Origin: a virus
Lineage: Duplodnaviria; Heunggongvirae; Uroviricota; Caudoviricetes
DNA length: 64,000 bases
Reading direction: 5' to 3' (one strand)
Virus record (IMG/VR): IMGVR_UViG_3300012933_000331
Span: 38,070 to 102,069 of that record
A model generated the notes under the pieces. That model was not told the origin of the DNA. It saw only the letters and a list, made by a program, of their open reading frames with translations, and ran no database searches. Position 1 is the stretch's first letter. Each line of letters opens with the position of its first letter. Below are positions 1-64,000 of the stretch, one piece after another. The translations under genes were made by a program, and so were the position numbers.

Positions 1-240
1 TGAACACTATAACGTCACCAACTTCTGGTGTATTCTGAATAGTCCAGTTTTCTTTTTCGCGAGCCAGTACTTCACTTACTTGTTGATGATCTTTGGCAGT
101 ACTATATTGCTCAGATAAACTAGGTAATTGAATATCGAATTGATCGGCGTAAACTAGTCGCACTAATCCCCAGCAGTCTAGTCCGGAAGCATCACGGCCA
201 CCGTCTTTATACGGTATGTCGATATATTTATTGTACCACA
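1..240 (-). CDS. Possible partial ORF running off the window start; ATG on minus strand at 240..238. Tail-module protein, unknown function.
   Basis: Same strand and tight packing with the downstream tail genes. Not in the ORF track because it has no stop inside the window. Confidence 0.2.
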
Positions 241-798
241 TTAGAATAATCCTGGAAAATAGAGTGGGCTGAACGAGTGCTTTGGGAAAGGCTCGCGATC
301 ATAGTTAACTGCTGTTAAGTCTGCAGTTACCGTATTAGCATTATAAGAAATATTTGTTATCATCAAGCCACTAAAGCTAGCTTCTACATTATTTGGGTCG
401 CTTGCAAGTACTAGTTCTAGCTTAACAGGAGCAGGCCCTGTTAAACTATTACGAACAAAAGGTATTAAGTACTGTGTTACATCATGCATTGTTAATGAGC
501 AACGCGGAGACTGAGATTCATCTTCATTTGGGAGAGTTATCTCAATAGGTAAGAATGTAAACTCAGTACCAGATGTTAGTCTAACACCATAAAATATTTG
601 ATCATCTGTGGTAGTGCTCAAACGTAATGCTTTAGTTGGATCTTCTGGATCTGGCATAAAGTTATCACATATGCGAAACAATACTTCTGAATGATTGCTA
701 GGATTATAAATAGTTACTAGTATTATTAAGTCGTCTTCTGCTTCTGGCGAAAATACTGCACGTAGTGCAGCAGCTGACATAGTACTTAGTCTACTCAT
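241..798 (-). CDS. Hypothetical tail protein, distal to the tape measure.
   Basis: 185-aa ORF whose stop/start overlaps the next gene. It lies downstream of the tape measure gene in the tail module. Confidence 0.45.
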   Translation of the reverse strand: MSRLSTMSAAALRAVFSPEAEDDLIILVTIYNPSNHSEVLFRICDNFMPDPEDPTKALRLSTTTDDQIFYGVRLTSGTEFTFLPIEITLPNEDESQSPRCSLTMHDVTQYLIPFVRNSLTGPAPVKLELVLASDPNNVEASFSGLMITNISYNANTVTADLTAVNYDREPFPKHSFSPLYFPGLF

Positions 799-1157
799 GG
801 CAATACTTCTAGTTGTAGGCTAAGTGTCCAGTATCCTGGAGCTAAATAGCTTAATGAATACATATCTTCGCCTTTTGAAACTATACGAGCTTCAACGGTT
901 TGTTGAGTGCGAGGGTGCGGGAACCCAAAACGTGCAACACCATGTATTGTGGACTGCACAAAGTCCTCAAAAAGAGAGACTTGTGCAGTGGTTAATATAA
1001 AAGATAGGTTTAAGTTTGAAACGCCTAAACCTTTGTATCTTTGTTTTGCTATTCCAGCATCTGTTTGCGTTCTCACAATACGGGGCCCACCGCTTTCAGT
1101 GAACCCCTTTTGTGGTACTTGTGGAAGACCTGCTGGCCATACGTAGGCATAGGCCAT
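795..1157 (-). CDS. Hypothetical tail protein, distal-tail or Dit-like by position.
   Basis: 120-aa ORF immediately 3' of the tape measure gene with a 4-nt overlap. Confidence 0.45.
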   Translation of the reverse strand: MAYAYVWPAGLPQVPQKGFTESGGPRIVRTQTDAGIAKQRYKGLGVSNLNLSFILTTAQVSLFEDFVQSTIHGVARFGFPHPRTQQTVEARIVSKGEDMYSLSYLAPGYWTLSLQLEVLP

Positions 1158-1160
1158 TTT

Positions 1161-4100
1161 TTATCTCCTAATAAGTTTTGGAGCTATTCCGTAAGTATTA
1201 CGCATAGCACCTTGAGTACTTGAGCCTGGACGAGCCATTTCAGTGCTTGCTGCTTCGCCAATTATGATCTCAACACGGCGGTTACCTTTATCGTCTTTGG
1301 TCTCTCGAGTTTCTGCCTGTGCAGTAGAATAGTTGTTAACAACTACTTCTGTGTTTCCGCCACCACTACCAGCTCGAACACCAAGGTTGCCATTGCTGTC
1401 ACGCTTTAGGGGCATAATAGCTTCTGGGCCGGCCTCACCCATTAGTCCTGTGCCTTTGGCAAACTTAAACATTGTTGGCGAATTTACGATTTGGTTGGTA
1501 AATGCACCACCTTTGGCAAATGCTTGGATACCGTAGTCAAAAGCGCCGCCTTTAGCAAACAAAGGGCTACCACTAGTGCCGGCGTTACTATTAGTGTTTG
1601 ACATACCACTATATCCACCACCTCCACCAAATACTGAAGCAACGGCACTAACTATTCCAGGCCTTACAGCATCATACATTTGCATCATTTGAAGTTTTAG
1701 CTCATATCTGGCTAAATCTGCTAAAAGACTATTAAATAGGTCTTTGCCAGATAGTTTACCTGTTTGTGCCCACTGAACAATAGCATCAGCCATACCACTA
1801 AATGCGTTTTCAAATATATCTGCATAAGCTTTTTGTCGTACGCTTAGCTCACCAAGTATACTTATCTGATCTTTTTGTGCAGCACCTTGTTCTTTGATTT
1901 TTTGAGTAGAATCAGTATAAAACTTTAATGCTGTAGCTCTATCGGTTTCTATCTGGGCACTGCGCTCAGGGGTTACATTTCCAGCAGCTATTTCGCGATT
2001 TAACCCATTAAGTTTAGTTGTGTAGTCTACAAGAGCTTGATTTAGCTGTTGTGCAGTATCAAGTTCGACAGCCTTTAAACTATTGATTTTTGTTTGATCT
2101 TCATACTGCTGTTGAGTAATAGTTCTTTGTGCTAGTTTTGTATCTAGTGAGTTCTGCTCTATTTCTACTGCCTGTTTTCTGGCATCAAAATCTAGATTAG
2201 CTGCTGCCGCATTATCTGATAGCACTTGACTTATTCTATCATAGTCTCTAGCAGTAGTTGCGACTAACAACGCTGACTTGGCTTCGGTTGCTGTAGTTGC
2301 TTCTTGTATGCTGAATCGAGCTTCGGCATTTTTGAGTTGTTGCTCATACATCGGTAAATCGATTTGAGCAGCTTTTAGCGCGTCTTGGCCAGCTTGGGCT
2401 GCATTACCACTAATACCATTAACTCCAGGCTTAGTTACTACGTCAATAACACCTCTTGTAGAAACTAGTGCTTGGCGCTCTGCTATTGTAGCCTGGCGCT
2501 GTCTTTCAGCCTGAGTTACTAAGTTAAACTGTTTATTTATAGTATCTGTTTGTTCTAGAGTTAACCCTTCTTGAGCTAACTGACTGTTTCTCTGGGCTTC
2601 TTTTTCTTTTATATAATCAGCGTCGTTTTTATTGTCTTGTTCAAATAAAGCTAGCTTTCTATCAAGTGCTGCTTTTTGTTCGTTGCTTATTTTATTTATA
2701 TCCAGTACCGCTAGTTGGGACTGCATGCCGGTACGTATCTGCTGCTGATCGAAGAAAGTGCCGCGTAATTCTTGCGGAACATCTTTTTGCGCTATTGTAC
2801 CTCTATAAATCTGCTCTTCGGCTTGAGCTAGTCCCAGCTGTTTAGATATTTCTGCTTTTTTATCTTCTGGCAAAGCGGAATTTTCTAATCTTTGTTCTAA
2901 AGATCTAACTTTATCGCTAGCGCTTGTTATTTTTAGCTGATTTGTAAGGGTATAGATTGCCTGAATTTCTTGCTTACGAATATCAATTGACTTGTTTTCC
3001 AAAGTCATCTGTGCTTGAATAGTTGCTTGTGATTTTGGAAGTGCTGACAATAGGCCCTTTTGTTGATCTATGCCTGCCTGTGCTGAAGCTGTTTTTACTT
3101 TTGCTAAAGCTATTTTAAAAGCATACTCCATAGAGTCAGCAGCAGCTTTCTTTAGAGTATTACCAAGTTCTGCTAAACTCTTTTTATCTGCCTCTAACTT
3201 CACAGAAATTGCATCTCGTTGTAGCGAATCGTAGGCCTGGGTATCTATATCATCCCAATAGCTTGCACCGCTCAAAGACTTAAGTTGCACTTCTGCGTCT
3301 TGAACTGACTTTGATAGTGTCTTGTAATCATCAGCAGCTGCTAAAATTTTAGCGGCCTCTTCTGGAGGGAAGGCGCTTAGCTTGCTTGTGTCTGCTAGTA
3401 TATCATTAAAAGTGGCTACTGCAACTTTTGGGTTTTCAAACGCCTTGGTCATAATATCAGACTGTTTTGCAATTGCGCTCGCATAGTTTGATACTACATC
3501 ATTTGGTTTTAGGGTATTTTCTAAGGCTGTAAATGCTGTGCTTACATTCTTGAAACCATCGCGTATTTGTGCAACGGATGCAGCTACGGCTTGGTTTTTT
3601 ACTCTTAGTTCTTCAGCATCTTTTGTTAGTTGTTTGAACTTTTTAGGGTCTATGTTTTCTAGTGCATCATCTATTGCAAAAAAGTTTAAGTCTTCGATTG
3701 AAAGTAGCTTTTTTAGCTTAGTTTCAAAGTCGCTTTTTAAGCCCGGATCATCTATGGTCTCCAACAGTTTGGTTATATTAGATGCCAAGCCTTTGGCTAC
3801 GTCATCTTGCTGTGATAAACCTACCAAGCTTTTCAAGCTTTCCCATACCATGTCCACAGCACCAGAAGCTTTGTCAAACTCCATGAATTTACCAACTAGC
3901 TTATCCATAGAATCCACCAAGCCAACAGTTGCATTTGCCCTGGCCATTAAGGATTCTGAAGTGAGTACGTTATTAAATTTCTCAAACGTACCTGTGGCTG
4001 TTTTAACTGCTTCATCCGACTGCTCAATGGCTGAGCCTAAAGCTTCTGCCTCTTTACGGTTTGTTGACATAGCTGAATACATTGTAGATAGTACACCCAC

Positions 4101-5768
4101 TACTATACCAACTGTACCGAAAAATCCGGTCAATACACTTGCAGCTCTAGAAACAACGGTGGTGGCTATTGCAGCGGCACCGCCTAATCTTGTCAGTCCG
4201 GCAGATACCCCTGTTAGCTTTTCTTCTTTGATGCCTTTGTTTAACTTTTCCCAAGACTGCGACATTGAACCAACAGAAGCATTTTCTGCTGCTTCAGATA
4301 TTAATGCTGATCTAGACTTAGAGATTCTAGATTTATTTAGCTCGTCTCTGGCGAATCCAGCTGCTGACATTTTGCTAGCACTAGAAATGTTTTTATTTGT
4401 TTGGTTACTGATTTTATCCAGTAATTTTTCGTGTTCTTTCTCAGACTTTATCCAACTATCTAAGGCTATTCTAGCTTCTTTATATGCTGCAGCTAGTTGC
4501 TTGTTGCCTGCTGCTGCTGCCTCTGCTTGTTTTGCTTGTAAATAGCCGCGATCTTCTTTACTAAGTGTTGTGCCTTGTAAGATACTCTGTGCACGCTCAT
4601 CAAAAACACCAGTCATGCCTTTGGACTTTTTTAGTCTTCGTTCAGCTTTTTCAAACGAAGCTAATTTGGCATCGGCTTCAGCTTCTGACATATTAATAAT
4701 GTACTGAAACTGATCTTTTTCAATCTTTTTGATAGCGTCGCTTTTTTGCTGCCACTTTTTTTCAGATTCATCTGCTGATGACGCTAATGCTGACTTATAC
4801 TGTCCTATTGCAGGTATTGCTTGTTTTAGTAACAAACTACCTAACCCTGCTACAACTACGCCAAGTGCTGTGGGACTAGAACTTAGCAAGCTTATTAGCG
4901 GGCCCAAGGCTGTGTTAATAAAACCCAGCATCTTATTTGATAAGTTGGTTAGAGAAGCGGCTAGTTGGTCATAAGGATTTGCATCTATTTTAATACCACC
5001 AAACTTAGCGGTACCTTCTGCAAGTACAGCATTAGCAAATGCTTGGCGCTTTTCAAAATCTGTTAGGCTAGCGGCGGATTTACCTATTCTTTTTGCGTAG
5101 TCGTCTGTGGCTGCCCCAACTTTTGTAAAAATACCTAATTCGTCCAAAAGTTCTGGTTCCAGTTTGGTAATACCTCGAGTAAGACGGCTAACAGCGTCGG
5201 CCATGTCAATACCAAGAGCTTTACTAGCGTTATTTGCTACTTTGCCTAGCTGCTCAAACTGCGATTGACTTAATCCACTAGATACTGCTTTAACAGTTGC
5301 GGAAACTGCGTCCTTTAAACTAATCGCCCCATCAGAGGCTTCTACAAATCGTTTAGCCATACTGCCCAAAGCTATACCGCTGGACACGCCAAGTTGATTC
5401 ATACCTTGAATCATGTTAGTTACGTTTGCAGCATTGCTTAGTGCACTAAACGCAGCGCTAACAGCAAATATGTTAGCTGCCCAAGTAGCGTATAGTCGAA
5501 CTAAGCCACCAAGACCTTGTGCTTGGTTTGCAAAGTCACGACCGCTTGCACCGGTAGCTCCCATGCTTCCACGTGCCTGTCCATAAGATACACTTTCGCT
5601 GGCAGCACTGTAGCTGGATTTTACAGCACCGGCACCAGTACGAGTCCCAGTAGCCAGTTGCTGAGACTTTGTTAATTCTTTGTTTAAATTTTGTACTTCG
5701 CCAGTGCGTTTTTTAATACTACCACTACCGTCTTGTACACTTAAATCTATTTTTACTTGATTGGCCAT
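1161..5768 (-). CDS. Tail tape measure protein.
   Basis: 1535-aa protein rich in Ala, Gln, Lys and Leu with long predicted coiled coils and a Gly-rich C-terminus carrying tandem FAKGGAF repeats. It follows two small chaperone-like ORFs, as is typical for tape measure genes. Confidence 0.8.
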   Translation of the reverse strand: MANQVKIDLSVQDGSGSIKKRTGEVQNLNKELTKSQQLATGTRTGAGAVKSSYSAASESVSYGQARGSMGATGASGRDFANQAQGLGGLVRLYATWAANIFAVSAAFSALSNAANVTNMIQGMNQLGVSSGIALGSMAKRFVEASDGAISLKDAVSATVKAVSSGLSQSQFEQLGKVANNASKALGIDMADAVSRLTRGITKLEPELLDELGIFTKVGAATDDYAKRIGKSAASLTDFEKRQAFANAVLAEGTAKFGGIKIDANPYDQLAASLTNLSNKMLGFINTALGPLISLLSSSPTALGVVVAGLGSLLLKQAIPAIGQYKSALASSADESEKKWQQKSDAIKKIEKDQFQYIINMSEAEADAKLASFEKAERRLKKSKGMTGVFDERAQSILQGTTLSKEDRGYLQAKQAEAAAAGNKQLAAAYKEARIALDSWIKSEKEHEKLLDKISNQTNKNISSASKMSAAGFARDELNKSRISKSRSALISEAAENASVGSMSQSWEKLNKGIKEEKLTGVSAGLTRLGGAAAIATTVVSRAASVLTGFFGTVGIVVGVLSTMYSAMSTNRKEAEALGSAIEQSDEAVKTATGTFEKFNNVLTSESLMARANATVGLVDSMDKLVGKFMEFDKASGAVDMVWESLKSLVGLSQQDDVAKGLASNITKLLETIDDPGLKSDFETKLKKLLSIEDLNFFAIDDALENIDPKKFKQLTKDAEELRVKNQAVAASVAQIRDGFKNVSTAFTALENTLKPNDVVSNYASAIAKQSDIMTKAFENPKVAVATFNDILADTSKLSAFPPEEAAKILAAADDYKTLSKSVQDAEVQLKSLSGASYWDDIDTQAYDSLQRDAISVKLEADKKSLAELGNTLKKAAADSMEYAFKIALAKVKTASAQAGIDQQKGLLSALPKSQATIQAQMTLENKSIDIRKQEIQAIYTLTNQLKITSASDKVRSLEQRLENSALPEDKKAEISKQLGLAQAEEQIYRGTIAQKDVPQELRGTFFDQQQIRTGMQSQLAVLDINKISNEQKAALDRKLALFEQDNKNDADYIKEKEAQRNSQLAQEGLTLEQTDTINKQFNLVTQAERQRQATIAERQALVSTRGVIDVVTKPGVNGISGNAAQAGQDALKAAQIDLPMYEQQLKNAEARFSIQEATTATEAKSALLVATTARDYDRISQVLSDNAAAANLDFDARKQAVEIEQNSLDTKLAQRTITQQQYEDQTKINSLKAVELDTAQQLNQALVDYTTKLNGLNREIAAGNVTPERSAQIETDRATALKFYTDSTQKIKEQGAAQKDQISILGELSVRQKAYADIFENAFSGMADAIVQWAQTGKLSGKDLFNSLLADLARYELKLQMMQMYDAVRPGIVSAVASVFGGGGGYSGMSNTNSNAGTSGSPLFAKGGAFDYGIQAFAKGGAFTNQIVNSPTMFKFAKGTGLMGEAGPEAIMPLKRDSNGNLGVRAGSGGGNTEVVVNNYSTAQAETRETKDDKGNRRVEIIIGEAASTEMARPGSSTQGAMRNTYGIAPKLIRR

Positions 5769-5878
5769 CTATACTCCTTGCTGGATTGGTGGCGAAAAAT
5801 TTTTCGAGTATGTTATACTAGCAATCATTATAACACCGAACCACTCAAATGTCAAACCAAAAAATTTTTAACATAAAA

Positions 5879-5907
5879 AAGCCCGCTAATTTTACTTAGC
5901 GGGCTCT
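5879..5907 (-). terminator. Hairpin (agcccgctaa...ttagcgggct) followed by a T-run on the minus strand.
   Basis: Inverted repeat at the 3' end of the chaperone gene; the reverse complement gives a stem followed by tttttta. Confidence 0.4.
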
Positions 5908-6206
5908 TGTGCTTTTAACTTATTTATTTCATTTGACCGAACATCGTCAATCAAACGTACTAACATAGTAATAAATTTTTTCTCTTGCGGCTCGATTTCT
6001 GCTGCTTCTAGCAGGTCTGCTATACCAATCAAACTTTTGCCTAAATAGTTGCCATTCATCGTGTCCCACTCATCGCGTAACATACGATAAACGCCAAATG
6101 CTTGCTGTACTTCTAGTGGGAAGTCATCAAATTCAACGGGTATATCTGCTTCAACTACCGGTGTGTTCAGCATTTCACACATCTCAAAGTATGTGTCTTT
6201 GGTCAT
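5892..6206 (-). CDS. Tail assembly chaperone, gpT-like by position.
   Basis: 104-aa acidic protein directly upstream of the tape measure gene. Confidence 0.45.
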   Translation of the reverse strand: MTKDTYFEMCEMLNTPVVEADIPVEFDDFPLEVQQAFGVYRMLRDEWDTMNGNYLGKSLIGIADLLEAAEIEPQEKKFITMLVRLIDDVRSNEINKLKAQEPAK

Positions 6207-6247
6207 GTGAACATTACCGTTTTGTATGTAGTTGACTAGTAGTGCAT

Positions 6248-6667
6248 TTACTTCTGTGAGCTGCTCTTGGTGAAGTTTCCCAAGTCCCCAACTTGTTCGC
6301 TGATAAACGCATCAAAGTTTGAAGAGTTTTTCATCAAGTAGAGCGCATTTTCAGCACTGTACTCTAGTTCAGCTTCCATGTCTTGTCCAGTTAAATCTAC
6401 TGGCGCTAGTTGCTCAAGATAAGTCAGTTTTAAACCACTCCAGCCTTTGACGGCATTTTCAACGTAAAGTTGCAAGAATAAATCTTCATTGAATTCTTCT
6501 GCTGGTTGACGGTTTTTAAATGTGGTTTTTGTAGACTTCTTGCGAATGTTTAAAAGCGTTTCACGGCTCAAAAAGGCAATATGCACTACAAAACCTGGCA
6601 TACCAGGGTATTCGACCTCAACGGCTTTTGAGGGTACTAAAAGTGATTTTAGGGATAAAGATGACAT
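6248..6667 (-). CDS. Tail assembly chaperone, gpG-like by position.
   Basis: 139-aa ORF between the major tail gene and the tape measure gene. It is in a different frame from 5892..6206, so the usual G-T arrangement and a frameshift are possible but were not verified. Confidence 0.45.
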   Translation of the reverse strand: MSSLSLKSLLVPSKAVEVEYPGMPGFVVHIAFLSRETLLNIRKKSTKTTFKNRQPAEEFNEDLFLQLYVENAVKGWSGLKLTYLEQLAPVDLTGQDMEAELEYSAENALYLMKNSSNFDAFISEQVGDLGNFTKSSSQK

Positions 6668-6688
6668 TTTATATTTATATTAGTGGAA

Positions 6689-6717
6689 AAAAGCGGTACC
6701 GGGGATCAGTCCGGTAC
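6689..6717 (-). terminator. Intrinsic terminator downstream of the major tail gene.
   Basis: cggtaccgg...ccggtacc hairpin followed by ttttttcc on the minus strand. Confidence 0.5.
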
Positions 6718-6735
6718 CTTGAAAAACTAGCCTAC

Positions 6736-7842
6736 TTAAGCGGCGTAGTATTTAACAGTTAGTTCGTTAGCCTGAGCAATGTCATATCCATCGCTTGCAA
6801 GACCACCAACAGAACCCTGTGCTGTGAAGTTAATGGTTGTGGACACAACCTGCTGAACGTCAACAGTTGGGATTGTCAACATTGTTGTTGGCATTGCTAG
6901 TGCTACTTTGATTGCATTTGAGCTACCACCAATAGCAATTTGTAGGTCAAACTTAGGTTCAACGTTGGTTACGTCGGATAACATAGCTGCTAACAGTTGG
7001 CCTGTGTCTGTGGAAGCACCAGTTTTTAGGTAAGCATTTAAACTACCGCTGATAGCACGTGTGCCTGTGAAGTATGTAGCCGGTTGGTTAACGGTACCCA
7101 GGTTAGCTGGAACCAAGTAAGTAATATTGTTGTTGATTGTAATGCTACCACCAGTTAATGCTACTTGATAAGTAACTCCACCTTTTGCAACAGTAGCTGT
7201 GCTCAGCTTGTTGGCAATATAAGGTGCTGTGGTATTTTTCTGTGTATAGCTACCAGTTAATCCACCACCAAAAGTACCTGCAGCTGCAGTACCGTTTGAG
7301 CTCAATCTGCGTAGGGTTTTACCTTGGCCGGACCAAGCGATTGTTGCAATAGCGTCAATGCCAAAGTCAATGGTTGCTTGAGTTAAAACGCAATCATCAA
7401 TAACATAGGTAACATTGTCCAAGATAATAATCAAACCAAACTTTTGTAGTTGGTGTGCATTGGATGCGTCAAAATCAACTGTAGAGAAGCTTGCACCTGC
7501 TGCCCAGCCGTCACCTGTTACGCTACTTAGTGCACCCCATAGTCCAGACTCTTCAGCCTCAACGTTGGTTGTGCCCATGCGAGGACGCATATAAGTACTC
7601 ATTGAAAAGTCAACTGGATCCAAGCTAGTGTTGAAGCTACGCTGACCACGAACAGGAGCGGAACCTGCTTCGTTAATAGTTACTGTTTCTTGACCAGTAT
7701 TTTGTGAGAATGTAAATCCATCAAGAACCTGAATCTCGAAAGTTTTCGCGCTTTCCAGAGCACCAATATCTACTACGCCTGTTGTTGCGGCAACATCAGT
7801 AGTAAAAAATACTCTACTATTACGGACTAAATTTAATGCCAT
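6736..7842 (-). CDS. Major tail protein (tube).
   Basis: 368 aa, rich in Ser, Thr and Gly and predicted to be beta-rich. It sits between the head-tail joining genes and the chaperones and has its own terminator, consistent with high expression. Confidence 0.5.
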   Translation of the reverse strand: MALNLVRNSRVFFTTDVAATTGVVDIGALESAKTFEIQVLDGFTFSQNTGQETVTINEAGSAPVRGQRSFNTSLDPVDFSMSTYMRPRMGTTNVEAEESGLWGALSSVTGDGWAAGASFSTVDFDASNAHQLQKFGLIIILDNVTYVIDDCVLTQATIDFGIDAIATIAWSGQGKTLRRLSSNGTAAAGTFGGGLTGSYTQKNTTAPYIANKLSTATVAKGGVTYQVALTGGSITINNNITYLVPANLGTVNQPATYFTGTRAISGSLNAYLKTGASTDTGQLLAAMLSDVTNVEPKFDLQIAIGGSSNAIKVALAMPTTMLTIPTVDVQQVVSTTINFTAQGSVGGLASDGYDIAQANELTVKYYAA

Positions 7843-7918
7843 AATCTTTCCTTTTTATATTTTTGCAATCGTGATATCCTACGAGATTTTTATCTGTGTT
7901 GTATCGACTTTTGCGTGG

Positions 7919-8359
7919 TTATATAAGTGCATAACGCACCTGTACGTTTATCTCACCAACACCAAAAGGATTTAGTAGTCCTTCGTCTGTGGTTATTGAC
8001 TGAACCAGAATCTCAGTTGTCTGATGCCCCTGCTCGTCATAAGTTAATACTCTGTTAGCATCTATGCAAGTTTCTAAGTCTGCTAACAGCGCTTCTAACT
8101 GTTCTTGTGCGTTATCTTCTCCACGAACATAAGCTTTTATGGAGATATTTAAAAATCCCCAAGTAAAATCACCAGGAAGATACTCACGCATCTCACTGCC
8201 AGCAGTTGCATAAACACAAGGAAAGTCTTCTACTTCGTCCCAAAATTTTAATTTTGCATAAGAGTTACCAGATAGATTGGTAGCATAAACACCAGTACCG
8301 TCTATGTCTTTGAACTTCTCACACAATGCTTTTACAATCGAGTTTCTTTTACTGCTCAT
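7919..8359 (-). CDS. Tail completion or head-tail joining protein.
   Basis: 146 aa; position in the module. Confidence 0.35.
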   Translation of the reverse strand: MSSKRNSIVKALCEKFKDIDGTGVYATNLSGNSYAKLKFWDEVEDFPCVYATAGSEMREYLPGDFTWGFLNISIKAYVRGEDNAQEQLEALLADLETCIDANRVLTYDEQGHQTTEILVQSITTDEGLLNPFGVGEINVQVRYALI

Positions 8360-9771
8360 AGTGCAACGGCTCTCATTCTGTTAGCAACCTGTTGTTGCGC
8401 GATCTCACGAATTGACTTTGCAATCAACAACTTAGGGTCACGTGAGGCGGGATTGGCTTGCTTGCCGCCCTGTGAGAAAGTTGCGTAAGGGTTTTTCATA
8501 TAACTGTAAAAAGCAGTAATCATGCCCTCTCGCGACTCGCTTAAGCGCTCTACTTTTGCTGAACTAGCTAATCTGCCTGTACGGTAGTTCAGTACATCGC
8601 GACGACCTCCATCACCCATGTTGGCGCTAATCACGTCCTGCAGCTGGCTGTTTATCAGGTTTTGTAAATTTACTACGCTTGGAGCGCTTTGTGCAAGTAA
8701 AGAAGCTGGGTTTAGTTTTAAACTACCAATACTAGAAGCTGGCTTTGGTTTTATATTTAGCGGCTTTTTACCAGTAGTACCTCGCTGTTCCGGGTGCTTT
8801 TTTGGAGGCTTCTTTCTATTTTTATCTGCTGTAAATAAACTAAGTAAAGAATCTCGTATATCCTGGTTAATTGTATTTGACCCAGGAAAATTAGCTGCGT
8901 CACTACATATTAATGCTAGCTCGTACAGTAGCTTATCATATATACGCTTTTCTATTTTTGAAAAGTCGTTATTCTTTTTCTGAGTATGTAGTGTAACTAC
9001 TAAATAACCAGTACCTAAAGCCTTCTGTGCGGCTGTAATCGCCTCTTGAGCAGTATTTTTAAAGTTATAACTAACATCTGCTTGAATAGCGTATAAATCT
9101 TTTAACGCATTATTTGCAATACTAGCTATTTTACCATCACCTATACCCATACTAGTGGCAAACTCAAGTACTCCTTGAATTTTAGATTCTAGTGGGCTTT
9201 GTAGGTTTTCGGTACCTTCTGTAGCTATGTGCCCAATATCAACTTTACTTCGAGTAACCGTTGACTCAGTATAAATGGTTCTTCCGGCCGCAGTTTTCTC
9301 GGCTTTAACCAATGTCTGCGTATAGGCACCAAATCTAGTAGCTTTTAAACTAGGATTATTGGAGATATATTTTGTAACAAAATTTCTTATAGCATCGAAA
9401 TTTTTACCTACTAAAAATATATTATTTCTATCTCCACTATCCACTAAGATAGCTCCAACACTTTTTGCGGAAGTAAATAGCTTCGTAAACTTTTCACTAT
9501 CTATTGCTGCTACTGTCTTTGCTTTAGTAGCACCACGCACTACTTCAATTAACTTATCATAGATAATATTATATGCGGCGAGTTCTTTTGCAGATAGTTT
9601 TGAGCCTCTATATACGTTTACCTTTAGTGCCTCATAGCTTAAATCTAAGATAGTTACTCGATCATCTAAAGACTTTCTATAATCTGTCTCTATAATATCT
9701 AATAGTTTTGGTAGTTTTGAAGATATACGTTCTTTTAAATACTGTAGTCGTTTATCATCAATTTCTGCCAT
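8356..9771 (-). CDS. Structural protein of unknown function with a basic Lys/Pro-rich segment.
   Basis: 471-aa ORF with overlapping start and stop codons, lying within the head-tail gene block. Confidence 0.4.
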   Translation of the reverse strand: MAEIDDKRLQYLKERISSKLPKLLDIIETDYRKSLDDRVTILDLSYEALKVNVYRGSKLSAKELAAYNIIYDKLIEVVRGATKAKTVAAIDSEKFTKLFTSAKSVGAILVDSGDRNNIFLVGKNFDAIRNFVTKYISNNPSLKATRFGAYTQTLVKAEKTAAGRTIYTESTVTRSKVDIGHIATEGTENLQSPLESKIQGVLEFATSMGIGDGKIASIANNALKDLYAIQADVSYNFKNTAQEAITAAQKALGTGYLVVTLHTQKKNNDFSKIEKRIYDKLLYELALICSDAANFPGSNTINQDIRDSLLSLFTADKNRKKPPKKHPEQRGTTGKKPLNIKPKPASSIGSLKLNPASLLAQSAPSVVNLQNLINSQLQDVISANMGDGGRRDVLNYRTGRLASSAKVERLSESREGMITAFYSYMKNPYATFSQGGKQANPASRDPKLLIAKSIREIAQQQVANRMRAVAL

Positions 9772-10346
9772 TATGTATAATCCGCCACGTATTGATCAAG
9801 TACTCGCTTGATGTGTGCTGGAAAATTAGTGTTCATGATATACTCTAGTTGAACACTGCCACCGCCGCCAGGTGTACGATTATTGTGTACCGCACCATCG
9901 TTTTTGCGATAGTAAGTAATTAAGTCCAATACAGCTAGTTTTAAATCTTCTGGTACTGCTTCGTAGCCAGCATAATAAGTTACCTGATATCCATTAATCA
10001 ATTTTGCAAAACCGCCAACGGCTAGTGAGGCTATCGTGTTGTCTTCAGTATCTAGTACCCAATCGGTATATTCTGTTAAATCGGTATAAGTCTTGCCATA
10101 GTCTGTGCTGGTGGCTACACCTAATACTTGTACTACAGGGCATTCTGCTAAAATAATCTTATCAAATCCGCCATTGCTTTTTTGTGTTAGGCTTTCGTCC
10201 GTGTAGTCAACGAATGTGCGACGGCAGTATGTTTTTACCAATTCCGAAACTTTAGGGATCAGCAAGTCAATTTCTGCATCTTGATTGGTGCTAGAGATAC
10301 CTGCATAGGTTTTATACTCTGTTTTTGTTACGAGATTTTTACCCAT
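9771..10346 (-). CDS. Head-tail connector or adaptor protein.
   Basis: 191 aa, immediately downstream of the capsid gene. Confidence 0.4.
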   Translation of the reverse strand: MGKNLVTKTEYKTYAGISSTNQDAEIDLLIPKVSELVKTYCRRTFVDYTDESLTQKSNGGFDKIILAECPVVQVLGVATSTDYGKTYTDLTEYTDWVLDTEDNTIASLAVGGFAKLINGYQVTYYAGYEAVPEDLKLAVLDLITYYRKNDGAVHNNRTPGGGGSVQLEYIMNTNFPAHIKRVLDQYVADYT

Positions 10347-10390
10347 AGTATCCTTTCATGTCTTTTATAAACGCACATAATGCGCTTATA

Positions 10391-10419
10391 AAAGACAAGG
10401 AACCGAAGTTCCTTGTCTT
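10391..10419 (-). terminator. Intrinsic terminator after the capsid gene.
   Basis: aagacaaggaac...gttccttgtctt hairpin followed by ttttataag on the minus strand. Confidence 0.5.
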
Positions 10420-10426
10420 ACTTAGA

Positions 10427-12343
10427 TTAAGCTACGTAACGTAGAGCGGAAACTGCACCGCCTAGGTTTGTTGTAACTTGAGTCATGCCGGTACGTAGGC
10501 TAGCTACCATAACACGGCGTTGTGTTTCTACCAAGTCTTGTGTGTCAACACGCAGACCACGCTGGTTACCAACCAGGAAGTTACCTGGGTTGAAACAGAT
10601 AGCGCCCACAGCGTCAGCTGCTTTGTCTGCAAATTCAGCGCTTACGATAACTGGAGTGTTACCAACTGCACCGATTTGACCTGTTAACAGAGTGGCTTGT
10701 TGACCAACTTTGTCGACTGTTAGGAAGTTTGTATCTTCTAGCAGGTCGTAGTAACCTTCTGTGGAAACGATATAAACCAATTCTGAAGGATCCAGACCCC
10801 AGGCACCTAGGTCACGACGCATAGCTTGCAGTTTTGCAACTGTCATTTTAGCGGCATCAGAGATGTCTAGAGTAACTGCGCTTACTGCGTCGTAAGTTGC
10901 CAGACCTTTAACTGGATCGCTACCGGAACCAGCACCACGTAACATAGCACGGTCAACAGCGCGAGCAACACGGCGAACCATAGCGTCACGGATAACAGGC
11001 ATAATTGCCAGTAAGCTGTCTTCTTCTTCTTCGTATGCAACGTATTCGTTTGTAGCAACTTTATACGCGTTCAAAGTGATTTCTTTTAGCGCGTGTGTTG
11101 CTTCTGTACCAGCAGAAGCTGTTGAACCGAACGCTGTGTTAGCCATCCATGTAGCAACACCAGCTTCTGGGTTCACAGGAATAGTCATTACGTTGGTCTG
11201 CATAGTGATACCACGCAGGTTAGGGGCAACCACTAAACGACGGCGAACTTCGTTTTCCATGTTTGTGGATACTTCTAATTCCCAAGTTGCGCTTGGAACG
11301 TGAGCACCGTACTTTTGAACCATTTGCTGGCCAAACTTAGTACCTTCTAGAGCCTTACCAGCCATTTTAGCTAGGATAACGGCCTTTTCTTTGTCAGCAT
11401 AAGACATTTCACCGGCTTTGCCGTCTGTGAATTGCATACGTGACTTTTGGATAGCTTCTAGTTCAGCAGCTTTCTCTTTTAGGCTGGCTTCTAGACCTGC
11501 AACAACAGATTTAGTTTCATCAGCTTGAGCAGCAAAACGCTTCTCAACTTCAGCCAATAGTGCTTCAGCACCAGTTGTGGTTGGTGTTGCTAGAGCAACA
11601 GCAGCCTTGATTTTTGCGTCTAAGTCAGCAGCTTCTTTGTCAGCAAGTGCTTTTTCAGCAGCTGCTTTTTCTTGTGCAGCTAGCAGGGACTTAGTGGCTT
11701 GCTCAGCGGCAGCGGCCAACATTTTTTGTAGTTCTTCTGGAGTCATTTCCAATTCCTTTGTGATATCGCTTTTTGCATCGCCGGAGGCTTCTAGCCCTTT
11801 AGCTGAGTCGCTTGGGGTAGCAAATTGCATTTTGAAACTCTTAAATTCTTCGGCCGTTGAAAACGCCTTAGAAAGACTAAATAGTGTATTTTGATTAGCT
11901 GGCACAGACACAACTGATATTTCGTGTAGTTCCAGTTCTTTTACAACAAACAGCTCTAAGGCTGAATTATATTCCGCATCTACGATACGGAAACCAATGC
12001 TAAAGGCGGTTAGCACGCCGTCTTTTACAAGATTAAAAACATCCTCAGCTGCTGCAGAAATTCTTGCTTTTACATACAAGCCTTTCTCATCAACGCGGTG
12101 ATCAGTCATTCGTCCAACCGGTTCTGAGTGGTCGTGGTACGCAAGAATTACTGGATTTTTCAAATAATTCTTAATACCCGCTTCCCACACACTGGCTGGA
12201 ACAATGTCACCGTGTCTGTCAACGTCGTTGGTTGAAGCGTAACCTTCGATGGTCACACTATCAATCTTGCCGTCAGCAGTTGGTAGAGGTTCACTCTTTG
12301 TAAAAGAACTGCTAAAAAACAGTACTTTATTTTTATCTACCAT
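10427..12343 (-). CDS. Fused prohead protease, scaffold (delta) domain and HK97-fold major capsid protein.
   Basis: The N-terminal ~170 aa resemble HK97-family (U35) prohead proteases (…HGDIVPASVWEAG…ILAYHDHSEPVG…). The middle is an Ala/Glu/Lys-rich coiled coil. The C-terminal ~300 aa have a capsid-like composition. Confidence 0.65.
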   Translation of the reverse strand: MVDKNKVLFFSSSFTKSEPLPTADGKIDSVTIEGYASTNDVDRHGDIVPASVWEAGIKNYLKNPVILAYHDHSEPVGRMTDHRVDEKGLYVKARISAAAEDVFNLVKDGVLTAFSIGFRIVDAEYNSALELFVVKELELHEISVVSVPANQNTLFSLSKAFSTAEEFKSFKMQFATPSDSAKGLEASGDAKSDITKELEMTPEELQKMLAAAAEQATKSLLAAQEKAAAEKALADKEAADLDAKIKAAVALATPTTTGAEALLAEVEKRFAAQADETKSVVAGLEASLKEKAAELEAIQKSRMQFTDGKAGEMSYADKEKAVILAKMAGKALEGTKFGQQMVQKYGAHVPSATWELEVSTNMENEVRRRLVVAPNLRGITMQTNVMTIPVNPEAGVATWMANTAFGSTASAGTEATHALKEITLNAYKVATNEYVAYEEEEDSLLAIMPVIRDAMVRRVARAVDRAMLRGAGSGSDPVKGLATYDAVSAVTLDISDAAKMTVAKLQAMRRDLGAWGLDPSELVYIVSTEGYYDLLEDTNFLTVDKVGQQATLLTGQIGAVGNTPVIVSAEFADKAADAVGAICFNPGNFLVGNQRGLRVDTQDLVETQRRVMVASLRTGMTQVTTNLGGAVSALRYVA

Positions 12344-12357
12344 AATACCCCTTTGTG

Positions 12358-13542
12358 TTATTCCTTAGCGGAGGCGGGTCGTCCTCCAGTACTAGGATTT
12401 GCGGCTGAACCTGCAATATTTGCAGGGATTCGTAAATCATCATTGCCAGTTTTAGACTCGTAACGAAGTTCTACGCGAGCTTCGTTGGGAGTAATAATAC
12501 CGGCATTTACCAGCGTTGAATGATACGCGGCAATGTCTTTTAGTTCGGGCTGTAGGGCACTAACGGAGCTGGTAATAGCTTCTACGTCGTAACCAAAGTA
12601 ACGCTCAACTGCACTGATAAACTTACGATTAATTGGTAATACTGTTTCTAAGTAGAATAAGCGTAAGTTAGGGGAGATGTTAGCGTTGTTACCGCCTTGC
12701 AACAGAATCGGTGGGACACCAACTGCTTGCATGATTTTTTCTGCATGAGTTTTAATCGACTGATCAAAATCCATGTCTTTGAAGTTTGTTTCGGCTAGCT
12801 GATGTGGCTTTAGGCCCGAATCCAAGATAACTGGACGCTTGCCGCCGTTTTTTACATTGTACTTTTGTAACCAGTAAGCAATTGTTTTTTCCTTGGCAAC
12901 TTGCGACAGTGTGTTGTCAGTTGTTAGTACTAGGCCAAACACAGCACCGTTGTCAAAGAAGCTTTCTTGAAACTGCTGCATTGAGTACAGTAATTTAACG
13001 CTGCGATCTGCACTTTGCAATCTGCTTGATCCACGATAGATTGAATCGCTGGCCAGGTCACGAAAGTAAAAAACTTCGGACTCTTTGAAGTCTACTGCAC
13101 CATTGTAGCGAAAGCCTTTGATAAAGGTCTTTTCGTCTGTTAAGATTTCTACCTTGTCGGCTGGCAAGTGATACATAAACACACCATCAAAGTGTACAAA
13201 TGCATTGCCTTCTAGTACAAAGTCTGTGAATAATGCTGTGCGAAAATCTTGTGCACTCTGATAAGGATTAGGACGGAAGTTAAGTAGTGTATTAAGCGTC
13301 TTTTGACGAATACCAGTTACTACGCCGTCATGTACTTTGTCTTTGATATCGTAGTCTAGCGAGCTAGCTGCCGATACCAGCATGCTTACACTTCGGTTAA
13401 CTGCTTCTAGTTTCTGAAAGCTTTGAAAGTATGTGACCTTAACGTCACTGCCAATTTGCGTTCCAGCGTCTTGCGCTATTCGTGTTTGTGCTGGGTTCAG
13501 CTTTTCGCGAATCCAGTCTTGTGATTTTGTTATCCAACTCAT
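12358..13542 (-). CDS. Portal protein.
   Basis: 394 aa, located between the terminase/HNH genes and the protease-capsid gene; portal-sized. Confidence 0.65.
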   Translation of the reverse strand: MSWITKSQDWIREKLNPAQTRIAQDAGTQIGSDVKVTYFQSFQKLEAVNRSVSMLVSAASSLDYDIKDKVHDGVVTGIRQKTLNTLLNFRPNPYQSAQDFRTALFTDFVLEGNAFVHFDGVFMYHLPADKVEILTDEKTFIKGFRYNGAVDFKESEVFYFRDLASDSIYRGSSRLQSADRSVKLLYSMQQFQESFFDNGAVFGLVLTTDNTLSQVAKEKTIAYWLQKYNVKNGGKRPVILDSGLKPHQLAETNFKDMDFDQSIKTHAEKIMQAVGVPPILLQGGNNANISPNLRLFYLETVLPINRKFISAVERYFGYDVEAITSSVSALQPELKDIAAYHSTLVNAGIITPNEARVELRYESKTGNDDLRIPANIAGSAANPSTGGRPASAKE

Positions 13543-13551
13543 GTTTTACCC

Positions 13552-13983
13552 TTATATGAACCTAGAGAAAAATGAGTTGTGTGTAGAAGTTGGTACGCTT
13601 TTATCACCATGTACGTGCTTTTGGCGCTGTAATTCAATCCATCGCTGCTGCTTAGGTTCTGAACCTACAGAAGGGGCTTTTCCATAAATGGAGTGTAACG
13701 CTACATGATGTGGATTACAAAGGGTGTAAACCTTGTCATATAACTCTACTTTGTGCTCTTCAATAAATTCATCACGAACAGCTAAAATGCCTTCGTCAGT
13801 TGATATGTCGTAACCTTTTCTATCAGCCCACGTTTCTAAAAGTATTGTGATTGAATGTAAATGATGTAGCTCTAAGTCTTTATCAGTATCGCAGATAAAG
13901 CACTGAGATTTTTTATCGTATGCTGCCTTCGCTCGGTCGCGAACCCACTTAACTGGGATACGTTTATTTGTGTTCTTGGCCAT
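13552..13983 (-). CDS. HNH endonuclease, packaging-associated.
   Basis: CxxC…HHLH…N…CNPHH motifs, and the usual position next to terminase and portal. Confidence 0.7.
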   Translation of the reverse strand: MAKNTNKRIPVKWVRDRAKAAYDKKSQCFICDTDKDLELHHLHSITILLETWADRKGYDISTDEGILAVRDEFIEEHKVELYDKVYTLCNPHHVALHSIYGKAPSVGSEPKQQRWIELQRQKHVHGDKSVPTSTHNSFFSRFI

Positions 13984-14124
13984 GTTTTAATTGGACCTCT
14001 TGAGATTACTAGTATTATACATGGTTAGATCAAAAATGTCAATACCATATTTTTTGTTGCAGGTCGTATATTTTAACTTGCCTTCAGAATCCAAAACGAG
14101 TATAATTGAATTTTTAGGAGAAAT

Positions 14125-14706
14125 ATGGCTAGCGGAATCTATAGGCTTACCTTCTCAAGTGGGAAGTTTTATATCGGCAAATCACTTGACCTTGAAACCC
14201 GCTGGAAACAGCATTTTAATAAGTTTGCAACTGGCAAAGCTGCCAGACCAATGCAGGTAGAGTACGACCGATGTGGACTACCCCAAACAGAGGCAATTTT
14301 TCTTTGTCACCAAGATCATATCGATATCATGGAAGAGTGGTTGATCGACCAATTTAAATGTGGTGATATGCTTAACACCACATATCCAAAATTAGAACGC
14401 ACAGATGAAATTGCCGACCTTATCAATTCAAATCGCGAACTGCTTGAGTTGTGTACCTGGGACCACTTAAAGATTATTAGCAGTGCACAATCAAAAATCA
14501 ACCAAGCAGACGAAGCCAGAGAACTAGCAGAAGAAGCACTGTCTGAGTACAAAGATAGTGGTTATATTATTGACCAAGACTACAAGGATTTGCTGGCACT
14601 CACCAATGAGTTCAAGAACAGGTACTTTGACCATAAAACTGAACTACAGCGACTGCAAAAGCTTGGCTGGTGGGACAGGTTATTTAGTTACAAAGTATAC
14701 GTGTAA
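14125..14706 (+). CDS. GIY-YIG homing endonuclease.
   Basis: N-terminal GIYRLTF…GKFYIGKS…ETRWKQH motifs. It is a lone plus-strand gene inserted between the minus-strand HNH and terminase genes and overlaps the terminase 3' end. Confidence 0.8.
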   Translation: MASGIYRLTFSSGKFYIGKSLDLETRWKQHFNKFATGKAARPMQVEYDRCGLPQTEAIFLCHQDHIDIMEEWLIDQFKCGDMLNTTYPKLERTDEIADLINSNRELLELCTWDHLKIISSAQSKINQADEARELAEEALSEYKDSGYIIDQDYKDLLALTNEFKNRYFDHKTELQRLQKLGWWDRLFSYKVYV

Positions 14707-15974
14707 AGTGCGTAACGAATAGCATCAGCCATGTGAGAGTAGTCGTCGTGCTTTGGGCGTTCTTTTTGCAAACCTTCTTTGGTGTCCCAGCGATACTGGT
14801 CAAACACTGCCAAGCAATGTGTACAGTGTGGTGCGACTTTGAGTCGACCTTGTGAGATTAAAGTCTGCACATACGCAATGCCTGGTAGTACATCTTTTTT
14901 GGCTTTTGTTGAGGCCAGGTCGTAGATGTAGGCAAGGTCACTGGCAAACTGTGCTGCAGCCGAATCAATAAATATTGTTTCTACGCCCCACTTGGCCGAC
15001 AGTTCTCGGAACGATTCGGCGTGTTGTGCTGTGGTAGCTTCATTTTTCAAGTACTCGTCTACTATCCAGAATGTATCTGCGATCTGGTCGTAAACAATTA
15101 CCACAAACGCTGTAAAATCACGATAACCAGGGTCACAGCCAGCAATGGCTTCGCCCAACAACCCTGGGGGACTTTCGCAAACATCGGTAACATCCAAACT
15201 ATAAATTTGACCCTCAAACACTGTGAACGAGGCCAAGTATTCTTGTTCAAATTCCGCACGCGACATAGCACGACGAGCTTCGGCAACATCCGACTCAGCC
15301 ATGCGAGTGTTTTCTGTGTAGTCCGCCTGCAAGCTAACCCATTCCGGAAAGTTAGGGTCAAATCCACGATTCCAAAATTGACTAAACCAGTTGTTGCGAC
15401 CACGAGGTGTTGAGATAAAAATCGCCTTGGCATTGGGCTTGTCTAGAGTAGGACGTAGTGCAACGTTAAACGCAGCCTCACCATCTTCACCTAGTGCGGC
15501 CTCATCAAAAATAATCAAATCATAGCTACGGCCAACACACGAATCCACAGTAGACAACGATCCCATACGAATGGTTGAACCATTTGACAATTCAATGATC
15601 TTGTCTTTTAAGTTATCACGCACAATCTCTAAGTCAAAGTGTTTGATCAACTTGCGTTGCAGCTCAAACGAAATTCCCGACAAGTTATAGTTTGGCGACA
15701 TGATTAAGACATTGCAGCCTGGTACTAAGGAGACCAGCTGTCCAACCACATTGGCAATATAAGTTTTGCCTAAACGACGTGCTAGTGCAGCACAAACAAA
15801 ACGATACTTGGGGTCGTTGACGGCATTGATCAGGGCCATTTGTGGACGATTGATGGTGTCCCAGATGCCCAATAGTTTAAGATAGTTGGTGATTGGCAGT
15901 TTGATAAAGCGACGATCAGCAGGAAATTCTACAATGTGATCTGACTCAACGTCGGCTCGAGAAATAGTTAACAT
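14688..15974 (-). CDS. terL: Terminase large subunit.
   Basis: 428 aa with an ATPase Walker-B-like segment (LIIFDEAA) followed by a nuclease-like C-terminus, adjacent to the portal gene. Confidence 0.85.
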   Translation of the reverse strand: MLTISRADVESDHIVEFPADRRFIKLPITNYLKLLGIWDTINRPQMALINAVNDPKYRFVCAALARRLGKTYIANVVGQLVSLVPGCNVLIMSPNYNLSGISFELQRKLIKHFDLEIVRDNLKDKIIELSNGSTIRMGSLSTVDSCVGRSYDLIIFDEAALGEDGEAAFNVALRPTLDKPNAKAIFISTPRGRNNWFSQFWNRGFDPNFPEWVSLQADYTENTRMAESDVAEARRAMSRAEFEQEYLASFTVFEGQIYSLDVTDVCESPPGLLGEAIAGCDPGYRDFTAFVVIVYDQIADTFWIVDEYLKNEATTAQHAESFRELSAKWGVETIFIDSAAAQFASDLAYIYDLASTKAKKDVLPGIAYVQTLISQGRLKVAPHCTHCLAVFDQYRWDTKEGLQKERPKHDDYSHMADAIRYALYTYTL

Positions 15975-16450
15975 TAAACACCATCTCCTGAAATCAAACG
16001 TGAAATTAAACTAGAATACTTTGATCCATCAAGTCCTTCATTGATTTGCACGTTTACTTGCTTTTGCGGGCCTCCAGGTGCAGCACGCAATTTTTCCAGT
16101 TGAATCTCGCGGTCTAGCAAGTCCATTGACATTTTATGTGAAAGCGCTAAGAGCTCGGATATGTCTTTGGTGGAGCCCGTGCCAGCTTCGTGCAGTTCCT
16201 GGAACTTTTGCTTGAGCAGTGCGTCCATGGCAGCACGCATTTGAAACTTGTTGTTAAAGCCTGTATCCATGAACACATGGTCAATATAACTCTTGACTTC
16301 ACGGCGCTTTAATATTTCGGTGACCAAGTCCGGTGATAAGTCCAGTTCATTGGCGACCTTTTTGGCATCTTGTAGTTGCAGGTAACAGTTTGCCACTTCC
16401 AGGGCTTCTGGGGCAATTTGTATGGTTTCAGCAGGTAAATTTTGCGTCAT
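15974..16450 (-). CDS. Terminase small subunit (putative).
   Basis: 158 aa, immediately upstream of terL with an overlapping stop/start; predicted helical and DNA-binding-like. Confidence 0.5.
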   Translation of the reverse strand: MTQNLPAETIQIAPEALEVANCYLQLQDAKKVANELDLSPDLVTEILKRREVKSYIDHVFMDTGFNNKFQMRAAMDALLKQKFQELHEAGTGSTKDISELLALSHKMSMDLLDREIQLEKLRAAPGGPQKQVNVQINEGLDGSKYSSLISRLISGDGV

Positions 16451-16700
16451 AATAATCCTCTTTGGGGCGATTATAACATGGGGGCGGGTCGGGTGGCAAG
16501 TGTGGAATTTTGGTGGAGGTTGGGGTCAGTTGGGACGTTTGGGCGGGTGTGGCGACTTAGGGTCGATTGGGACGCTTGTTGTTGGTTATGGCACCCAAAT
16601 GTGTTGTGGGATTTTTTTGAGTAGGCCGCGTGTGGGTGGGTCCCATAGCGTATGTGAAAACAAAGGTCTACAAACCGCCCCTGGTCTGTGAACGAAAGGT
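16451..16700. repeat. G/T-rich repeat region (TTGGGACG(T/C)TTG direct repeats and GGTTGGGG tracts) upstream of the small terminase gene. Candidate cos/pac site.
   Basis: Strong strand compositional skew and short direct repeats. It sits in the divergent intergenic region where terminase recognition sites usually lie. Confidence 0.35.
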
Positions 16701-16747
16701 TACATAGGGTAAATACCTAGAAAATAATTGTGTAAATGCTTGCACGA

Positions 16748-16777
16748 CTCCAATTCTTTGATATAATACATACATGA
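16748..16777 (+). promoter_or_regulatory. sigma70-like promoter: CTTGCA, 17-nt spacer, TATAAT.
   Basis: Read directly from the sequence. Confidence 0.5.
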
Positions 16778-16962
16778 CAACGAAAGACACTATGACTCTC
16801 TCACCTCGCACTGTTGACCTGGCTTTGGAATTCATGTATAGCAATTTGGACTGCTACAAAAGCAATGCACGCAAAGGTTATTACAATGAGGAACAAATGG
16901 TTTATGTTTCGCAAATGATAGAAGATTTGGAAACAGCTATTGAAGAATTGAAACCACTGTGA
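16774..16962 (+). CDS. Hypothetical early protein (62 aa).
   Basis: ORF directly downstream of the promoter. Confidence 0.4.
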   Translation: MTTKDTMTLSPRTVDLALEFMYSNLDCYKSNARKGYYNEEQMVYVSQMIEDLETAIEELKPL

Positions 16963-16994
16963 TATACTAGACTCATCGCAACAAGGAAACAAAC

Positions 16995-17090
16995 ATGACT
17001 AAGATTAAAGAATTTTTGGATTTGGCATTGTGCATGGCTTGCATTGCCCTGCCTTTTGTGTTATACTTTGCTTTTGTAATGAAGCCTTGA
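16995..17090 (+). CDS. Small hydrophobic peptide (31 aa).
   Basis: RBS aaggaaac precedes the ATG; the peptide is predicted transmembrane. Confidence 0.3.
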   Translation: MTKIKEFLDLALCMACIALPFVLYFAFVMKP

Positions 17091-17129
17091 TTTTCTCTTT
17101 CCCTTCCCTTAACTTTTTAGGATTTTAAA

Positions 17130-17453
17130 ATGACTGCAAAAACTGTAAACTATACCCCAGAACAAACTGCAAAAATGGTAGCCGATTATGCGGCTGGCGT
17201 TACTGTAGAACAAATGGCCTCAGAATTGGGCAAAACTGTTCGTTCTATTGTTGCCAAGCTCTCACGCGAAAAGGTTTACAAGGCTAAGACTTATGTATCC
17301 AAGACTGGTGAGGCTGTAATCAAAAAGGATACAGTTGCCGACTACATTGGCGAGGCTTTGGGCTTGACCGAAGCTGATACAGAATCGCTAACAAAAGCTA
17401 ACAAAAACGCTTTGAAGGCTATTGCTGATTTCATCAAGGCTGAAAAGACTTGA
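17130..17453 (+). CDS. Member of the multicopy HTH-domain family (107 aa).
   Basis: Contains …GKTVRSIVAKLSREKVYKAKTYVSK…. Paralogs are at 21645, 23198, 25068(-), 53196 and 58024. Confidence 0.6.
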   Translation: MTAKTVNYTPEQTAKMVADYAAGVTVEQMASELGKTVRSIVAKLSREKVYKAKTYVSKTGEAVIKKDTVADYIGEALGLTEADTESLTKANKNALKAIADFIKAEKT

Positions 17454-17454
17454 A

Positions 17455-17645
17455 TACAAAGGGCTTAACGCCCTTTGCTCACAGAAATGAATACTTTTGT
17501 TTCTGTGGGCGCCGATTATACCACAGTATAATCGCCCGTGTCAAGGGTTTGGTGATTGATTTTTTCAATAGGGGCGATTGATAAATACAATGACCAAACA
17601 CTTGCCAACACTCTAACCCGTGATATAATTCACTCATGAACAAAC
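17455..17645. repeat. Promoter/hairpin cassette copy 1 (core GCGCC…CGTGTCAAG at 17508..17544).
   Basis: Same architecture as the cassettes at 18114, 19141, 20636, 21384 and 22519. The minus strand reads TTGACA-18-TATAAT; the plus strand has an extended -10 (CCGTGNTATAAT). Confidence 0.6.
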
Positions 17646-17783
17646 AAGATAGAATTTATGCGGTATGGGCTATGAATGGCGCATACTATGATGCCATTAT
17701 GAATTCGTGCCCTGCATGGGTTTTGAATTCAGATTTGGATTTTGATTTTGACGATTGGTTTTATTCTCAGATTGGATTGTAAT

Positions 17784-18113
17784 ATGTTTAACCTTTATGA
17801 ATATATTAAGTTTCTCAAATTAAAAAGGCCCGTTAATTTGCGGATTATAACCCGCAAGAATAAATGGGCAGATGCCGAATATGAGGCAGAATATTCAGAT
17901 AATGGCCGATTGCTTGAACATTGCATTACGGTATATTATAAGAATAATACCCGTGATTTGGATGTATTAATTGCTCATGAATTAATCCATGCTTGGCAAG
18001 AAGAAAATAAAGCGTGTGAAACACATGGGCCAGCGTTTATTAAATATGCACGCAAAATGGAAAAACATTTTGGCTTAAAAGAAATTTATATTCCAGATGT
18101 TGACTTAGAATGA
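17784..18113 (+). CDS. SprT-like zinc metalloprotease.
   Basis: HELIHAW…GHGPAF motif. Confidence 0.55.
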   Translation: MFNLYEYIKFLKLKRPVNLRIITRKNKWADAEYEAEYSDNGRLLEHCITVYYKNNTRDLDVLIAHELIHAWQEENKACETHGPAFIKYARKMEKHFGLKEIYIPDVDLE

Positions 18114-18323
18114 ATACCTTTGGTTGCAAACAAAAATGAATACTTTTGTTTGCAATCGGGGGCGCCAATTATATCACATATAATTGGGCCGTGTCAAGGG
18201 TTTTGCGATTGATTTTTTCAATGGGCACGATTGATAAATACAATCGAAATATTTGTGTGAGTTGGGGACAGTTGGGGAAAAGCCGTGTATAATTGACACA
18301 TCAACACAGAACAGAGGTTCAAA
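18114..18323. repeat. Promoter/hairpin cassette copy 2.
   Basis: ttgcaaacaaaaatgaatacttttgtttgcaa hairpin followed by gcgccaattatatcacatataattgggccgtgtcaag. Confidence 0.6.
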
Positions 18324-18800
18324 ATGGCAAAGATTACTAAAGTTAGCATTTACGACATGGATGGTACTATTGTTTGCAGTTTGCACAGATACCGCACAAT
18401 TGTTGACGATAATGGTGAACGCATTGATTTGAATTATTGGAGAGAAAACGAATATCGCGCAATGGATGATTCTCTTTTGCCATTGGCCTCACAATATCGC
18501 AAAGATTTAAAAGATGAAAATACTTTTGTGATTATTGCAACTGCCCGTGTTTTGCGTGAAGCTGATAATACATTTATTCGTGATATTCTCGGTGAACCTG
18601 ATTATATTATTTCTCGCATGGATGGTGATTCTACATCAGGCGGTAAATTGAAAATCGCTGGTTTGGCTAAATTCTTTAATCTCAAGAATTTCAAAGATGC
18701 TGAATTTACATTTTATGAAGATAATACCACTTATTTGAAAGCGGTTTGTGATCGTTTCAATATCCGTGGTGTTTATGTTCCTTCAAAACAAGGTCACTAA
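18324..18800 (+). CDS. HAD-superfamily hydrolase or phosphatase.
   Basis: N-terminal SIYDMDGTIV, matching HAD motif I (DxDGT). Confidence 0.55.
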   Translation: MAKITKVSIYDMDGTIVCSLHRYRTIVDDNGERIDLNYWRENEYRAMDDSLLPLASQYRKDLKDENTFVIIATARVLREADNTFIRDILGEPDYIISRMDGDSTSGGKLKIAGLAKFFNLKNFKDAEFTFYEDNTTYLKAVCDRFNIRGVYVPSKQGH

Positions 18801-18849
18801 AATATAATCCCTTCGGGGATTATATCCTCAAATTAATCTGGAGAATAAA

Positions 18850-19140
18850 ATGGTTGAATTAATTGTTTATATGGCTGGCGTGATTATTATGATGATTGCA
18901 TTTGCAATTAGAACAGAAAATGCCGATATTGCACCCGCACTCATTATTTCTGCATTTTGGCCAATATCAATTGTGGTAATGATCGTTATTAAATGTCTAT
19001 GGATTATTAATTGGGATATGGATATTGTAGGAACAGATAAATGGTTTCATTATAGAAAACCAACTAATCCAGAAGTTAGGGGTTTTGCCATTAACTTATT
19101 CAAACTAGAATTTCAATTTTGGCAGAAACGTAAAAATTAA
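18850..19140 (+). CDS. Small membrane protein (96 aa).
   Basis: Two predicted hydrophobic helices. Confidence 0.4.
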   Translation: MVELIVYMAGVIIMMIAFAIRTENADIAPALIISAFWPISIVVMIVIKCLWIINWDMDIVGTDKWFHYRKPTNPEVRGFAINLFKLEFQFWQKRKN

Positions 19141-19382
19141 CACTTTTGTTTGCAAACCAAAAATGAATACTTTGGTTTGCAAGTTTGCGCCAATATTATA
19201 CTATATAATATTTGGCCGTGTCAATAGGGTAAACCCCTAATTTGCGCAAATACAACAAAAAATATTTTTAAAAAATTTTTGCGTGTGGCGTGACTTTTGG
19301 GCAAAACCCGTGTATAATACATTCATTGGAGCAAAACGCTACAATCTGCGAATTCCGGCAGTATCCGGTAATTGGAAACTAA
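19141..19382. repeat. Promoter/hairpin cassette copy 3.
   Basis: Same core motif as the other copies, at 19187..19224. Confidence 0.55.
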
Positions 19383-20081
19383 ATGGCTAAAAAACAATTC
19401 TTTGCGATTCTCGACACTGAAACCACAATTGAAAATACCGTGGCCGATTTTGCCATTATTATCGTTGACCGTCAAGGCAAAATCCATAATCAATGCGCTG
19501 TTTTGATTAATGGCCATTATAATAATTTTGAATTGTTTCACGACAAAAAAGCCAACGATATTTGGGGCTATGCCGGTTTGGAAAAACGCAAAGCCAATTA
19601 TGTCAAAATGCTGGATAATGGTACACGTATGCTGGCCTCAGTTAATGCGGTTAATAAATGGATTAATCAAGCCATTGGCAAATATGACCCTATTTTGACG
19701 GCCTATAATCTGGCTTTTGATTTGGATAAATGCCAAAATACTGATATTGATTTGTCGGGTTTCTCGAATAAGTTTTGTTTGTGGCAAGCGGCTATTGGTA
19801 ATATCTGCAATTCTCGCAAATATAAACAATTTGTTTTGGATAATCATTTGTTCAATAAACCTACAGTTAATCACAATATGACATTTTCCACAACTGCTGA
19901 ATCAGTTTGCGGGTTTATTGATGGTGAATTTAAAATCGAGCCTCATACTGCCTTAGAAGATGCCCGAGATTTTGAATTGCCGATTTTGCAAGCCATTGTA
20001 AATAAGCGTGACTGGCGCGAGAAAATGACCCCATATAATTGGAAACAGTTTCAGGTTAAAAATCACTTTAAAGCGGCTTGA
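19383..20081 (+). CDS. DEDDh 3'-5' exonuclease (DnaQ/RNase T-like).
   Basis: AILDTETT (Exo I) and HTALEDA (Exo III) motifs. Confidence 0.6.
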   Translation: MAKKQFFAILDTETTIENTVADFAIIIVDRQGKIHNQCAVLINGHYNNFELFHDKKANDIWGYAGLEKRKANYVKMLDNGTRMLASVNAVNKWINQAIGKYDPILTAYNLAFDLDKCQNTDIDLSGFSNKFCLWQAAIGNICNSRKYKQFVLDNHLFNKPTVNHNMTFSTTAESVCGFIDGEFKIEPHTALEDARDFELPILQAIVNKRDWREKMTPYNWKQFQVKNHFKAA

Positions 20082-20208
20082 TATAGGGGGCGATTATGAA
20101 AACACTTTGGATAATCGCCCTCTGTTTGCATTTATTGGAGGATAAACGGCTTGATTCTGAAATAGATAAAAAGCCTTTTAATATTCAAACTCAAACGGAG
20201 ATTATATA

Positions 20209-20358
20209 ATGGATAATACAAACAAATTATGTGAGAATTGCGAAATTGGCCATTATGAGGAAACTAGCGTAATGGATGATATTAATGGGGTATTACATTG
20301 CAATGAATGTAATAATCAAATTGACAGATATTCGCCAGATAATGGGGAGAATGAATAA
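20209..20358 (+). CDS. Small zinc-ribbon protein (49 aa).
   Basis: CENC…CNEC motif pairs. Its stop overlaps the next gene's ATG. Confidence 0.4.
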   Translation: MDNTNKLCENCEIGHYEETSVMDDINGVLHCNECNNQIDRYSPDNGENE

Positions 20359-20606
20359 TGGAATATATCGGCTGGATTGGTGGAATATTATTGGCATTTT
20401 GCGGATTACCTCAGGCCGTAGAGTCTTATCGAACCAAAAACTCTGACGGATTAACTTGGGGATTTTTGATTATGTGGGGCGTGGGCGAATTATTTACAAT
20501 TGTTTATATTATCCCAAAATGGCATTGGCCGTTGATATTCAATTACACTGCCAACATTATATTTATTTCAATAATCGCGTATTATAAAATAAAACCCAAA
20601 AGATAA
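20358..20606 (+). CDS. Small membrane protein (82 aa).
   Basis: Predicted hydrophobic helices. Confidence 0.4.
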   Translation: MEYIGWIGGILLAFCGLPQAVESYRTKNSDGLTWGFLIMWGVGELFTIVYIIPKWHWPLIFNYTANIIFISIIAYYKIKPKR

Positions 20607-20607
20607 T

Positions 20608-20633
20608 AAAGCCCCATTAGGGGCTTTTTTGCG
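20608..20633 (+). terminator. Intrinsic terminator.
   Basis: aaagcccc atta ggggcttttttg. Confidence 0.7.
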
Positions 20634-20635
20634 TC

Positions 20636-20788
20636 TGTAAACAAAAGTACTCACGGCCAAAAATGAATACTTTTGTTTCCGGGCGCGCCAATTATACTAT
20701 TATAATTGTGGGCGTGTCAAGCTTTTTTTAATAACTTATTTTTTGTGTGTGTTTAAAAAACAACACAATTTCATGGTACAATGTCAGC
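20636..20788. repeat. Promoter/hairpin cassette copy 4.
   Basis: Core motif at 20685..20721. Confidence 0.55.
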
Positions 20789-21172
20789 ATGGACAAAAAA
20801 GCACTTTTAAAGCACTTGAGACTCGAAACTGTAATGATTTGGGACTCACTTTGCGAAATGTACACACCTTTGGTTCACTACAATGAACCAAAAATAGAAC
20901 TTAATCCTTACTTTTGGCGCTGTGCTGGTGCGTGCTTTCAAAAAGAAAACCGCATACAAATGGCTTACAAATTTTTTAAATCTAACCCAAAATACTTCAA
21001 TTACATGATGGATGTAATACTTCCGCATGAAATAATCCACCAAGCCGATTATAATCTTTTCGGAGAATCTGAAAAAATTTGTGGTCACGGTGAAAATTGG
21101 CAAAAAATGATGTTACAATATGGGCTAGACGCTAATCCACACCACACAATGGAGATTTCAAAAAATGCTTAA
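20789..21172 (+). CDS. SprT-like zinc metalloprotease, paralog 2.
   Basis: HEIIHQ…GHGENW motif. Confidence 0.55.
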   Translation: MDKKALLKHLRLETVMIWDSLCEMYTPLVHYNEPKIELNPYFWRCAGACFQKENRIQMAYKFFKSNPKYFNYMMDVILPHEIIHQADYNLFGESEKICGHGENWQKMMLQYGLDANPHHTMEISKNA

Positions 21173-21380
21173 TATCTTGTCTTGGTTCGGTACTTTTGTT
21201 TCAATTTTGGGTTCGTTTGCAGTTGCAAGCGCAATGTTTAAAATTGGTTATGTTTTGTTTACTTTTGGTTCACTGTCTTGGCTGATTGTGGCATGGGTCA
21301 AGCGTGACAAAGCCCTAGGGGTTTTGAACGGTACATTTTTTGCCGCAAACCTTTTGGGTATTTACAACAACTTTTTTTAA
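21165..21380 (+). CDS. Small membrane protein (71 aa).
   Basis: Predicted hydrophobic helices. Confidence 0.4.
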   Translation: MLNILSWFGTFVSILGSFAVASAMFKIGYVLFTFGSLSWLIVAWVKRDKALGVLNGTFFAANLLGIYNNFF

Positions 21381-21383
21381 TAC

Positions 21384-21644
21384 TCTGGTTCACAAAAAGA
21401 ATTGAATACTCAGGTATTCAATTTTGCGCCAAAATTATATCACATAATTTTGCCCCGTGTCAAGCTTTTTTTGATAACTTATTTTTTGTGTGTGTTTAAA
21501 AAACAACACAAAGCCGTGGTATAATTGTGGCATAGCAGGAAATTAGGAAAACAAGCAAAGACCCCACAAAAAATAAGTCTTTACAAGTTGCCAAAACCTG
21601 CTATAATAGAGGCTTCAACACACAACACACAAAGGAAATTTAAA
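21384..21644. repeat. Promoter/hairpin cassette copy 5.
   Basis: Core motif at 21426..21464. Confidence 0.55.
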
Positions 21645-21971
21645 ATGACTGCAAAAACTGTAAACTACACTGCCGAGCAAACTGCCCAAATCGTGGCCGA
21701 TTATCAGGCTGGTGTGACCACCGAAGCAATCGCTGAAAAATTGGGCAAAACTGTCCGGTCGATTGTGGCAAAATTGAGCCGCGAAGGGGTTTATAAAGCT
21801 AAAACCTACGTTTCAAAAACTGGCGCTCCAGTAGTCAAAAAGGATGCACACGCTGACGCTATCGGCGCGATTCTCAAAATGACTGAATCGGAAATCGAAT
21901 CTCTGACCAAAGCCAATAAAACGGCATTGGAAAAGATTTTCCAAGCGTTGGCAAATTCTAAGCCAATTTGA
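21645..21971 (+). CDS. HTH-domain family paralog (108 aa).
   Basis: MTAKTVNYTAEQ…GKTVRSIVAKLSREGVY. Start trimmed to the ATG at 21645. Confidence 0.6.
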   Translation: MTAKTVNYTAEQTAQIVADYQAGVTTEAIAEKLGKTVRSIVAKLSREGVYKAKTYVSKTGAPVVKKDAHADAIGAILKMTESEIESLTKANKTALEKIFQALANSKPI

Positions 21972-22041
21972 TATATAATAGGGTGAAAGCCCTATTATAT
22001 GGGAAACCCCATATAATAGGATTTTTTCAAAAGGAAATGAA

Positions 22042-22239
22042 ATGGCAAATAAAACTGCATATTATTTGGGCGCGATTTTCGGAACGTATTTTCTGGTTTA
22101 TCCGGTTTTGTATTTTGCTTATAACTGGTTTATTACTGAAATTGGGTATGCACAATATCAAATCCCCGGATTTTGGGTTGGCATGGTTGGGTATTTACTT
22201 TTTAACTTTGCTAAAAATACTATTTTCAAAAGGAAATAA
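22042..22239 (+). CDS. Small membrane protein (65 aa).
   Basis: RBS aaaggaaat; hydrophobic. Confidence 0.4.
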   Translation: MANKTAYYLGAIFGTYFLVYPVLYFAYNWFITEIGYAQYQIPGFWVGMVGYLLFNFAKNTIFKRK

Positions 22240-22240
22240 A

Positions 22241-22486
22241 ATGCTTTATAATTTGCCATCATTTGCTGATAAACCCGTGATTTTGACATTTGCTCAAATT
22301 GGAATTAATCCCCAAGAATATAATGGCTGGACGTTTGAACAAATCAGGCCAGATTATATTAATCGTGCGGTTGATTATCTCTGCGATTTTACTGGAGATT
22401 ATGATTATGAGATTTTCCAGCATTATGAATGGGAAATTGATTATCTTAATCAATTGATTAAAATCCCCAGATCCGCATTAATTTAA
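22241..22486 (+). CDS. Hypothetical protein (81 aa).
   Basis: RBS aaaggaaat precedes the ATG. This resolves the long overlapping ORF 21968..22486. Confidence 0.4.
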   Translation: MLYNLPSFADKPVILTFAQIGINPQEYNGWTFEQIRPDYINRAVDYLCDFTGDYDYEIFQHYEWEIDYLNQLIKIPRSALI

Positions 22487-22489
22487 TAA

Positions 22490-22518
22490 CCAACCCCGAT
22501 TAATCGGGGTTTTATTTT
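22490..22518 (+). terminator. Intrinsic terminator.
   Basis: accccgattaatcggggt hairpin followed by tttatttt. Confidence 0.7.
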
Positions 22519-22640
22519 GCCCCAAAATGTGTACTTTTGTTTGCTAAACTGAATTAGAAACAAAAGTATTACTTTTGGCTGCGCCAAAATTATACCATAA
22601 TTTTGCGGCCCGTGTCAAGGGTTTTTGCAAATATATTTTT
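22519..22640. repeat. Promoter/hairpin cassette copy 6.
   Basis: Core motif at 22581..22619. Confidence 0.55.
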
Positions 22641-22930
22641 TGTGTTGTTTTCTTGCACCTGGCACGATTCTTGCGCCTGCGGCCAAATGCGAATCATTAT
22701 CATTTGCGTTCGCAATTGCGTGTATGCTTATATAAGAATACACTTATATAAGTCAACGCTTATATGTGTACTTTAGTACGCATGCAAGCATGCTGCGCCA
22801 GTGGAAAAACTTGGCAAGTGCAAAATCTTGGGCTACCTGCGCCAGTGCAAAAACAAGTGTAAAAATTCGCATGTCAGCTTGCGCCAAATTATACCAGTGG
22901 TAAACCTTATGCGTCAAGTGTATTTTCGGC
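22640..22930. repeat. ORF-free region of direct repeats and palindromes: two copies of CTTATATAAG plus CTTATATGTG, the palindrome GCATGCAAGCATGC, and GCGCCAGTG(G/C)AAAAAC direct repeats. Also holds a degenerate cassette copy at 22881..22920. Candidate origin or regulatory region.
   Basis: Read directly from the sequence. No plausible ORF on the plus strand. Confidence 0.4.
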
Positions 22931-23016
22931 CGAGCCTGCATGACCCGGAAAAATTTTGTGTTGAATGATTTTGTTAAGTTTTGTATAATTATTATATCAA
23001 CAGGAGGGAACGGCTC

Positions 23017-23151
23017 ATGACAGACAACGAATTTTTTGCACAAATTCAGGACGACTGGTTCCACGAATTTGTGGGAGCACAACGTCATGAAATTTTCGTG
23101 TGTACCAATCCACAAGTCGAAAATTTTGAATTTGACGACATTCCCTTTTAA
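23017..23151 (+). CDS. Small acidic protein (44 aa).
   Basis: Promoter ttgtataat and RBS caggaggg precede the ATG. Confidence 0.35.
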   Translation: MTDNEFFAQIQDDWFHEFVGAQRHEIFVCTNPQVENFEFDDIPF

Positions 23152-23197
23152 CAGTATAATATATACTTAAACAGCGCAGAAACCAACTAAAGGACAT

Positions 23198-23509
23198 ATG
23201 ATGACTAAAGCAACTCAAACCAACTACACCACAGAACAAACCCTGGAATTGGTCGCAGCCTACCAAGCCGGTACTGCTGTGGAAACTATCGCAGCTACCA
23301 TGGGCAAAACTGTGCGCTCGGTGGTTGCCAAATTGTCACGCGAAGGCGTGTACGTGGCCAAGACTCGTGCAACCGGCCAAGCCCGTGTGAAAAAGTCTGA
23401 GCTGGTAGACCGTTTGGCTGTGGCCTGCGGCGTGGCTCCAGAAGTGTTTGAATCGCTGGAAAAAGCCAACCACGATGTCTTGGAAGCACTTGTGGCACGC
23501 ATGGCCTGA
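23198..23509 (+). CDS. HTH-domain family paralog (103 aa).
   Basis: …GKTVRSVVAKLSREGVYVAKT…. A promoter TGTATAATATATACTTAAACAG lies upstream. Confidence 0.6.
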   Translation: MMTKATQTNYTTEQTLELVAAYQAGTAVETIAATMGKTVRSVVAKLSREGVYVAKTRATGQARVKKSELVDRLAVACGVAPEVFESLEKANHDVLEALVARMA

Positions 23510-23721
23510 TAGCCTTGCTTGAGGGTCAAGAAATATTGGCTTGATCTTCACAACAAATTCAAGTATAATATATACTTAGACAGTCGGGAAGGGCTTAATG
23601 AATACCACTTCAGTAATGAATTTGGTGCCCGTTCAGCGACAGCGGCCCACCCACCTAACCAGCAATTGAATTGCAATCATCTGTGTGGCCAGCCTGTTCG
23701 CAACGAGTGTCTAATTTTTTA

Positions 23722-23751
23722 CTTGAATATACAGTACAATTACTGTATAAT
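23722..23751 (+). promoter_or_regulatory. sigma70-like promoter (CTTGAA, 18-nt spacer, TATAAT) driving the long non-coding transcript.
   Basis: Read directly from the sequence. Confidence 0.45.
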
Positions 23752-23759
23752 AGATATAT

Positions 23760-24870
23760 AGATTGGGTGACAGCGGTTTAACAATACCATTTGATTTGTT
23801 AAATACGTCTTAATTGTGGGAAATACCGAGCCACAGCCCTTAGTGCCTATAATAAATTGTTTAGACAGTGCTAGCCTGGTGTGCTAGGAGTGTCGTGTAG
23901 ATAATCCGATTAGTAGGATTCGGCCGAATCGTCGAACATCGTAATGCTACAACCACGGCCTAGGCTTTGCTAAGCAATTTATTATGGGCGTTATGAGGTC
24001 TGCATTTATTGCAGTATAACAACTTGATGGTGACCGAATTCTCTAGTCACCGCCCACCAACCCTCTGATGAGCCAGTGCAAGTCTGGCGAAACTCTAAGG
24101 CTCGGGGCAATTTGCAGTGTAGCTCCCACTACGCTCGTTGCCACACCTTAGGGTCAGGAACCCAATGAAAACTGGAAGGGCGAACCTTCGCGGACTTAGT
24201 AGCAAGCACAGAATACGTGCGGGTGAAATCTCTGCTTAGCAAGTCCCTGAAACTTAGTAATTGGTATTGTGCGAAACCCCAGATCTGAATCCTTGATGGT
24301 ATTCTGGCAAGGAGTAGTCCTAGTGAGCAGTTACTATATAAACTGTCGCCTTATCTGGTACCGGCGTAAAATGGTCTTGGCTCTAGAGTGGCCTACTTAC
24401 AGGCCCGAGCTTGATCCTCGTTACTGTGATCCGACCCTAAGCTGTTAGAAGTCGTTAACCCTCAACCAGCCGACCCCAAGTCGTTAAAAGCTGTGACTGC
24501 AGGCGGGCTTAATACCCGAAGCATAACCACCGACCCTAAACTGCTGAGGGGTCACTAAAAATTGTCAGCAGGTGCCGAGCGTTGGAAGCGTGGGCCGTGC
24601 AGGTCGTCACGTAAAACATCCAGGGCTGTGGAGCCGAACCCGTACCACGAGTGATGGTCGAACCCCATCAAAAGTCTCACCTACCAAAACTACAACTGCC
24701 ATAACCTAACAGCAGTCAAAGGTGTTCTGGTTTAGGGTCAGGTAGTAAGTTTATACTCCGGGTGGTGCCCGGCTATAAATCCTGAAGCGAGCAACTAAAA
24801 AAGACATGGCAGTGACGATTGCCTCTTTCAAAAGCCCTACAACGGTCGCTCCGTGTAGGGCTTTTGTTTT
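23760..24870 (+). ncRNA. About 1.1-kb ORF-free transcript unit: promoter, then ~1.07 kb with no ORF of 60 aa or more in any frame, then a strong terminator. Candidate large structured ncRNA.
   Basis: The six-frame track shows no ORF between 23762 and 25067 on either strand. The region contains three (C)CGACCC(T/C)AA repeats at 24431, 24468 and 24531 and inverted GACCCTAA copies, and ends in the 24831..24870 terminator. Confidence 0.45.
24831..24870 (+). terminator. Strong intrinsic terminator.
   Basis: aaagccctacaacggtcgctccgtgtagggcttt followed by tgttttg. Confidence 0.7.
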
Positions 24871-24884
24871 GCCACAACACTTGT

Positions 24885-24957
24885 GCGCCAAAATTCAAGT
24901 GCAAAACTTTCGAGGTCCTGCGCCATTATACAAGTGCTGAACCTTGTGCGTCAAGTG
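24885..24957. repeat. Degenerate cassette copy: gcgccaaaattcaagtgcaaaac…gcgccattatacaagtg…gtgcgtcaagtg.
   Basis: Shares the GCGCCAA…TATA…GTGCGTCAAGTG motif with the copy at 22881..22920. Together they flank the non-coding region. Confidence 0.4.
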
Positions 24958-25067
24958 TGTTTTCTTAATCATACTGACCCTAAGGCAGTGCAAATTGTGG
25001 ACGCAAAAAAGCCTCTAATCGTCACTGATTAGAGGCTTTTTGTTTAATTAACGCAAATTATGTCAGA

Positions 25068-25379
25068 TTACGGCGATTTAGGGTCAGATAACCGCGATTC
25101 AATCAATTTAAGTACTACTTTGTTGACTTTTTCTAGGGATTCCAGCAATTCCAGGTCGCAATCCAATAATGTGGCAATCCGCTCGATGTGTTCGGATTTT
25201 TTCACTGGAATTTCACCGCGCTTGTTGACATAAGACTTTTTTTGGTAGACTCCAAGGCTTGATAGCTTGGCAATTATTGAGCGCTCGGGCAGGTCGAGCT
25301 GCTGTGCGAGCTGGTGAACCGGCACCCCCGCTTGGTAGTCGGCTACTAGACGGTCACAAATTTCTTTGGTGTATTTCAT
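25068..25379 (-). CDS. HTH-domain family paralog (103 aa), the only minus-strand member.
   Basis: …LPERSIIAKLSSLGVYQKKSYVNKRGE… aligns with the paralog at 17130. Confidence 0.55.
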   Translation of the reverse strand: MKYTKEICDRLVADYQAGVPVHQLAQQLDLPERSIIAKLSSLGVYQKKSYVNKRGEIPVKKSEHIERIATLLDCDLELLESLEKVNKVVLKLIESRLSDPKSP

Positions 25380-25391
25380 GTTTGTGACTCC

Positions 25392-26390
25392 TTATAACCA
25401 CGGAAAGTCTGGGTTTTCACCATTAGACTTAAACTGAGGCTTAGAAACGGATTCCTGCTTGAAAATATCTGTGGAAATAAGTGGAGCAGGAATTGAATCC
25501 CACGCTTGAGGGTCCAAAATCATATACTTGGTACGATTGCTTGGATGTGCACACCAGATTTGAGCAATCATTGTTTGTGCAAGTTCTGGCACTTTGTGCA
25601 ATTTAGTGCCAGTAGTATCATATAGTTTAAAAGTACTCAAGGGGTTGCGCTGTGTACCCGCCTTAGTGCCAGTTTTATAAGTCAAACCCTGCTCTCGGGC
25701 CTGCAAAATTTCTTCGCGAGCCATGTCTGGAACTTCACACAACATGGCTTTACACAAACTATCGTTGACCACGTACTTGATAGTATCGCGATCCCACTCC
25801 GAATACTTGATATTCTGATTTAATTTAAAGGCAAAAGGAATAAGGGGAACTAAGCTGCAGTATGTGCGGCCCTCGCCTTTGTATTGGCTGCTAATCCAGC
25901 TGCTGCGAGAGTCAAGCAGCAAGAACTGATACAGCCCTAAATCCCACTCGCTGCTGAAGTCAAAGATTTGAGCCGCCATTTTGCGACCATTGATTTTACC
26001 CTCAGGCGTCATAACTTCAGCAAGCCTGATAGGTTTATGGGTCAGCCAGCTGACGATCTGTGGCATAACCCAAGTCTGCATGATAGTTTCCAGTTTGTAT
26101 CTGGGAATAAAATCTGTGATAATAGCCGAGCTACCTGCTTTATTGCGTACTCGTGCAGACTCTGGATGTTTTTTGTAGGGGTACTGATCTGAAAAATTAC
26201 CCTCAAATGGGGCTTCATGAGTGTCAGACCAATTTCGTTCAAGTTGGGCAATAAATTCGTCGTATCGTTCACTATTCTCAGCTTCTAGTGTTTGTTCTGC
26301 CATATCTGCGGCATCCATAAACATTTTATAAGCTATGTCAAAAGGAATCGAACGTAGTTCTCGGGTGGTTGTTCGTGTTAAAAAACTCAT
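25392..26390 (-). CDS. Hypothetical protein (332 aa).
   Basis: Long ORF with a tightly spaced neighbour. Confidence 0.5.
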   Translation of the reverse strand: MSFLTRTTTRELRSIPFDIAYKMFMDAADMAEQTLEAENSERYDEFIAQLERNWSDTHEAPFEGNFSDQYPYKKHPESARVRNKAGSSAIITDFIPRYKLETIMQTWVMPQIVSWLTHKPIRLAEVMTPEGKINGRKMAAQIFDFSSEWDLGLYQFLLLDSRSSWISSQYKGEGRTYCSLVPLIPFAFKLNQNIKYSEWDRDTIKYVVNDSLCKAMLCEVPDMAREEILQAREQGLTYKTGTKAGTQRNPLSTFKLYDTTGTKLHKVPELAQTMIAQIWCAHPSNRTKYMILDPQAWDSIPAPLISTDIFKQESVSKPQFKSNGENPDFPWL

Positions 26391-26776
26391 TTGGTAAATA
26401 CCTTGACCCTAAAGTAAAACACGCACACTAGCTAGGGCTCAAGGCTAGAGTGGGCGATATCCCAAAGTTGGGACAATTATCGTGATTGGTTTATAGTTGA
26501 GATTAGTTCAAAATACAAAGCTTAAAAACAAGCAGACTTATACTATTTGAACATTTAAACAAATTGTTTGTGATTGCACACTTTTCATTAGACCCTAAAT
26601 CGTCGTAACCTGCAGGGGGCCAGCAGGTAACTTCTCATAGGAAGAAAAGTGTTATCACACAATTTGCTATCTTTGATGATTTACTTTATATATTATAACA
26701 CAAAAAAATTAAAATACAAGATGTATTTTTAGTTGTGCATCTTGTACTAGTAGTAAAATCTCTGATTTAGACGGCA

Positions 26777-27037
26777 TTAGCCCTTTAGCAACTGCATAGC
26801 CTTGTTTGCAATGTTGTTGCGACTTGGGGTCAGATCAAGCCAGCCCATTTGCTCAAGAACTCCGAGAATTGCAAGAAAATCTTCTAGTTCACCGACAAGT
26901 TCTTGTTTGTTAGTGGTTGTGCGATCTGGGTGGCGGTTCTGTTCACCAAAACGGTTGATTTTTGAAACCGCTTGAATTACCTCAGCTGCTTCTTCTTGCA
27001 GCTTGCAGATCAAGTATTGAGTTTTGTTTGTGTTCAT
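26777..27037 (-). CDS. MazG-like nucleoside triphosphate pyrophosphohydrolase.
   Basis: LQEEAAEV…ELVGELEDFL (EExxE…ELGDxL-type) motifs. Start trimmed to the second Met. Confidence 0.5.
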   Translation of the reverse strand: MNTNKTQYLICKLQEEAAEVIQAVSKINRFGEQNRHPDRTTTNKQELVGELEDFLAILGVLEQMGWLDLTPSRNNIANKAMQLLKG

Positions 27038-27039
27038 GT

Positions 27040-27267
27040 TTATTCGTATGCGTGGATTAGAAAATATCCGCCACCTGCGTGGACTTGGTGTGAGCAAGTG
27101 TACTGGTAACCGTCTGGAATTTCTTCACCAGTTAGTGCCAAATACACTTCGTGTTCAAAAGGATTTGTGTTGGTGGTTTCTAGTACTTCAAACCAACCCA
27201 TAATTTTGCCATCCTGATCGTTTAAGTAACGCAACTTCCAGTCTTGGTTGGTGAGCTTGATGGTGTT
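27040..27267 (-). CDS. Hypothetical protein; start trimmed to avoid a 134-nt overlap.
   Basis: ORF 27040..27423 in the track. Confidence 0.3.
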   Translation of the reverse strand, partial: NTIKLTNQDWKLRYLNDQDGKIMGWFEVLETTNTNPFEHEVYLALTGEEIPDGYQYTCSHQVHAGGGYFLIHAYE

Positions 27268-27289
27268 CATGCCTGGGTAAAGCTGTAGT

Positions 27290-27517
27290 TTAAGCATTCT
27301 CACTTTTTTGCTCCCATAATTTACCTTTGATACCACAGTTTGTGAACCACCCACGCTGCTTTCGCTCTTCATTACAGCTACTGCCATAGGCTTCCGCAGT
27401 ATTAGCAAGTGCCCAGCTATCATTGGCGTTTACAATGGGATGTACGCATCTGAGTGCTCCGTAGTCTTTTTCACGTGATCGCGAGTGTTGGCAATCTTTG
27501 CAGAATTTAACTTTCAT
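27290..27517 (-). CDS. Small Cys-rich protein (CKDC…C…C).
   Basis: ORF 27290..27616 with start trimmed. Confidence 0.3.
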   Translation of the reverse strand: MKVKFCKDCQHSRSREKDYGALRCVHPIVNANDSWALANTAEAYGSSCNEERKQRGWFTNCGIKGKLWEQKSENA

Positions 27518-27824
27518 CAACAATCTCCAGGAATTTGTACAGTGTGATAGTTGTGGGGTCGTATTCCTTACCGTCAATAATAAAGCCCATGTTTTGTGTG
27601 CCATGTTCGGTTTCATACATCCACCACATCAGCCAGTCAAATAGCTCTGGGCCAAGTAGTTCGGCTACCAGTTCAGTGTAAGGACCCTCAACCGCATCAG
27701 CTAAGCCAAAGATTTGATTGTCGCTGTTAATGCAAGCTAGTGCCTTACCCACAGCATCTTCACGAGCACGTTGGGTCAGCATGGCCTGACAATAGTTGTA
27801 AGCAATTTGGTGAGTTTGTTTCAT
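27507..27824 (-). CDS. Hypothetical protein (105 aa).
   Basis: Track ORF. Confidence 0.35.
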   Translation of the reverse strand: MKQTHQIAYNYCQAMLTQRAREDAVGKALACINSDNQIFGLADAVEGPYTELVAELLGPELFDWLMWWMYETEHGTQNMGFIIDGKEYDPTTITLYKFLEIVDES

Positions 27825-28162
27825 TGGTTGTGCTTTCTGTAGTCTTCGGCGGCTTGTTTGTAGCTAAAGCTGTGGGTGACTGGAACATTGCCAAAAAGGT
27901 AGTAGTCTGTGACAGCTTCAGTTTTGCGAACTGTGGTTGCGGTGGGTTTACCAGTGCTAGAGAAGACCCAAACTTGGTCACCGGGTTCTACAAAGTACCC
28001 GTCACAGGTCACGCCCACAGCTCTGGAGTCGAGTAGTGCTTGTGCGAACTGTTCTAGCTCAGCACGCTGCACAGGGCCAATCGCTGCCCATGCACGAAGT
28101 CGGGGTGTTTGATCTAGTAATTCTAGAATGTTCATGATTTTACCTGTAATTTGCACCGGCAA
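27821..28162 (-). CDS. Hypothetical protein (113 aa).
   Basis: Track ORF; overlapping stop/start. Confidence 0.4.
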   Translation of the reverse strand: MPVQITGKIMNILELLDQTPRLRAWAAIGPVQRAELEQFAQALLDSRAVGVTCDGYFVEPGDQVWVFSSTGKPTATTVRKTEAVTDYYLFGNVPVTHSFSYKQAAEDYRKHNQ

Positions 28163-28356
28163 AGCCTAATGCTAGAAATGTGGTTATGCAAGCTGCAACA
28201 AGCCTGCTGATAAACTCCCAGTTGCCTGGGTTCCAGTCCCATAGCACAAAGCTGCTTAGTATGTACCCTAGGATCATTGCTGCTGCAAAAACGATTATTG
28301 ATTGTTTCATTTGAGTAGTTCCAGTGCACGACGCTCAACGTCACGTAGGTGAGCAT
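28132..28356 (-). CDS. Small membrane protein.
   Basis: Track ORF. Confidence 0.3.
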   Translation of the reverse strand: MLTYVTLSVVHWNYSNETINNRFCSSNDPRVHTKQLCAMGLEPRQLGVYQQACCSLHNHISSIRLCRCKLQVKS

Positions 28357-28400
28357 CCAGCTTTTTCAGCAGTTGTTCACGGTCTTTGCCCACCAGCTTA

Positions 28401-28610
28401 TTAGCCGCACTCAGCATCAAAGCGGCGTCGGAGTTCTTGGCAAGTAGGTGCTGTTTGTATTTTACATAGTTCTGCATAGTAATCCTTTAAGTCTTCTGTT
28501 GTGGCATCTCGCCAGTAAAAGTCCGGGTCGCCATATCGGTTACGGTATTTGATTAATCGTTGTAGTATAAGCAGGCCGCCCCAGTTGGTGCGAAATCGGT
28601 AGTGGTTCAT
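28401..28610 (-). CDS. Hypothetical protein (69 aa).
   Basis: Track ORF. Confidence 0.35.
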   Translation of the reverse strand: MNHYRFRTNWGGLLILQRLIKYRNRYGDPDFYWRDATTEDLKDYYAELCKIQTAPTCQELRRRFDAECG

Positions 28611-28759
28611 CGCGACTCCAAGTAATCATGCAGTTGGTGCAAGAAAACGCTTGCACACCAGATTAGTCCTTGCCATGCTGGGATTAGTTGGCCCAAGTAC
28701 CATTGGTAAGCAAATACCGCACAGCACAGTGCTGTTAAAATTGGAAAAAAGATCTTCAT
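28607..28759 (-). CDS. Small membrane protein; start trimmed to the internal Met.
   Basis: Track ORF 28607..28834. Confidence 0.3.
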   Translation of the reverse strand: MKIFFPILTALCCAVFAYQWYLGQLIPAWQGLIWCASVFLHQLHDYLESR

Positions 28760-28760
28760 A

Positions 28761-29051
28761 TTAACTCCAAGTTCGGTGAGCTTCAGCAACCCACTCGGTT
28801 CCATCATATTCACAAATTGTCCACTCCACATCATCTGGAATGGTCACGATCTTTACTCTGGAATACGCACTATTAGCACGTTCGCCTAAGACCTTGACTA
28901 CACTTACCAACTGATCAGAGTCTCGTGAGATTTCACAATCATACTCACATGGCTCAATATTTGCATCGCGGCAAAATGCCTGATATAGTTCCATGGCTTC
29001 TTCTGAGAGGCCAAAACCACTGTGTCTGGTATTAATTACAATTTGTGTCAT
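28761..29051 (-). CDS. Hypothetical protein (96 aa).
   Basis: Track ORF. Confidence 0.4.
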   Translation of the reverse strand: MTQIVINTRHSGFGLSEEAMELYQAFCRDANIEPCEYDCEISRDSDQLVSVVKVLGERANSAYSRVKIVTIPDDVEWTICEYDGTEWVAEAHRTWS

Positions 29052-29329
29052 ACAGCCTCCAGGGTTTTGTTGTTCAAGCCCAGTGTGTCTGGGTCACTAA
29101 ACGGAAATAGCCACTGCTCGCGGCATCCAGTAAAACGGCGACCTTCGCTGTCAAACATCACAGGCTCAATCCAGTAAAGTATAGAACCATCCTGGTGAGT
29201 ATCTTTAAAACCAGTGACTGTAACAACACGGCCATTGAATTCGCTGCCCAAACGCTCATGTGGCACGCCACGAATCATGCAAAGTGTATTTGGTTTAATC
29301 ATTTTAAATCTCCACGTAATGGTTGCCAA
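29048..29329 (-). CDS. Hypothetical protein (93 aa).
   Basis: Track ORF. Confidence 0.4.
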   Translation of the reverse strand: MATITWRFKMIKPNTLCMIRGVPHERLGSEFNGRVVTVTGFKDTHQDGSILYWIEPVMFDSEGRRFTGCREQWLFPFSDPDTLGLNNKTLEAV

Positions 29330-29510
29330 GGCCTAGGTCAAAACAATCGTACAAGTCCAAATTGTCGTCTGGCAGTACTTCGGTTAAGAAGGGGTTGATT
29401 TCATCGTACAACATACCGGCTCCAGGGTCGCGAAACAGCACTTGCAAGTTACCTGTGCCAGCGTCACGTCGAATGTTATCGAGTCTAAAAATAAGTTGAT
29501 CTAGTGTCAT
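29304..29510 (-). CDS. Hypothetical protein; start trimmed to MTLDQLIF…
   Basis: Track ORF 29304..29789 overlaps 29611..29820. Confidence 0.3.
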   Translation of the reverse strand: MTLDQLIFRLDNIRRDAGTGNLQVLFRDPGAGMLYDEINPFLTEVLPDDNLDLYDCFDLGLGNHYVEI

Positions 29511-29610
29511 GGTTTCTCTCTGTTCAATAAGAATATTATACCCCAAACGACAAAAAGCCACAAGTGCATTTCTGCAAATGTGGCTATAATTTGTTGCTGA
29601 AAAACAACAC

Positions 29611-29820
29611 TTATGGTTTAGATCTTGGAAACGGCCACTGCTCATTGTCTTCTGGCATATCTCCACAGCAAGTACAGCAACGACCTTGGTTACAGTCACC
29701 AGTACAGTCTGACTCAACTGGGTGGTTTTGAGAGTAGTAGTCCGCAACCTTCCAGGCCCACCAAACAATGCCAGCAACCGCCAGCACAATAATAAACAAA
29801 TTAATCATATTTAATCCCAC
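29611..29820 (-). CDS. Small membrane protein with a Cys-rich tail (CTGDCNQGRCCTCCGD).
   Basis: Track ORF. Confidence 0.4.
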   Translation of the reverse strand: MGLNMINLFIIVLAVAGIVWWAWKVADYYSQNHPVESDCTGDCNQGRCCTCCGDMPEDNEQWPFPRSKP

Positions 29821-30440
29821 AAAGTTTCGTAGTATTTGCCAAACATTTGAAAAGCGTGCTGCTTGCGAGCATTGTGTGCCTCTAGCCCAGGATAGTCAAC
29901 TTTAATACGGCCAATAGACTGCATCAGGTCTTCGCCCGGAACTTTTTCACCATGGTCATAAAACTTGTCGGTTTCGTCATCAGACTTGTGCTGTGTAAAA
30001 GCCCAGATTAGTTCATCCAAGAACCACTCGTAACGCTTGTGCAAGTTGGCATCTGTATCCCAGGTATTCTCACAACCATCACGAGCACCTGGAGCAGTTG
30101 AACGCAAGTGTTCTGGCACATCACAATCATGAATATAACCACTGCCTTGCTTGTGCTTTTTCAATTCAATTAACAGCGGTGCAATGATTAAGCTAAGAGT
30201 GTGATCTACATTCCAGTGGTCGTAACGATCAATTTTGACGTACTCTTGGCGACGCTTGTGTTTGTGTACCCAGTTACACGCTTTGGTCAGCCAGCTATCG
30301 GTTCCGTCACGGTTTTCACTAAGCCAAGTGCCAAGTTTGTGCACACGATCGTCGGAATACTTGTCTGCCCAAAACATTAGCTTTTCAGCAATCTGATAAG
30401 GGCCAATCCAATTGGTATAAGGGCCTAGTTTTACTTTCAT
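29811..30440 (-). CDS. Hypothetical protein (209 aa).
   Basis: Track ORF. Confidence 0.5.
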   Translation of the reverse strand: MKVKLGPYTNWIGPYQIAEKLMFWADKYSDDRVHKLGTWLSENRDGTDSWLTKACNWVHKHKRRQEYVKIDRYDHWNVDHTLSLIIAPLLIELKKHKQGSGYIHDCDVPEHLRSTAPGARDGCENTWDTDANLHKRYEWFLDELIWAFTQHKSDDETDKFYDHGEKVPGEDLMQSIGRIKVDYPGLEAHNARKQHAFQMFGKYYETLWD

Positions 30441-30754
30441 GGAAATAACCTTAATTGTTCGTGGATATAAGAGTGCAGGTTTTGTCTAGCACGATCGTAA
30501 ACTTCACTTGGCTCAATCAGCTCAGGGTCTAGACCCTCAACCGCACAAGCCCAGTCAAGTAAGAGATTATCAATCTCCAAAAACATAGCTTGGGCACCTT
30601 GGCGAAACGCTTGTTTCATCCAGTAGTCACGATTGCTGGAATTTTGTGGATTGCCGTACATATAAACTTGTGCACGATTTGATCCCATTTCGGGATATTG
30701 TTCGTCAAAAAACCACTGATTAAATTGTCTGTCTAAGTTAAATTTTTGTTTCAT
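30437..30754 (-). CDS. Hypothetical protein (105 aa).
   Basis: Track ORF. Confidence 0.45.
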   Translation of the reverse strand: MKQKFNLDRQFNQWFFDEQYPEMGSNRAQVYMYGNPQNSSNRDYWMKQAFRQGAQAMFLEIDNLLLDWACAVEGLDPELIEPSEVYDRARQNLHSYIHEQLRLFP

Positions 30755-30960
30755 TAGTAGGCTCCACTAGAGTTGTCGATTGCTTCGCGTAACTCGTTCA
30801 TGTAAGAGTCCACTTGTTTTAGTACATCCACATCATTACCATGCTTGCGAGCACTACGCAATGCGTTGTAAAAGTCATCAATTAGGTTAAGGTACTGAGG
30901 CCCATTAAGATACACACGAGCCTCGTCAATGGTTTCACATTTGATATTAAGTTCTAGCAT
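30754..30960 (-). CDS. Hypothetical protein (68 aa).
   Basis: Track ORF. Confidence 0.4.
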   Translation of the reverse strand: MLELNIKCETIDEARVYLNGPQYLNLIDDFYNALRSARKHGNDVDVLKQVDSYMNELREAIDNSSGAY

Positions 30961-31159
30961 ATTTATTTAGTTGTTTGAGTGTTGAAAGATCAGTAACTGG
31001 TTGATAATTGCTTTTGGCCATTGGCACAATACAGTGTTTGAACTCGCGGGCTACACGCTCGCCACACGGCAAGCACGTATGTTTACCCAATGCCCAGCGC
31101 TTGGGGTTTACGTCATCTGAACATTTTACGCAAAAATACATAGTTGATCTCCTATCCAA
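30947..31159 (-). CDS. Zinc-ribbon protein (70 aa).
   Basis: CVKC…CLPCGE motif. Confidence 0.45.
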   Translation of the reverse strand: MDRRSTMYFCVKCSDDVNPKRWALGKHTCLPCGERVAREFKHCIVPMAKSNYQPVTDLSTLKQLNKYART

Positions 31160-31198
31160 TAAATTATTATATAATGTCTTGGATACGAGATCAAGAGT

Positions 31199-31555
31199 TT
31201 ATTTTCGCATTGCTTTGACAAGTTGGTCTGTTAAACCACGAATAACTGCTTTATAGCTTTGAATACTGGCATTTTGGCCCGGCAACCATGCTGGTCGTAA
31301 TGCAAGTGCGAGTTCGTCATCATTGGTAATCAGCACAGGTTTAACTGTGCCATCCTTCCAGCGAAGTCGCTCACAGTAAATAGTAACTATTGGCGGCGGT
31401 TCAAAATCAATTGGACCCTCAGGTGCGGTAACCTTAAGTGGTTGTTGTACTGCCACACGCACAGCACCTTGGCGTTCCATTTGTTCTAGTAACCATAGCG
31501 GTAAATCCAATACCGTTATTGGTTCAAAGTCTTGGGTGTAGAGTACTACGTTCAT
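31199..31555 (-). CDS. Hypothetical protein (118 aa).
   Basis: Track ORF. Confidence 0.45.
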   Translation of the reverse strand: MNVVLYTQDFEPITVLDLPLWLLEQMERQGAVRVAVQQPLKVTAPEGPIDFEPPPIVTIYCERLRWKDGTVKPVLITNDDELALALRPAWLPGQNASIQSYKAVIRGLTDQLVKAMRK

Positions 31556-31556
31556 A

Positions 31557-32483
31557 TTACCACTTGGCCTCGTTGGCGATTAGTTTACGGTGCTGAATCC
31601 AGCCGCGAAGATTGCCTGACCACAAGTCCGAGTTAGTACTCACATGAGTAATGCCTTCTTCCCAAGTTTCTGGCTCAAAGCGGCACATTGTAGCCATATC
31701 CATGGGAGTAGCTTGATGCTCAACAGGACTTGCGTGTGCAGGTTCTGACTCGATTAGTTGTTGATAGATTTTCTTGGCTTTTTCAAAACTGTCGTCATTC
31801 TTGCGATATGACACCTGAGCACAGCAGCTGGCCGATACAACGCGCGCTTCTTCTGCTGTAAGATCATCACCCTTGTTATCACTATAAAGCAGCTCATTAT
31901 TAATAATACTGCGATAGGTGTTAACATAAGGCACGTGCCACTCACCAGGATTTAACAATTGTGGTGTGCTTACATCGTATGCCTCACGCATTTTGCGTGC
32001 TAACACAGCAATCTCAGGCTGTGCGTCTTGGTGGTCGCGCAACCAAAAGAAGTTTGCCCATTCAGTGCCTGAAATAACAGTTTTCATGGTCATCCAAGGT
32101 TCTGTGATACGGTTGGCAATTTGTTTGTGTAGGCCAGCACGATCACTCATTGCCCATGCCCAGTGCAGTGCGTCTTGCATAGCACGCGTCCACATAAACT
32201 TAACGTCGGCCAAGTCGTTGGTAACCAGTTCTTCTTTAGCCTGCATACCTGGCTGATTTTTGCCCCAAAACACAGGGCCTGCAGGTGCTGCTTTGATCTG
32301 CTCGTGCATGGCTTTTACAGGAATAGCACGTGAACTTGCCGAGTTCTTTGAAAGCATACGGTGAGTATTGAGTTCTGCTAAGATAAAACGTGGATACTCA
32401 ATTTCCATTGTGGTCATACGTACACCTTCAGGTGAAGTGCTGTCCGCAACGATCCTGGCAGTAATGTTGTCTTTAAAGTTCAT
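31557..32483 (-). CDS. thyX: Flavin-dependent thymidylate synthase ThyX.
   Basis: ThyX signature …AELNTHRMLSKNSASSRAIP… (RHRxxSxxxxSxR-like). Confidence 0.7.
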   Translation of the reverse strand: MNFKDNITARIVADSTSPEGVRMTTMEIEYPRFILAELNTHRMLSKNSASSRAIPVKAMHEQIKAAPAGPVFWGKNQPGMQAKEELVTNDLADVKFMWTRAMQDALHWAWAMSDRAGLHKQIANRITEPWMTMKTVISGTEWANFFWLRDHQDAQPEIAVLARKMREAYDVSTPQLLNPGEWHVPYVNTYRSIINNELLYSDNKGDDLTAEEARVVSASCCAQVSYRKNDDSFEKAKKIYQQLIESEPAHASPVEHQATPMDMATMCRFEPETWEEGITHVSTNSDLWSGNLRGWIQHRKLIANEAKW

Positions 32484-32658
32484 TTGTTGTAATAGTTAGT
32501 GGTAAATAAGAGTTTGGTGTGTTTGAGAATAGGGCAAAGTACTCGCGGTGTTCGTCTACATAGTGTTCAACGAAAAGGCGAGCATTGCCCGCCAGTTTGT
32601 ATTCACAGCCTACTAGTAGTGCAGTTTCACGAATTTCGTTATAACCTTTATTAGCCAA
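32473..32658 (-). CDS. Hypothetical protein (61 aa).
   Basis: Track ORF. Confidence 0.3.
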   Translation of the reverse strand: MANKGYNEIRETALLVGCEYKLAGNARLFVEHYVDEHREYFALFSNTPNSYLPLTITTNEL

Positions 32659-32833
32659 AGCAGTGTCCTAGCAAATAGTTATATACAATATCTGGTGAAT
32701 CACAAAAAGTGTCAAAGGGTGTTTTATTATCAAACGCCTTATTGGAACTGTGCCACCATTTATCTGATAAGTTACTTCCTACTAAAGCACATACCATACG
32801 ATCACATTTGTAAAATACACTGGCGTCAATCAT
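32651..32833 (-). CDS. Hypothetical protein (60 aa).
   Basis: Track ORF. Confidence 0.3.
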   Translation of the reverse strand: MIDASVFYKCDRMVCALVGSNLSDKWWHSSNKAFDNKTPFDTFCDSPDIVYNYLLGHCFG

Positions 32834-33585
32834 ACTTCAATCACCTTAAAGGGATCAAAACCAATACCATCGTTCATAGCAGTGTAGTAACCGTGAGGAT
32901 TAGCAACAACACGAGTATCACCAAGCACGATATCAGTAGCGTCATGGGTGTGGCCAAAAAGCCAAGTAGTATCAGACATATTACTGATATACTCACCAAG
33001 ATTGTTAGCAAAGTAGTCATTGATTAGGGTTGCTGCACGGAAGCGTGGTGCAATGCACTCACGAGCTGGTAAAAAGTGTGTGACAACCACAACTTTGTTG
33101 TTGCCACGCTGTTCGTACTGATCTTTGATATAGTCAAAGTGCTCGTAGTAAGTTTTAGCGCAACGGTTAACATCAAAGTCACGAATCATGCGAAAATCGT
33201 TGATACCGCGCTTGGCTGCACTTTGACTAAAGGGATTCTCATCAAAGTTAGTCCACAGTGTGCCGCCAACAAATTGGACACCATCAATGGTCACACTTCC
33301 TGGATTTAAAAAGTGCACGTTGTCAAACTCCAAGCACTTGTTTTCCATTTTGGCATTGAACTCGTCAAAGCCGGTGCCGTAGTACTCATGGTTGCCAGGC
33401 ACATACACAATTTGTGGAAAGCCTTGGTCACGAAAGAATTTGATAACGTCCATGGTGTTGGTGCTTCCGCTAGCAATGTCGCCAGCAAGCACAAGCACGT
33501 CTTCACCACGATACTCGGCAAAGCTCTGAGTTTTGTATGGCAGACGAAATTCTGTGTGTAGGTCTGATAGTAGTCTGATCTTCAT
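32830..33585 (-). CDS. Calcineurin-like metallophosphoesterase.
   Basis: DLHTEF…GDIASGS…GNHEYY…GHTH metal-binding motifs. Confidence 0.6.
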   Translation of the reverse strand: MKIRLLSDLHTEFRLPYKTQSFAEYRGEDVLVLAGDIASGSTNTMDVIKFFRDQGFPQIVYVPGNHEYYGTGFDEFNAKMENKCLEFDNVHFLNPGSVTIDGVQFVGGTLWTNFDENPFSQSAAKRGINDFRMIRDFDVNRCAKTYYEHFDYIKDQYEQRGNNKVVVVTHFLPARECIAPRFRAATLINDYFANNLGEYISNMSDTTWLFGHTHDATDIVLGDTRVVANPHGYYTAMNDGIGFDPFKVIEV

Positions 33586-33630
33586 AATTTTTTCCTTAAG
33601 CCTTTATTATAACAGATTGAGTTAAGGAAT

Positions 33631-34116
33631 TCAACTGTAAAAAATATGGTTTCCAATTACGGCTACCACTCGCTTTTTGCGATTCCAGCGTGGGTTTACT
33701 TGTTTTGTGTGGAAGTAAAGGGCTTTAAAGTCCGGCAACAATACTGCTCCAGTTAATACTGCGGCTGCAATATCAACTGCTGATTCCCAGGCTTTAACGT
33801 CCGTTACTCGTCTGCGAGATTCCAGCGTCCAAGAAAATTGACTGTGTGCATAAACAACACCACAAACAGTTTTGTTGAAAGTACCAGCAGCAACACGGTT
33901 TAATGTAACCTGTGCAACTGCAATCTGACCCTCAAACGGCTCACCTCTGGCTTCGTGGTATATGTTCTTGGCCAGGCAAAATATCTCTGCTTTGGGCGCC
34001 TGCGTAATTGGCGTCCGTTTGACAGGTGATATTCCAAGGCGGTTTAGGTGTAGGTTGCTGAGTCCCAGGCTGGTAAACAGTGCTAGGGCTGCTATTCCGA
34101 TTTTTAATGTCTTCAT
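33631..34116 (-). CDS. Secreted cell-wall hydrolase, SleB/CwlJ (Hydrolase_2) family.
   Basis: N-terminal signal peptide plus …NIYHEARGEPFEGQIAVAQVTLNRV… motif. Confidence 0.6.
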   Translation of the reverse strand: MKTLKIGIAALALFTSLGLSNLHLNRLGISPVKRTPITQAPKAEIFCLAKNIYHEARGEPFEGQIAVAQVTLNRVAAGTFNKTVCGVVYAHSQFSWTLESRRRVTDVKAWESAVDIAAAVLTGAVLLPDFKALYFHTKQVNPRWNRKKRVVAVIGNHIFYS

Positions 34117-34184
34117 TTAAGATCTCCATTATTGTATCGAAACTCTGTTGTTCTAGGGCAGTGCCTTTGCCTGTGTCAAGCTTT

Positions 34185-34481
34185 TCAGCTAGATGTTGTA
34201 GTAGAACTAGAATTTCGAAGCGTTTCATATTGTTGGCTAAGTTCATTTAATTGACGTTGTAAGTTATTGCCAACTTCATTAGCTTGTTGAACCGCATGCG
34301 ATAGTTGCAGGATAACATCAGCGGCTTTTAGCATCAAACTATTAGGGGGTCGGTTGACTTGGTATGGGTCGTTGTCCCCATCCTGCACAGTATAACTATC
34401 TCCGTGCCGTAAACGTTGTATAAGCAGATTAATGTCCATAATTTCTTTTAAATTTATAGTCGAAGTTACATTATAACTCAA
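34185..34481 (-). CDS. Hypothetical protein (98 aa).
   Basis: Track ORF. Confidence 0.4.
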   Translation of the reverse strand: MSYNVTSTINLKEIMDINLLIQRLRHGDSYTVQDGDNDPYQVNRPPNSLMLKAADVILQLSHAVQQANEVGNNLQRQLNELSQQYETLRNSSSTTTSS

Positions 34482-34727
34482 ACGGCTTTGTATGGCAAGT
34501 CAAAATTTATATGATCTGCGCCAAAGCACGAAAAATTTTAGCGTTGACGATGTGTTACTTGAGTGATATAATAAATCATCGAATATTATAGGTGTTTTTA
34601 TGACATTTAGCGAATACATTGCGCGTCACGCTTATTACTCTTATTTGGAGTATTGCAGACAAAACTATTTAAAACCTGAAGTAGACATTGATGTTAATAA
34701 ACCAAAGCTATGTGCATTGGTAAAATC

Positions 34728-34762
34728 TCCTGTTGACAAAACCGGTTAAATTGTTTATAATG
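34728..34762 (+). promoter_or_regulatory. sigma70 promoter: TTGACA, 17-nt spacer, TTATAAT.
   Basis: Read directly from the sequence. Confidence 0.5.
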
Positions 34763-34822
34763 AATGTTCGCCGACCTTATAAACCAGGGCCAAGTCAAAT
34801 TGCCCGATACAAAGCTAACACA

Positions 34823-35269
34823 ATGCCTAAACACGAAGAATTAACACAAACACTAGAACACATTACTGTATTTGGTTCAGCAACCCCGATTCCAGATAAT
34901 GTACAAATTACGCCAGAAACTCTAGCAGCAATCCAAAAACAATTTGGTACAGCACTGAAATTTGATGGCGACAAACTCCCACTTAACTTGCTTAGTACTG
35001 AAGCAATGAATCAAACAGCGGCAGTGCTAAAGTTTGGTGCACAAAAGTACGCAGAACACAACTGGCGCAAGGGCTTTGCCTGGAGCCGACCCTTAGCCGC
35101 AGCAATGCGACACATTACAGCTTTCAATGATGGTGAAAATACTGACCCTGAGTCGGGGCTATCGCACCTGGCTCACGCAGCCTGCTGTATTATGTTCCTT
35201 TTAGAATTTGAGAAAACCCACCCCGAACTAGATGACCGATACAAACCAAATGTACAAACGCCTAACTAA
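34823..35269 (+). CDS. dATP/dGTP pyrophosphohydrolase-like protein.
   Basis: …KYAEHNWRKGFAWSRPLAAAMRHITAFNDGENTDPESGLSHLAHAACCIMFLLEF… matches the phage dNTP-PPase N-domain pattern. Start trimmed downstream of the promoter. Confidence 0.45.
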   Translation: MPKHEELTQTLEHITVFGSATPIPDNVQITPETLAAIQKQFGTALKFDGDKLPLNLLSTEAMNQTAAVLKFGAQKYAEHNWRKGFAWSRPLAAAMRHITAFNDGENTDPESGLSHLAHAACCIMFLLEFEKTHPELDDRYKPNVQTPN

Positions 35270-35465
35270 AAGGCTCAGCGGCACACGCAAAACTTTAACA
35301 GAGGCCTGCCAAGATGCAGGCATTGATATTGAAGACATAGACGATTACCTACTAGAGGAGTACTGTAAAGAGTGCTCGCACTGTGGTATTTGGGGTAGTG
35401 ACCACAGAACTGATAGTGATGAGTTTCCTGTGTGCCGAATCTGCTTCGGCTTAGTAGGCCGATAA
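35232..35465 (+). CDS. Zinc-finger protein (77 aa).
   Basis: CKECSHC…CRIC motifs. Confidence 0.4.
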   Translation: MTDTNQMYKRLTKRLSGTRKTLTEACQDAGIDIEDIDDYLLEEYCKECSHCGIWGSDHRTDSDEFPVCRICFGLVGR

Positions 35466-35503
35466 ATTTATATTTGATTTTGTGAATTAGTTTTGTTATA
35501 ATT

Positions 35504-36532
35504 GTGGCTATGACATATTTTAATCAAACTATCAATCGCGTTGGCTTTGCCTGCAAAATTCAATCTGATCATGATACAGCTAATAGTGACCTGAATACCA
35601 AGTCTACAACTATCAGCTATCTTGCTCGTCAGACTCCGGACGCTGCTCGTGCCAAGCTGTGGGGTTTGCTTGACCACAATCTTAATGCGTTCTATCGTCA
35701 ATTGAAGTGGGTTGCGCAACAACCGGCTAATCAGCGTATGTTTCGCATTACAAGTGACTTGTTGCCAGCATATACTCATGACGACTATATGCCATTCTAC
35801 TTCCAAAGCGACGTTGTTGCCAAGATTTCAGCACATCTCAGTATGTGCGGCGAGTTTGCTCGCGAGCATGACATTCGTCTCAGCTTCCACCCAGGTCAGT
35901 TTTGCGTGCTTGCCAGCGAAAATCCTGGCGTTGTTGAAAACTCAATTACCGAGTTCGAGTATCACGCTGACTTGATTCGTTATATGGGTTACGGTCGCAA
36001 ATTTCAAGACTTCAAGTGCAATGTGCACGTTGGCGGTAAGCTAGGCCCAGCAGGTATCAAAGCTGCTATGCGTAGACTCAGCCCCGAAGCACGCAACACC
36101 CTAACAATCGAAAATGCCGAGTTTACCTGGGGTCTTGATGCTAGCTTAGAGTTGGTAGATACCTGTGCACTTGTTCTTGACATTCATCATCACTGGATTA
36201 ATAGTGGCGAATACATTGAACCCAACGATCCACGATTTATGCGTGTGGTTGATAGCTGGCGAGGCGTTCGTCCCGTGGTACACTATAGTGTCAGCCGTGA
36301 AGACGTACTTGTTGCGCACGACCCAACAATGCGACCAAATCTCCAAGAACTGAAGTTCATGGGCTTTACAGCTGCTAAATTGCGTGCTCATAGTGACTAC
36401 TACTGGAATTCAGCAGTAAATACTTGGGCCTTGACATTTAGTCCATATGCTGATATAATGTGTGAATCAAAACAAAAAAACTTAGCAAGCACTAAACTTG
36501 TAAAGCGATGCCTTATTCAAACAGCTACTTAA
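35504..36532 (+). CDS. uvsE: UV-damage endonuclease (UvdE/Uve1 family).
   Basis: FHPGQF…VHVGG…TIENAE…LDIHHH motifs match UvdE catalytic segments. Confidence 0.6.
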   Translation: MAMTYFNQTINRVGFACKIQSDHDTANSDLNTKSTTISYLARQTPDAARAKLWGLLDHNLNAFYRQLKWVAQQPANQRMFRITSDLLPAYTHDDYMPFYFQSDVVAKISAHLSMCGEFAREHDIRLSFHPGQFCVLASENPGVVENSITEFEYHADLIRYMGYGRKFQDFKCNVHVGGKLGPAGIKAAMRRLSPEARNTLTIENAEFTWGLDASLELVDTCALVLDIHHHWINSGEYIEPNDPRFMRVVDSWRGVRPVVHYSVSREDVLVAHDPTMRPNLQELKFMGFTAAKLRAHSDYYWNSAVNTWALTFSPYADIMCESKQKNLASTKLVKRCLIQTAT

Positions 36533-36543
36533 ATTCAAACAAA

Positions 36544-36984
36544 ATGACTAATAACACACCATTTGCAGCTGGCACTAAAAATGACAGTATCTTTAAAACT
36601 AGCGCACCTTATGCCAACCAATATCAAGGCCAAGCTCCTCGCTGGTTATTTGTTTGCAGTGCTGGACTACTTCGCAGTCCTACTGGTGCTGCTTTGGCCG
36701 TTCAGCGTGGTATTAATGCTCGCAGTTGCGGATCAAACTTTAACTATGCGCTAGTACCTTGCTCAGCCAACTTGATTAACTGGGCTGAAAAGATTGTGTT
36801 TGTTAATCGTGAAAATCTGTGGCAATTGGAAGATAACTTCCTGGGCCACCGTGAGTTGCTGGAACAAATTGAACAAAAACAAATTGTCCTGGATATTCCA
36901 GACAATTACGAGTACATGGAGCGTGGTTTGGTTGAACACTTTCAAACCGAACTGTTTGATGTGTACGGGCCAGTAACAAAATAA
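36544..36984 (+). CDS. Low-molecular-weight phosphotyrosine phosphatase-like protein.
   Basis: P-loop VCSAGLLRS (C-X5-R-S) near the N-terminus. Confidence 0.45.
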   Translation: MTNNTPFAAGTKNDSIFKTSAPYANQYQGQAPRWLFVCSAGLLRSPTGAALAVQRGINARSCGSNFNYALVPCSANLINWAEKIVFVNRENLWQLEDNFLGHRELLEQIEQKQIVLDIPDNYEYMERGLVEHFQTELFDVYGPVTK

Positions 36985-36990
36985 TAACAG

Positions 36991-37066
36991 CCGTCTGTGG
37001 TCTAACGGATAAGACAAGGGTCTTCTACACCCTGAGATGTGGGTTCGATTCCTGCCAGACGGGCCA
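36991..37066 (+). tRNA. tRNA-Arg (anticodon TCT).
   Basis: Hand fold. Acceptor ccgtctg/cagacgg; D stem gtct/agac; anticodon loop cttctac; T loop ttcgatt; CCA encoded. Confidence 0.7.
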
Positions 37067-37128
37067 AATTTCAAACTTGAACATTTGTTTAAATCAGATT
37101 ATAATATAGTCTGATTTGGAGAAATAAT

Positions 37129-37296
37129 ATGAACAAAACAGTCGTTGTAGTAACTTCAACTGAACTTGGTTGGGACTGCATTGTAGGAGTATACCAAGGA
37201 GTTGCTTTAGAAGACTTGGAAGCCTCATACAAGGGCGATTGCTACGTTTTTACAGAACGCGATATAGAAACTACTGCACCTGATTTGGACGACTAA
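37129..37296 (+). CDS. Hypothetical protein (55 aa).
   Basis: Promoter TGATATAAT is upstream; the ATG follows a purine-rich stretch. Confidence 0.35.
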   Translation: MNKTVVVVTSTELGWDCIVGVYQGVALEDLEASYKGDCYVFTERDIETTAPDLDD

Positions 37297-37297
37297 T

Positions 37298-37528
37298 ATG
37301 AACAACATAGCAAACGAACTTCTGGGCAAAGCACTAGACAAACAGGTGCCATATACCTGGCATAGCCTAAACCGCGTTCAGCTAGATGATGTTATGAAAG
37401 AGTTTGCTGAGTTGCTTATCAAGGAATGTACAGAACGGGTTTGGTATACTCGTGAAGATAGTGTCAATGGCAACATTTCTGAAGTTATCAAACAGCGGAT
37501 AAAACAACATTTCGGAGTTCAACAATGA
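37298..37528 (+). CDS. Hypothetical protein (76 aa).
   Basis: Track ORF. Confidence 0.4.
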   Translation: MNNIANELLGKALDKQVPYTWHSLNRVQLDDVMKEFAELLIKECTERVWYTREDSVNGNISEVIKQRIKQHFGVQQ

Positions 37529-37613
37529 GTACATTTGAAATCAAACTGCTAATTTTGGGCACTACTATGCTTGGTGCTGGAATGATGTGGCCTGGTAGTA
37601 TCCTGGGAAGGGT

Positions 37614-37949
37614 ATGCCAATGAGTACATACACACCAGATACATGGGTTGTTTTAGAATTTATGACACCCAGTATGACTACACCACTACGCAAAGTTTTT
37701 GCGGGTTGGTACGGCGGATTTGCTGGAGCTAATAGCTGGCAACTTAATTCCGGCATTACTAATACACGATTAGTAGATGGTTGGTGGGAGTTTGATGGTT
37801 ACTCAGGCAGTGTATATCGCTGTCATCCTGACAGTTATCACATGAGTTCACTAATGCAAGACGTACTATCAAAATGGCTAAAACAAGCTGACGAGCGTGG
37901 TGATACTCAGATCAGAATTTTGACATTTGACGAAGCCGCTATTTGTTGA
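37614..37949 (+). CDS. Hypothetical protein (111 aa).
   Basis: Track ORF. Confidence 0.4.
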   Translation: MPMSTYTPDTWVVLEFMTPSMTTPLRKVFAGWYGGFAGANSWQLNSGITNTRLVDGWWEFDGYSGSVYRCHPDSYHMSSLMQDVLSKWLKQADERGDTQIRILTFDEAAIC

Positions 37950-37976
37950 TATAATATAGGCTGATTTGGAGATATT

Positions 37977-38177
37977 ATGGCAGGCTATTCACGCGACTTT
38001 TTAATTGATGCCTTCATGAGCCGTTACATCAAATGTACCTTGATTTCAATCGAGAGTCTTGTACGGCTAGAACAAATGGCAAATGATCTTTATGATCGAG
38101 TAGGTCGCGATAGCTTTCGTACTTATGCTAGCTTAGATGCTACAGCACTTCGAGTCTATAAAAACAGTCTTGAATGA
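37977..38177 (+). CDS. Hypothetical protein (66 aa).
   Basis: Track ORF; promoter TGATATAAT upstream. Confidence 0.35.
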   Translation: MAGYSRDFLIDAFMSRYIKCTLISIESLVRLEQMANDLYDRVGRDSFRTYASLDATALRVYKNSLE

Positions 38178-38490
38178 TCGTGTTCTTTACTGTATAATTA
38201 GTTCTTTAAATAATATAATGGCCCGTTTGCATCACTGACTTGCTCCCTAATGAGTTATATGCTTCGTAAAATGCGATTACCAAGGTAGTTGGTGGTAATT
38301 GTGGTTGTCTAACTTGAGGACTGTCGTCCAAGAGTCATAAGACTATATGAGCCACTTAGGGGTGGCCCTCATATATTAGCGTAATTGACGGTTCGGTTAA
38401 CTGGGCGGAAATCCAGTTGCCGTTTCGGTAGGTTTGACGGCCTGCGAAAAGCCATGCGTCAACATGGTAATATTGATTATGCTAATATAT

Positions 38491-38672
38491 GGGTCGGTAG
38501 CTTAACGTGGTTAAAGCGCAAATCCGGACTGTTCCTCCCTTCAGACAACGATCACCCTGCCAACCCTGCGCAACAGGTGTTCACGGTGACTAGCTCTGGG
38601 CTGATTTGCAATATACGCTTGTGGGAAACAGAAATTTTAGAGAAGTTGGTTCGAGGCCAACCTGACCCACCA
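38491..38672 (+). ncRNA. tRNA-like RNA of 182 nt. It has a perfect 7-bp acceptor stem, a D-arm, a T-arm and a CCA end, but the anticodon region is replaced or interrupted by a ~110-nt insertion. Either an intron-containing tRNA or a YrlA-type tRNA-mimic.
   Basis: Acceptor gggtcgg/ctgaccc; D stem gctt/aagc; T arm gttgg-ttcgagg-ccaac then a-cca. A candidate anticodon stem caaat/atttg (519-523 with 604-608) encloses an 80-nt insert, followed by a 36-nt 'variable' segment. The locus 38190..38800 has a promoter and no credible ORF. Confidence 0.45.
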
Positions 38673-38837
38673 TATTTAAACAGCCTGGCGTGGCCAGCGG
38701 TAACGAGACTGTGGCTCCGGTGAATGTCCACCTTGTTATGTCGCAGTAACAGACTGTTTAAATATGGGTTTAAAAATTTACACTTGTGGTAGTTGTGCTT
38801 TTCGAGTATAATTACTACTCTTTGAAAGAAACACAAC

Positions 38838-38978
38838 ATGAGAGTATTTACCAAAGTAAACGGCAATTTGTTGGTGTGGGAAGTTCAAGATATGACTCCT
38901 GAACAAGCAATCAGTGCTGTTCGTGATGAACTTGGTGTAGGTCACAAATCAGTTATCTTGGCCCTTGTAAAATATTGA
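38838..38978 (+). CDS. Small protein (46 aa).
   Basis: Promoter GAGTATAAT and RBS gaaagaaac are upstream. Confidence 0.35.
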   Translation: MRVFTKVNGNLLVWEVQDMTPEQAISAVRDELGVGHKSVILALVKY

Positions 38979-39256
38979 CTTGATTGTGCAGCTTAAACAC
39001 TGTATAATAGATACTTATTCAGCGATAGTTCCGACACTAACATAGGACTTCGCAGATAGATCAGAACAATGTGGGCGGGAGTATGCCAATTAGTGAAACA
39101 CTGTTAATTCAGTGGGTGTATGGTGAAACAGATGCACTGGTCGAGACCCTCAGATTACCAGCTCTGAGCTAACAAAAAGGTTACAGATTTCTGATCTTGC
39201 TGCCACCGACAGATCTTCATATCGGGGAGATTTCGCACTATTCTAAAAAGTGTTAT

Positions 39257-39330
39257 CTCGGTGTAGTGAAATGGCATCACCCGTGCTTTGGGAGCATGAA
39301 GCGCAAGTTCGATTCTTGCCATCGAGACCA
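39257..39330 (+). tRNA. tRNA-Pro (TGG).
   Basis: Acceptor ctcggtg/catcgag; anticodon loop tttggga; T loop ttcgatt; CCA. Confidence 0.7.
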
Positions 39331-39701
39331 TATTGTTGTGGCCTTTGCTAGATTCCGGTTCAGTCTCGGAGCTTTACAAGAAGAAGTGGCCTTGCTTTCT
39401 AGATAAGCATTGTCTATACCTTGAGCTTAATATATATCAAGAAGTAATTGATCTATGTAAAATTAAGCCGATGCCTTAGCGGGTGTGGTAGTAAACAAAG
39501 GCTACAACAATATGGTAATTAAGTCTATCTCAATAGTTCAAAGTCTATATGCAGACCACATGAAGAAAACATCTTATATAACATATAAAGATGCTAAAGG
39601 TCATGAAATAGTCAGACAAGTTGTTGAGCAGTCTGTTACCTACAGTAAGTTCCCTGTGGCTGGAAACGGCAAGGGCTTATATGTAGATTTAGTAGTATAA
39701 T

Positions 39702-39785
39702 GCGTTGGTGGTGGAATGGTATACACGCTGGTCTTAGAAGCCAGTGCCGAAAGGATTGAGAGTTCGAGTCTCTCTCGACGCACCA
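39702..39785 (+). tRNA. tRNA-Leu (TAG), type II.
   Basis: Anticodon loop cttagaa; long variable arm; T arm gagag-ttcgagt-ctctc; CCA. Confidence 0.65.
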
Positions 39786-39791
39786 CAATTT

Positions 39792-39866
39792 GGGCTGTTA
39801 GTGATAATGGTAGCACAGGGCCTTTGCAAGGCTTAGGCGGGAGTTCGATTCTCCCACGGTCCACCA
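39792..39866 (+). tRNA. tRNA-Ala (TGC).
   Basis: Acceptor gggctgt/acggtcc with a G3:U70 pair; anticodon loop tttgcaa; T arm gggag-ttcgatt-ctccc; CCA. Confidence 0.65.
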
Positions 39867-40128
39867 AAGGAATAATATGAAATCACCAGTATACGGAGCC
39901 AGAGCTGGCAATGTTAAGTGCCGTGGCAAAAAGACAAAACTAATGTCTTGCCTTTGCTGTATGATGATTGATTTTAGATGGGACTATAAGTTCCGCAAAG
40001 CCAAAGAAGAATTTTATGAAAACACGAAAACCTAGGAACCACGTTGCACTTGCGCTGATGAAGCGTGGCGGCAGTGGTTCACATCAAAAAAGCCACAAGC
40101 AGCTTCGTGGCAAATGGAAGCGCAACCT

Positions 40129-40203
40129 GGACGTATAACTTAACGGCTAAAGTAGTGGGCTTTTAACCTACAAATCAGAGTTCGATTCTCTGTGCGTCTA
40201 CCA
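40129..40203 (+). tRNA. tRNA-Lys (TTT).
   Basis: Anticodon stem gtggg/cctac with loop cttttaa; T arm cagag-ttcgatt-ctctg; CCA. Confidence 0.7.
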
Positions 40204-40318
40204 TATTTGAGCATATTAGCAGATGGCGTTCAACCACTTGTTTAATCCTTGCAAGGCAACACGTTTACGGGAGCAAAGTACAAGTTCCAAAAGTGGATGC
40301 TAGTGTGCTCAAATATGG
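40201..40318 (+). repeat. Conserved inverted-repeat element, copy A. CCATATTTGAGCATAT, ~85-nt loop, then TAGTGTGCTCAAATATGG.
   Basis: Homologous to the elements at 46631..46740 and 47075..47137. The G/C to T/A change between copies is compensatory. Confidence 0.5.
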
Positions 40319-40325
40319 TATTTAC

Positions 40326-40417
40326 GGCTCTATAGTTTAATGGTAAAACGGCGGATTTATATCCCGTAAGCAACAGATAATTGGTTCATCTGGGTTCGAG
40401 TCCCGGTGGAGCTACCA
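40326..40417 (+). tRNA. Type-II tRNA (92 nt) with an ambiguous anticodon. It reads TAT by standard numbering, but the anticodon stem has a mismatch.
   Basis: Acceptor ggctcta/tggagct; T arm ctggg-ttcgagt-cccgg; CCA; ~22-nt variable arm. The loop tttatat does not match any canonical type-II isoacceptor. Confidence 0.45.
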
Positions 40418-40422
40418 AATAC

Positions 40423-40510
40423 GGAACACTGGCCGACCGGTTAAGGCATCAGATTGCTAATCTGACATTCAGTAATGGGTGAGTAGGTTCGATTCCTACG
40501 TGTTCCGCCA
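40423..40510 (+). tRNA. tRNA-Ser (GCT), type II.
   Basis: Acceptor ggaacac/gtgttcc; anticodon stem tcaga/tctga with loop ttgctaa; CCA. Confidence 0.7.
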
Positions 40511-40517
40511 AATTCAT

Positions 40518-40591
40518 GGTGTTTCTAGTGTAGTGGCAGCACTGCTGTCTGTGAAACAGTAAGCCAGGGTTCGATTCCCGGATTCACCCCA
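40518..40591 (+). tRNA. tRNA-His (GTG), probable. The acceptor stem has two U·U mismatches as I parsed it.
   Basis: Anticodon stem gctgt/acagt with loop ctgtgaa; T loop ttcgatt; discriminator C; a possible G-1. Confidence 0.45.
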
Positions 40592-40601
40592 AAAGGTTTT
40601 T

Positions 40602-40820
40602 ATGTCAGAAATTCAAGTATTACTAGATAAAGAAGCCAACCTAGCCAATCGTCGTAGCTTAGTGCACAAACAAATTGTGGTACTACGTGGGGAAACTCCT
40701 CCAGCGTGCTGGGGTAACGATGATTGCTCAACCAATATTATGTCACAATGCCCTTGGCGCATTGACTGTGACGGTCATGAAGCCGAACAGTGGCAGTCAA
40801 TTAATAGCTGGCAATTCTAA
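40602..40820 (+). CDS. Cys-rich hypothetical protein (72 aa).
   Basis: Track ORF lying between tRNAs. Confidence 0.35.
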   Translation: MSEIQVLLDKEANLANRRSLVHKQIVVLRGETPPACWGNDDCSTNIMSQCPWRIDCDGHEAEQWQSINSWQF

Positions 40821-40895
40821 GCCGATGTAGCTCAGTTGGTAGAGCAGCGGATTGAAAATCCGTGTGTCACTGGTTCGACCCCAGTCTTCGGCACC
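40821..40895 (+). tRNA. tRNA-Phe (GAA).
   Basis: D arm gctcagttggtagagc; anticodon loop ttgaaaa; T loop ttcgacc; CCA. Confidence 0.7.
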
Positions 40896-41076
40896 AAGTA
40901 TTTATAAGTTTGACCCTAAGCTGGAGTAGTTCTCTAGTCCTTTACCAACGGCCTAACTAGCCTAGTAGTTCTATAGGCCAACGCCTCGGCTCATACTCGA
41001 CCGTAGTTGGGGTTAAACTTATAAATATAGACTTGATTGTACAGCCTATTTGTTGTATAATTATCTTTTACGCAAT

Positions 41077-41151
41077 ACTGCTATCGTCTATCGGTTAGGA
41101 CACCGGGTTTTCAACCCGATAAGAGGGGTTCGACTCCCCTTAGCAGTACCA
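41077..41151 (+). tRNA. tRNA-Glu (TTC).
   Basis: Acceptor actgcta/tagcagt; anticodon loop ttttcaa; T arm agggg-ttcgact-cccct; CCA. Confidence 0.6.
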
Positions 41152-41156
41152 CACAC

Positions 41157-41231
41157 ACTGGGGTAGCTCAGCGGCAGAGCACTCGCTTGATAAGCGATAG
41201 GTCGAGGTCTCGGAATCCTCCCTCAGTACCA
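41157..41231 (+). tRNA. tRNA-Ile (GAT).
   Basis: Acceptor actgggg/cctcagt; D arm gctcagcggcagagc; anticodon loop ttgataa; CCA. Confidence 0.6.
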
Positions 41232-41333
41232 GATAACTTCTCCCGAAGTTACAGTCCAGGACACGCGGACTCAAAAACGATGTGGAAGTGGGTGGAAGCC
41301 CCACACTTTTACACACAACACACAGGAGATACT

Positions 41334-41564
41334 ATGAGTAAATCACCTTTTGAAATTCGTCTTGAAATCCTCAAGATGACCGCAGAGCTTATGCAAGCTG
41401 AGTATGAATCCAACATGGAGTTCATTACCGAAATGCAAGAAAACCTGGCTGACAAGGGAATGAACACCCAGGCTATGATTGAAAAATTCATGCCCAAGCC
41501 TTTTGACTTCCAAGAAATGCTGGAAAAGTCCAAGAAGTTTTACGAGTTTGTAAATGCTAAGTGA
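41334..41564 (+). CDS. Hypothetical protein (76 aa).
   Basis: RBS caggagat precedes the ATG. Confidence 0.45.
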   Translation: MSKSPFEIRLEILKMTAELMQAEYESNMEFITEMQENLADKGMNTQAMIEKFMPKPFDFQEMLEKSKKFYEFVNAK

Positions 41565-41568
41565 TTTA

Positions 41569-41709
41569 ATGAAGAAACTTCAGGATGTGTTTAGACCATA
41601 CACATTTGAAGATTTCGTCAAAGATCAAAACCCACAAACTTGGTCAGAATTAAAAGAACTAGAGCGTACTTGGTATCGTGCCAAGGACGACTTTAAGAAA
41701 ATGTATTAA
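41569..41709 (+). CDS. Small protein (46 aa).
   Basis: Tight spacing with the preceding gene. Confidence 0.35.
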   Translation: MKKLQDVFRPYTFEDFVKDQNPQTWSELKELERTWYRAKDDFKKMY

Positions 41710-41779
41710 CGCGGGGAGTCAGGGTAGAGGCAAGCCTCATAAGCTCCGCCTGGAAGGTTCGAGTCCTTCCCCCGCAACC
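41709..41779 (+). tRNA. Degenerate tRNA-like element. Good T arm, acceptor and CCA with a CTCATAA (Met-like) anticodon loop, but a truncated D region. Possible tRNA-Met pseudogene or an unusual tRNA.
   Basis: T arm gaagg-ttcgagt-ccttc; 3' ccccgca-a-cca; only 71 nt; anticodon stem has 3 bp. Confidence 0.3.
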
Positions 41780-42200
41780 AATACGGCCTTCCAGCACTCT
41801 AGCGAGCTGCTTAGTGAACTGGTAAAATCGGCACTTGGCCTGCCACCATATTTTGACAATAGATACGATTGCTTATCTGAGGAAACTCGCCGGTGTATCC
41901 CGTCTATGTGTGGATATAAGCACCACGCTACATTGTCATTGCAGGCTTGTAAACAAATCAGTGCTAATACCACTGTCCTGCGTCCGTTGAAGCGAAAACA
42001 AGATGGGCTGCTCTCACGGGGTTTGATGTTTCCTGACACAAAAATAACACACACTTAAAGCTACTGTTTGCTTATGGCTACAGACTATGCCCCCTTAGTG
42101 GATCTTAAACAGCGTCAATGTCTTCAGTGTCAACGAAATGTCACGCCGGAGAATGTAACCGGCACTAATACCAGTGCAGCTGCGATGATTAAGATCGCAC

Positions 42201-42275
42201 GGACACGTAGCACAGCGGTAGTGCAGCAGGTTCATATTCTGTTGGTCGCTGGTTCAAATCCAGCCGTGTCCACCA
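42201..42275 (+). tRNA. tRNA-Met (CAT).
   Basis: Acceptor ggacacg/cgtgtcc; anticodon loop ttcatat; T loop ttcaaat; CCA. Confidence 0.7.
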
Positions 42276-42369
42276 CAAAAAATTCAGACTTGTTGTTGAA
42301 ATCAAAAGTCTGTATAATTAATGTTTTAGCGGCGAGAACAATAGTTCGCTGAACAGATTCTGAAAAATG

Positions 42370-42401
42370 AACTTGTTCTCGCAGTTATTATTTGATATAA
42401 T
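42370..42401 (+). promoter_or_regulatory. sigma70 promoter (TTGTTC, 17-nt spacer, TGATATAAT) for the Y-RNA-like element.
   Basis: Read directly from the sequence. Confidence 0.45.
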
Positions 42402-42407
42402 AGATAC

Positions 42408-42725
42408 TTAAATTAAAGAACTTAGTGTAGTGATTAGATTTCAGGTACTTCATACTATGAAACTACCGTTAAATTCGCAACATTCAGCAGGTCTTCGTTG
42501 CTCCTGCCTAAGTTTAAGGTAAGCGTTCTTTGATAGGTAAACGCTTCCAGCCCTGAACTAGAGTGTTCTCTCTGAGTTCTTTAATTTAGGTATAGTGAAA
42601 GAAACAGTTACTTCACTTCTAATGACGATGTCGGTGGTTCGAGTCCACCTAAGCTGGTCTCTAGCTTATAGCTCAGTTGGTAGAGCGCGCAAATCTCTGT
42701 TTCGCCTAGTTCTTACTTATTTACA
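42408..42725 (+). ncRNA. Candidate Y-RNA-like (YrlA-type) ncRNA immediately upstream of rsr. It has a long terminal helix and a tRNA-like module.
   Basis: An 18-bp helix forms between 42409-42426 (taaattaaagaacttagtg) and 42573-42590 (ctgagttctttaattta). A T-arm/acceptor-3' module ggtgg-ttcgagt-ccacc-taagctg lies at 42627..42656. It is followed by a tRNA 5'-half-like segment (tagctta-ta-gctcagttggtagagc…) at 42668..42700. No credible ORF; rsr starts at 42735. Confidence 0.4.
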
Positions 42726-42734
42726 AGGAATCAA

Positions 42735-44045
42735 ATGTCTTCGATCAATCGTGTTGTGCGTCAGCCTGCTACAAATTCAGTGGGTACGCAAGTATCCCAA
42801 ATTAATGCAGAACGTCAGCTAAAGCGTGTAACCATGGCAGCAATGTTGTGGGAAAACCAGTTCTATATGGACGGTAAAACTCATGCCGAATTGGTCAAAG
42901 ACCTTGTAGCCAAAGTCGCTCCTGAAAAGGTTTCGGCTCTGGCTGAGGAAGCCCGTACAAAGTTTAAACTTCGTCACATTCCTCTGTTGCTTGTACGCGA
43001 ACTTGCTCGAAACGGAAAAATGCAAGCACAAGCCCTAACCAATGTTATTCAACGTCCAGACGAAATGTCTGAATTTTTGAGTATCTATTGGAAGGAAGGC
43101 AAAACTGCTGTATCGAACCAAGTTAAAAAAGGCCTTGCAGCTTGCTTTAACAAGTTTTCGGAATACCAGCTTGCCAAATGGAATAAGAATTCATCCGCAA
43201 TCAAATTGCGCGATGTAATGTTTATCTCCCACCCTAAACCGCAAAATGCCGAGCAAACAGCGCTGTTCCAGCGCATTGCGGCTGATACACTTGAAACTCC
43301 CGACACATGGGAAACTCAATTATCTAGCGGCGCAGATAAGTGTGGTACGTTTACTCGTCTTATGACTGAGAAGAAGCTAGGTGCTCTAGCTTTCTTGCGT
43401 AATCTGCGTAATATGCGCGACAGTGGTGTAGCGGATTCCCTTATCCGCAGTTATGCACAAACTGTTGACGTTAGCAAAGTCCTGCCTTTCCGCTATATTG
43501 CGGCGGCACGTATTGTTCCACAATACGAGGATATGCTAGAACAAATGATGTTTCGCAGCCTAGCGACACATCAAAAAATTCCTGGAAAGACTGTTCTGTT
43601 GATCGACGTAAGTGGCTCAATGTTCGGTACCAGAATTTCCTCAAAATCAGATCTAGATCGCTTCGATGCGGCAGCAGCACTCGCTATGCTGTGCCGTGAA
43701 GTTTGTGAGGAAGTCGAGATTTATAGCTTTAGTAATAATGCTGTGCGCGTTGCACCTCGTCGTGGATTTGCTCTCCGCGAAGCTATTTCAAGCTCTCAAA
43801 GTCACGGTGGAACTGCTCTTGGCAATTCCATGAAGACTGTAAACAGCGCGAGTTCATATGACCGTTGCATTGTGTTTACTGATGAGCAAAGCTATGATCG
43901 CCCAGGTGCTCCTCGTGGTAAAGGTTACGTTATCAACGTAGCTGCCTACGAAAACGGAGTCAACCACCAAGCATGGACTGAGATCAATGGTTTCTCAGAA
44001 GCTGTAATTGATTACATCCAGGCATTGGAGCAGGAAGCTGCTTAA
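42735..44045 (+). CDS. rsr: Ro60 ortholog Rsr (TROVE plus vWA domains).
   Basis: C-terminal vWA domain with MIDAS motif VLLIDVSGSM…GGTALGN…CIVFTDEQSY, closely matching the Ro60 pattern (DVSxSM…GGTD…IVFTDNE). The N-terminus is TROVE-like. Confidence 0.7.
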   Translation: MSSINRVVRQPATNSVGTQVSQINAERQLKRVTMAAMLWENQFYMDGKTHAELVKDLVAKVAPEKVSALAEEARTKFKLRHIPLLLVRELARNGKMQAQALTNVIQRPDEMSEFLSIYWKEGKTAVSNQVKKGLAACFNKFSEYQLAKWNKNSSAIKLRDVMFISHPKPQNAEQTALFQRIAADTLETPDTWETQLSSGADKCGTFTRLMTEKKLGALAFLRNLRNMRDSGVADSLIRSYAQTVDVSKVLPFRYIAAARIVPQYEDMLEQMMFRSLATHQKIPGKTVLLIDVSGSMFGTRISSKSDLDRFDAAAALAMLCREVCEEVEIYSFSNNAVRVAPRRGFALREAISSSQSHGGTALGNSMKTVNSASSYDRCIVFTDEQSYDRPGAPRGKGYVINVAAYENGVNHQAWTEINGFSEAVIDYIQALEQEAA

Positions 44046-44428
44046 CCTACTTACCCACGACCCAAGCCTGTAGCCAGTCAGGTGTTATAAAGGTGGGGCT
44101 CTAAGCTAAGGGCTTAGAATAGCATATGGTGCACTAGTACAGTTACTTCTATTTGGTTTGAAAACACACTGTACTTAATTATTCCTATGTTATTCTAAGC
44201 CCTTTGCGCTTTTATCGGCTACTTCTAGACTCTTAATCTAACCAAAACACCGATAATACTTATTCAAGGGCTATTTTATTATTGCTTTGGCGATAGTTAC
44301 AGTTTCATCAAAAGTTCGATTCTTTTATTACGAGCCTATTCGTTATTCGCCAAGTGGTATGGCACCGGAAGCATATTCCGGGAAAACTCTGTAGCGATTT
44401 ATTCCAAGCACCTTACAAGGAAATTACA

Positions 44429-44677
44429 ATGAGTGATGGTGGCAAAGGCTCAAAGCCTAGACCCTTAAGCGTAGCAAACGAAGAATACGCAGCACGCTGG
44501 GACGCAATCTTTGGTCGCGATAGGCTAGAAGATTCGGAAACAGACAAAACAACTCGTAATAATAGCGAAACACAAGAAGCCTTGGCACAAGGCAAGTCGG
44601 TTCCACTTTCAAGTCTGCCTGAACTACAAGAAATTGTATGCAAAGGCTTAGCTGATGGTACACTCTTCTTAAGTTAA
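44429..44677 (+). CDS. Hypothetical acidic protein (82 aa).
   Basis: RBS aaggaaat precedes the ATG; start trimmed. Confidence 0.4.
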   Translation: MSDGGKGSKPRPLSVANEEYAARWDAIFGRDRLEDSETDKTTRNNSETQEALAQGKSVPLSSLPELQEIVCKGLADGTLFLS

Positions 44678-44681
44678 ATAT

Positions 44682-44755
44682 ATGTCCCTGGTGTAATGGC
44701 AGCACGTTGGTCTCCAAAACCATTGGTCAGAGTTCGAGTCTCTGGGGGCGTGCCA
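44682..44755 (+). tRNA. tRNA-Trp (CCA).
   Basis: Anticodon loop ctccaaa; T arm cagag-ttcgagt-ctctg; CCA. Confidence 0.65.
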
Positions 44756-44806
44756 AAATTTAGACTTGTTGTTGATTTCAAAACTTGATATAATTATTCT
44801 TTAAAC

Positions 44807-44892
44807 GGAGAAGATGTTCTAATGGTAGGACAGCGGATTGTAAATCCGTGGCCTCTAGAGGCAAGTGGGTTCGATCCCCTCATTCTCCACCA
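44807..44892 (+). tRNA. tRNA-Tyr (GTA), type II.
   Basis: Acceptor ggagaag/attctcc; anticodon stem gcgga/tccgt with loop ttgtaaa; 15-nt variable arm; CCA. Confidence 0.7.
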
Positions 44893-44899
44893 GATTTAT

Positions 44900-44983
44900 G
44901 CGACTGTGGTGGAATGGTATACACAGCAGACTTAAAATCTGCCGCTTAATTGATTAAGGGTTCAAGTCCCTTCAGTCGTACCA
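44900..44983 (+). tRNA. tRNA-Leu (TAA), type II.
   Basis: Acceptor gcgactg/cagtcgt; anticodon stem gcaga/tctgc with loop cttaaaa; CCA. Confidence 0.7.
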
Positions 44984-45432
44984 GTTTAGTCTAGTAAGGA
45001 AAGTAAACGGAGAATGGGAAGCGATAGAGAGCTGAATCGAATCGCGGATACCTCACCGGCTAGACATTTCATATGGTCTTAAAGTGTTCATGGACGCACA
45101 CAGCACTGTCACTGCTGTAGATGGGGATCGTTACCCCATAAGACCGCCAAATTTATCAGTACCTATCATAGATAAGTAAGTTACGTCAAGCTGTATATGC
45201 TTATAAGCGTCTAATAAGATTTACTATACTGATTATAGAACCTGCCTTAGGTCCGTGCCGTTACGGTTAGAGCGTCCGTAACTCATCCGTTGGATACGAT
45301 AAGTCCAAGCTGGAACCGTAACCAGCACTATTATTTTAGCGTATTACCATCCATTATAAACAAGCAGGAGAGATACCTGTTGTCCAGCGATCACATCAAC
45401 GGGGTAAGGGGTAGTGTGCTAAACTAATATAT

Positions 45433-45507
45433 TCCACAGTAGCACAGCGGTAGTGCAAACGACTGTTAATCGTTTGGTCATTGGTTCGATCCCAGTCTGT
45501 GGAGCCA
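45433..45507 (+). tRNA. tRNA-Asn (GTT).
   Basis: Acceptor tccacag/ctgtgga; anticodon stem aacga/tcgtt with loop ctgttaa; CCA. Confidence 0.7.
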
Positions 45508-45636
45508 AATATAGTCTTAGTGAATAAATCAGTTACTTCTTTTAATGCTTATAAAAACGATGCCCGTTCGATTCGTGGCAAGGCCGCTGGTGCATGGGCC
45601 AATATCTGATTTTACTGTTCTAGACTTTTCTTTTGT

Positions 45637-45710
45637 TGGGGGTTAGTGAAATGGTATCACACGGGATTTTGATTCCCTTGTCACAGGTTCGATTCCTGTA
45701 CCCTCTGCCA
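45637..45710 (+). tRNA. tRNA-Gln (TTG).
   Basis: Anticodon loop ttttgat; T arm acagg-ttcgatt-cctgt; CCA. One mismatch at acceptor positions 1-72. Confidence 0.55.
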
Positions 45711-45718
45711 CACTTAAT

Positions 45719-45795
45719 GCGTTCGTAGCATAACTGGATAATGCCCTAGCCTACGAAGTTAGAAATTGGGAGTTCGAATCTCTCCGGACGCTCCA
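45719..45795 (+). tRNA. tRNA-Arg (ACG).
   Basis: Acceptor gcgttcg/cggacgc; anticodon loop ctacgaa; T arm gggag-ttcgaat-ctctc; CCA. Confidence 0.7.
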
Positions 45796-45803
45796 CATAT
45801 ATC

Positions 45804-46274
45804 ATGCACAAATTTAACTTACAAGAAGTCAAAGACTTCATTAATGCTCAGTCAGCTGAAACCAAGGTTTACCTTGGCGCTGATAGCGAACGTGTTAAAG
45901 TTAATGGTGTATGGCACGCTGACTATACTCTAGCAGTTGTTGTTCACATTGACGGTAATCACGGTTGCAAAATCTTTGGTTCAGTAACTCGTGAACGCGA
46001 CTTTGACCAAAAGGTGTCGAAACCAGCACTTCGCTTAATGCAAGAAGTATATAAGGTTTCAGACCTATTTCATGAACTTTCAGATGTACTACAAGATCGT
46101 CACGTTGAAGTTCACCTAGATATTAACCCCAACCTAATGTACGGTTCTAGCTGTGTTGTTCAACAAGCTATTGGCTATATCAAAGGTACTTGTAATGTTG
46201 ATGCTCAAGTAAAGCCCAACGCTTTTGCAGCAAGCTATGCTGCTGACCGATTAAAATTTGTATTGGCTAACTAA
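45804..46274 (+). CDS. Hypothetical protein (156 aa).
   Basis: Track ORF. Confidence 0.5.
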   Translation: MHKFNLQEVKDFINAQSAETKVYLGADSERVKVNGVWHADYTLAVVVHIDGNHGCKIFGSVTRERDFDQKVSKPALRLMQEVYKVSDLFHELSDVLQDRHVEVHLDINPNLMYGSSCVVQQAIGYIKGTCNVDAQVKPNAFAASYAADRLKFVLAN

Positions 46275-46479
46275 AATGTCCGACCGCTTCGACCTAGAAC
46301 AAAATATCATGCAATGCTGGAATGTTTGTGATGACATTCAGCTGATGCTTGATATGTATGATAAGCTGGACGAAGATGCCAAGCAAAACTATTTGATCGG
46401 ACTCAAACAAATGTATCAAATGAAGTTTGAGCGATTATGGGACAACTTTGAAGGTTGTATTCGTCGTAAACAAATTTAA
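46258..46479 (+). CDS. Hypothetical protein (73 aa).
   Basis: Track ORF overlapping the previous stop. Confidence 0.4.
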   Translation: MYWLTKMSDRFDLEQNIMQCWNVCDDIQLMLDMYDKLDEDAKQNYLIGLKQMYQMKFERLWDNFEGCIRRKQI

Positions 46480-46480
46480 T

Positions 46481-46555
46481 GTAGGTGTGGCGGAACGGCT
46501 ACGCGTCGGATTGCAAATCCGTTCTATGCAGGTTCGAGTCCTGTCACCTACTCCA
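46481..46555 (+). tRNA. tRNA-Cys (GCA).
   Basis: Acceptor gtaggtg/cacctac; anticodon loop ttgcaaa; T loop ttcgagt; CCA. Confidence 0.65.
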
Positions 46556-46557
46556 AT

Positions 46558-46633
46558 GCCGGTTTAGCTCAGTTGGTAGAGCAACTCCCTTGTAACGAGA
46601 AGGTCGCGTGTTCGATTCATGCAACCGGCACCA
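46558..46633 (+). tRNA. tRNA-Thr (TGT).
   Basis: Acceptor gccggtt/aaccggc; D arm gctcagttggtagagc; anticodon loop cttgtaa; T loop ttcgatt; CCA. Confidence 0.6.
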
Positions 46634-46740
46634 TATTTTAGCATATTACTTGCCACTTAATGCATATATGTGGAGTAACGCGCGCACACCTTCCACGGGT
46701 AATCAGGAGCACCTGACATGGGTAGTATGCTAAAATATGG
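46631..46740 (+). repeat. Conserved inverted-repeat element, copy B. CCATATTTTAGCATAT, ~75-nt loop, then TAGTATGCTAAAATATGG. Its right arm is the 5' end of the tmRNA acceptor piece.
   Basis: Covaries with copy A (40201..40318). Identical 12- and 14-mers recur at 47077..47088 and 47122..47135. Confidence 0.5.
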
Positions 46741-47090
46741 TTGTATGAAGCAGACAGAAACAGGTTCTGGACGCGGGTTCGAGTCCCGCCAGCTCCACCA
46801 TAAGCGTATTTAAGGGGGTTCGAGTCCTCTCTATAAAACTGGTAGTTGTAAGTAATACGCTTTTGATGGGGCTGCATTTGGTTTCGACAGGGCAAAGAGT
46901 AAACAAGTAGACAACTCGGCAATGTAGAAGCCGTAGGGTTAGGGATTCCTGGCCGCAGAAGCAAAACAAAAATAAACGCAAACGATACACAGTTCGCATT
47001 GGTAGCCTAACAGCCGCCTAGGGTTTTGTCAGGTTTTCCTCGTAACAGAATAAACCTGACCCTAAACCAACATAAATTTTAGCATATTGA
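46721..47090 (+). ncRNA. ssrA: Circularly permuted (two-piece) tmRNA gene. The acceptor piece (…T arm, CCAGCUCCACCA) is at ~46721..46800, an intervening segment at 46801..46867, and the coding piece (GGGGCUG…tag ORF…) at 46868..~47090.
   Basis: The 3' hallmark ctggacgcgggttcgagtcccgccagctccacca ends at 46800, upstream of the 5' hallmark ggggctgcatttggtttcgacaggg beginning at 46868. Acceptor pairing ggggctg/cagctcc keeps G3:U70. The resume codon and tag GCA AAC GAT ACA CAG TTC GCA TTG GTA GCC TAA (46978..47010) encode (A)ANDTQFALVA, preceded by …gcaaaacaaaaataaac as in E. coli tmRNA. No T arm or acceptor follows the tag. A putative P2 pairing joins 46722-46735 with 47077-47088. Confidence 0.7.
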
Positions 47091-47149
47091 ACCACATATG
47101 GCAATCAGAGCCGGACTGTCGTAGTATGCTAAAATTTATGAAGGAAACC

Positions 47150-47737
47150 ATGAAATACACAAACATTCTCGACCCTAAATTGTTTCAGTCGGACAAATAC
47201 TCAAACAATTTCACCAAGCCAGTCGCACACATTCATGAGTTTTATCTTAGCGGGCCAATTTGTGACGCTGAAGAATACATTGAGTGGTTTGACGTTATTC
47301 GTAACGCATCAGCAACTGACACAATTCGCATTTACATCAATAGCCCTGGTGGTGACCTATTTACTACACTACAGTTCTTGCGAGTAATGTCGGACACAGA
47401 TGCTACTGTTGTTTGTAGTGTAGAAGGCGCTTGTATGAGTGCAGCTACCATGATCTTCCTACACGGTCATAGTCAAGAAGTTACTCCACATAGCTTGTTT
47501 ATGTTTCACAACTATAGTGCCGGAACATTTGGCAAAGGCGGCGAAATGTACGATCAGCTGCAGTTTGAACGTACTTGGTCAGAAAACTTTATGACTGAAG
47601 TGTATCAAGGCTTTTTGACACCTGAAGAAATCTCCTCAATGATGCACAACAAAGACATTTGGATGGGTTCTGAAGAAGTTGTCCGTCGTCTAACAGCCAT
47701 GCAAGCACAGCGTGAAGCTGAAGCAGCACAAGAATAA
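47150..47737 (+). CDS. clpP: ClpP-like serine protease (S14 family).
   Basis: …IYINSPGGDLFTTLQFL…VEGACMSAATMIFLHGH… matches ClpP signatures (INSPGG, GxAxSxAxxI). RBS aaggaaa precedes the ATG at 47150. The gene lies immediately downstream of the tmRNA. Confidence 0.65.
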   Translation: MKYTNILDPKLFQSDKYSNNFTKPVAHIHEFYLSGPICDAEEYIEWFDVIRNASATDTIRIYINSPGGDLFTTLQFLRVMSDTDATVVCSVEGACMSAATMIFLHGHSQEVTPHSLFMFHNYSAGTFGKGGEMYDQLQFERTWSENFMTEVYQGFLTPEEISSMMHNKDIWMGSEEVVRRLTAMQAQREAEAAQE

Positions 47738-47778
47738 AACATGGCTAAACCCTCTGCGCAAGTACGGTTTAGTTCTCT

Positions 47779-47870
47779 GGAAAGTAATGCAGCGGGGTTG
47801 GTCCTGCGACTGGCCTTGAAAACCAGGTTCTCAGAAATGGGATGGGGTTCGACTCCTCTGCTTTCCGCCA
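47779..47870 (+). tRNA. tRNA-Ser (TGA), type II.
   Basis: Acceptor ggaaagt/gctttcc; D stem gcag/ctgc; anticodon loop cttgaaa; long variable arm; CCA. Confidence 0.6.
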
Positions 47871-47876
47871 TAAGAC

Positions 47877-47945
47877 AGCACACTGGGTGTGGCACATCCA
47901 TTAAATCAAGCTGGTTTGAGTCCGGCAGCCACAGTGTGCTTTCTT
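47877..47945 (+). ncRNA. Long irregular hairpin (9 bp, bulge, 4 bp) capped by a T-arm-like stem-loop gctgg-tttgagt-ccggc, followed by ttcttat. Either a tRNA-like minihelix or the operon terminator.
   Basis: agcacactg (877-885) pairs with cagtgtgct (932-940), and tggc (890-893) with gcca (928-931). A T-run follows. Confidence 0.3.
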
Positions 47946-48269
47946 ATGGCTATTTCATTTAAAAACATCAAAGACCCTAAACTGGGGATAACTGATACAA
48001 TCACATTTGGTAAACTAAAAGGTTGCCGTGTATGCGATGTAGCCCAAGATCATTACGAATACTTGATTTGGGCTGAAAAGTCCGGTTACGTTAAGTTTCA
48101 AACCGAGGCTATTGAGCTGATTCAAGAGCAGGCTAGTTTTGCCCGTTGGCAGATACATGAAGCCGAAGAAGTTGCCCCATACATGGATGGCAACAAATAC
48201 GAATACTTGGCAGAAATTGCCAGTCGTCAAGACTATGACACAAGTTTTGAAGATGATGTTCCATTTTAA
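47946..48269 (+). CDS. Hypothetical protein (107 aa).
   Basis: Track ORF 47889..48269 trimmed to the first ATG after the hairpin. Confidence 0.45.
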   Translation: MAISFKNIKDPKLGITDTITFGKLKGCRVCDVAQDHYEYLIWAEKSGYVKFQTEAIELIQEQASFARWQIHEAEEVAPYMDGNKYEYLAEIASRQDYDTSFEDDVPF

Positions 48270-48270
48270 T

Positions 48271-48346
48271 GCGTGCTTAGCTCAGCTGGTAGAGCAGTTC
48301 GTTGCCAACGAACAGGTCGCAGGTTCGAACCCTGTAGCCCGCACCA
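48271..48346 (+). tRNA. tRNA-Gly (GCC).
   Basis: D arm gctcagctggtagagc; anticodon stem gttcg/cgaac with loop ttgccaa; T loop ttcgaac; CCA. Confidence 0.7.
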
Positions 48347-48370
48347 CAATTACCCTTGCGCCAAACTGGC

Positions 48371-48586
48371 CAAAATACAATGTACAAAGTCTACTGGACA
48401 AATGAAACTGGTAATGCCTGTAGTGCGGAAATACCTCAATTACAGAACACCTTAATTTACGTAGACTTATTACGCAAACAAGGTATGTTATTTGTAACAA
48501 TGGTTTCAGATTATGCTGACATGGTAGGCAAACCAGGCGCACAAGGCGCTGGTGCAGAATATACACCACAAATGTTAAACCCATGA
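48371..48586 (+). CDS. Hypothetical protein (71 aa).
   Basis: Track ORF trimmed to the ATG. Confidence 0.4.
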   Translation, partial: QNTMYKVYWTNETGNACSAEIPQLQNTLIYVDLLRKQGMLFVTMVSDYADMVGKPGAQGAGAEYTPQMLNP

Positions 48587-48756
48587 GTGTGGAATCTCCT
48601 TGTGTAAAACTATGCAAGATAGAGGCAGGAGTTTGTATGGGATGTAAACGAACTTCGGCAGAATTAACAGACTGGTACAAGCTATCAGACGAACAAAAAC
48701 TAGAAATACTAGAAAAAATCAAACAGCGCGGGGTTGGTATAGTGGCTGTGCTCTAG
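48583..48756 (+). CDS. DUF1289-like small Cys protein (57 aa).
   Basis: SPCVKLCKIEAGVCMGCKRTSAEL…LSDEQKLEIL matches the DUF1289/YdhL-like pattern. Its 3' end overlaps tRNA-Gly(TCC) by ~29 nt. Confidence 0.45.
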   Translation: MSVESPCVKLCKIEAGVCMGCKRTSAELTDWYKLSDEQKLEILEKIKQRGVGIVAVL

Positions 48757-48801
48757 CCTTCCAAGCTAGTGAGACGAGTTCGATCCTCGTACCCCGCTCC
48801 A
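48728..48801 (+). tRNA. tRNA-Gly (TCC).
   Basis: Acceptor gcggggt/accccgc; anticodon stem ctagc/gctag with loop cttccaa; T arm acgag-ttcgatc-ctcgt; CCA. Confidence 0.7.
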
Positions 48802-48805
48802 ATTT

Positions 48806-48880
48806 GCATCCTTAGCTCAGTGGTAGAGCGTCGGATTTACATTCCGAGGGTCGGCAGTTCGAAACTGTCAGGATGTACCA
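48806..48880 (+). tRNA. tRNA-Val (TAC).
   Basis: Acceptor gcatcct/aggatgt; D arm gctcagtggtagagc; anticodon loop tttacat; T loop ttcgaaa; CCA. Confidence 0.7.
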
Positions 48881-48981
48881 ATTAAAACCGCTAAGGAACC
48901 GCTCGATGTACTGGAGCCTCCAGGGGATGCGGCAATTAGGGTTACCCTTGACCCTAAACTATATAAACTTGAACACAATTT

Positions 48982-49173
48982 ATGCAACCACACCAACAAC
49001 GAGTAGTAGACGAACACAGTGCTTTAACCGATAAAGCCAAAGCACTATACAACTTTTTTGTAAATAAAACCTTTGAAACACTAGATAGTGACGAGCAAGA
49101 GCTACTTAAAATGCAATACTATTCAATGATGGTATATGCAGGTATCTTGCAAAAACGAATTGCAAAATTTTAA
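48982..49173 (+). CDS. Hypothetical protein (63 aa).
   Basis: Track ORF. Confidence 0.4.
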   Translation: MQPHQQRVVDEHSALTDKAKALYNFFVNKTFETLDSDEQELLKMQYYSMMVYAGILQKRIAKF

Positions 49174-49232
49174 ACTTGAACAAATCCCCTAAAGCCAGTA
49201 TAATATATACTTCTTTAGGGGATTTCTGCATT

Positions 49233-49583
49233 ATGAATCCAGATAAACTATTAACAATGGCAGAATTTGTGGCAGACTTAACAAAATACCACAACATCGA
49301 CATTAACTCAATACACGAATTACATCAAATCATGAACACAACAAAAATTATAAATCAAGCCACAATGCACGATACAGTGCGTAACAAACAGTTTATTGTT
49401 GGTAGCTTTCAGCCAGCAACTGGACTTAGCTTTGCTGCTATTCCAACTGTGCAATATTCAGCAACACAGGCTCGTAGTGAGTGCAAACGCTTGGCTAAAA
49501 TGTACCCAGGCAAGACATTTGTTTATGTGCAGCTGCAGGGTGCTGAAATGACTGTGCCACAGCCAACAACTGTTAGTATCTAA
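49233..49583 (+). CDS. Hypothetical protein (116 aa).
   Basis: Promoter AGTATAATATATACTTC is upstream; start trimmed. Confidence 0.45.
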   Translation: MNPDKLLTMAEFVADLTKYHNIDINSIHELHQIMNTTKIINQATMHDTVRNKQFIVGSFQPATGLSFAAIPTVQYSATQARSECKRLAKMYPGKTFVYVQLQGAEMTVPQPTTVSI

Positions 49584-49591
49584 GGAATCTT

Positions 49592-49888
49592 ATGCGTAAA
49601 ATTGTTATTGGCATGGACGCTGGCCAAGCTGGCACTGATTCGTGGAGTTTTTGGTTAGTTCCAAAATCCATGACCGATACACAGTTATCAGAACTAGCCT
49701 GGGAATGTGCTAAAGACCATGCAGAAATGTATGGTATCTATCCGCGTGATGAATACGTGGATACCGAAGACTTCGATGAAGATGACGAGCATTATTCAGA
49801 GGGGATTGAGGGTTGGTATGAAGACTACGACTCTGAAAAACACGATGGCCACCGCGTTGGCAGCGACACTAGCTGGAGCTCATACTAA
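49592..49888 (+). CDS. Acidic hypothetical protein (98 aa).
   Basis: Track ORF. Confidence 0.45.
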   Translation: MRKIVIGMDAGQAGTDSWSFWLVPKSMTDTQLSELAWECAKDHAEMYGIYPRDEYVDTEDFDEDDEHYSEGIEGWYEDYDSEKHDGHRVGSDTSWSSY

Positions 49889-50412
49889 TGGCTAATATAT
49901 TTTTTGCAAGCGACCATCACCTTGACCACGCTAACATCTTAACATTCAAACGCGACGATGGTACTGCCTTACGCGAGTTTGAGTCAGTTAGTCACATGAA
50001 TGAACATATTGTTAATTGTCACAACTCAGTGGTACGTCCCGGTGATAAAGTGTACTTCTTAGGTGACGTAACCATGAGTTCCAAGACCAGTGCACTAGAT
50101 ATTCTGTATCGCATGAATGGTGAGAAAATTTTAATCAAAGGCAACCACGACTTGTGCAAATTATCTGCGTACGCAGCACATTTCAAAGACGTTCGTGGTA
50201 GTCATCAGTTTGAGGGTCTAATCATGACCCATATACCCATTCACTCAGAGAGCTTAGCTCGCTGGGGATTAAATGTGCATGGGCACCTACACCACAATGT
50301 GGTAAAGATGCCACTATCACAAATTCCAGACCGTCGTTATTTTAACGTTTCGATGGAACGTATTAACTATACCCCTATTTCTCTAGAAGAGGTTAAAAAA
50401 CAATGTCGGTAA
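49888..50412 (+). CDS. Metallophosphoesterase (calcineurin-like).
   Basis: ASDHHLDHAN…GDV…GNHD…H motifs. Confidence 0.6.
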   Translation: MANIFFASDHHLDHANILTFKRDDGTALREFESVSHMNEHIVNCHNSVVRPGDKVYFLGDVTMSSKTSALDILYRMNGEKILIKGNHDLCKLSAYAAHFKDVRGSHQFEGLIMTHIPIHSESLARWGLNVHGHLHHNVVKMPLSQIPDRRYFNVSMERINYTPISLEEVKKQCR

Positions 50413-50855
50413 CATTACAAAACCTGGAGAGTGCCTTAGCCGGTGAATCCATGGCCTATACAAAGTATATGTATTTTGCCAAAATTGCTCGTGAAGAAGG
50501 TTATTCAGAAGTAGCTGACCACTTTGAGCATACTGCAAGCCAAGAACTAAAACACGCTTGGGGTCACTTAGAACTATTAATTGGCAAGCCTAGTACAAAA
50601 GTTTGTTTGGAAAAAGCCATTGAAGGCGAAACATACGAATACACAGAGATGTATCCATTGTTTGAAGCTAAGGCAATTCGTGAAGGTAATTACGAAGTTG
50701 CACAAGAAGCTCGTAACCAAACACAGGAATCTCGTGAGCACGCAGAAGCCTTTATCAAGGTTCTACAAAAAGCAGAAAAGCGCTTTGCAGCACTTAAGCG
50801 TGTGGAGCAGCGTCATGCAGAAGCATATCAACAAGTTTGGGAAACAGTAAAATGA
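50403..50855 (+). CDS. Rubrerythrin/ferritin-like diiron protein.
   Basis: ESALAGESMAYTKYMYFAKIAREEGY…HTASQELKHAW…EGETYEYTEMYP carries ExxH diiron ligand patterns. Confidence 0.6.
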   Translation: MSVTLQNLESALAGESMAYTKYMYFAKIAREEGYSEVADHFEHTASQELKHAWGHLELLIGKPSTKVCLEKAIEGETYEYTEMYPLFEAKAIREGNYEVAQEARNQTQESREHAEAFIKVLQKAEKRFAALKRVEQRHAEAYQQVWETVK

Positions 50856-50986
50856 CATATATTTGTGTAGTATGTGACCACGTTCACGATGAAGCCACTG
50901 AAGGCGCTTGGGATACCCTTCCGGACGATTTTGAGTGCCCTGAGTGTGGTGTAGGCAAAGAAGATTACGTTATTTTCGAGGACTAA
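50852..50986 (+). CDS. Rubredoxin (44 aa).
   Basis: CVVCDHV…CPECGVGKEDY is the classic rubredoxin CxxCG…CPxCG motif. An ATGA overlap joins it to rubrerythrin. Confidence 0.7.
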   Translation: MTYICVVCDHVHDEATEGAWDTLPDDFECPECGVGKEDYVIFED

Positions 50987-51406
50987 ATGCTAGAGTGCCT
51001 GATCTTAGGAGATTCGATTGCTGTTGGTGTTAGTGCCAAGCGTCCAGAATGTGCTTCGTACTCAAAAGGCGGAATTAACACTTGGCAGTGGAATAACAAA
51101 TACCTAACTAAGAATTTATCTGCAAAAACAGTAATTATTAGTTTGGGTAGTAATGATCACAAGTATGTTAAAACTCGTCGTGAGTTGGAAAATATGCGCG
51201 AACTAGTTCAAGCTGACAGAGTTTACTGGATTCTTCCACACGGTAACTTAAAAGGCAGTGAAGTACCTATTGAACGTATTCAGCAATATGTAAACGAAGT
51301 TGCTGAAATGTACCAAGATGTAGTACTGCCAATTAAATACCCAACTAAGGATAATATCCATCCCAGTGATCGGGGATACAAAGACTTAGTAGAAAAAACG
51401 CGCTGA
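50987..51406 (+). CDS. SGNH/GDSL-like hydrolase.
   Basis: N-terminal ILGDSIAVG (GDS motif). Confidence 0.5.
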   Translation: MLECLILGDSIAVGVSAKRPECASYSKGGINTWQWNNKYLTKNLSAKTVIISLGSNDHKYVKTRRELENMRELVQADRVYWILPHGNLKGSEVPIERIQQYVNEVAEMYQDVVLPIKYPTKDNIHPSDRGYKDLVEKTR

Positions 51407-51476
51407 TAGCTCAGTTGGTTAGAGCAGCCGACTCATAATCGGTTGGTCGCGGGTTCAAGTCCTGCTCGGCGCACCA
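51400..51476 (+). tRNA. tRNA-Met (CAT), second CAT tRNA.
   Basis: Acceptor gcgctga/tcggcgc; anticodon loop ctcataa; T arm gcggg-ttcaagt-cctgc; CCA. Overlaps the preceding stop codon. Confidence 0.7.
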
Positions 51477-51482
51477 CTTTTA

Positions 51483-51513
51483 CAAGCCCCTCGTCATGGA
51501 GGGGCTTTTTTGT
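51483..51513 (+). terminator. Intrinsic terminator ending the tRNA array.
   Basis: aagcccctc gtcatgga ggggctt followed by ttttgtttg. Confidence 0.7.
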
Positions 51514-51594
51514 TTGTGGAAATATTCACTTGAAATCTTTATTACTTTTTGATATAATTATTCTTTAACAACACAACCCAACCTTTAAAAACAA

Positions 51595-51960
51595 ATGAAA
51601 ATTAATTTTGCCCAAGTTACAGCTGCTGACGTCGATATGTTTGGTGAAGAAGGCCTTTTTGGCCCAGATGTTCGTGGTAACTTCTACTATAATCAACTAG
51701 AGTACGGCACTAATTTTGGTGGTACTGATGAAGTAGCTATTACGGACGGCTGCGAACGATATATGCCTATTGCCGTTGAGAGTATTCCAGAACTTATTGT
51801 GGCTCTTGAAGAAGTCTTGCGCATCGCAGGCGAAATCAAATTTGCCAAAGAAATCACAACCTATGTAGAAAGCGACGCAGAAGCCGATGTGGATAATTAC
51901 CAAGTCAAACACCGCCCAGAATCCGTTCAAGAAGCTGTTAAACGAGCTGCTTACTACTGA
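51595..51960 (+). CDS. Acidic hypothetical protein (121 aa).
   Basis: Promoter TGATATAAT upstream. Confidence 0.5.
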   Translation: MKINFAQVTAADVDMFGEEGLFGPDVRGNFYYNQLEYGTNFGGTDEVAITDGCERYMPIAVESIPELIVALEEVLRIAGEIKFAKEITTYVESDAEADVDNYQVKHRPESVQEAVKRAAYY

Positions 51961-52143
51961 GTACCAAGACGTGACACTACAACTACTAAAGCAAGTTAGC
52001 AACATAGTAAACGAGCCTTCGGTAGTTGTACAAACGTATGGCGAGGCCTTTCAAGTACTAGAGTTCTTAGCAACGGCCAGAGCCGTAGAGCTAATTGAAA
52101 CAGCTACCAACTCAAAACAATATAGAATCAGAAAGTTAACATA

Positions 52144-52530
52144 ATGGCAACAAAATCCAAAGCACCAGCAACACCTGCAGCAGTTCCACAAGGTGTTGCG
52201 CGTACTCAAGCGAATCGCAAGCGTCGTTTGACCAAACTGTTTAAACAACAGCCAAATAACAAGCAAATCGAAAATGCATTGCTAGAAGTTGGTTCAAAGC
52301 GTAAAGCTCCTGTTACAGCACAGTGGTCACATACAGCAATTCGCTTGGCCAAGTTGTTTAAAGAATTTACAGGACGTGCTCCCAAAGAGCTGTTTAGTTC
52401 TAACCCTAAGGTGCAGCAATCTGCGCTTCAAACTCCAAGTACCAAAACCTTTGATAACTTGCCCCAAGGCAAAGTTGACTTCAGCATCGGTGCTCGGGCA
52501 TTTATGCGCGAAGGCAAAACATGGAATTGA
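52144..52530 (+). CDS. Basic protein (128 aa), possibly nucleic-acid binding.
   Basis: Lys/Arg-rich N-terminus. Confidence 0.45.
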   Translation: MATKSKAPATPAAVPQGVARTQANRKRRLTKLFKQQPNNKQIENALLEVGSKRKAPVTAQWSHTAIRLAKLFKEFTGRAPKELFSSNPKVQQSALQTPSTKTFDNLPQGKVDFSIGARAFMREGKTWN

Positions 52531-52796
52531 TTGGCTACTACATTCTTTTTGCCTGTAGCTTATCACTTACTGCTTGCTATTTTTGGTTTTGGCCTATCTT
52601 ATGTGAAGCGAGAGATGCTGGTATACAGAACTCTTTTACCGAGTATCCCAAACTCAGCTTGGTAATTTACTTTCTTATCACAACAGTGGTTGCTCCACTA
52701 ATGCTGTTTCCTATGCTTAACTCAGCTATGGCACTGAGATTTGAAATTGGTCTGAGAACAGAAATGCTGAAAACAGATCAAGAAATTTCCAGTTGA
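52521..52796 (+). CDS. Membrane protein (91 aa).
   Basis: Hydrophobic helices. Confidence 0.4.
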   Translation: MELIGYYILFACSLSLTACYFWFWPILCEARDAGIQNSFTEYPKLSLVIYFLITTVVAPLMLFPMLNSAMALRFEIGLRTEMLKTDQEISS

Positions 52797-52852
52797 ACGC
52801 ATTAGCTGATCGCTGTATAATATATACTTAGACAGACAACAAAGGCTTACAA

Positions 52853-53125
52853 ATGAAAATCAAAGAATTCACATACACAAAACCCAACGGCGATTTTTCA
52901 CATCGTACGCTTGTTGAGTTGGTTACTCCCACTGAGCACATCGAAGGTATCGACGTATCTGAGCTGGACATGGACGCATACGCTGAGTTTGTTCAAAAAC
53001 TCAAAGCCTTGGAAGATACCATGTACAATCAACGTATGGCGCTGTATGCAGACTTTGATCTCACTAACAACTATCGACGATTCGTTCCAGGCCGCATGAC
53101 CAATGTAACTACCGAATTCGTTTAA
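52853..53125 (+). CDS. Hypothetical protein (90 aa).
   Basis: Promoter TGTATAATATATACTTAGACAG upstream. Confidence 0.45.
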   Translation: MKIKEFTYTKPNGDFSHRTLVELVTPTEHIEGIDVSELDMDAYAEFVQKLKALEDTMYNQRMALYADFDLTNNYRRFVPGRMTNVTTEFV

Positions 53126-53195
53126 AAATACAAACTTGAATCCTACAGCTTTACACTGTATAATACTATTTTAAATCACAGAAAGAACATATATC

Positions 53196-53561
53196 ATGGC
53201 AGCAACTTGGACAGACGAACTCAAGCAAGAAGTTATCGCAAAATACGAAGCCGCAGGCCCAACACCTGAGAACTCCACAGAAATCATCAAAGACATTGCC
53301 GAAGAAATCGAAATGTCTCCGAACGGCGTTCGCATGGTACTGGTGCAAGCTGGCGTTTATGTCAAAAAAGACCCTAGCGCAGCATCTACATCTAAAACCA
53401 AAACAGCCGCCGCTGGTGACAAGCCAGCTCGCGTAAGCAAAGAGTCAGCTATTGCTGATCTCAAAGCAGCTATTGAAGATGCAGGCAAGCCTGTTGACGA
53501 AGACATTTTGTCTAAACTGACTGGCAAAGCCGCAGTTTACTTCCTGTCAGTGCTCAAGTAA
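53196..53561 (+). CDS. HTH-domain family member (121 aa) with an Ala/Lys-rich tail.
   Basis: WTDELKQEVIAKYEAAGPTPENSTEIIKDIAEEIEMSPNGVRMVLVQAGVYVKKD aligns with the family domain. Confidence 0.5.
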   Translation: MAATWTDELKQEVIAKYEAAGPTPENSTEIIKDIAEEIEMSPNGVRMVLVQAGVYVKKDPSAASTSKTKTAAAGDKPARVSKESAIADLKAAIEDAGKPVDEDILSKLTGKAAVYFLSVLK

Positions 53562-53603
53562 TACAAGGCGGCTCTATGCCGCCTTATCTATTTAAGGAAT
53601 CGT

Positions 53604-54230
53604 ATGGCAACACGCAAGAAATCAGCAAGTGAAGAAGAATTGATGACAGACGCTAACATTAGCCGAGTCATCCGCCTACTTGAGCCTCAGGAAGAAGGTG
53701 TCAAGCCTATTACCAAGAAGGACGCTTGTCAGATTCTTGGTATGTCATACAACACAACTCGTCTTGGTGCAATTATTGAGGAGTTCAAGCAAAAGCAGGC
53801 GCGTACCGCGCAACGCAAAGCTGAACTGCGAGGTAAGCCCGCTACCAAAGACGACATTGTTTTTATTATCTCAGAATACCTTGGTGGCGAAACTGTGGAC
53901 GCTATCTCCAAGATGACATATCGCAGTCCCACATTTATCAAACGTATTCTAGAAGAAAACTCAGTGCCAATTCGTGTGCCTGGGTCAAGCTACTTTAACC
54001 CTGAGATGGTTCCAGATGGTGCCCAGCGTGATCGTTTTAAAGTTGGCGAAGTAGTGTACTCTACCAAGTACGACTCTACTGCGCTGATTGAGTCTGAAAA
54101 GCTCACTGAAAAGTATGGATATATCTACCGCATCTTCTTGTTGAGCGACAAGTGGTTGCAGTCAGCTTGGCAAGAACATTATGAGCTTGCCAGCCTACAA
54201 CATCTTCGTGATCTAGGAGTACGGATTTGA
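53604..54230 (+). CDS. Hypothetical protein (208 aa).
   Basis: Track ORF. Confidence 0.5.
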   Translation: MATRKKSASEEELMTDANISRVIRLLEPQEEGVKPITKKDACQILGMSYNTTRLGAIIEEFKQKQARTAQRKAELRGKPATKDDIVFIISEYLGGETVDAISKMTYRSPTFIKRILEENSVPIRVPGSSYFNPEMVPDGAQRDRFKVGEVVYSTKYDSTALIESEKLTEKYGYIYRIFLLSDKWLQSAWQEHYELASLQHLRDLGVRI

Positions 54231-54391
54231 TTAAAATAATCCTTGTTTTTGCGCTAGTTGCACTACTAGTGGCTTTTGTTTACCATTCAGTTAGCAAGTT
54301 TAGTCTCAATGAGTACAAACTTGCTTTTAAAGTTGGGGCAGCAGCCACAGCTTCCATTTTAATTCTTTTTGCTATCACACAACTGTTCTAA

Positions 54392-55204
54392 ATGAAAAAT
54401 ATCTTTAAAATTTCCGCTGTTATCGCCGCTGTTGCACTGACCAGTGCTTGCACTCGTATTGAAACTGGCGAGGTTGGTGTTCGCGTTGACGCATACAAAC
54501 AAGTACAGCCAGGTGAATTGTTGCCAGGTAGCATGAACCAGACTATTATTGGTGATGTGCTGACTTTTCCAACCAAAGATGTCAACGTCACGCTGGAAAA
54601 TATGAGTCCAGTTGCCAAGGATAACTCTACAATGAAGGACTTGGACGCTGTGGTTGTTTACAACATCAATCCACAAGCTGTTGCTGAATTGTATTCCACT
54701 AAGAACAAAAGCTTTCATGCTGAGTTCAGGGGCGATACTTACGTGATGTACAACTACATTGTACAAAATTCTCGTAATGCAATTTACAAAGCAGCACGAA
54801 AGTACGAAGCCCTGGACATGGCAGACAACCGCACTGAAATGGAAAACTACATCAAGGAAGAAATCACTCGTAACCTTGCTGAAGAAAAACTGGATGGCTC
54901 GATTACTATCAATCAGGTTATGATTCGTAATGTGCAACCAAGTGATACAGTTGTTGCTAGTGCTAATGATTTGGTTCGGTCTAAGAATGAACTCAAGCAA
55001 AAAGAAGTTGAGGTCAAAACCGCCGAAGCAGAAGCCCGACGTATTGCTGCTCTAGCACAAAACGCAGGTGCTATCCAGTACATGGATGCTCAGGCTCGTA
55101 TGAAACAAGCTGAGGCAGCTTTTGAAACTGCCAAGGCTATTGCAACATTCAAAGGTAACACTTTGGTGATTGGTGCAGGCACCAACGTCAACGTTGGCAA
55201 GTAA
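54392..55204 (+). CDS. SPFH/band-7 (prohibitin-like) lipoprotein.
   Basis: Lipoprotein signal …ALTSAC, an SPFH-like core, and a C-terminal Ala/Glu/Lys coiled coil. Confidence 0.5.
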   Translation: MKNIFKISAVIAAVALTSACTRIETGEVGVRVDAYKQVQPGELLPGSMNQTIIGDVLTFPTKDVNVTLENMSPVAKDNSTMKDLDAVVVYNINPQAVAELYSTKNKSFHAEFRGDTYVMYNYIVQNSRNAIYKAARKYEALDMADNRTEMENYIKEEITRNLAEEKLDGSITINQVMIRNVQPSDTVVASANDLVRSKNELKQKEVEVKTAEAEARRIAALAQNAGAIQYMDAQARMKQAEAAFETAKAIATFKGNTLVIGAGTNVNVGK

Positions 55205-55212
55205 GGAATACC

Positions 55213-55596
55213 ATGGACTTAGCACTACTAGTATACGCTATCAGTACCATTAGTAGTATTAAAATACTACTAGGGTTGTTGATTGCACTTTCGGCAATTG
55301 CGTCCCTCGGCTTACTTATCTACTTATCCGATCAATACGGTGACAGCAAAAAACCTTGGATATGGAAGCGTATTAAAATATGGTTTGGTATTGGATTATT
55401 CTGCTCGTTTATATCAGTGCTTTTACCTAGCCAGAAAACAGCATATACAATGGTAGGTGCTTATGCCGCCCAGCGAGTTGCCGAGAATGAAAAAGTTCAG
55501 CAACTGTCAAGCAAAGTTCTAACTATTATTGAACAACGTCTTGATGGGTATATTCAAGAAGGCATCGACAATTCCAAAGAGAAAGATGTAAAATGA
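55213..55596 (+). CDS. Membrane protein (127 aa).
   Basis: Two predicted TM helices. Confidence 0.45.
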   Translation: MDLALLVYAISTISSIKILLGLLIALSAIASLGLLIYLSDQYGDSKKPWIWKRIKIWFGIGLFCSFISVLLPSQKTAYTMVGAYAAQRVAENEKVQQLSSKVLTIIEQRLDGYIQEGIDNSKEKDVK

Positions 55597-55853
55597 GACA
55601 CTGGCTATTTGCTGAACCTGTTGGTACAACAAATGAGCCTGTGTGGATGGTATACTCTGAGGATGCTATTATTGCCGAGTATTGGGATACTTGGCATCGT
55701 CAGGGTATTGCTTACAACAAAGCACATGGGCTTGACGTTAACAAAAACATAAGCGCGCACAACTGTATACAGGATTGGGTTGTAGTGCATTGGGCAGTAG
55801 AAGCAACGCCCGAAAACCTGCTTAAAATTATATCTGCGCCAAAACCCCAATAA
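55593..55853 (+). CDS. Hypothetical protein (86 aa).
   Basis: Track ORF; overlapping stop/start. Confidence 0.4.
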   Translation: MRHWLFAEPVGTTNEPVWMVYSEDAIIAEYWDTWHRQGIAYNKAHGLDVNKNISAHNCIQDWVVVHWAVEATPENLLKIISAPKPQ

Positions 55854-55859
55854 TTATAC

Positions 55860-56204
55860 ATGATAAAGATTACGTGGCCAGATCTATACTTTGGGCCTAT
55901 CAACCTATGGAATGTACCAAAACTTATGGACGAGAATATACTCTACTCAAAAACAATCGAAGAAAACATGGACAAGGGTTTTCAGGTTCGACTAGCCGTA
56001 AATGATTTTCGTGATACAACCTATATTCAGCTTCGTAAGTTCTTTTTGAGCTACGAAGGTGACTGGGTTCCTAGTCGTGAAGGTGTTAGTATTCCGGCCA
56101 GCACTGAAAATATTTATGCAATCCTAGACGGACTATTTGAGATTTGCTCTAAAGCTGAAGGTGAAGAGATTATTCGTCACTACAGTGAGCGGCTAAAATC
56201 CTAA
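55860..56204 (+). CDS. Hypothetical protein (114 aa).
   Basis: Track ORF. Confidence 0.45.
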   Translation: MIKITWPDLYFGPINLWNVPKLMDENILYSKTIEENMDKGFQVRLAVNDFRDTTYIQLRKFFLSYEGDWVPSREGVSIPASTENIYAILDGLFEICSKAEGEEIIRHYSERLKS

Positions 56205-56241
56205 CTTGTTTCTGTGACCCTAAACTGTTATAATAATATCT

Positions 56242-57192
56242 ATGAACAAAATTACACAATATTTAGATTCGGCTTCAGCCGCTTATTATGCAGGCTCACC
56301 ATTCATCACAGATGCACAGTTTGACGCGCTTGCTGATAGTGTGGGTTATGGTGCTGTGGGCACTAAACAAAATAGCAAAACCGAGCGTCATTTGTACCAA
56401 ATGTACTCACTACAGAAATACTACGAAGATGAAGGTACCAAACCTCTCCAAGGCATTCGATCTATTGCTACTAGTGTTAAGTTGGATGGGGCAGCTCTTA
56501 GCCTACTTTATGTTGATGGTAATCTTGTTCGAGTTCTTACCCGTGGGGATGGTGTAGAAGGTCAGATTGTTACTGACAAGTTCTTGGGCAACCCTATTGT
56601 TCCACAAACAGTGCCTTTTCAAGGCGTTTACCAGATCACTGGCGAGATTGTGGCTCCACTCAACATCGACAATGCTCGTAACTATGCCGCAGGTGCTCTT
56701 AACCTAAAAGATGTAGCCGAGTTTCAGTCACGGGCATTGAGCTTCTTTGCTTATGGTGTTCAGCCTAGCCTGCACGATACCTTCAACGCAGACATGAACG
56801 CACTGCGTTTGGCTGGCTTTAGTGTAATCAACGAACCAGACTTGGATAAAATCTTTCCTTGCGATGGTATCGTGTTCCGTGTTAATGACAATGCCCAATT
56901 TTATGAAATGGGCTATACAGCCAAGCATCCCCGTGGTGCTTATGCTAAAAAAGAACGAGCAGCCCATGTGGAAACCAAACTACTTTCAGTTGAATGGCAA
57001 GTTGGCAAGTCGGGCAAAGTCAGCCCAGTTGCTATTCTGGAGCCTGTTTATATTGGCGATGCCCTGGTCAGTCGTGCTACTCTTAATAATCCTGGTTTTA
57101 TTGAAATGCTGGATTTACGAATCGGCGACACGGTAGCCGTTATCAGGGCTGGAGAAATCATACCTTGCATTTTACATAAAGTTGATGCTTGA
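56242..57192 (+). CDS. ligA: NAD-dependent DNA ligase, N-terminal fragment (adenylation/NTase and OB-like region).
   Basis: KLDG adenylation motif (…VKLDGAALSLLYVDG…) plus downstream LigA nucleotidyltransferase motifs. Confidence 0.6.
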   Translation: MNKITQYLDSASAAYYAGSPFITDAQFDALADSVGYGAVGTKQNSKTERHLYQMYSLQKYYEDEGTKPLQGIRSIATSVKLDGAALSLLYVDGNLVRVLTRGDGVEGQIVTDKFLGNPIVPQTVPFQGVYQITGEIVAPLNIDNARNYAAGALNLKDVAEFQSRALSFFAYGVQPSLHDTFNADMNALRLAGFSVINEPDLDKIFPCDGIVFRVNDNAQFYEMGYTAKHPRGAYAKKERAAHVETKLLSVEWQVGKSGKVSPVAILEPVYIGDALVSRATLNNPGFIEMLDLRIGDTVAVIRAGEIIPCILHKVDA

Positions 57193-57263
57193 GGAATAAA
57201 AATTTACACTTGTCAAAGCACCCCCAATCAGCTATAATATAGTCTACAAATTGATAAAACAAC

Positions 57264-58031
57264 ATGAAGATCGAAATCCCAACAACCTGCCCCTGCTGTA
57301 GCTACAAACTCGAATTGGTCAACGATCAATTATTTTGTCGCAACACGGCTTGCGGTGCTCAGCTTACCAAAAAAGTTGAACACTTCTGCAAGACCCTAGG
57401 CATCAAAGGTATGGGGCCAAAGTCAGTTGAAAAACTTGACTTGCAAGATTTGACTGAACTGTTTTATCTTGATTTGGAAACAGTCTCGGAAGCCCTAGGT
57501 AGTGAAAAAACTGCCGCAAAACTACTTGATGAAATCGAACGAGCCAAATCGGCTGATCTAGCCACAGTGCTAGCAAGTTTCTCGATTACTCTGGTTGGTC
57601 AAACGGCTTCTAAGAAAATTTGTGATGTAGTTGACAATATCGACGAAATCACATACGAAACGTGCAAAGCCGCTGGTTTAGGTGACAAAGTTACCGAAAA
57701 CCTGATTACTTGGCTAGAAACAGATTTCCCTGATTTGCGAGAGTTTTTGCCGTTCTCTTTCAAATCTACTCGAAATTCCACATCAAACAGTAACAACAAT
57801 TCTAAAACTGTTTGTATCACTGGAAAGTTATCTTCTTACAAAAACAAAGCAGAAGCATACCAAGCTCTGGAAGCTGCTAGATACAAAGCAGTAGAGTCTG
57901 TAACGAAAACCACAGACTATTTGGTTGATGAAGAAGATAAAGCTAGTACAAAACGCAAAAAAGCCGAATCCCTCGGCATCCCAATTATAACAAACCTAAA
58001 TACTTTCTTGAAAGAAAACAAAAATGACTGA
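57264..58031 (+). CDS. ligA: NAD-dependent DNA ligase, C-terminal fragment (Zn finger, HhH, BRCT).
   Basis: CPCCSYKLE…CRNTAC Zn finger; GIKGMGPKSVEKL HhH; VCITGKL… BRCT. It is a separate ORF with its own promoter-like sequence (ACTTGTC…GCTATAAT) in the 71-nt gap. Confidence 0.6.
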   Translation: MKIEIPTTCPCCSYKLELVNDQLFCRNTACGAQLTKKVEHFCKTLGIKGMGPKSVEKLDLQDLTELFYLDLETVSEALGSEKTAAKLLDEIERAKSADLATVLASFSITLVGQTASKKICDVVDNIDEITYETCKAAGLGDKVTENLITWLETDFPDLREFLPFSFKSTRNSTSNSNNNSKTVCITGKLSSYKNKAEAYQALEAARYKAVESVTKTTDYLVDEEDKASTKRKKAESLGIPIITNLNTFLKENKND

Positions 58032-58773
58032 AAAAGCTACTAAAAACTGGTCCGATGAAGCTGTTGACCAACTGATGAACATCGTTGGATCACAAAGCCC
58101 TGTTAGCGTTGAGTCTGTTGAGCGTGCCGCTGAACAACTTGGTAAAACTACTCGTAGTATCGCTTCTAAGCTGCGTCAACTAGACCGTGAAGTTGCTAGT
58201 CTTGCCAAGGAAAAAACTTCCGCATTTACTGCTGACGAAGGCGCTGATCTCGCTGATTTCGTGCAAGCAAATGCCGGTAACTTGACTTACAAAGAAATCG
58301 CTGAAAACTTTGCTGGTGGCAAGTTCTCGGCGAAACAAATCCAAGGTAAATTGCTTGCTTTGGAACTGACTGGTTCAGTGAAGCCAGCAGAAAAAGTGGA
58401 AGTTGCTCGCACTTACACTGAAGCCGAAGAAGCCACTTTTGTGAAGATGGCTGAATCTGGTAGCTTTATCGAAGATATTGCCAGCAAGTTGAACAAGACT
58501 GTTGCCTCCGTTCGTGGTAAAGCCCTGAGCTTGACACGTAAGGGTCAGATTGCCAAGATTCCAGCACAAAAAGAATCACACGCTAAGGAATCTGTTGATC
58601 CAGTGACTGCCTTGGGTGCTGCTATCAGCACAATGACTGTTGCAGAAATTGCAGCTGCTGTTGACAAAACTGAGCGTGGTCTGCGTACTTTGCTGACTCG
58701 CCGTGGTATCAAAGTTGCTGACTATGACGGTGCAGCTAAAAAAGCCAAGGCCGAAGCCAAAGCAGCCGCTTAA
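58024..58773 (+). CDS. Protein with four tandem copies of the family HTH domain (249 aa).
   Basis: Repeats …GKTTRSIASKLRQL…, …GKFSAKQIQGKLLAL…, …NKTVASVRGKALSLTRKG… and …TERGLRTLLTRRGIKV…. Confidence 0.55.
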   Translation: MTEKATKNWSDEAVDQLMNIVGSQSPVSVESVERAAEQLGKTTRSIASKLRQLDREVASLAKEKTSAFTADEGADLADFVQANAGNLTYKEIAENFAGGKFSAKQIQGKLLALELTGSVKPAEKVEVARTYTEAEEATFVKMAESGSFIEDIASKLNKTVASVRGKALSLTRKGQIAKIPAQKESHAKESVDPVTALGAAISTMTVAEIAAAVDKTERGLRTLLTRRGIKVADYDGAAKKAKAEAKAAA

Positions 58774-58790
58774 TTTGGTTTAACCAATTA

Positions 58791-58825
58791 GCCCGGGAGT
58801 CCCATAAAGCTCCCGGGCTTTTTCT
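58791..58825 (+). terminator. Intrinsic terminator.
   Basis: gcccgggag tcccataaa gctcccgggc followed by tttttctg. Confidence 0.7.
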
Positions 58826-58843
58826 GTTTAAGGAGTTCATAGT

Positions 58844-59143
58844 ATGAAAGTAACTATTACATACCATGATAACGAGTCTTTCACGATGGAAGAAGTCGTA
58901 AAACAGGCTGTGCATAATTATGGCAAGGCAGCACAGGTAGAGATTACACCAGAATCTACTATGGCCTATGACCACATCTATTTTGGACTACAGCAGCTTA
59001 TTACGCATGAGCAGCTTAGTTTGTTATATGACAGTGGAGCATCTTATCAACAAGATATTAAAAAGCTACGGGACGAAGTTATGTATAAAGTAACCGAAAT
59101 CGTAGATCAAGTTCTAATAGACAACGAATCGAAAGTAGGGTAA
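58844..59143 (+). CDS. Hypothetical protein (99 aa).
   Basis: RBS aaggag precedes the ATG. Confidence 0.5.
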   Translation: MKVTITYHDNESFTMEEVVKQAVHNYGKAAQVEITPESTMAYDHIYFGLQQLITHEQLSLLYDSGASYQQDIKKLRDEVMYKVTEIVDQVLIDNESKVG

Positions 59144-59144
59144 C

Positions 59145-60536
59145 TTGGATACTAGTGCAGTAGTCTTAAACAAATTATTAACTGAGCGTAACCTAGATAT
59201 CTGGGCAAAGCTGAAGTTGGTATTCTTAGACCCTGCGTACTCTTCCTTGTATAGCGTCGTTAATAAGTACTACGAGAAGTACAGCGCTATACCGTCATTT
59301 GACGATCTTGAGCTAACCTTAAGGGAGGGTCCGGCGTCTAAAACTCTGGCGACTCTCCGGTTAACCGAGGTACCAGACGTTTCTGCTGAAGTAGCATTGG
59401 ATGCGTTAATCGACCAATACACTCAGAATGAAACGGTAAAATTACTAGATAAATTCGTAGATAAACTCCCACTCTACGATACAAACGAAATAAAAGAAAG
59501 TCTAGCGACAATTGCGCTGACTATTGAGGAAAAGACCCACACAAGTGAAAAAGTCTTTACCATGGCTGATATGATGATGTTTCAGCATCCAGAAGACTTG
59601 GAGAAAGAACGTGTATATCTTGGACTTAACAATAGCTTTGACAGTGTTCTTGGCGGTGTTGCTCGCCAGGAACTTATTCTCATTGGAGGTAAGCGGGGCT
59701 CTGGTAAATCTATTGCTAGTAGCAACTTGTTTATTAATCAGTACGAATCTGGCAATTCAAGCATTTATTTCAGCATTGAGATGACTGCTAAAGAAACGAT
59801 GGAGCGTAATCTGAGTATCTTAGCTAATGTTAATTTACAGAACCTAAAGCAACACAAACTAACTGATGATGAACTATTACGAGTTGTAAAAGCTCGTGCA
59901 GAAATGTTTGTTGGTGGCGAAGACTTAGTTTCAGAGTTCATGCGTCATCGTGATCGATTTAAGTTTGAAGAAATGCTGGTACGTAGTTGCAGTCTAAAAC
60001 CCGATAATCAAATGATTATTGTTGACGACCGTGACTTGACCCTAAGCAGTATCGACTTGCACATTGGCAAAGCCAAAGCAAAGTTCGGCGATAAACTCAA
60101 ACTAGTAGTGGTGGATTACTTGAACCAAATTGTCCTAGAAGGTAACGATCAGTATGATTGGAAACCACAAATTGAAGTATCCAAGAAACTCAAAAACCTT
60201 GCACGTAAGTATGAAATCGTCATGGTCAGCCCGTATCAGATTGATAAGGACGGGGAAGCCCGCTTTGCGAAAGGTATCTTGGACGCAGCGGATATTGCCC
60301 TTACTATGGAAGCGCATGACAAAGAAACTAATGCGATCAGTTTTGAGACGACAAAAATTCGTGGGGGCAAGGAAATGGCATTTACGTGCCCAATTGACTG
60401 GGATAGTCTACGCATCAGCCCACAGAGCGTGGATCGCCCACAAGCTAAAGAGACGATAAAGAAAGCTGGTAAGAAATCACAGGACGATGCTCCGCCAGTA
60501 TCGGATGCTGGTGCAGACTTACCTTGGAACGCATAA
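59145..60536 (+). CDS. DnaB-like replicative helicase (RecA-fold ATPase).
   Basis: Walker A LIGGKRGSGKS and Walker B …LVVVDYLNQ…. The track start is TTG, so the true start is uncertain. Confidence 0.6.
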   Translation: MDTSAVVLNKLLTERNLDIWAKLKLVFLDPAYSSLYSVVNKYYEKYSAIPSFDDLELTLREGPASKTLATLRLTEVPDVSAEVALDALIDQYTQNETVKLLDKFVDKLPLYDTNEIKESLATIALTIEEKTHTSEKVFTMADMMMFQHPEDLEKERVYLGLNNSFDSVLGGVARQELILIGGKRGSGKSIASSNLFINQYESGNSSIYFSIEMTAKETMERNLSILANVNLQNLKQHKLTDDELLRVVKARAEMFVGGEDLVSEFMRHRDRFKFEEMLVRSCSLKPDNQMIIVDDRDLTLSSIDLHIGKAKAKFGDKLKLVVVDYLNQIVLEGNDQYDWKPQIEVSKKLKNLARKYEIVMVSPYQIDKDGEARFAKGILDAADIALTMEAHDKETNAISFETTKIRGGKEMAFTCPIDWDSLRISPQSVDRPQAKETIKKAGKKSQDDAPPVSDAGADLPWNA

Positions 60537-60736
60537 TGTACAACACAAACGAATTACTAGAAGTCCTAGAAGATGCTGAAATGGCGTATATTAGTGCTGA
60601 TTTCTGGTTTAGCCGAGATAATCCCGAATTTCCTGTAAATATTCACGATCATCCCGAACATCCAGTATGGAAAGAGCTAAACGCTTTCCAAAACGGATGG
60701 TTAGCTTGCAAGAACTTCTACAAAATAAACACATAA
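60524..60736 (+). CDS. Hypothetical protein (70 aa).
   Basis: Track ORF. Confidence 0.4.
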   Translation: MERIMYNTNELLEVLEDAEMAYISADFWFSRDNPEFPVNIHDHPEHPVWKELNAFQNGWLACKNFYKINT

Positions 60737-60737
60737 T

Positions 60738-60941
60738 ATGTCAGACCCAGAATACGACGTAGTACTAGACACACTACGAAAACAGTATGATAAGCTAATG
60801 GAAATAACTATGCGTAATATGCGCAGTGAATTTCTAAATATGGGAATTATGGACGATATTCGACTAAATCAGTGTGAGCAGCTACAGCACGCAATGCTTG
60901 TCTGGCAATCACATAAGCATTTACCAAAAGCAGGAGATTAA
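60738..60941 (+). CDS. Hypothetical protein (67 aa).
   Basis: Track ORF. Confidence 0.4.
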   Translation: MSDPEYDVVLDTLRKQYDKLMEITMRNMRSEFLNMGIMDDIRLNQCEQLQHAMLVWQSHKHLPKAGD

Positions 60942-60942
60942 T

Positions 60943-61797
60943 ATGTCAGACCCAGTACTAGAACTCATACAGAAAAACGACCTGAAGTTTAGTGTTTCGG
61001 GTCGTGACTACTTAATCAAATGCTTAAATCCAGACCACCAAGACTCAAACCCTAGTTTTCGTGTAGACAAAGTAACGGGCGTAGCCCATTGCTTTGCCTG
61101 CGGGTTTAAAACAAATCTATTCAAGTACTATGGTGTATTCACCAACCTAGTACCAATGAAGATTTTGGCATTAAAAGAAAAGCTGGATGCACTTAAAAAG
61201 TTTGGTCAAGAACTAGACTTGCCACAAGGCTACACACCTTGGACAAAACAGTTTCGTGGCGTTAGTCCTGCAACTCTTAAGCATTTTGGGGCTTTTTATA
61301 CAAATCAAGTAGAAAAGCTACAAGACCGTATTATCTTTCCAATCAAAGATATTACCAATAAAACGCAAGTGTTTGTTGGCCGACACACAATGTCCAACGG
61401 TAATCCCAGATATATCAACTATCCTCAAGGGGTAAAGATTCCGCTTTACCCAGCGCATTTACCTAGTGGTTACTCATCAATGGTAATTGTTGAGGGCTTG
61501 TTTGATATGTTGAACTTATACGACAACGGTTGTGAGAATGTTGTGTGTGCTTTTGGTACTAACACGCTTCAAAACGACACAAAACAAAAGCTGCTGCCAT
61601 TCAGAGCACAAGGCATCACACACGTTTACCTTTTATTTGATGGTGACGATGCGGGTCGTAGTGCCGCAAAAAACTTAAAGCCCCTGCTGGAGGCAGAGGG
61701 TTTTATCACAGAAATTGTTGACTTACCAGATGGAAGTGATCCCGGCGATTTAGATGCCGAGAACGTTCGATCAATCGCAGAGTATGTTAATAAATAA
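60943..61797 (+). CDS. DNA primase (zinc-binding domain plus TOPRIM).
   Basis: …CLNPDHQDSNPSF…HCFACGF… zinc ribbon and TOPRIM …VIVEGLFD…LFDGDDAGRSAA…. RBS caggagat precedes the ATG at 60943. Confidence 0.65.
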   Translation: MSDPVLELIQKNDLKFSVSGRDYLIKCLNPDHQDSNPSFRVDKVTGVAHCFACGFKTNLFKYYGVFTNLVPMKILALKEKLDALKKFGQELDLPQGYTPWTKQFRGVSPATLKHFGAFYTNQVEKLQDRIIFPIKDITNKTQVFVGRHTMSNGNPRYINYPQGVKIPLYPAHLPSGYSSMVIVEGLFDMLNLYDNGCENVVCAFGTNTLQNDTKQKLLPFRAQGITHVYLLFDGDDAGRSAAKNLKPLLEAEGFITEIVDLPDGSDPGDLDAENVRSIAEYVNK

Positions 61798-61850
61798 ACT
61801 TGAAATCTTAGCTTAGATACGCTATAATAAAGTATCACAAGGAATTATAA

Positions 61851-64000
61851 ATGAAAATTGCAGTTATTGATAAAGCACCGAACCGCACTCGGTATAGTGA
61901 CTACTTTGAGTTTGAGTTTGACCATTTTCACATGAGTTCAGTGCCAATTACTAAGTTGCTGAAAAAAGACGTTGACCTAGAAGTTGACCTGACTGAATAC
62001 GACTTTGTTATCTTGGTTGGTTCAGAAGCTGCCAAAGAGTACGCAAAAATTACGTCGGTTACAAACATGGCTGGACAGCTTGTTAATGACAAGTTCATTG
62101 CTATCTCTAATCCAGCTATGCTGAGCTTTAAGCCAGAAGGTAAGCCCGACTTTCAGCGTGCTGTAGACCGTATTCACAAATATATCAAAGGCCAGCTAAA
62201 ACCCAATATTCAGGGTGATTTTAAAGGCATTGATGATACTGCTGAAGCCAAGCGTTTCTTGCGTGAAGTGCTAGAAAACGCCCAAGGCTATGTTGCATGG
62301 GACACGGAAACAACCTGCCTTTACCCACGCGATGGTTATGTACTAGGCGTTTCCATGAGTTATAAAACTCAGCATGGTCGATATATCTTAACTGATTGTC
62401 TAGACGACGTGTGCCTAGACTTGATGCGTAAGATTGCCCGCGAGTTTTACACAGTATTTCACAACATGAAGTTCGACTTTAAGATGATTAAGTATCACCT
62501 TGATATCGACTTTCCTCGTGATCGTGTACACGACACAATGGTTATGCACTACGTGCTAGACGAAACTGATAGTCATGGTTTGAAACCTCTGGCCCTAAAG
62601 TACACCAACTACGGTGATTACGATTCGGAACTAGATGACTACAAGAAAGCATACTGTGCCGCTAATGGTATGTTGCAAGATGATTTTACTTATGACCTTA
62701 TTCCGTTTGATACCATTAGTCGTTACGCTTCGATTGACACAGCCGTTACATACGACCTTTTCCACAAGTTCTGGCCCATTGTACAAGCTAACGACAAATT
62801 GCGTAAGGTTTATGAAGAAATCTTGATTCCAGGTACACTGTTCTTGATGGACATGGAAGAAGTTGGTATTCCCATGAGCACAGAGCGCATGGCTGCTGCT
62901 TCAAAGTACTTGGACTACGAGATTGAAGAAGCCAAAAAGGTCGTTTATAGTTTTGAAGCTGTCAAGCAATATGAAAAAGATTCTGGAAAAATATTCAACC
63001 CTAACTCAGTTATGCAGCTTCGTGTTGTGCTTTTCGATTACCTGGGGCTCAACCCTACTGGTAAGAAAACTGCTACCGGAGCCGTCTCAACTGACGCAGA
63101 AGTGCTCGGAGAGTTATCTGAAGAACACCCCTTGCCAGCGGCTATTCTAAAGGTTCGTCAGCTTGGAAAAATTCAGAATACCTATATTTCAAAGATTTTA
63201 CCGGAAATTGATCGCGACGGTCGTATTCGTACAAATTTTAACCTTATCTTTACTACTAGTGGTCGTCTTAGTAGTTCTGGGAAGTTCAATGCTCAGCAAA
63301 TACCTCGCGACGACCCTATTATCAAAGGTTGTATTCAGGCTCCAGCTGGCTATAAAATCGTATCGCAGGATTTGACCACAGCCGAAATGTATTATGCGGC
63401 TGTGTTATCGGGTGATAAGAACTTGCAAGAAGTTTTCAGCTCAGGCGGTGACTTTCACTCAACAATTGCTAAAATGGTATTCTCATTGCCTTGTGCGGTT
63501 GAAGATGTTAAAAAGTTGTTTGGAAGTATGCGTCAGAGTGCTAAAGCTATTTCATTCGGTATTTTGTACGGCTCTGGTGCTAACAAAGTGGCGGCCACTG
63601 TTACCAAAGGTCTGCCAGATGGTGAAAGCTATCCAGTTGAACAAGCCCGTGATGATATTAAACAATACTTTACAAAGTTCAGCAAGCTAAAGAAATGGCT
63701 TGATGATCGCAAAAACTTTATTCAAACTAATGGTTACACATACTCATTCTTTGGCCGGAAACGCCGACTACCTAATGTCTTTAGCGCAGATAAAGGCATT
63801 GCAGCTCACGAAGTCCGTAGTGGAATTAACGCCGAAGTACAGAGTCTCGCCAGTGATGTTAACTTACTTGGCGCTATGCGAACAGCAAATGAAGTGGCAG
63901 CAAAAGGGCTAGATGCTAAAATCTTTATGTTGGTTCATGACTCGATTGTTGCGCTAGTAAAAGACGAAGATGTGGTGGAATACTGCGAGATCCTAAAGCG
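61851..64000 (+). CDS. Family-A DNA polymerase (3'-5' exonuclease plus polymerase), truncated at the window end.
   Basis: Open frame from ATG 61851 to the window edge. Exo I …VAWDTETTCLYP…; motif B RQSAKAISFGILYG; motif C …VHDSIV…. Absent from the ORF track because it has no stop in the window. Confidence 0.65.
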   Translation, partial: MKIAVIDKAPNRTRYSDYFEFEFDHFHMSSVPITKLLKKDVDLEVDLTEYDFVILVGSEAAKEYAKITSVTNMAGQLVNDKFIAISNPAMLSFKPEGKPDFQRAVDRIHKYIKGQLKPNIQGDFKGIDDTAEAKRFLREVLENAQGYVAWDTETTCLYPRDGYVLGVSMSYKTQHGRYILTDCLDDVCLDLMRKIAREFYTVFHNMKFDFKMIKYHLDIDFPRDRVHDTMVMHYVLDETDSHGLKPLALKYTNYGDYDSELDDYKKAYCAANGMLQDDFTYDLIPFDTISRYASIDTAVTYDLFHKFWPIVQANDKLRKVYEEILIPGTLFLMDMEEVGIPMSTERMAAASKYLDYEIEEAKKVVYSFEAVKQYEKDSGKIFNPNSVMQLRVVLFDYLGLNPTGKKTATGAVSTDAEVLGELSEEHPLPAAILKVRQLGKIQNTYISKILPEIDRDGRIRTNFNLIFTTSGRLSSSGKFNAQQIPRDDPIIKGCIQAPAGYKIVSQDLTTAEMYYAAVLSGDKNLQEVFSSGGDFHSTIAKMVFSLPCAVEDVKKLFGSMRQSAKAISFGILYGSGANKVAATVTKGLPDGESYPVEQARDDIKQYFTKFSKLKKWLDDRKNFIQTNGYTYSFFGRKRRLPNVFSADKGIAAHEVRSGINAEVQSLASDVNLLGAMRTANEVAAKGLDAKIFMLVHDSIVALVKDEDVVEYCEILK

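What the first reader, a model, noticed from the sequence alone, without database searches (positions are those of the whole stretch)
23722..24870. About 1.1-kb ORF-free transcription unit, a candidate large structured ncRNA
No ORF of 60 aa or more exists on either strand between 23762 and 25067. That is unusual in this tightly packed genome. The region is bounded by a sigma70-like promoter (CTTGAA-18-TATAAT at 23722..23751) and a strong intrinsic terminator (24831..24870). It contains internal repeats (CCGACCCTAA, CCGACCCCAA and CCGACCCTAA at 24431, 24468 and 24531) and inverted GACCCTAA copies. It is flanked by degenerate copies of the promoter cassette (22881..22920 and 24885..24957) and by an iteron-like repeat block (22640..22930). 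It could be a regulatory or structural RNA, or an origin-associated transcript.
Basis: seen in the sequence. Interest (0 to 1): 0.7.

Follow-up and report, generated by a model that had tools for sequence, protein, structure and literature searches.

The report
Large phage RNA with built-in hammerhead
The gene-free 1.1-kb stretch encodes a large, strongly transcribed, folded non-coding RNA of an undescribed family found in uncultured T5-like phages, and it carries a self-cutting hammerhead ribozyme that standard RNA databases miss.

Summary
23762-25067 is the largest ORF-free gap in the window (1,306 nt; median gap 82 nt). It is bounded by a conserved sigma70 promoter (23723-23751) and a conserved intrinsic terminator (24831-24870).

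The unit is a plus-strand, multi-domain structured RNA. I found 54 unique relatives in IMG/VR, all on T5-like phage contigs, and only one hit in 185,579 species genomes. Rfam 15 has no match.

Parts:
- An almost invariant 5' domain with covarying helices.
- An optional long hairpin.
- A three-way-junction domain.
- A complete type I hammerhead ribozyme (24061-24159). All core nucleotides are invariant and stems I, II and III covary (91.6% of cells paired against 76.9% in shuffles, 0/500). The predicted cut lies between C24155 and A24156.
- A modular 3' region with GACCCUAA modules.

At least 15 relatives carry tRNA-Glu(UUC) just 5' of the hammerhead. A few divergent members lack the ribozyme.

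No conserved ORF exists, under standard or alternative genetic codes. Nothing supports a replication origin.

Most likely the RNA is a self-processing early transcript that splits into a 5' piece ending in a 2',3'-cyclic phosphate and a scar-free 3' piece starting with a 5'-OH. Its biological role is unknown.

The parts
23541..23569 (+). Upstream tandem promoter P1 (TTGATC-17-TATAAT). It is of the same type as the promoters of the neighbouring small genes. A conserved leader and a 23-codon ORF (23599-23670) follow it.
   Evidence: repeat family D7
23723..23751 (+). Promoter P2 of the RNA (TTGAAT-17-TATAAT, with an A/T tract upstream). The inferred start is near 23758.
   Evidence: conserved in all 17 aligned relatives
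23765..23840 (+). Universal 5' domain: GGGUGACAGCGG, variable hairpin P2a, ACGUCUUAAUUGUGG, a variable loop, then CCGAGCCACAGCCC. The helices are P1 (GGGY/GCCC), P2 (GAC/GUC), P2a and P3 (UGUGG/CCACA).
   Evidence: 31 invariant columns in 34 sequences. Covariation: 87.3% of cells paired vs 78.6% shuffled, 0/500 shuffles as high; 36-46% when partners are slid.
23847..23988 (+). Long, optional hairpin with arms CCUAUAAUAAAUUGUUUAGAC and UUUGCUAAGCAAUUUAUUAUGGG. It is absent from several relatives.
   Evidence: Compensatory arm changes seen in the alignment. Recovered by the MFE fold.
23986..24055 (+). Central three-way-junction domain. The closing helix GGGCG/CGCCC encloses two hairpins (GUUAU..AUAAC and GGUGAC..GUCACC). 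Where present, tRNA-Glu(UUC) is inserted just 3' of this domain.
   Evidence: MFE z-score -3.30. Compensatory closing helix, e.g. CUAGGU/ACCUAG in L033.
24061..24159 (+). Type I hammerhead ribozyme:
- stem I 3' strand: CCCU, 24061-24064
- core CUGAUGA: 24065-24071
- stem II: 24072-24088, with a GCAA (GNRA) loop
- GAA: 24089-24091
- stem III 5' strand: 24092-24100
- extended stem III hairpin with a UCCCA loop: 24101-24145
- stem III 3' strand: 24146-24154
- C17: 24155
- stem I 5' strand: AGGA, 24156-24159

The predicted cut lies between 24155 and 24156.
   Evidence: Covariance model R1 scores 106 bits, E 9e-32, at 24053-24177, the only hit in the window.
24310..24395 (+). Conserved 3' block with two hairpins: UAGUGA-GCAG-UUACUA, and CGCC-UUAUCUGGUAC-GGCG. 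The loops are conserved in sequence.
   Evidence: RNAalifold: 4 of 10 pairs carry double compensatory changes
24431..24575 (+). Three GACCCUAA-type modules (24431, 24470, 24530). The third forms an H-type pseudoknot: S1 GACCC/GGGUC, S2 CUGCUGA/UCAGCAG.
   Evidence: Repeat family D6. S2 covaries in L019 and L013. The same kind of module is inserted in hammerhead stem II in L021, L025, L033 and L083.
24729..24744 (+). Second conserved GGUUUAGGGUCAGGUA site. It is a copy of the genome-wide TTTAGGGTCA motif, not a hammerhead substrate.
   Evidence: It does not covary with stems I or III.
24831..24870 (+). Intrinsic terminator of the RNA. It probably works in both directions.
24925..24964 (-). Minus-strand consensus promoter-like cassette (TTGACG-18-TATAAT, 24954..24925) pointing back at the terminator. 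Copies lie at 22589-22628 and 22888-22927. It is a flanking element and its link to the RNA is unknown.
   Evidence: conserved in relatives
23198..23509 (+). Upstream flanking HTH gene (D5-like regulator family), a paralog of 25068-25379
25068..25379 (-). Downstream convergent HTH paralog. Together the two HTH genes form the conserved syntenic frame of the RNA.

Best explanation
The unit is transcribed from a strong T5-type sigma70 promoter on the + strand and ends at an intrinsic terminator. The product is a non-coding RNA of about 1.1 kb, built from locally closed structured domains.

One domain is a complete type I hammerhead ribozyme. It should cut the transcript between C24155 and A24156. 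That would give two products:
- a 5' product of about 400 nt (5' domain, long hairpin, junction domain and the ribozyme itself) ending in a 2',3'-cyclic phosphate;
- a 3' product of about 715 nt that begins, without any ribozyme scar, with a 5'-OH and ends at the terminator.

The RNA belongs to an undescribed, modular family confined to uncultured T5-like phages. The 5' domain is present in every member retrieved (it was the search criterion). The hammerhead is present in most members, and many carry tRNA-Glu(UUC) just 5' of it.

Shown here: the transcription signals, absence of coding, conservation, RNA-level covariation on the + strand, and a full hammerhead consensus.

Inferred: that cleavage happens in vivo, the chemistry of the ends, and that the pieces are the functional species. 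Such ends resist 5'-end-dependent decay and 3' exonucleases.

The cellular role is not known. It could be stable-RNA or tRNA expression, a scaffold, or a decoy.
For: Gap and signals.

Synteny (HTH gene, gap with a + strand terminator, convergent HTH paralog) in about 20 loci.

Block conservation.

Hammerhead:
- Invariant C3 U4 G5 A6 G8 A9, G12 A13 A14, the A15.1-U16.1 pair and H17 in 31 sequences.
- RNAalifold alone recovers stems I, II and III.
- Pair counts: 91.6% of cells paired vs 76.9% shuffled (0/500) and 29-45% when slid; 84 double-change cells vs 24 expected.
- Stem I switches CCCU/AGG -> CCUU/AAGG -> UCCA/UGGA.
- Model R1 hits once in the window at 106 bits. Of the 100 loci searched, many of which overlap the same contigs, 77 gave exactly one hit each and none gave two.

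5' domain covariation. 3' block.

The 5' product folds far better than shuffles (z -4.06, 0/100).

G-U pairs (for example 18 U-G at stem III pair 42-109) exist only on the + strand RNA.

Embedded tRNA-Glu(UUC).

No conserved ORF, no protein-family hit and no frame open across the region under alternative codes.

Phage-restricted: 68 IMG/VR loci against 1 hit in species genomes.
Against: There are no expression or cleavage data.

Stem I is only 3-5 bp. I found no tertiary partner for the conserved GNRA loop II, so fast cleavage at physiological Mg2+ is not assured.

Rfam's hammerhead models do not reach threshold (20.6 bits vs 48.5; no hits in relatives).

The 3' product shows no thermodynamic excess (z -0.75), and its conservation is patchy.

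Seven divergent members keep the 5' domain but lack the ribozyme, so cleavage is not essential to every family member.
Confidence: 0.75

Rival explanations
1. The RNA works as an intact large scaffold, in the manner of the phage-associated GOLLD and ROOL RNAs. The hammerhead would be silent, slow or conditionally switched rather than a constitutive processing site.
For: Large, multi-domain and phage-encoded, with tRNA association like GOLLD/ROOL. Stem I is short and no tertiary receptor was found. Some members lack the ribozyme altogether. Perreault et al. suggest that slow phage hammerheads could be regulated.
Against: Every catalytic nucleotide is invariant across 31 diverse sequences while the helices drift and compensate. 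That is the signature of selection for catalysis. Loop II is always a GNRA tetraloop. No Rfam GOLLD or ROOL similarity.
Confidence: 0.15
2. It is not one functional RNA. It is an operon of several small stable RNAs (5' domain, junction domain, sometimes tRNA-Glu, 3' modules) released mainly by host RNase P and RNase E, with the hammerhead as just one of the cutters.
For: The domains are closed locally, like beads on a string. Modules are gained and lost independently. A genuine tRNA sits inside many members, and RNase P should excise it (established knowledge).
Against: No processing signals other than the hammerhead and the tRNA were identified. The window's own RNA has no tRNA. This reading overlaps with the best explanation more than it excludes it.
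Confidence: 0.25
3. The conservation reflects a DNA-level element, such as a replication origin with iterons, a packaging or injection-stop region, or an operator cluster for the flanking HTH proteins. On this reading no functional RNA is involved.
For: TTTAGGGTCA is a genome-wide motif (13 copies vs 1.3 expected). It forms operator-like palindromes around promoter -35 boxes in relatives. Repeat cassettes flank the unit.
Against: Compensatory changes keep base pairing, including many G-U pairs that are valid only on one RNA strand. The region is G+C-rich rather than A+T-rich, and GC skew shows no turn. The conserved promoter and terminator frame it as a transcript. There are no tandem iterons inside it.
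Confidence: 0.04
4. A protein-coding gene is hidden here, using unusual start codons or a reassigned stop codon.
For: Some relatives have chance open frames of up to 154 codons.
Against: There are 16-29 stops in every frame. The longest frame under any single stop reassignment is about 131 of 376 codons. The phage has no suppressor tRNA. Open frames in relatives fall at different positions and on different strands. No PHROG match.
Confidence: 0.02

Closest known systems
Hammerhead ribozyme, type I topology (Rfam clan CL00010; Perreault et al. 2011, PMC3088659)
   Same: Full catalytic core, three covarying helices, the A15.1-U16.1 pair, a GUC (rarely GUA) cleavage triplet, and an open stem I. 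Hammerheads are already known in phage and prophage transcripts.
   Different: Stem III carries a conserved hairpin extension of about 54 nt with a UCCCA loop. Stem I is only 3-5 bp. Loop II is a conserved GNRA tetraloop. Some members carry a 40-60-nt module inside stem II. The ribozyme sits inside a conserved ncRNA of about 1 kb rather than between genes. No Rfam hammerhead model detects it.
GOLLD and ROOL large ornate RNAs (Weinberg et al. 2017, PMC5737381; Kretsch et al. 2025, PMC12286853)
   Same: Large, multi-domain, pseudoknot-containing non-coding RNAs found in phages or prophages and associated with tRNAs. Their function is unknown.
   Different: No sequence or structure match in Rfam. 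This family occurs in lytic-type T5-like phages. It contains a self-cleaving ribozyme. Its members vary strongly by gain and loss of modules. Whether it forms multimers is unknown.
Theta (HDV-like) ribozymes next to phage tRNAs (Kienbeck et al. 2024, PMC10879173)
   Same: A small self-cleaving ribozyme placed directly 3' of a phage tRNA within one transcript.
   Different: The ribozyme class differs. Theta ribozymes cut at the tRNA 3' end. Here the cut lies about 95 nt beyond it, so the ribozyme stays attached to the tRNA-containing piece and it is the downstream RNA that gets a clean end. The tRNA is always Glu(UUC), never a suppressor.

Membership tests
Hammerhead ribozyme | Conserved core nucleotides C3 U4 G5 A6 N7 G8 A9 and G12 A13 A14 | tested here: met
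   Invariant in all 31 aligned sequences. N7 varies among U, C and A.
Hammerhead ribozyme | Three helices (I, II, III) radiating from the core, supported by covariation | tested here: met
   RNAalifold recovers all three. 14 of 20 pairs carry double changes; 91.6% of cells paired vs 76.9% shuffled, 0/500.
Hammerhead ribozyme | A15.1-U16.1 pair, and a non-G nucleotide (H17) at the cleavage site | tested here: met
   A-U in 31 of 31 sequences. H17 is C in nearly all members and A in L010 and L083.
Hammerhead ribozyme | Tertiary contact between stems I and II that gives fast cleavage | tested here: inconclusive
   Loop II is always a GNRA tetraloop (GCAA, GAAA or GUAA), but no receptor or pseudoknot partner was identified. 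Stem I is 3-5 bp.
Hammerhead ribozyme | Site-specific self-cleavage that gives 2',3'-cyclic phosphate and 5'-OH ends | not testable with these tools
   Needs an in vitro cleavage assay or end-specific RNA-seq.
Hammerhead ribozyme | Score at or above the gathering threshold of an Rfam hammerhead model | tested here: not met
   Hammerhead_3 scores 20.6 bits vs 48.5. No hits in 7 relatives. The likely cause is the 54-nt stem III insert and the permuted topology. This is a detection criterion, not a biochemical one.
GOLLD / ROOL | Match to the family's covariance model (shared consensus structure) | tested here: not met
   No hit even at E <= 10.
GOLLD / ROOL | Phage or prophage location and association with tRNAs | tested here: met
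   All members lie on viral contigs. tRNA-Glu is embedded in at least 15 members.
GOLLD / ROOL | Homo-oligomeric RNA-only assembly | not testable with these tools
   Needs cryo-EM or SEC-MALS.
Theta / HDV-like tRNA-linked ribozymes | Cleavage site abutting the tRNA 3' end | tested here: not met
   In L019 the tRNA ends at 6928 and the cut falls near 7024. The fold is a hammerhead, not HDV-like.
Replication origin / iteron region | Tandem iterons, an A+T-rich unwinding element and a GC-skew inflection | tested here: not met
   No tandem repeats within 23700-24900. G+C is 48.5% vs 42.1% for the window. No turn in cumulative skew.
Type III antitoxin (ToxI-like) RNA array | Near-identical tandem repeats of about 34-36 nt next to a toxin gene | tested here: not met
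   The GACCCUAA units share only 10-14 nt, at spacings of 39 and 60 nt. Tandem Repeats Finder finds nothing. No adjacent toxin ORF.
Y RNA (YrlA) | Match to the Rfam YrlA model, next to a Ro60 gene | tested here: not met
   No hit in 23500-25100. A separate YrlA-like hit lies at 42601-42706 beside the Ro60 gene.

The most novel reading that the evidence does not exclude
This is a new class of large, modular phage RNA. Its invariant 5' domain would be a new ligand- or protein-binding (or catalytic) fold. The hammerhead would be a programmed switch releasing two end-protected RNAs: a 2',3'-cyclic-phosphate piece that can carry tRNA-Glu, and a 5'-OH piece made of repeated pseudoknot modules. These would act early in infection, for example as decoys for host tRNA-targeting or RNA-sensing defences, or as substrates of the phage's own Ro60 / Y-RNA RNA-handling system. 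The strain-level hypervariability of the RNA body would reflect an arms race.
Probability: 0.15. Interest if true: 0.9.

Novelty: new variant of a known kind. Interest (0 to 1): 0.74.

Why it matters
Large structured non-coding RNAs are rare in bacteria and phages, and each new one has opened new biology (RNase P, group II introns, OLE, GOLLD, ROOL).

This family adds three things.
- It has a clear, testable biochemical handle: a hammerhead with a precisely predicted cut site inside an RNA of about 1 kb.
- It shows that current Rfam hammerhead models miss a whole clade of ribozymes with long stem III inserts.
- It shows a strict, unexplained link to one tRNA species, Glu-UUC, in phages already known for carrying tRNAs that counter host anticodon nucleases.

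The promoter is T5-like and strong, so the RNA is probably abundant early in infection and is a plausible player in host takeover or counter-defence.

Tried and rejected
1. Rfam at gathering and at E <= 10. Nothing relevant except a sub-threshold Hammerhead_3 hit.
2. blastn against 50,697 phage records. No match, so no cultured relative carries it.
3. The 332-aa neighbour 25392-26390 as a probe for relatives. No relatives found.
4. The second UUUAGGGUCAGG site (24729-24744) as an alternative substrate of the same hammerhead core, giving a circularisable middle fragment. Rejected: it does not follow the stem I switch to UGGA in L052, L060 and L070, nor the stem III changes in L010, L016, L019 and L076.
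5. Long-range pairing of that site with the GACCCUAAAC module at 24530. Rejected: there is no compensation in L010 or L003, whereas the local pseudoknot stem is kept.
6. A tRNA-like minihelix or acceptor stem formed by the 5' GGGUG and GCCCACCA. Rejected: no covariation, and GCCCAC instead closes the junction domain.
7. A kissing contact between the UCCCA loop and UGGGA of the 5' domain. No covariation.
8. A ToxI-like antitoxin array, a replication origin, Y RNA, and a hidden ORF under alternative codes. All rejected.
9. Two RNA copies at the ends of one contig as evidence for a terminal repeat. Rejected: only 127 nt are identical and the rest is about 90% identical. This is an assembly break at a strain-variable locus.

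Full report
WHAT THE WINDOW IS

The window comes from a distant T5-like phage. Its portal protein is about 40% identical to those of Vibrio T5-like phages. It carries 25 tRNAs and a tmRNA.

CHECKING THE OBSERVATION

With ORFs defined from a start codon, 23762-25067 (1,306 nt) holds no ORF of 60 aa or more on either strand. It is the largest such gap in the window. The median gap is 82 nt, and the next largest (1,080 nt) is packed with tRNAs.

The promoter TTGAAT-17-TATAAT at 23723-23751 is found by the scan. The terminator at 24831-24870 was missed by the scan because its loop is 12 nt, but it folds at -24.7 kcal/mol ahead of a U-run.

The internal CCGACCCTAA-type repeats (24431, 24470, 24530) and the inverted TTAGGGTCAGG copies (24147, 24731, 25077) are real. 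The flanking cassettes are real too, but they are copies of a minus-strand consensus promoter-like element (TTGACx-18-TATAAT). They are not copies of the RNA's own promoter.

G+C is 48.5% in the unit against 42.1% for the window.

RELATIVES

Rfam gives nothing at gathering thresholds. At E <= 10 it gives only a weak Hammerhead_3 hit of 20.6 bits. blastn against 50,697 phage records finds nothing.

The unit lies between two convergent, paralogous 103-aa HTH genes. They are 42% identical to each other, and the upstream copy (23198-23509) matches the D5-like regulator PHROG. Using the upstream gene as a probe in IMG/VR gave 41 loci. About 20 of these keep the same frame: HTH gene, a gap of 0.8-2.1 kb containing a strong + strand terminator, then the convergent HTH paralog.

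The gap DNA is conserved in blocks separated by variable stretches. A pattern built from the invariant 5' motif then retrieved 68 IMG/VR loci, giving 54 unique RNAs in all. The same pattern found only a single 2.9-kb MAG contig among 185,579 species genomes. The RNA is therefore phage-specific.

ANATOMY

5' domain. Directly after the conserved promoter comes a 5' domain (23765-23840) with 31 invariant positions in 34 sequences. Four helices were tested. P2 (GAC/GUC) switches to GUC/GAC, GUA/UAC and GGAA/UUCC in relatives. The variable hairpin P2a changes completely between phages while staying paired. Overall 87.3% of cells pair, against 78.6% in column shuffles (0/500) and 36-46% when the partners are slid. 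There are 54 double-change cells against 18 expected.

Long hairpin and junction domain. A long optional hairpin follows (23847-23988), with compensatory arm changes. Next comes a three-way-junction domain (23986-24055; z-score -3.30).

Hammerhead. Then comes a complete hammerhead ribozyme, laid out as follows:
- CCCU (3' strand of stem I)
- CUGAUGA
- stem II with a GNRA loop
- GAA
- stem III, closed by a hairpin of about 54 nt
- GUC, the cut site
- AGGA (5' strand of stem I)

The core nucleotides, the A15.1-U16.1 pair and the non-G residue at position 17 are invariant in 31 diverse sequences. RNAalifold, given no prior, returns exactly stems I, II and III. The pair count gives 91.6% paired against 76.9% shuffled (0/500) and 29-45% slid. 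Fourteen of 20 pairs carry double changes, and there are 84 double-change cells against 24 expected. Even the short stem I covaries: CCCU/AGG, CCUU/AAGG and UCCA/UGGA.

A covariance model built from this alignment hits the window once, at 24053-24177, with 106 bits. Of the 100 loci searched (many overlapping the same contigs), 77 gave exactly one hit each and none gave two. Many pairs are G-U, which can form only on the + strand RNA. That fixes both the strand and the level at which selection acts. The predicted cut lies between C24155 and A24156.

3' region. The 3' part holds a conserved two-hairpin block with compensatory changes. It also has three GACCCUAA modules, the third of which forms an H-type pseudoknot whose second stem covaries. 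A second UUUAGGGUCAGG site follows, and then the terminator, whose stem also covaries.

Thermodynamics. The 5' cleavage product folds much better than shuffles (z -4.06, 0/100). The 3' product does not (z -0.75), so the case for structure there rests on comparative evidence only.

FAMILY-LEVEL FEATURES

The family is modular.
- Seven divergent members keep the promoter, the 5' domain and the terminator but have no recognisable hammerhead.
- Some members have a GACCCUAAAC..UUUAAAA module inserted into hammerhead stem II.
- Other modules come and go between members.
- At least 15 members carry an embedded tRNA between the junction domain and the hammerhead, and it is always tRNA-Glu(UUC). It either abuts the 3' strand of stem I or lies about 92 nt upstream of it. 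In the window's phage this tRNA sits in the main tRNA cluster instead (41077-41151).
- Contigs often break inside the RNA body (14 of 54). One contig has the RNA at both ends with only 127 nt identical and the rest about 90% identical. This points to strain-level hypervariability of the locus.

NOT A GENE, NOT AN ORIGIN

Every frame has 16-29 stop codons. With any single stop codon reassigned, the longest frame is about 131 of 376 codons, and the phage has no suppressor tRNA. Chance open frames in relatives fall at different places and on different strands and match no PHROG.

The unit has no tandem iterons, no A+T-rich core and no turn in GC skew.

THE TTAGGGTCA MOTIF

TAGGGTCA occurs 13 times in the window against 1.3 expected, mostly in intergenic DNA. 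In relatives it forms palindromes around the -35 box of the upstream promoter.

I tested whether the second site in the RNA is an alternative hammerhead substrate. It is not. It stays constant where stems I and III have changed. Who reads the motif is unresolved: a DNA-binding HTH paralog, or something that recognises the RNA modules.

MECHANISM

The type I topology puts the whole ribozyme on the 5' side of the cut. The downstream RNA is therefore released with a scar-free 5'-OH end. The upstream piece, which includes tRNA-Glu where present, keeps the ribozyme and ends in a 2',3'-cyclic phosphate.

By established knowledge of bacterial RNA decay, such ends resist 5'-monophosphate-dependent RNase E entry and 3' exonucleases. 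That would favour accumulation of both pieces.

This differs from theta ribozymes, which cut exactly at the tRNA 3' end. Whether cleavage is constitutive or regulated cannot be said. Stem I is short, and the partner of the conserved GNRA loop II was not found.

COMPARISON AND NOVELTY

Hammerheads in phage transcripts are known, and so are large tRNA-associated phage RNAs such as GOLLD and ROOL. The following are new:
- a family of about 1 kb with its own invariant 5' domain;
- a hammerhead subtype that no Rfam model detects;
- the strict tRNA-Glu(UUC) association.

No paper in the searchable library combines hammerheads with T5-like phages. I rate this a new variant of known kinds, of high interest to RNA biologists, with its function still open.

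Noticed in passing
window 42601-44045: A Ro60/Rsr-type ORF (TROVE + vWA domains, 42735-44045) sits inside the tRNA cluster. A YrlA (Y RNA-like) hit lies immediately upstream at 42601-42706 (35.1 bits, E 3e-5, below Rfam's gathering score of 69). This is probably a phage Ro60 / Y-RNA pair.
   Followed up: partly
window 46699-47737: A phage tmRNA (beta-proteobacterial / permuted type, tag ANDTQFALVA) is followed directly by a ClpP-like protease gene (47087-47737). This suggests a phage-borne tagging-plus-degradation pair and hints at a betaproteobacterial host.
   Followed up: no
window 22589-22628, 22888-22927, 24925-24964: There are three copies of a minus-strand near-consensus sigma70 promoter cassette (TTGACx-18-TATAAT, followed by TTTGGCGCAG on the minus strand). 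At least two of them (22618..22589 and 24954..24925) point at a nearby terminator hairpin. The copy after the RNA terminator is conserved in relatives. They could drive short antisense or small RNAs.
   Followed up: partly
whole window (e.g. 26404, 40911, 47057, 48949, 56215, 25079): The motif TAGGGTCA / TGACCCTA occurs 13 times against 1.3 expected, mostly in intergenic DNA. In relatives it forms palindromes around a promoter -35 box. It is a candidate operator for the D5-like HTH paralogs, or a recurring RNA module.
   Followed up: partly
window 23541-23720: A second, upstream promoter (P1, 23541-23569) has a conserved leader (CAGUCGGGAAGGGCUUAAUG) and a 23-codon ORF (23599-23670) whose length varies in relatives. 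The leader contains GCGACAGCGGCCCAC, which resembles the RNA's 5'-domain motif.
   Followed up: no
window 24973-25045: After the main terminator, a stand-alone GACCCUAAGG module is followed by a perfect 15-bp bidirectional terminator (25006-25041). It may be a separate small RNA. Relatives have one or two such modules at this position.
   Followed up: no
window 61839-62634: A further 796-nt stretch with no ORF of 60 aa or more lies just after the primase gene (60874-61797). It has no Rfam hit at gathering thresholds.
   Followed up: no
L099 and L081/L002 (contig IMGVR_UViG_3300043436_004120); 14 of the 54 unique members: Contigs frequently end inside this RNA. One contig carries two copies about 90% identical at its two ends, sharing only 127 identical nt. 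This indicates strain-level hypervariability of the RNA body that breaks assemblies.
   Followed up: partly
window 21525-21971, 23198-23509, 25068-25379: At least three paralogous D5-like HTH genes cluster around the RNA locus. Relatives have three or four copies in the same arrangement.
   Followed up: partly

What the first reader, a model, noticed from the sequence alone, without database searches (positions are those of the whole stretch)
24433..60055. Highly over-represented 9-mer GACCCTAA (extended consensus TGACCCTAARCTG), 17 copies
Copies on the plus strand: 24433, 24532, 24976, 26405, 26591, 40912, 47058, 47171, 47973, 48950, 56216 and 60048. Inverted copies: 8432, 16557, 24149, 24732 and 25078. 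The chance expectation for a specific 8-mer in 64 kb of both strands is about 2. Several copies are in intergenic or upstream positions, for example 48950 before a promoter, 56216 immediately before the ligase gene's -10, and 26405 upstream of the minus-strand gene ending at 26390. Others lie inside coding or RNA regions. There is a strand bias (12 plus, 5 minus) and a cluster in the non-coding region 24100-25100. The motif could be a binding site for one of the phage's own multicopy HTH proteins, a phage-specific promoter or regulatory element, or a target or avoidance signature of a nuclease.
Basis: seen in the sequence. Interest (0 to 1): 0.6.

Follow-up and report, generated by a model that had tools for sequence, protein, structure and literature searches.

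The report
Polar, Chi-like octamer in T5-like phage
An eight-base DNA word (GACCCTAA) is about 15 times too frequent in this uncultured T5-like phage and its relatives. It always points away from one gene-free region on both halves of the genome, as sequences that steer or restrain DNA-tracking enzymes such as RecBCD do, and unlike a promoter or an ordinary regulator site.

Summary
GACCCTAA occurs 19 times (expected about 1.2) and is the most over-represented octamer in the window. The window is a distant T5-like siphophage, syntenic with T5 from ligA to primase.

Hundreds of uncultured (IMG/VR) relatives keep the motif at about 14 copies per 64 kb. Positions turn over, but density and orientation are kept. 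Synonymous-site and codon tests show that the DNA word is selected, not a peptide.

Orientation follows the genome arm, not the gene strand.
- Left of an ORF-free zone (about 23.5-26.7 kb), 70 distinct copies lie on the window minus strand and none on the plus strand.
- On the right the ratios are 34:0, 317:1 and 114:3.
- About ten of the right-arm copies are antisense, encoded as in-frame Leu-Gly-Ser, in a block of oppositely transcribed genes.
- Inside the zone both orientations are interleaved at about 1 per 0.4 kb. One copy forms stem III and the cleavage site of a covarying hammerhead ribozyme.

The phage-promoter reading is rejected. My best explanation (confidence about 0.4) is a Chi-like polar motif read by a helicase-nuclease, as in the "high-Chi" phages LLS and MD8. 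Priming sites, T5-type nick sites and D5-like HTH sites remain rivals. The host and the genome ends are unknown.

The parts
3643..3650 (-). Motif copy inside the tape-measure gene, sense, frame 0 (Asp-Pro-Lys)
8432..8439 (-). [quoted passage not shown] Conserved in 21 distinct contexts in relatives.
15352..15359 (-). Motif copy inside terL, frame 0 (Asp-Pro-Asn)
16520..16564 (-). Two direct repeats, CGTCCCAAnnGACCC(T/C)AA: GACCCTAA at 16557-16564 and the variant GACCCCAA at 16520-16527. They lie in a C-rich tract upstream of the terS promoter (16499-16470).
   Evidence: conserved in relatives
23520..23528 (-). Variant TTGAGGGTC (GACCCTCAA), 12 nt upstream of the -35 hexamer of conserved promoter P1. 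Relatives L020 and L002 have TTAGGGTC at the same aligned position.
23500..26700 (.). Mixed-orientation zone where polarity switches. It holds an ORF-free, GC-rich, transcribed region (23760-25068), an HTH gene plus an ORFan, and an AT-rich spacer. There are 8 exact copies plus variants, about 1 per 0.4 kb, and orientations are interleaved in a conserved order.
24148..24155 (-). Motif copy that, read as UUAGGGUC on the + strand RNA, is the 3' strand of hammerhead stem III plus the GUC cleavage triplet (cut after 24155)
24433..24440 (+). Zone copy, with the extended unit GACCCTAAGCTGTTAGAAGTCGTTAA. A sister variant, GACCCCAAGTCGTTAAAAG, lies at 24472.
24532..24539 (+). Zone copy
24732..24739 (-). 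Zone copy, invariant in all 8 aligned sequences (the window and 7 relatives)
24976..24983 (+). Zone copy. Together with 25078(-) it flanks the bidirectional terminator 25006-25041.
25078..25085 (-). Zone copy in the last codons of the D5-like HTH gene (25068-25379). It is also the left arm of the 22-nt inverted repeat 25064-25085 / 26591-26612.
26405..26412 (+). Copy 15 nt from the start codon (26390) of the minus-strand 332-aa ORFan, antisense to that gene
26591..26598 (+). Copy in the AT-rich spacer; right arm of the 22-nt inverted repeat
40912..40919 (+). Copy 16 nt downstream of tRNA-Phe
47058..47065 (+). Copy at the 3' terminus of the permuted tmRNA gene
47171..47178 (+). Copy at codons 8-10 (Asp-Pro-Lys) of a ClpP-like protease gene that most likely starts at 47150
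47973..47980 (+). Copy at codons 10-12 (Asp-Pro-Lys) of a small ORF (ATG at 47946)
48950..48957 (+). Intergenic copy after tRNA-Val. It forms a 7-bp inverted repeat with AACCCTAA(-) at 48936.
56216..56223 (+). Copy inside the 17-nt spacer of the ligA promoter (TTGTTT 56206-56211, TATAAT 56229-56234, ATG 56242). Conserved in 16 distinct contexts.
60038..60045 (+). Copy inside the DnaB-like (T5 D6-like) helicase gene, frame 2 (Leu-Thr-Leu-Ser). Synonymous sites are conserved across about 60 distinct orthologs.

Best explanation
GACCCTAA (complement TTAGGGTC; extended about 13 nt, yT-GACCCTAA-RYTG) is a polar DNA motif. It is selected for density and orientation along the whole phage chromosome, and it most likely works like a Chi site.

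Proposed mechanism: a helicase-nuclease that tracks along the DNA recognises the motif from one side only. This could be host RecBCD or AddAB, or a phage-encoded equivalent. On recognition it switches from degradation to a protected, recombinogenic mode.

What is shown:
- extreme over-representation;
- conservation in a large phage clade;
- nucleotide-level selection;
- independence from local context;
- orientation that depends only on which side of the ORF-free zone a copy lies;
- a dense cluster of both orientations in that zone.

What is inferred:
- The reader of the motif is a DNA-end-processing enzyme.
- By synteny with T5, the zone lies at the inner edge of the terminal repeat, next to the physical genome ends. 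A sequence that serves both ends must then carry both orientations.
- If the strand read is the G/T-rich 5'-TTAGGGTC-3', every arm copy is correctly oriented for an enzyme travelling outward from that zone.
For: Over-representation:
- 19 copies against about 1.2 expected, and the top-ranked octamer in the window.
- About 13-15 copies per 64 kb across 0.9 Mb and 1.4 Mb of relatives.
- Only 0.73 per 64 kb in 350 kb of unrelated bacterial DNA.

DNA-level selection:
- 6 of 8 in-frame Asp-Pro-Lys/Asn are encoded GACCCTAA, against 14.7% expected from codon usage.
- At the helicase site, ACC is used in 89% and CTA in 88% of orthologs. Neighbouring 4- to 6-fold degenerate codons mostly show 43-73% for their commonest codon. 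Genome-wide usage is 0.20 and 0.21.

Context independence and turnover:
- Copies occur in a promoter spacer, as a -35 element, after tRNAs, at the tmRNA end, in a ribozyme stem, in sense frames 0 and 2, and antisense as Leu-Gly-Ser.
- The 426 distinct contexts fall into 198 position clusters.
- Distant relatives keep 7-8 copies per 20 kb, mostly at different positions.

Polarity by arm (distinct contexts unless stated):
- Left arm: 70 on window minus, 0 on window plus.
- Right arm: 34:0 in the ThyX set, including about 10 copies antisense to genes in the ThyX block; 317:1 raw in the ligase set; 114:3 in the set beyond the window's right end.
- Zone: 45:41.
- The switch zone and the convergent early/late gene junction are about 52 and 49 kb apart on the roughly 100-kb circular map, so the arms are equal.

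Precedent:
- Chi is an 8-mer, about 1 per 5 kb, polarised, and unknown for most Proteobacteria (bioRxiv 10.1101/2020.08.13.249359).
- Phages LLS and MD8 carry 23 and 32 host Chi sites. Almost all are in one orientation and cluster near one genome end. [quoted passage not shown]

Synteny with T5:
- ligA, ligB, D5, D6 helicase and primase are in T5 order.
- The ORF-free zone is positioned like T5's iss / Repeat Region 3 at the inner end of the terminal repeat.
Against: - The host is unknown. I could not show that the octamer is enriched or skewed in any bacterial genome.
- In a truncated IMG/VR scan, only relatives of this clade had dense copies. That fits a phage-specific reader as well as, or better than, host Chi.
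- Phages with G+C from 0.35 to 0.47 share the motif.
- Known Chi sequences are G-rich, and this motif is only moderately so, on the TTAGGGTC strand.
- The physical ends are not mapped. Contig-end positions gave no clear signal.
- Under the TTAGGGTC reading, the putative left terminal repeat (block A, 17.1-23.7 kb) has no correctly oriented copy for about 6.5 kb.
- Under the GACCCTAA reading, the arm copies face the wrong way for an enzyme entering at the ends.
- T5 itself shows no comparable motif and has only 6 E. coli Chi sites.
- Copies are over-represented in non-coding DNA (12 of 19) and in N-terminal codons. I attribute this to weaker constraint there, but it could instead indicate a function tied to gene starts.
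Confidence: 0.4

Rival explanations
1. Preferred priming or replisome signal on the lagging-strand template. The ORF-free zone or the adjacent AT-rich spacer would be a bidirectional origin. The DnaB-like helicase and DnaG-like primase travelling outward would read 5'-GACCCTAA-R-CTG-3' and start a primer of about 11 nt (pppAG-Y-UUAGGGUC) at the CTG.
For: - Polarity points away from the zone on both arms, and the arms are equal.
- Both orientations occur in the zone, as a bidirectional origin would need.
- The extended consensus often ends in CTG or TTG. From general knowledge, E. coli DnaG starts at 5'-CTG and makes primers of 10-12 nt.
- Helicase and primase genes are present.
- An AT-rich stretch (32-36% G+C) at 26.4-26.8 kb is flanked by two + copies.
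Against: - Spacing is irregular, with a 14.3-kb gap between 26591 and 40912 in the window.
- Primases normally need only a trinucleotide.
- The zone itself is GC-rich, and there is no DnaA-box cluster.
- Four-fold-site GC and AT skews show no arm effect.
- By T5 analogy the origin would lie near the divergent early-gene switch (34.6 kb), and polarity does not change there.
Confidence: 0.13
2. Recognition site of a phage nicking endonuclease. This would be the counterpart of the site-specific single-strand interruptions that characterise T5-like virion DNA, possibly priming strand-displacement synthesis outward on each arm.
For: - The phage is T5-like.
- T5 and BF23 carry specific nicks (PMC10644984). 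One major T5 nick lies in the iss region, which is syntenic with the zone.
- The annotated major T5 nick sites share A|GCGCAGGG (4 of the 5 annotated positions; the site at 78573 reads GGGCGCGGG). This loosely resembles the reverse-complement motif: AG-Y-nn-AGGG against CAG-Y-TT-AGGGTCA.
- The T5 record notes that its polymerase can use a nick as a primer.
Against: - The T5 consensus Pu|GCGC is absent from the motif.
- T5 nicks are all on one strand regardless of region, whereas this motif switches strand between arms.
- T5's nick word is rare (4 unique copies), not over-represented.
- The sequence resemblance is a post-hoc 7-of-9 match.
Confidence: 0.12
3. Operator or recognition site of the phage's D5-like HTH proteins (four short paralogs plus full-length D5). 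It would be used for early-gene shut-off or late activation, with the zone acting as a high-density binding array.
For: - D5-like paralogs lie at 17130, 21525, 23198 and 25068(-), and full-length D5 at 58024 (phrog_323, E 1e-40). D5 has sub-threshold Sigma70_r4_2 similarity (24.8 bits against a cut-off of 25.7).
- 115 of 411 copies read TTGACC, which is -35-like, and several overlap sigma-70-like promoters.
- One HTH gene lies inside the zone and ends in a motif copy.
- T5 D5 is annotated as a DNA-binding protein needed for replication, late transcription and early shut-off.
Against: - The register relative to promoters is variable.
- There are mid-gene copies with synonymous conservation.
- Copies in the ThyX block are antisense.
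- Polarity by arm is strict, and positions turn over while density is conserved. None of this is expected of a transcription-factor regulon.
Confidence: 0.1
4. RNA-level network. RNAs from the zone carry both GACCCUAA and UUAGGGUC, are processed by the hammerhead, and base-pair with complementary words in phage mRNAs. Most mRNAs carry GACCCUAA, and ThyX-block mRNAs carry UUAGGGUC.
For: - The zone has conserved promoters, terminators and a covarying ribozyme.
- The + strand RNA would contain three copies of each word.
- Several sense copies lie within the first 6-26 codons or in 5' leaders.
Against: - Copies lie in promoter spacers and upstream of -35 elements.
- Copies occur deep inside genes in the ThyX block (codons 37-199) and in the helicase gene.
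- No strong plus-strand (antisense) promoter was found in the ThyX block.
- The ribozyme copy is base-paired, not free, and it covaries away from the motif in 5 of 18 sequences.
Confidence: 0.06

Closest known systems
[quoted passage not shown]
   Same: - Asymmetric octamer.
- The most over-represented octamer of the genome.
- Density of about 1 per 2-5 kb.
- Near-absolute orientation bias.
- A local concentration of copies.
- Found in coding and non-coding DNA alike.
   Different: - The sequence is unrelated to any known Chi.
- Host and reader enzyme are unknown.
- Two arms have opposite orientation, rather than one orientation throughout.
- The dense cluster contains both orientations.
- The phage is a roughly 100-kb T5-like virulent-type phage, not a lambdoid one.
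- Whether a recombination module is absent was not tested.
KOPS / SRS / architecture-imparting skewed octamers read by FtsK or SpoIIIE
   Same: - Polar 8-mers whose orientation switches at one defined chromosomal site.
- Density rises toward that site.
- Orientation is independent of gene strand.
   Different: - No FtsK, Xer or dif context here.
- Those motifs are bacterial chromosome features (GGGNAGGG, GAGAAGGG).
- No translocase candidate was identified in the phage.
T5 / BF23 site-specific nick sites and the T5 iss (Repeat Region 3) non-coding region
   Same: - Same phage lineage.
- A roughly 1.2-1.3-kb untranslated, repeat-rich region in the same syntenic position.
- T5 has a major nick there.
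- Short asymmetric words.
   Different: - The T5 region is built from DnaA boxes, palindromes and direct repeats; none of these is seen here.
- T5 nick words are rare and all on one strand.
- The zone here encodes structured RNAs, including a hammerhead.
T4 MotA boxes and late promoters (phage-specific promoter words)
   Same: - A short oriented word repeated dozens of times in a large virulent phage.
- It often overlaps the -35 region.
   Different: - There is no fixed distance to a -10 or to gene starts.
- Antisense copies occur in one gene block.
- Mid-gene copies are conserved at synonymous sites.
- Membership was tested and not met.

Membership tests
Chi-like recombination / nuclease-control motif | Short asymmetric word, statistically over-represented in the genome that uses it | tested here: met
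   19 copies against about 1.2 expected, and the top-ranked octamer. There is about 12-fold enrichment across 2.3 Mb of relatives.
Chi-like recombination / nuclease-control motif | Strong orientation bias defined by chromosome geometry (ends or replication), not by gene strand | tested here: met
   Left arm 70:0. Right arm 34:0, 317:1 and 114:3. ThyX-block copies are antisense to their genes.
Chi-like recombination / nuclease-control motif | Function independent of local context, with positions that turn over while density is kept | tested here: met
   198 position clusters. Copies lie in promoters, RNA genes, and sense and antisense reading frames.
Chi-like recombination / nuclease-control motif | The same word is over-represented and skewed in the host core genome | not testable with these tools
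   The host is unknown. The tmRNA-based genome scan hit only unrelated taxa.
Chi-like recombination / nuclease-control motif | Recognised by RecBCD/AddAB, attenuating degradation and stimulating recombination | not testable with these tools
   This needs biochemistry or genetics.
High-Chi-density phages (LLS / MD8 type) | Copies concentrated near the genome end where the nuclease enters | tested here: inconclusive
   A dense cluster exists and is syntenic with the inner edge of T5's terminal repeat. But the termini are not mapped, and contig ends were uninformative.
High-Chi-density phages (LLS / MD8 type) | No phage recombination module | not tested
   Only about 85 of the roughly 100 kb were seen, and no systematic search was made.
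Phage-specific promoter word (T4 MotA box / late promoter type) | Fixed register relative to the -10 or transcription start, and co-orientation with the downstream gene | tested here: not met
   TATAAT offsets of +13, +21, +23, -35 and -15 occur, depending on the orthologous group. Antisense copies occur in the ThyX block.
T5-type nick site | Consensus Pu|GCGC, with all sites on one strand of the genome | tested here: not met
   The motif has no GCGC and changes strand between arms. Whether the motif is nicked cannot be tested here.
DnaA-box array (T5 iss-like) | Clustered TTWTNCACA boxes in the untranslated region | tested here: not met
   14 boxes in the window against 11 expected, and none in 23.4-29.9 kb.
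Hammerhead ribozyme (noticed in passing) | CUGAUGA ... GAAA core, GUC cleavage triplet, and stems II and III supported by covariation | tested here: met
   The core lies at 24065-24093. Stem II has 3 covarying pairs and stem III has 4 in 18 sequences. Unrelated phages carry standard type I hammerheads with the same core. The Rfam score is only 20.6 bits, and stem I is only 3-4 bp.

The most novel reading that the evidence does not exclude
The motif is not the host's Chi. It is a phage-private polar 'self' signal, read by a phage-encoded DNA-tracking enzyme.

One candidate reader is the T5-type machinery that destroys host DNA after first-step transfer. Another is a nickase that primes outward strand-displacement replication. 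In either case the phage would mark its own chromosome, with defined polarity from the terminal-repeat boundary, and leave host DNA unprotected.

A sub-variant: the zone's ribozyme-processed RNAs take part in reading or setting this signal.
Probability: 0.2. Interest if true: 0.85.

Novelty: new variant of a known kind. Interest (0 to 1): 0.62.

Why it matters
If the motif is Chi-like, it would be the first candidate Chi-type sequence for the unknown host lineage of a very abundant clade of uncultured phages. A permuted beta-type tmRNA carried by the phage hints that the host is betaproteobacterial. Chi is unknown for most Proteobacteria.

It would also extend the recently described "high-Chi" lifestyle from lambdoid phages to roughly 100-kb T5-like phages. 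The architecture would be new: two opposed arms and a bidirectional cluster.

That question is how the phage spares its own DNA while destroying the host's, and what its site-specific nicks and untranslated terminal-repeat region are for.

Either way the motif is a simple sequence marker for orienting fragments of these phages and placing them in the clade.

Tried and rejected
- **Promoter or sense-RNA models.** I first favoured these because all 317 early-region copies were on the sense strand. I abandoned them after finding antisense in-frame Leu-Gly-Ser copies in the ThyX block and no strong plus-strand (antisense) promoter there.
- **Peptide motif (Asp-Pro-Lys).** Rejected by the codon-usage test.
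- **A related polar word, AGGCCCTG, in the distant relative L246.** It is a Glu-Ala-Leu codon-usage artefact.
- **T5 as a comparator.** It has no comparable polar octamer, and only 6 E. coli Chi sites.
- **Host identification.** A 25-nt tmRNA T-arm pattern searched in genome-contig hit only unrelated taxa with background motif density.
- **Unrelated phages sharing the motif.** I scanned for the 14-mer CTGACCCTAAACTG. Dense loci were all clade relatives. Two unrelated loci with 3 copies each are within chance.
- **Origin features.** There is no DnaA-box cluster and the zone is GC-rich. Four-fold-site skews show no arm effect.
- **Physical ends inferred from contig termini.** There is only a weak peak near 17.0-17.5 kb, and nothing among long contigs.
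- **The 332-aa ORFan next to the zone.** It has no Pfam or PHROG hit and no IMG/VR relatives by pattern search. A 47%-identical homolog turned up later in L394.
- **Extending the source contig to the right.** This failed in three look-ups.
- **Rfam E-value search of the zone.** It gave only a weak Hammerhead_3 hit.
- **Literal literature search for the word.** It returned only unrelated primer or miRNA sequences.

Full report
**1. Observation**

GACCCTAA occurs 19 times in the 64-kb window. Dinucleotide-preserving shuffles give a mean of 1.42 and a maximum of 5.

Against order-1 and order-3 Markov backgrounds it is the single most over-represented octamer (expected 1.19 and 0.87, p about 2e-19). 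It ranks ahead of the tRNA T-arm words.

Two coordinates were off: 24148, not 24149, and 60038, not 60048.

The extended consensus holds. In 174 distinct contexts from the window and relatives the logo is yyT-GACCCTAA-R-Y-Y-G. Two one-letter variants are also enriched: GACCCTCA(A) with 9 copies and GACCCCAA with 5. At one aligned position, GACCCTCAA in the window is replaced by GACCCTAA in two relatives.

**2. What the window is**

It is a distant T5-like siphophage.
- Late genes lie on the minus strand from 1 to 16.45 kb. They include a tape measure, tail genes, a protease-capsid fusion (37% identical to Aeromonas and Vibrio T5-likes), the portal and the large terminase.
- "Block A" (17.1-23.7 kb) is plus-strand. 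It holds D5-like HTH paralogs and a polynucleotide kinase.
- An ORF-free stretch runs from 23.76 to 25.07 kb.
- "Block B" (25.07-34.5 kb) is minus-strand. It holds an HTH gene, an ORFan, a MazG-like gene, ThyX, a phosphoesterase and a cell-wall hydrolase.
- From 34.7 kb onward come plus-strand early genes. They include 25 tRNAs, a permuted beta-type tmRNA and Ro60. Then follow, in T5 order, ligA, ligB, D5, the D6-like helicase and primase.

There is no near DNA match among cultured phages.

IMG/VR contigs of 97-102 kb are circularly consistent with this gene order.

**3. Conservation**

I fetched relatives anchored on TerL (L001-L080), ligA (L081-L160), ThyX (L219-L249) and a gene beyond the right end of the window (L251-L330).

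They carry the motif at 13-15 copies per 64 kb. This holds even where ligA is only about 61% identical. By contrast, 350 kb of unrelated bacterial DNA holds 0.73 copies per 64 kb.

Some positions are orthologous and widely conserved. Examples are the helicase site, the ligA promoter, and the sites at window positions 8432 and 16557.

Overall, though, 426 distinct contexts fall into 198 position clusters. Distant relatives keep 7-8 copies per 20 kb, mostly at different places. Selection therefore acts on density and orientation rather than on particular regulatory positions.

**4. The DNA word is selected, not a peptide**

Six of the seven window copies in real genes are in-frame GAC-CCT-AAR. 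Yet 6 of all 8 Asp-Pro-Lys/Asn tripeptides use exactly these codons, against 14.7% expected from codon usage.

The helicase copy is in another frame (Leu-Thr-Leu-Ser). Across 60 distinct orthologs, ACC is used in 89% and CTA in 88%. Neighbouring 4- to 6-fold degenerate codons mostly show 43-73% for their commonest codon. Genome-wide usage of ACC and CTA is 0.20 and 0.21.

**5. Local context is heterogeneous**

- Intergenic copies sit inside the 17-nt spacer of sigma-70-like promoters. An example is ligA: TTGTTT-ctgt-GACCCTAA-actgt-TATAAT, with the ATG 7 nt later.
- Other copies supply the -35 itself (TTGACCctaa-17-TATAAT).
- Others lie upstream or downstream of promoters.
- Further copies follow tRNAs, end the tmRNA gene, or lie in the first 6-26 codons or the middle of genes.

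A single promoter or operator geometry does not fit this spread.

**6. Polarity is set by genome arm, not by transcription**

This is the key result.

In the early region all copies are on the sense strand (317:1 raw), which at first suggested a transcription- or RNA-level role.

Block B changes that picture. Its genes run the other way, yet relatives carry the motif on the same (window plus) strand. There it is antisense to the genes and embedded in frame as TTA-GGG-TCn (Leu-Gly-Ser), at about 8-10 independent sites.

Counts of distinct contexts:
- From 10 kb upstream to 4 kb downstream of the thyX start: 34 on window plus, 0 on window minus.
- From 7 kb upstream to 12 kb downstream of the terL start: 70 on window minus, 0 on window plus.
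- Beyond the right end of the window: 114:3.
- Ten kb to the left of the window (the same phage, L250): one further copy, on window minus.

The word therefore points, 5' to 3', away from the region at about 23.5-26.7 kb on both sides.

The opposite switch must lie near the convergent early/late gene junction. On contig 3300012347_000366 that junction is about 52 kb from the zone in one direction and 49 kb in the other, so the arms are equal.

I found no strong plus-strand promoter in block B that could make the antisense copies "sense".

**7. The switch zone**

Inside the zone the orientations are interleaved in a conserved order. In the window the order is -, +, +, -, +, -, then +, +. Counts in relatives are balanced (45:41). 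Density is about 1 copy per 0.4 kb.

The ORF-free part is GC-rich. It has two conserved plus-strand promoters (23541-23569 and 23723-23751). It also has a conserved terminator hairpin (about 24833-24871) and a bidirectional terminator (25006-25041), the latter flanked by an inverted pair of motif copies. Sequence conservation is patchy but strong.

The zone contains a hammerhead ribozyme. Its sequence reads AACCCU-CUGAUGAG-stem II-CGAAAC-stem III hairpin-CCUUAGGGUC|AGG.
- RNAalifold on 18 distinct sequences finds 3 covarying pairs in stem II and 4 in stem III.
- Unrelated phages carry ordinary type I hammerheads with the same core.
- The motif copy at 24148 is the 3' strand of stem III plus the GUC cleavage site.
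- In 5 of the 18 sequences the TTA part has covaried away, so the ribozyme needs the pairing, not the word.
- I read this as the motif being accommodated wherever sequence is free to vary.

A 22-nt inverted repeat that ends in motif copies (25064-25085 and 26591-26612) brackets the HTH gene and a 332-aa ORFan.

**8. Comparison with T5**

T5 (AY543070) has no comparably over-represented polar octamer. It carries only 6 E. coli Chi sites.

By synteny, block A plus the ORF-free zone occupy the position of the inner part of T5's terminal repeat and its untranslated iss / Repeat Region 3. That region overruns the repeat boundary and carries a major nick.

The T5 region's DnaA-box architecture is absent here.

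T5's annotated major nick sites share A|GCGCAGGG, all on the minus strand. The resemblance to the reverse-complement motif (AG-Y-nn-AGGG) is a lead only.

**9. Mechanism**

The properties shown are:
- an octamer core;
- about 15-fold enrichment;
- density of about 1 per 3-7 kb on the arms;
- near-absolute polarity defined by chromosome geometry;
- independence from context;
- turnover with conserved density;
- a local concentration of copies.

These are the defining statistical properties of Chi. They also match the recently described phages that load their genomes with host Chi. LLS has 23 sites, 20 of them in the active orientation. MD8 has 32 sites in a single orientation, host Chi is its most frequent octamer, and the sites cluster near the end where RecBCD enters.

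I therefore commit to a Chi-like polar control site for a DNA-end-processing helicase-nuclease, at a confidence of about 0.4.

The following steps are inferred, not shown.
- If the strand read is the G/T-rich 5'-TTAGGGTC-3', all arm copies are active for an enzyme moving outward from the zone.
- If, as in T5, the zone lies at the terminal-repeat boundary, it is close to both physical ends.
- A repeat that serves both ends would need both orientations, which would explain the mixed cluster.

Weak points:
- The host is unknown.
- The ends are unmapped.
- Block A lacks correctly oriented copies under this reading.
- The alternative strand reading fits the end-proximal copies but not the arms.
- Dense copies were found only in relatives of this clade. 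That fits a phage-encoded reader as well as, or better than, host Chi.

**10. Rivals**

The rivals are, with my confidence in each:
- a preferred priming signal on the lagging-strand template, with the zone as a bidirectional origin (0.13);
- a T5-type nick site (0.12);
- D5-like HTH operators (0.10);
- an RNA pairing network centred on the zone RNAs (0.06).

Evidence for and against each, and the result that would refute each, is given in the Rival explanations section.

**11. Novelty and interest**

Chi-dense phages are known, so this is best filed as a new variant of a known kind. What is new:
- an unrelated word;
- a T5-like genome of about 100 kb;
- two opposed arms with a bidirectional cluster in an RNA-gene region;
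- a clade known only from metagenomes.

The arm-dependent polarity is demonstrable from sequence alone. The motif's overlap with a ribozyme stem is unusual.

The finding makes concrete experiments possible: terminus mapping, nick mapping, host Chi prediction and RecBCD assays.

Noticed in passing
window 24059-24160 (+): A hammerhead ribozyme with core CUGAUGAG...CGAAAC and GUC cleavage after 24155. It has a long stem III hairpin of about 50 nt and a very short stem I (3-4 bp). Stems II and III covary in 18 relatives. The Rfam score is only 20.6 bits.
   Followed up: yes
window 23541-24871 (+): The roughly 1.3-kb ORF-free region looks like a cluster of structured RNA genes. It has two conserved sigma-70-like promoters, strongly conserved blocks (for example GGGTGACAGCGG...CGTCTTAATTGTGGGAAA...CCGAGCCACAGCC), repeated GACCC(T/C)AAGTCGTTAAAAG units and a conserved terminator. 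T5 annotates several 'stable RNAs of unknown function', including the 719-nt rnaX.
   Followed up: partly
window 17515-17544, 18168-18197, 19195-19224, 20691-20720, 21434-21463, 22589-22618, 22888-22917, 24925-24954 (-): Six perfect and two near-perfect TTGACA-18-TATAAT promoters lie on the minus strand. They sit inside a repeated 60-85-nt intergenic cassette and point antisense to the plus-strand genes of block A. Each lies next to 23-24-nt repeats (AAAAATGAATACTTTTGTTTGCAA, 7-8 copies) that can form hairpins.
   Followed up: partly
window 46699-47065 (+) and 36991-51476: A phage-borne permuted (two-piece) beta-proteobacterial-type tmRNA with tag ANDTQFALVA, sitting among 25 tRNA genes. It hints at a betaproteobacterial host. 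The T-arm 25-mer did not identify one.
   Followed up: partly
window 42735-44045 (+): A Ro60 / TROVE-vWA protein is encoded inside the tRNA region. A partner Y-RNA-like gene may lie nearby.
   Followed up: no
window 56206-56244 (+): The ligA promoter places TATAAT (56229-56234) only 7 nt before the ATG (56242), with no Shine-Dalgarno sequence. The mRNA is therefore probably leaderless. The NAD-ligase is split into ligA and ligB, as in T5.
   Followed up: no
window 25064-26612: A 22-nt inverted repeat (91% complementary) brackets a two-gene unit: a D5-like HTH gene and a 332-aa ORFan with no Pfam or PHROG hit. Relatives carry a different gene of about 270 aa at this place. A 47%-identical homolog of the ORFan occurs in L394.
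   Followed up: partly
window 16450-16700 (-): A G-poor, C/A-rich tract lies upstream of the terS promoter. It carries direct repeats CGTCCCAAnnGACCC(T/C)AA and is conserved in composition in relatives.
   Followed up: no
window 17130-17453, 21525-21971, 23198-23509 (+), 25068-25379 (-), 58024-58773 (+): Four short paralogs of the HTH part of T5 D5, plus a full-length D5 homolog. The full-length protein shows sub-threshold similarity to sigma-70 region 4. One paralog has a weak GcrA hit.
   Followed up: partly
window 10427-12343 (-) and 35504-36532 (+): The prohead protease and major capsid protein are fused in one 638-aa ORF. The early region also encodes a UvdE-type UV endonuclease.
   Followed up: no
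L331-L333 (T5, AY543070) 9748, 22336, 39746, 78573: The annotated major nick sites of T5 share a longer word than the published Pu|GCGC. Three of the four unique sites read A|GCGCAGGG on the minus strand, and the fourth (78573) reads GGGCGCGGG. The word occurs only 4 times on that strand (3 unique positions plus the terminal-repeat duplicate).
   Followed up: partly
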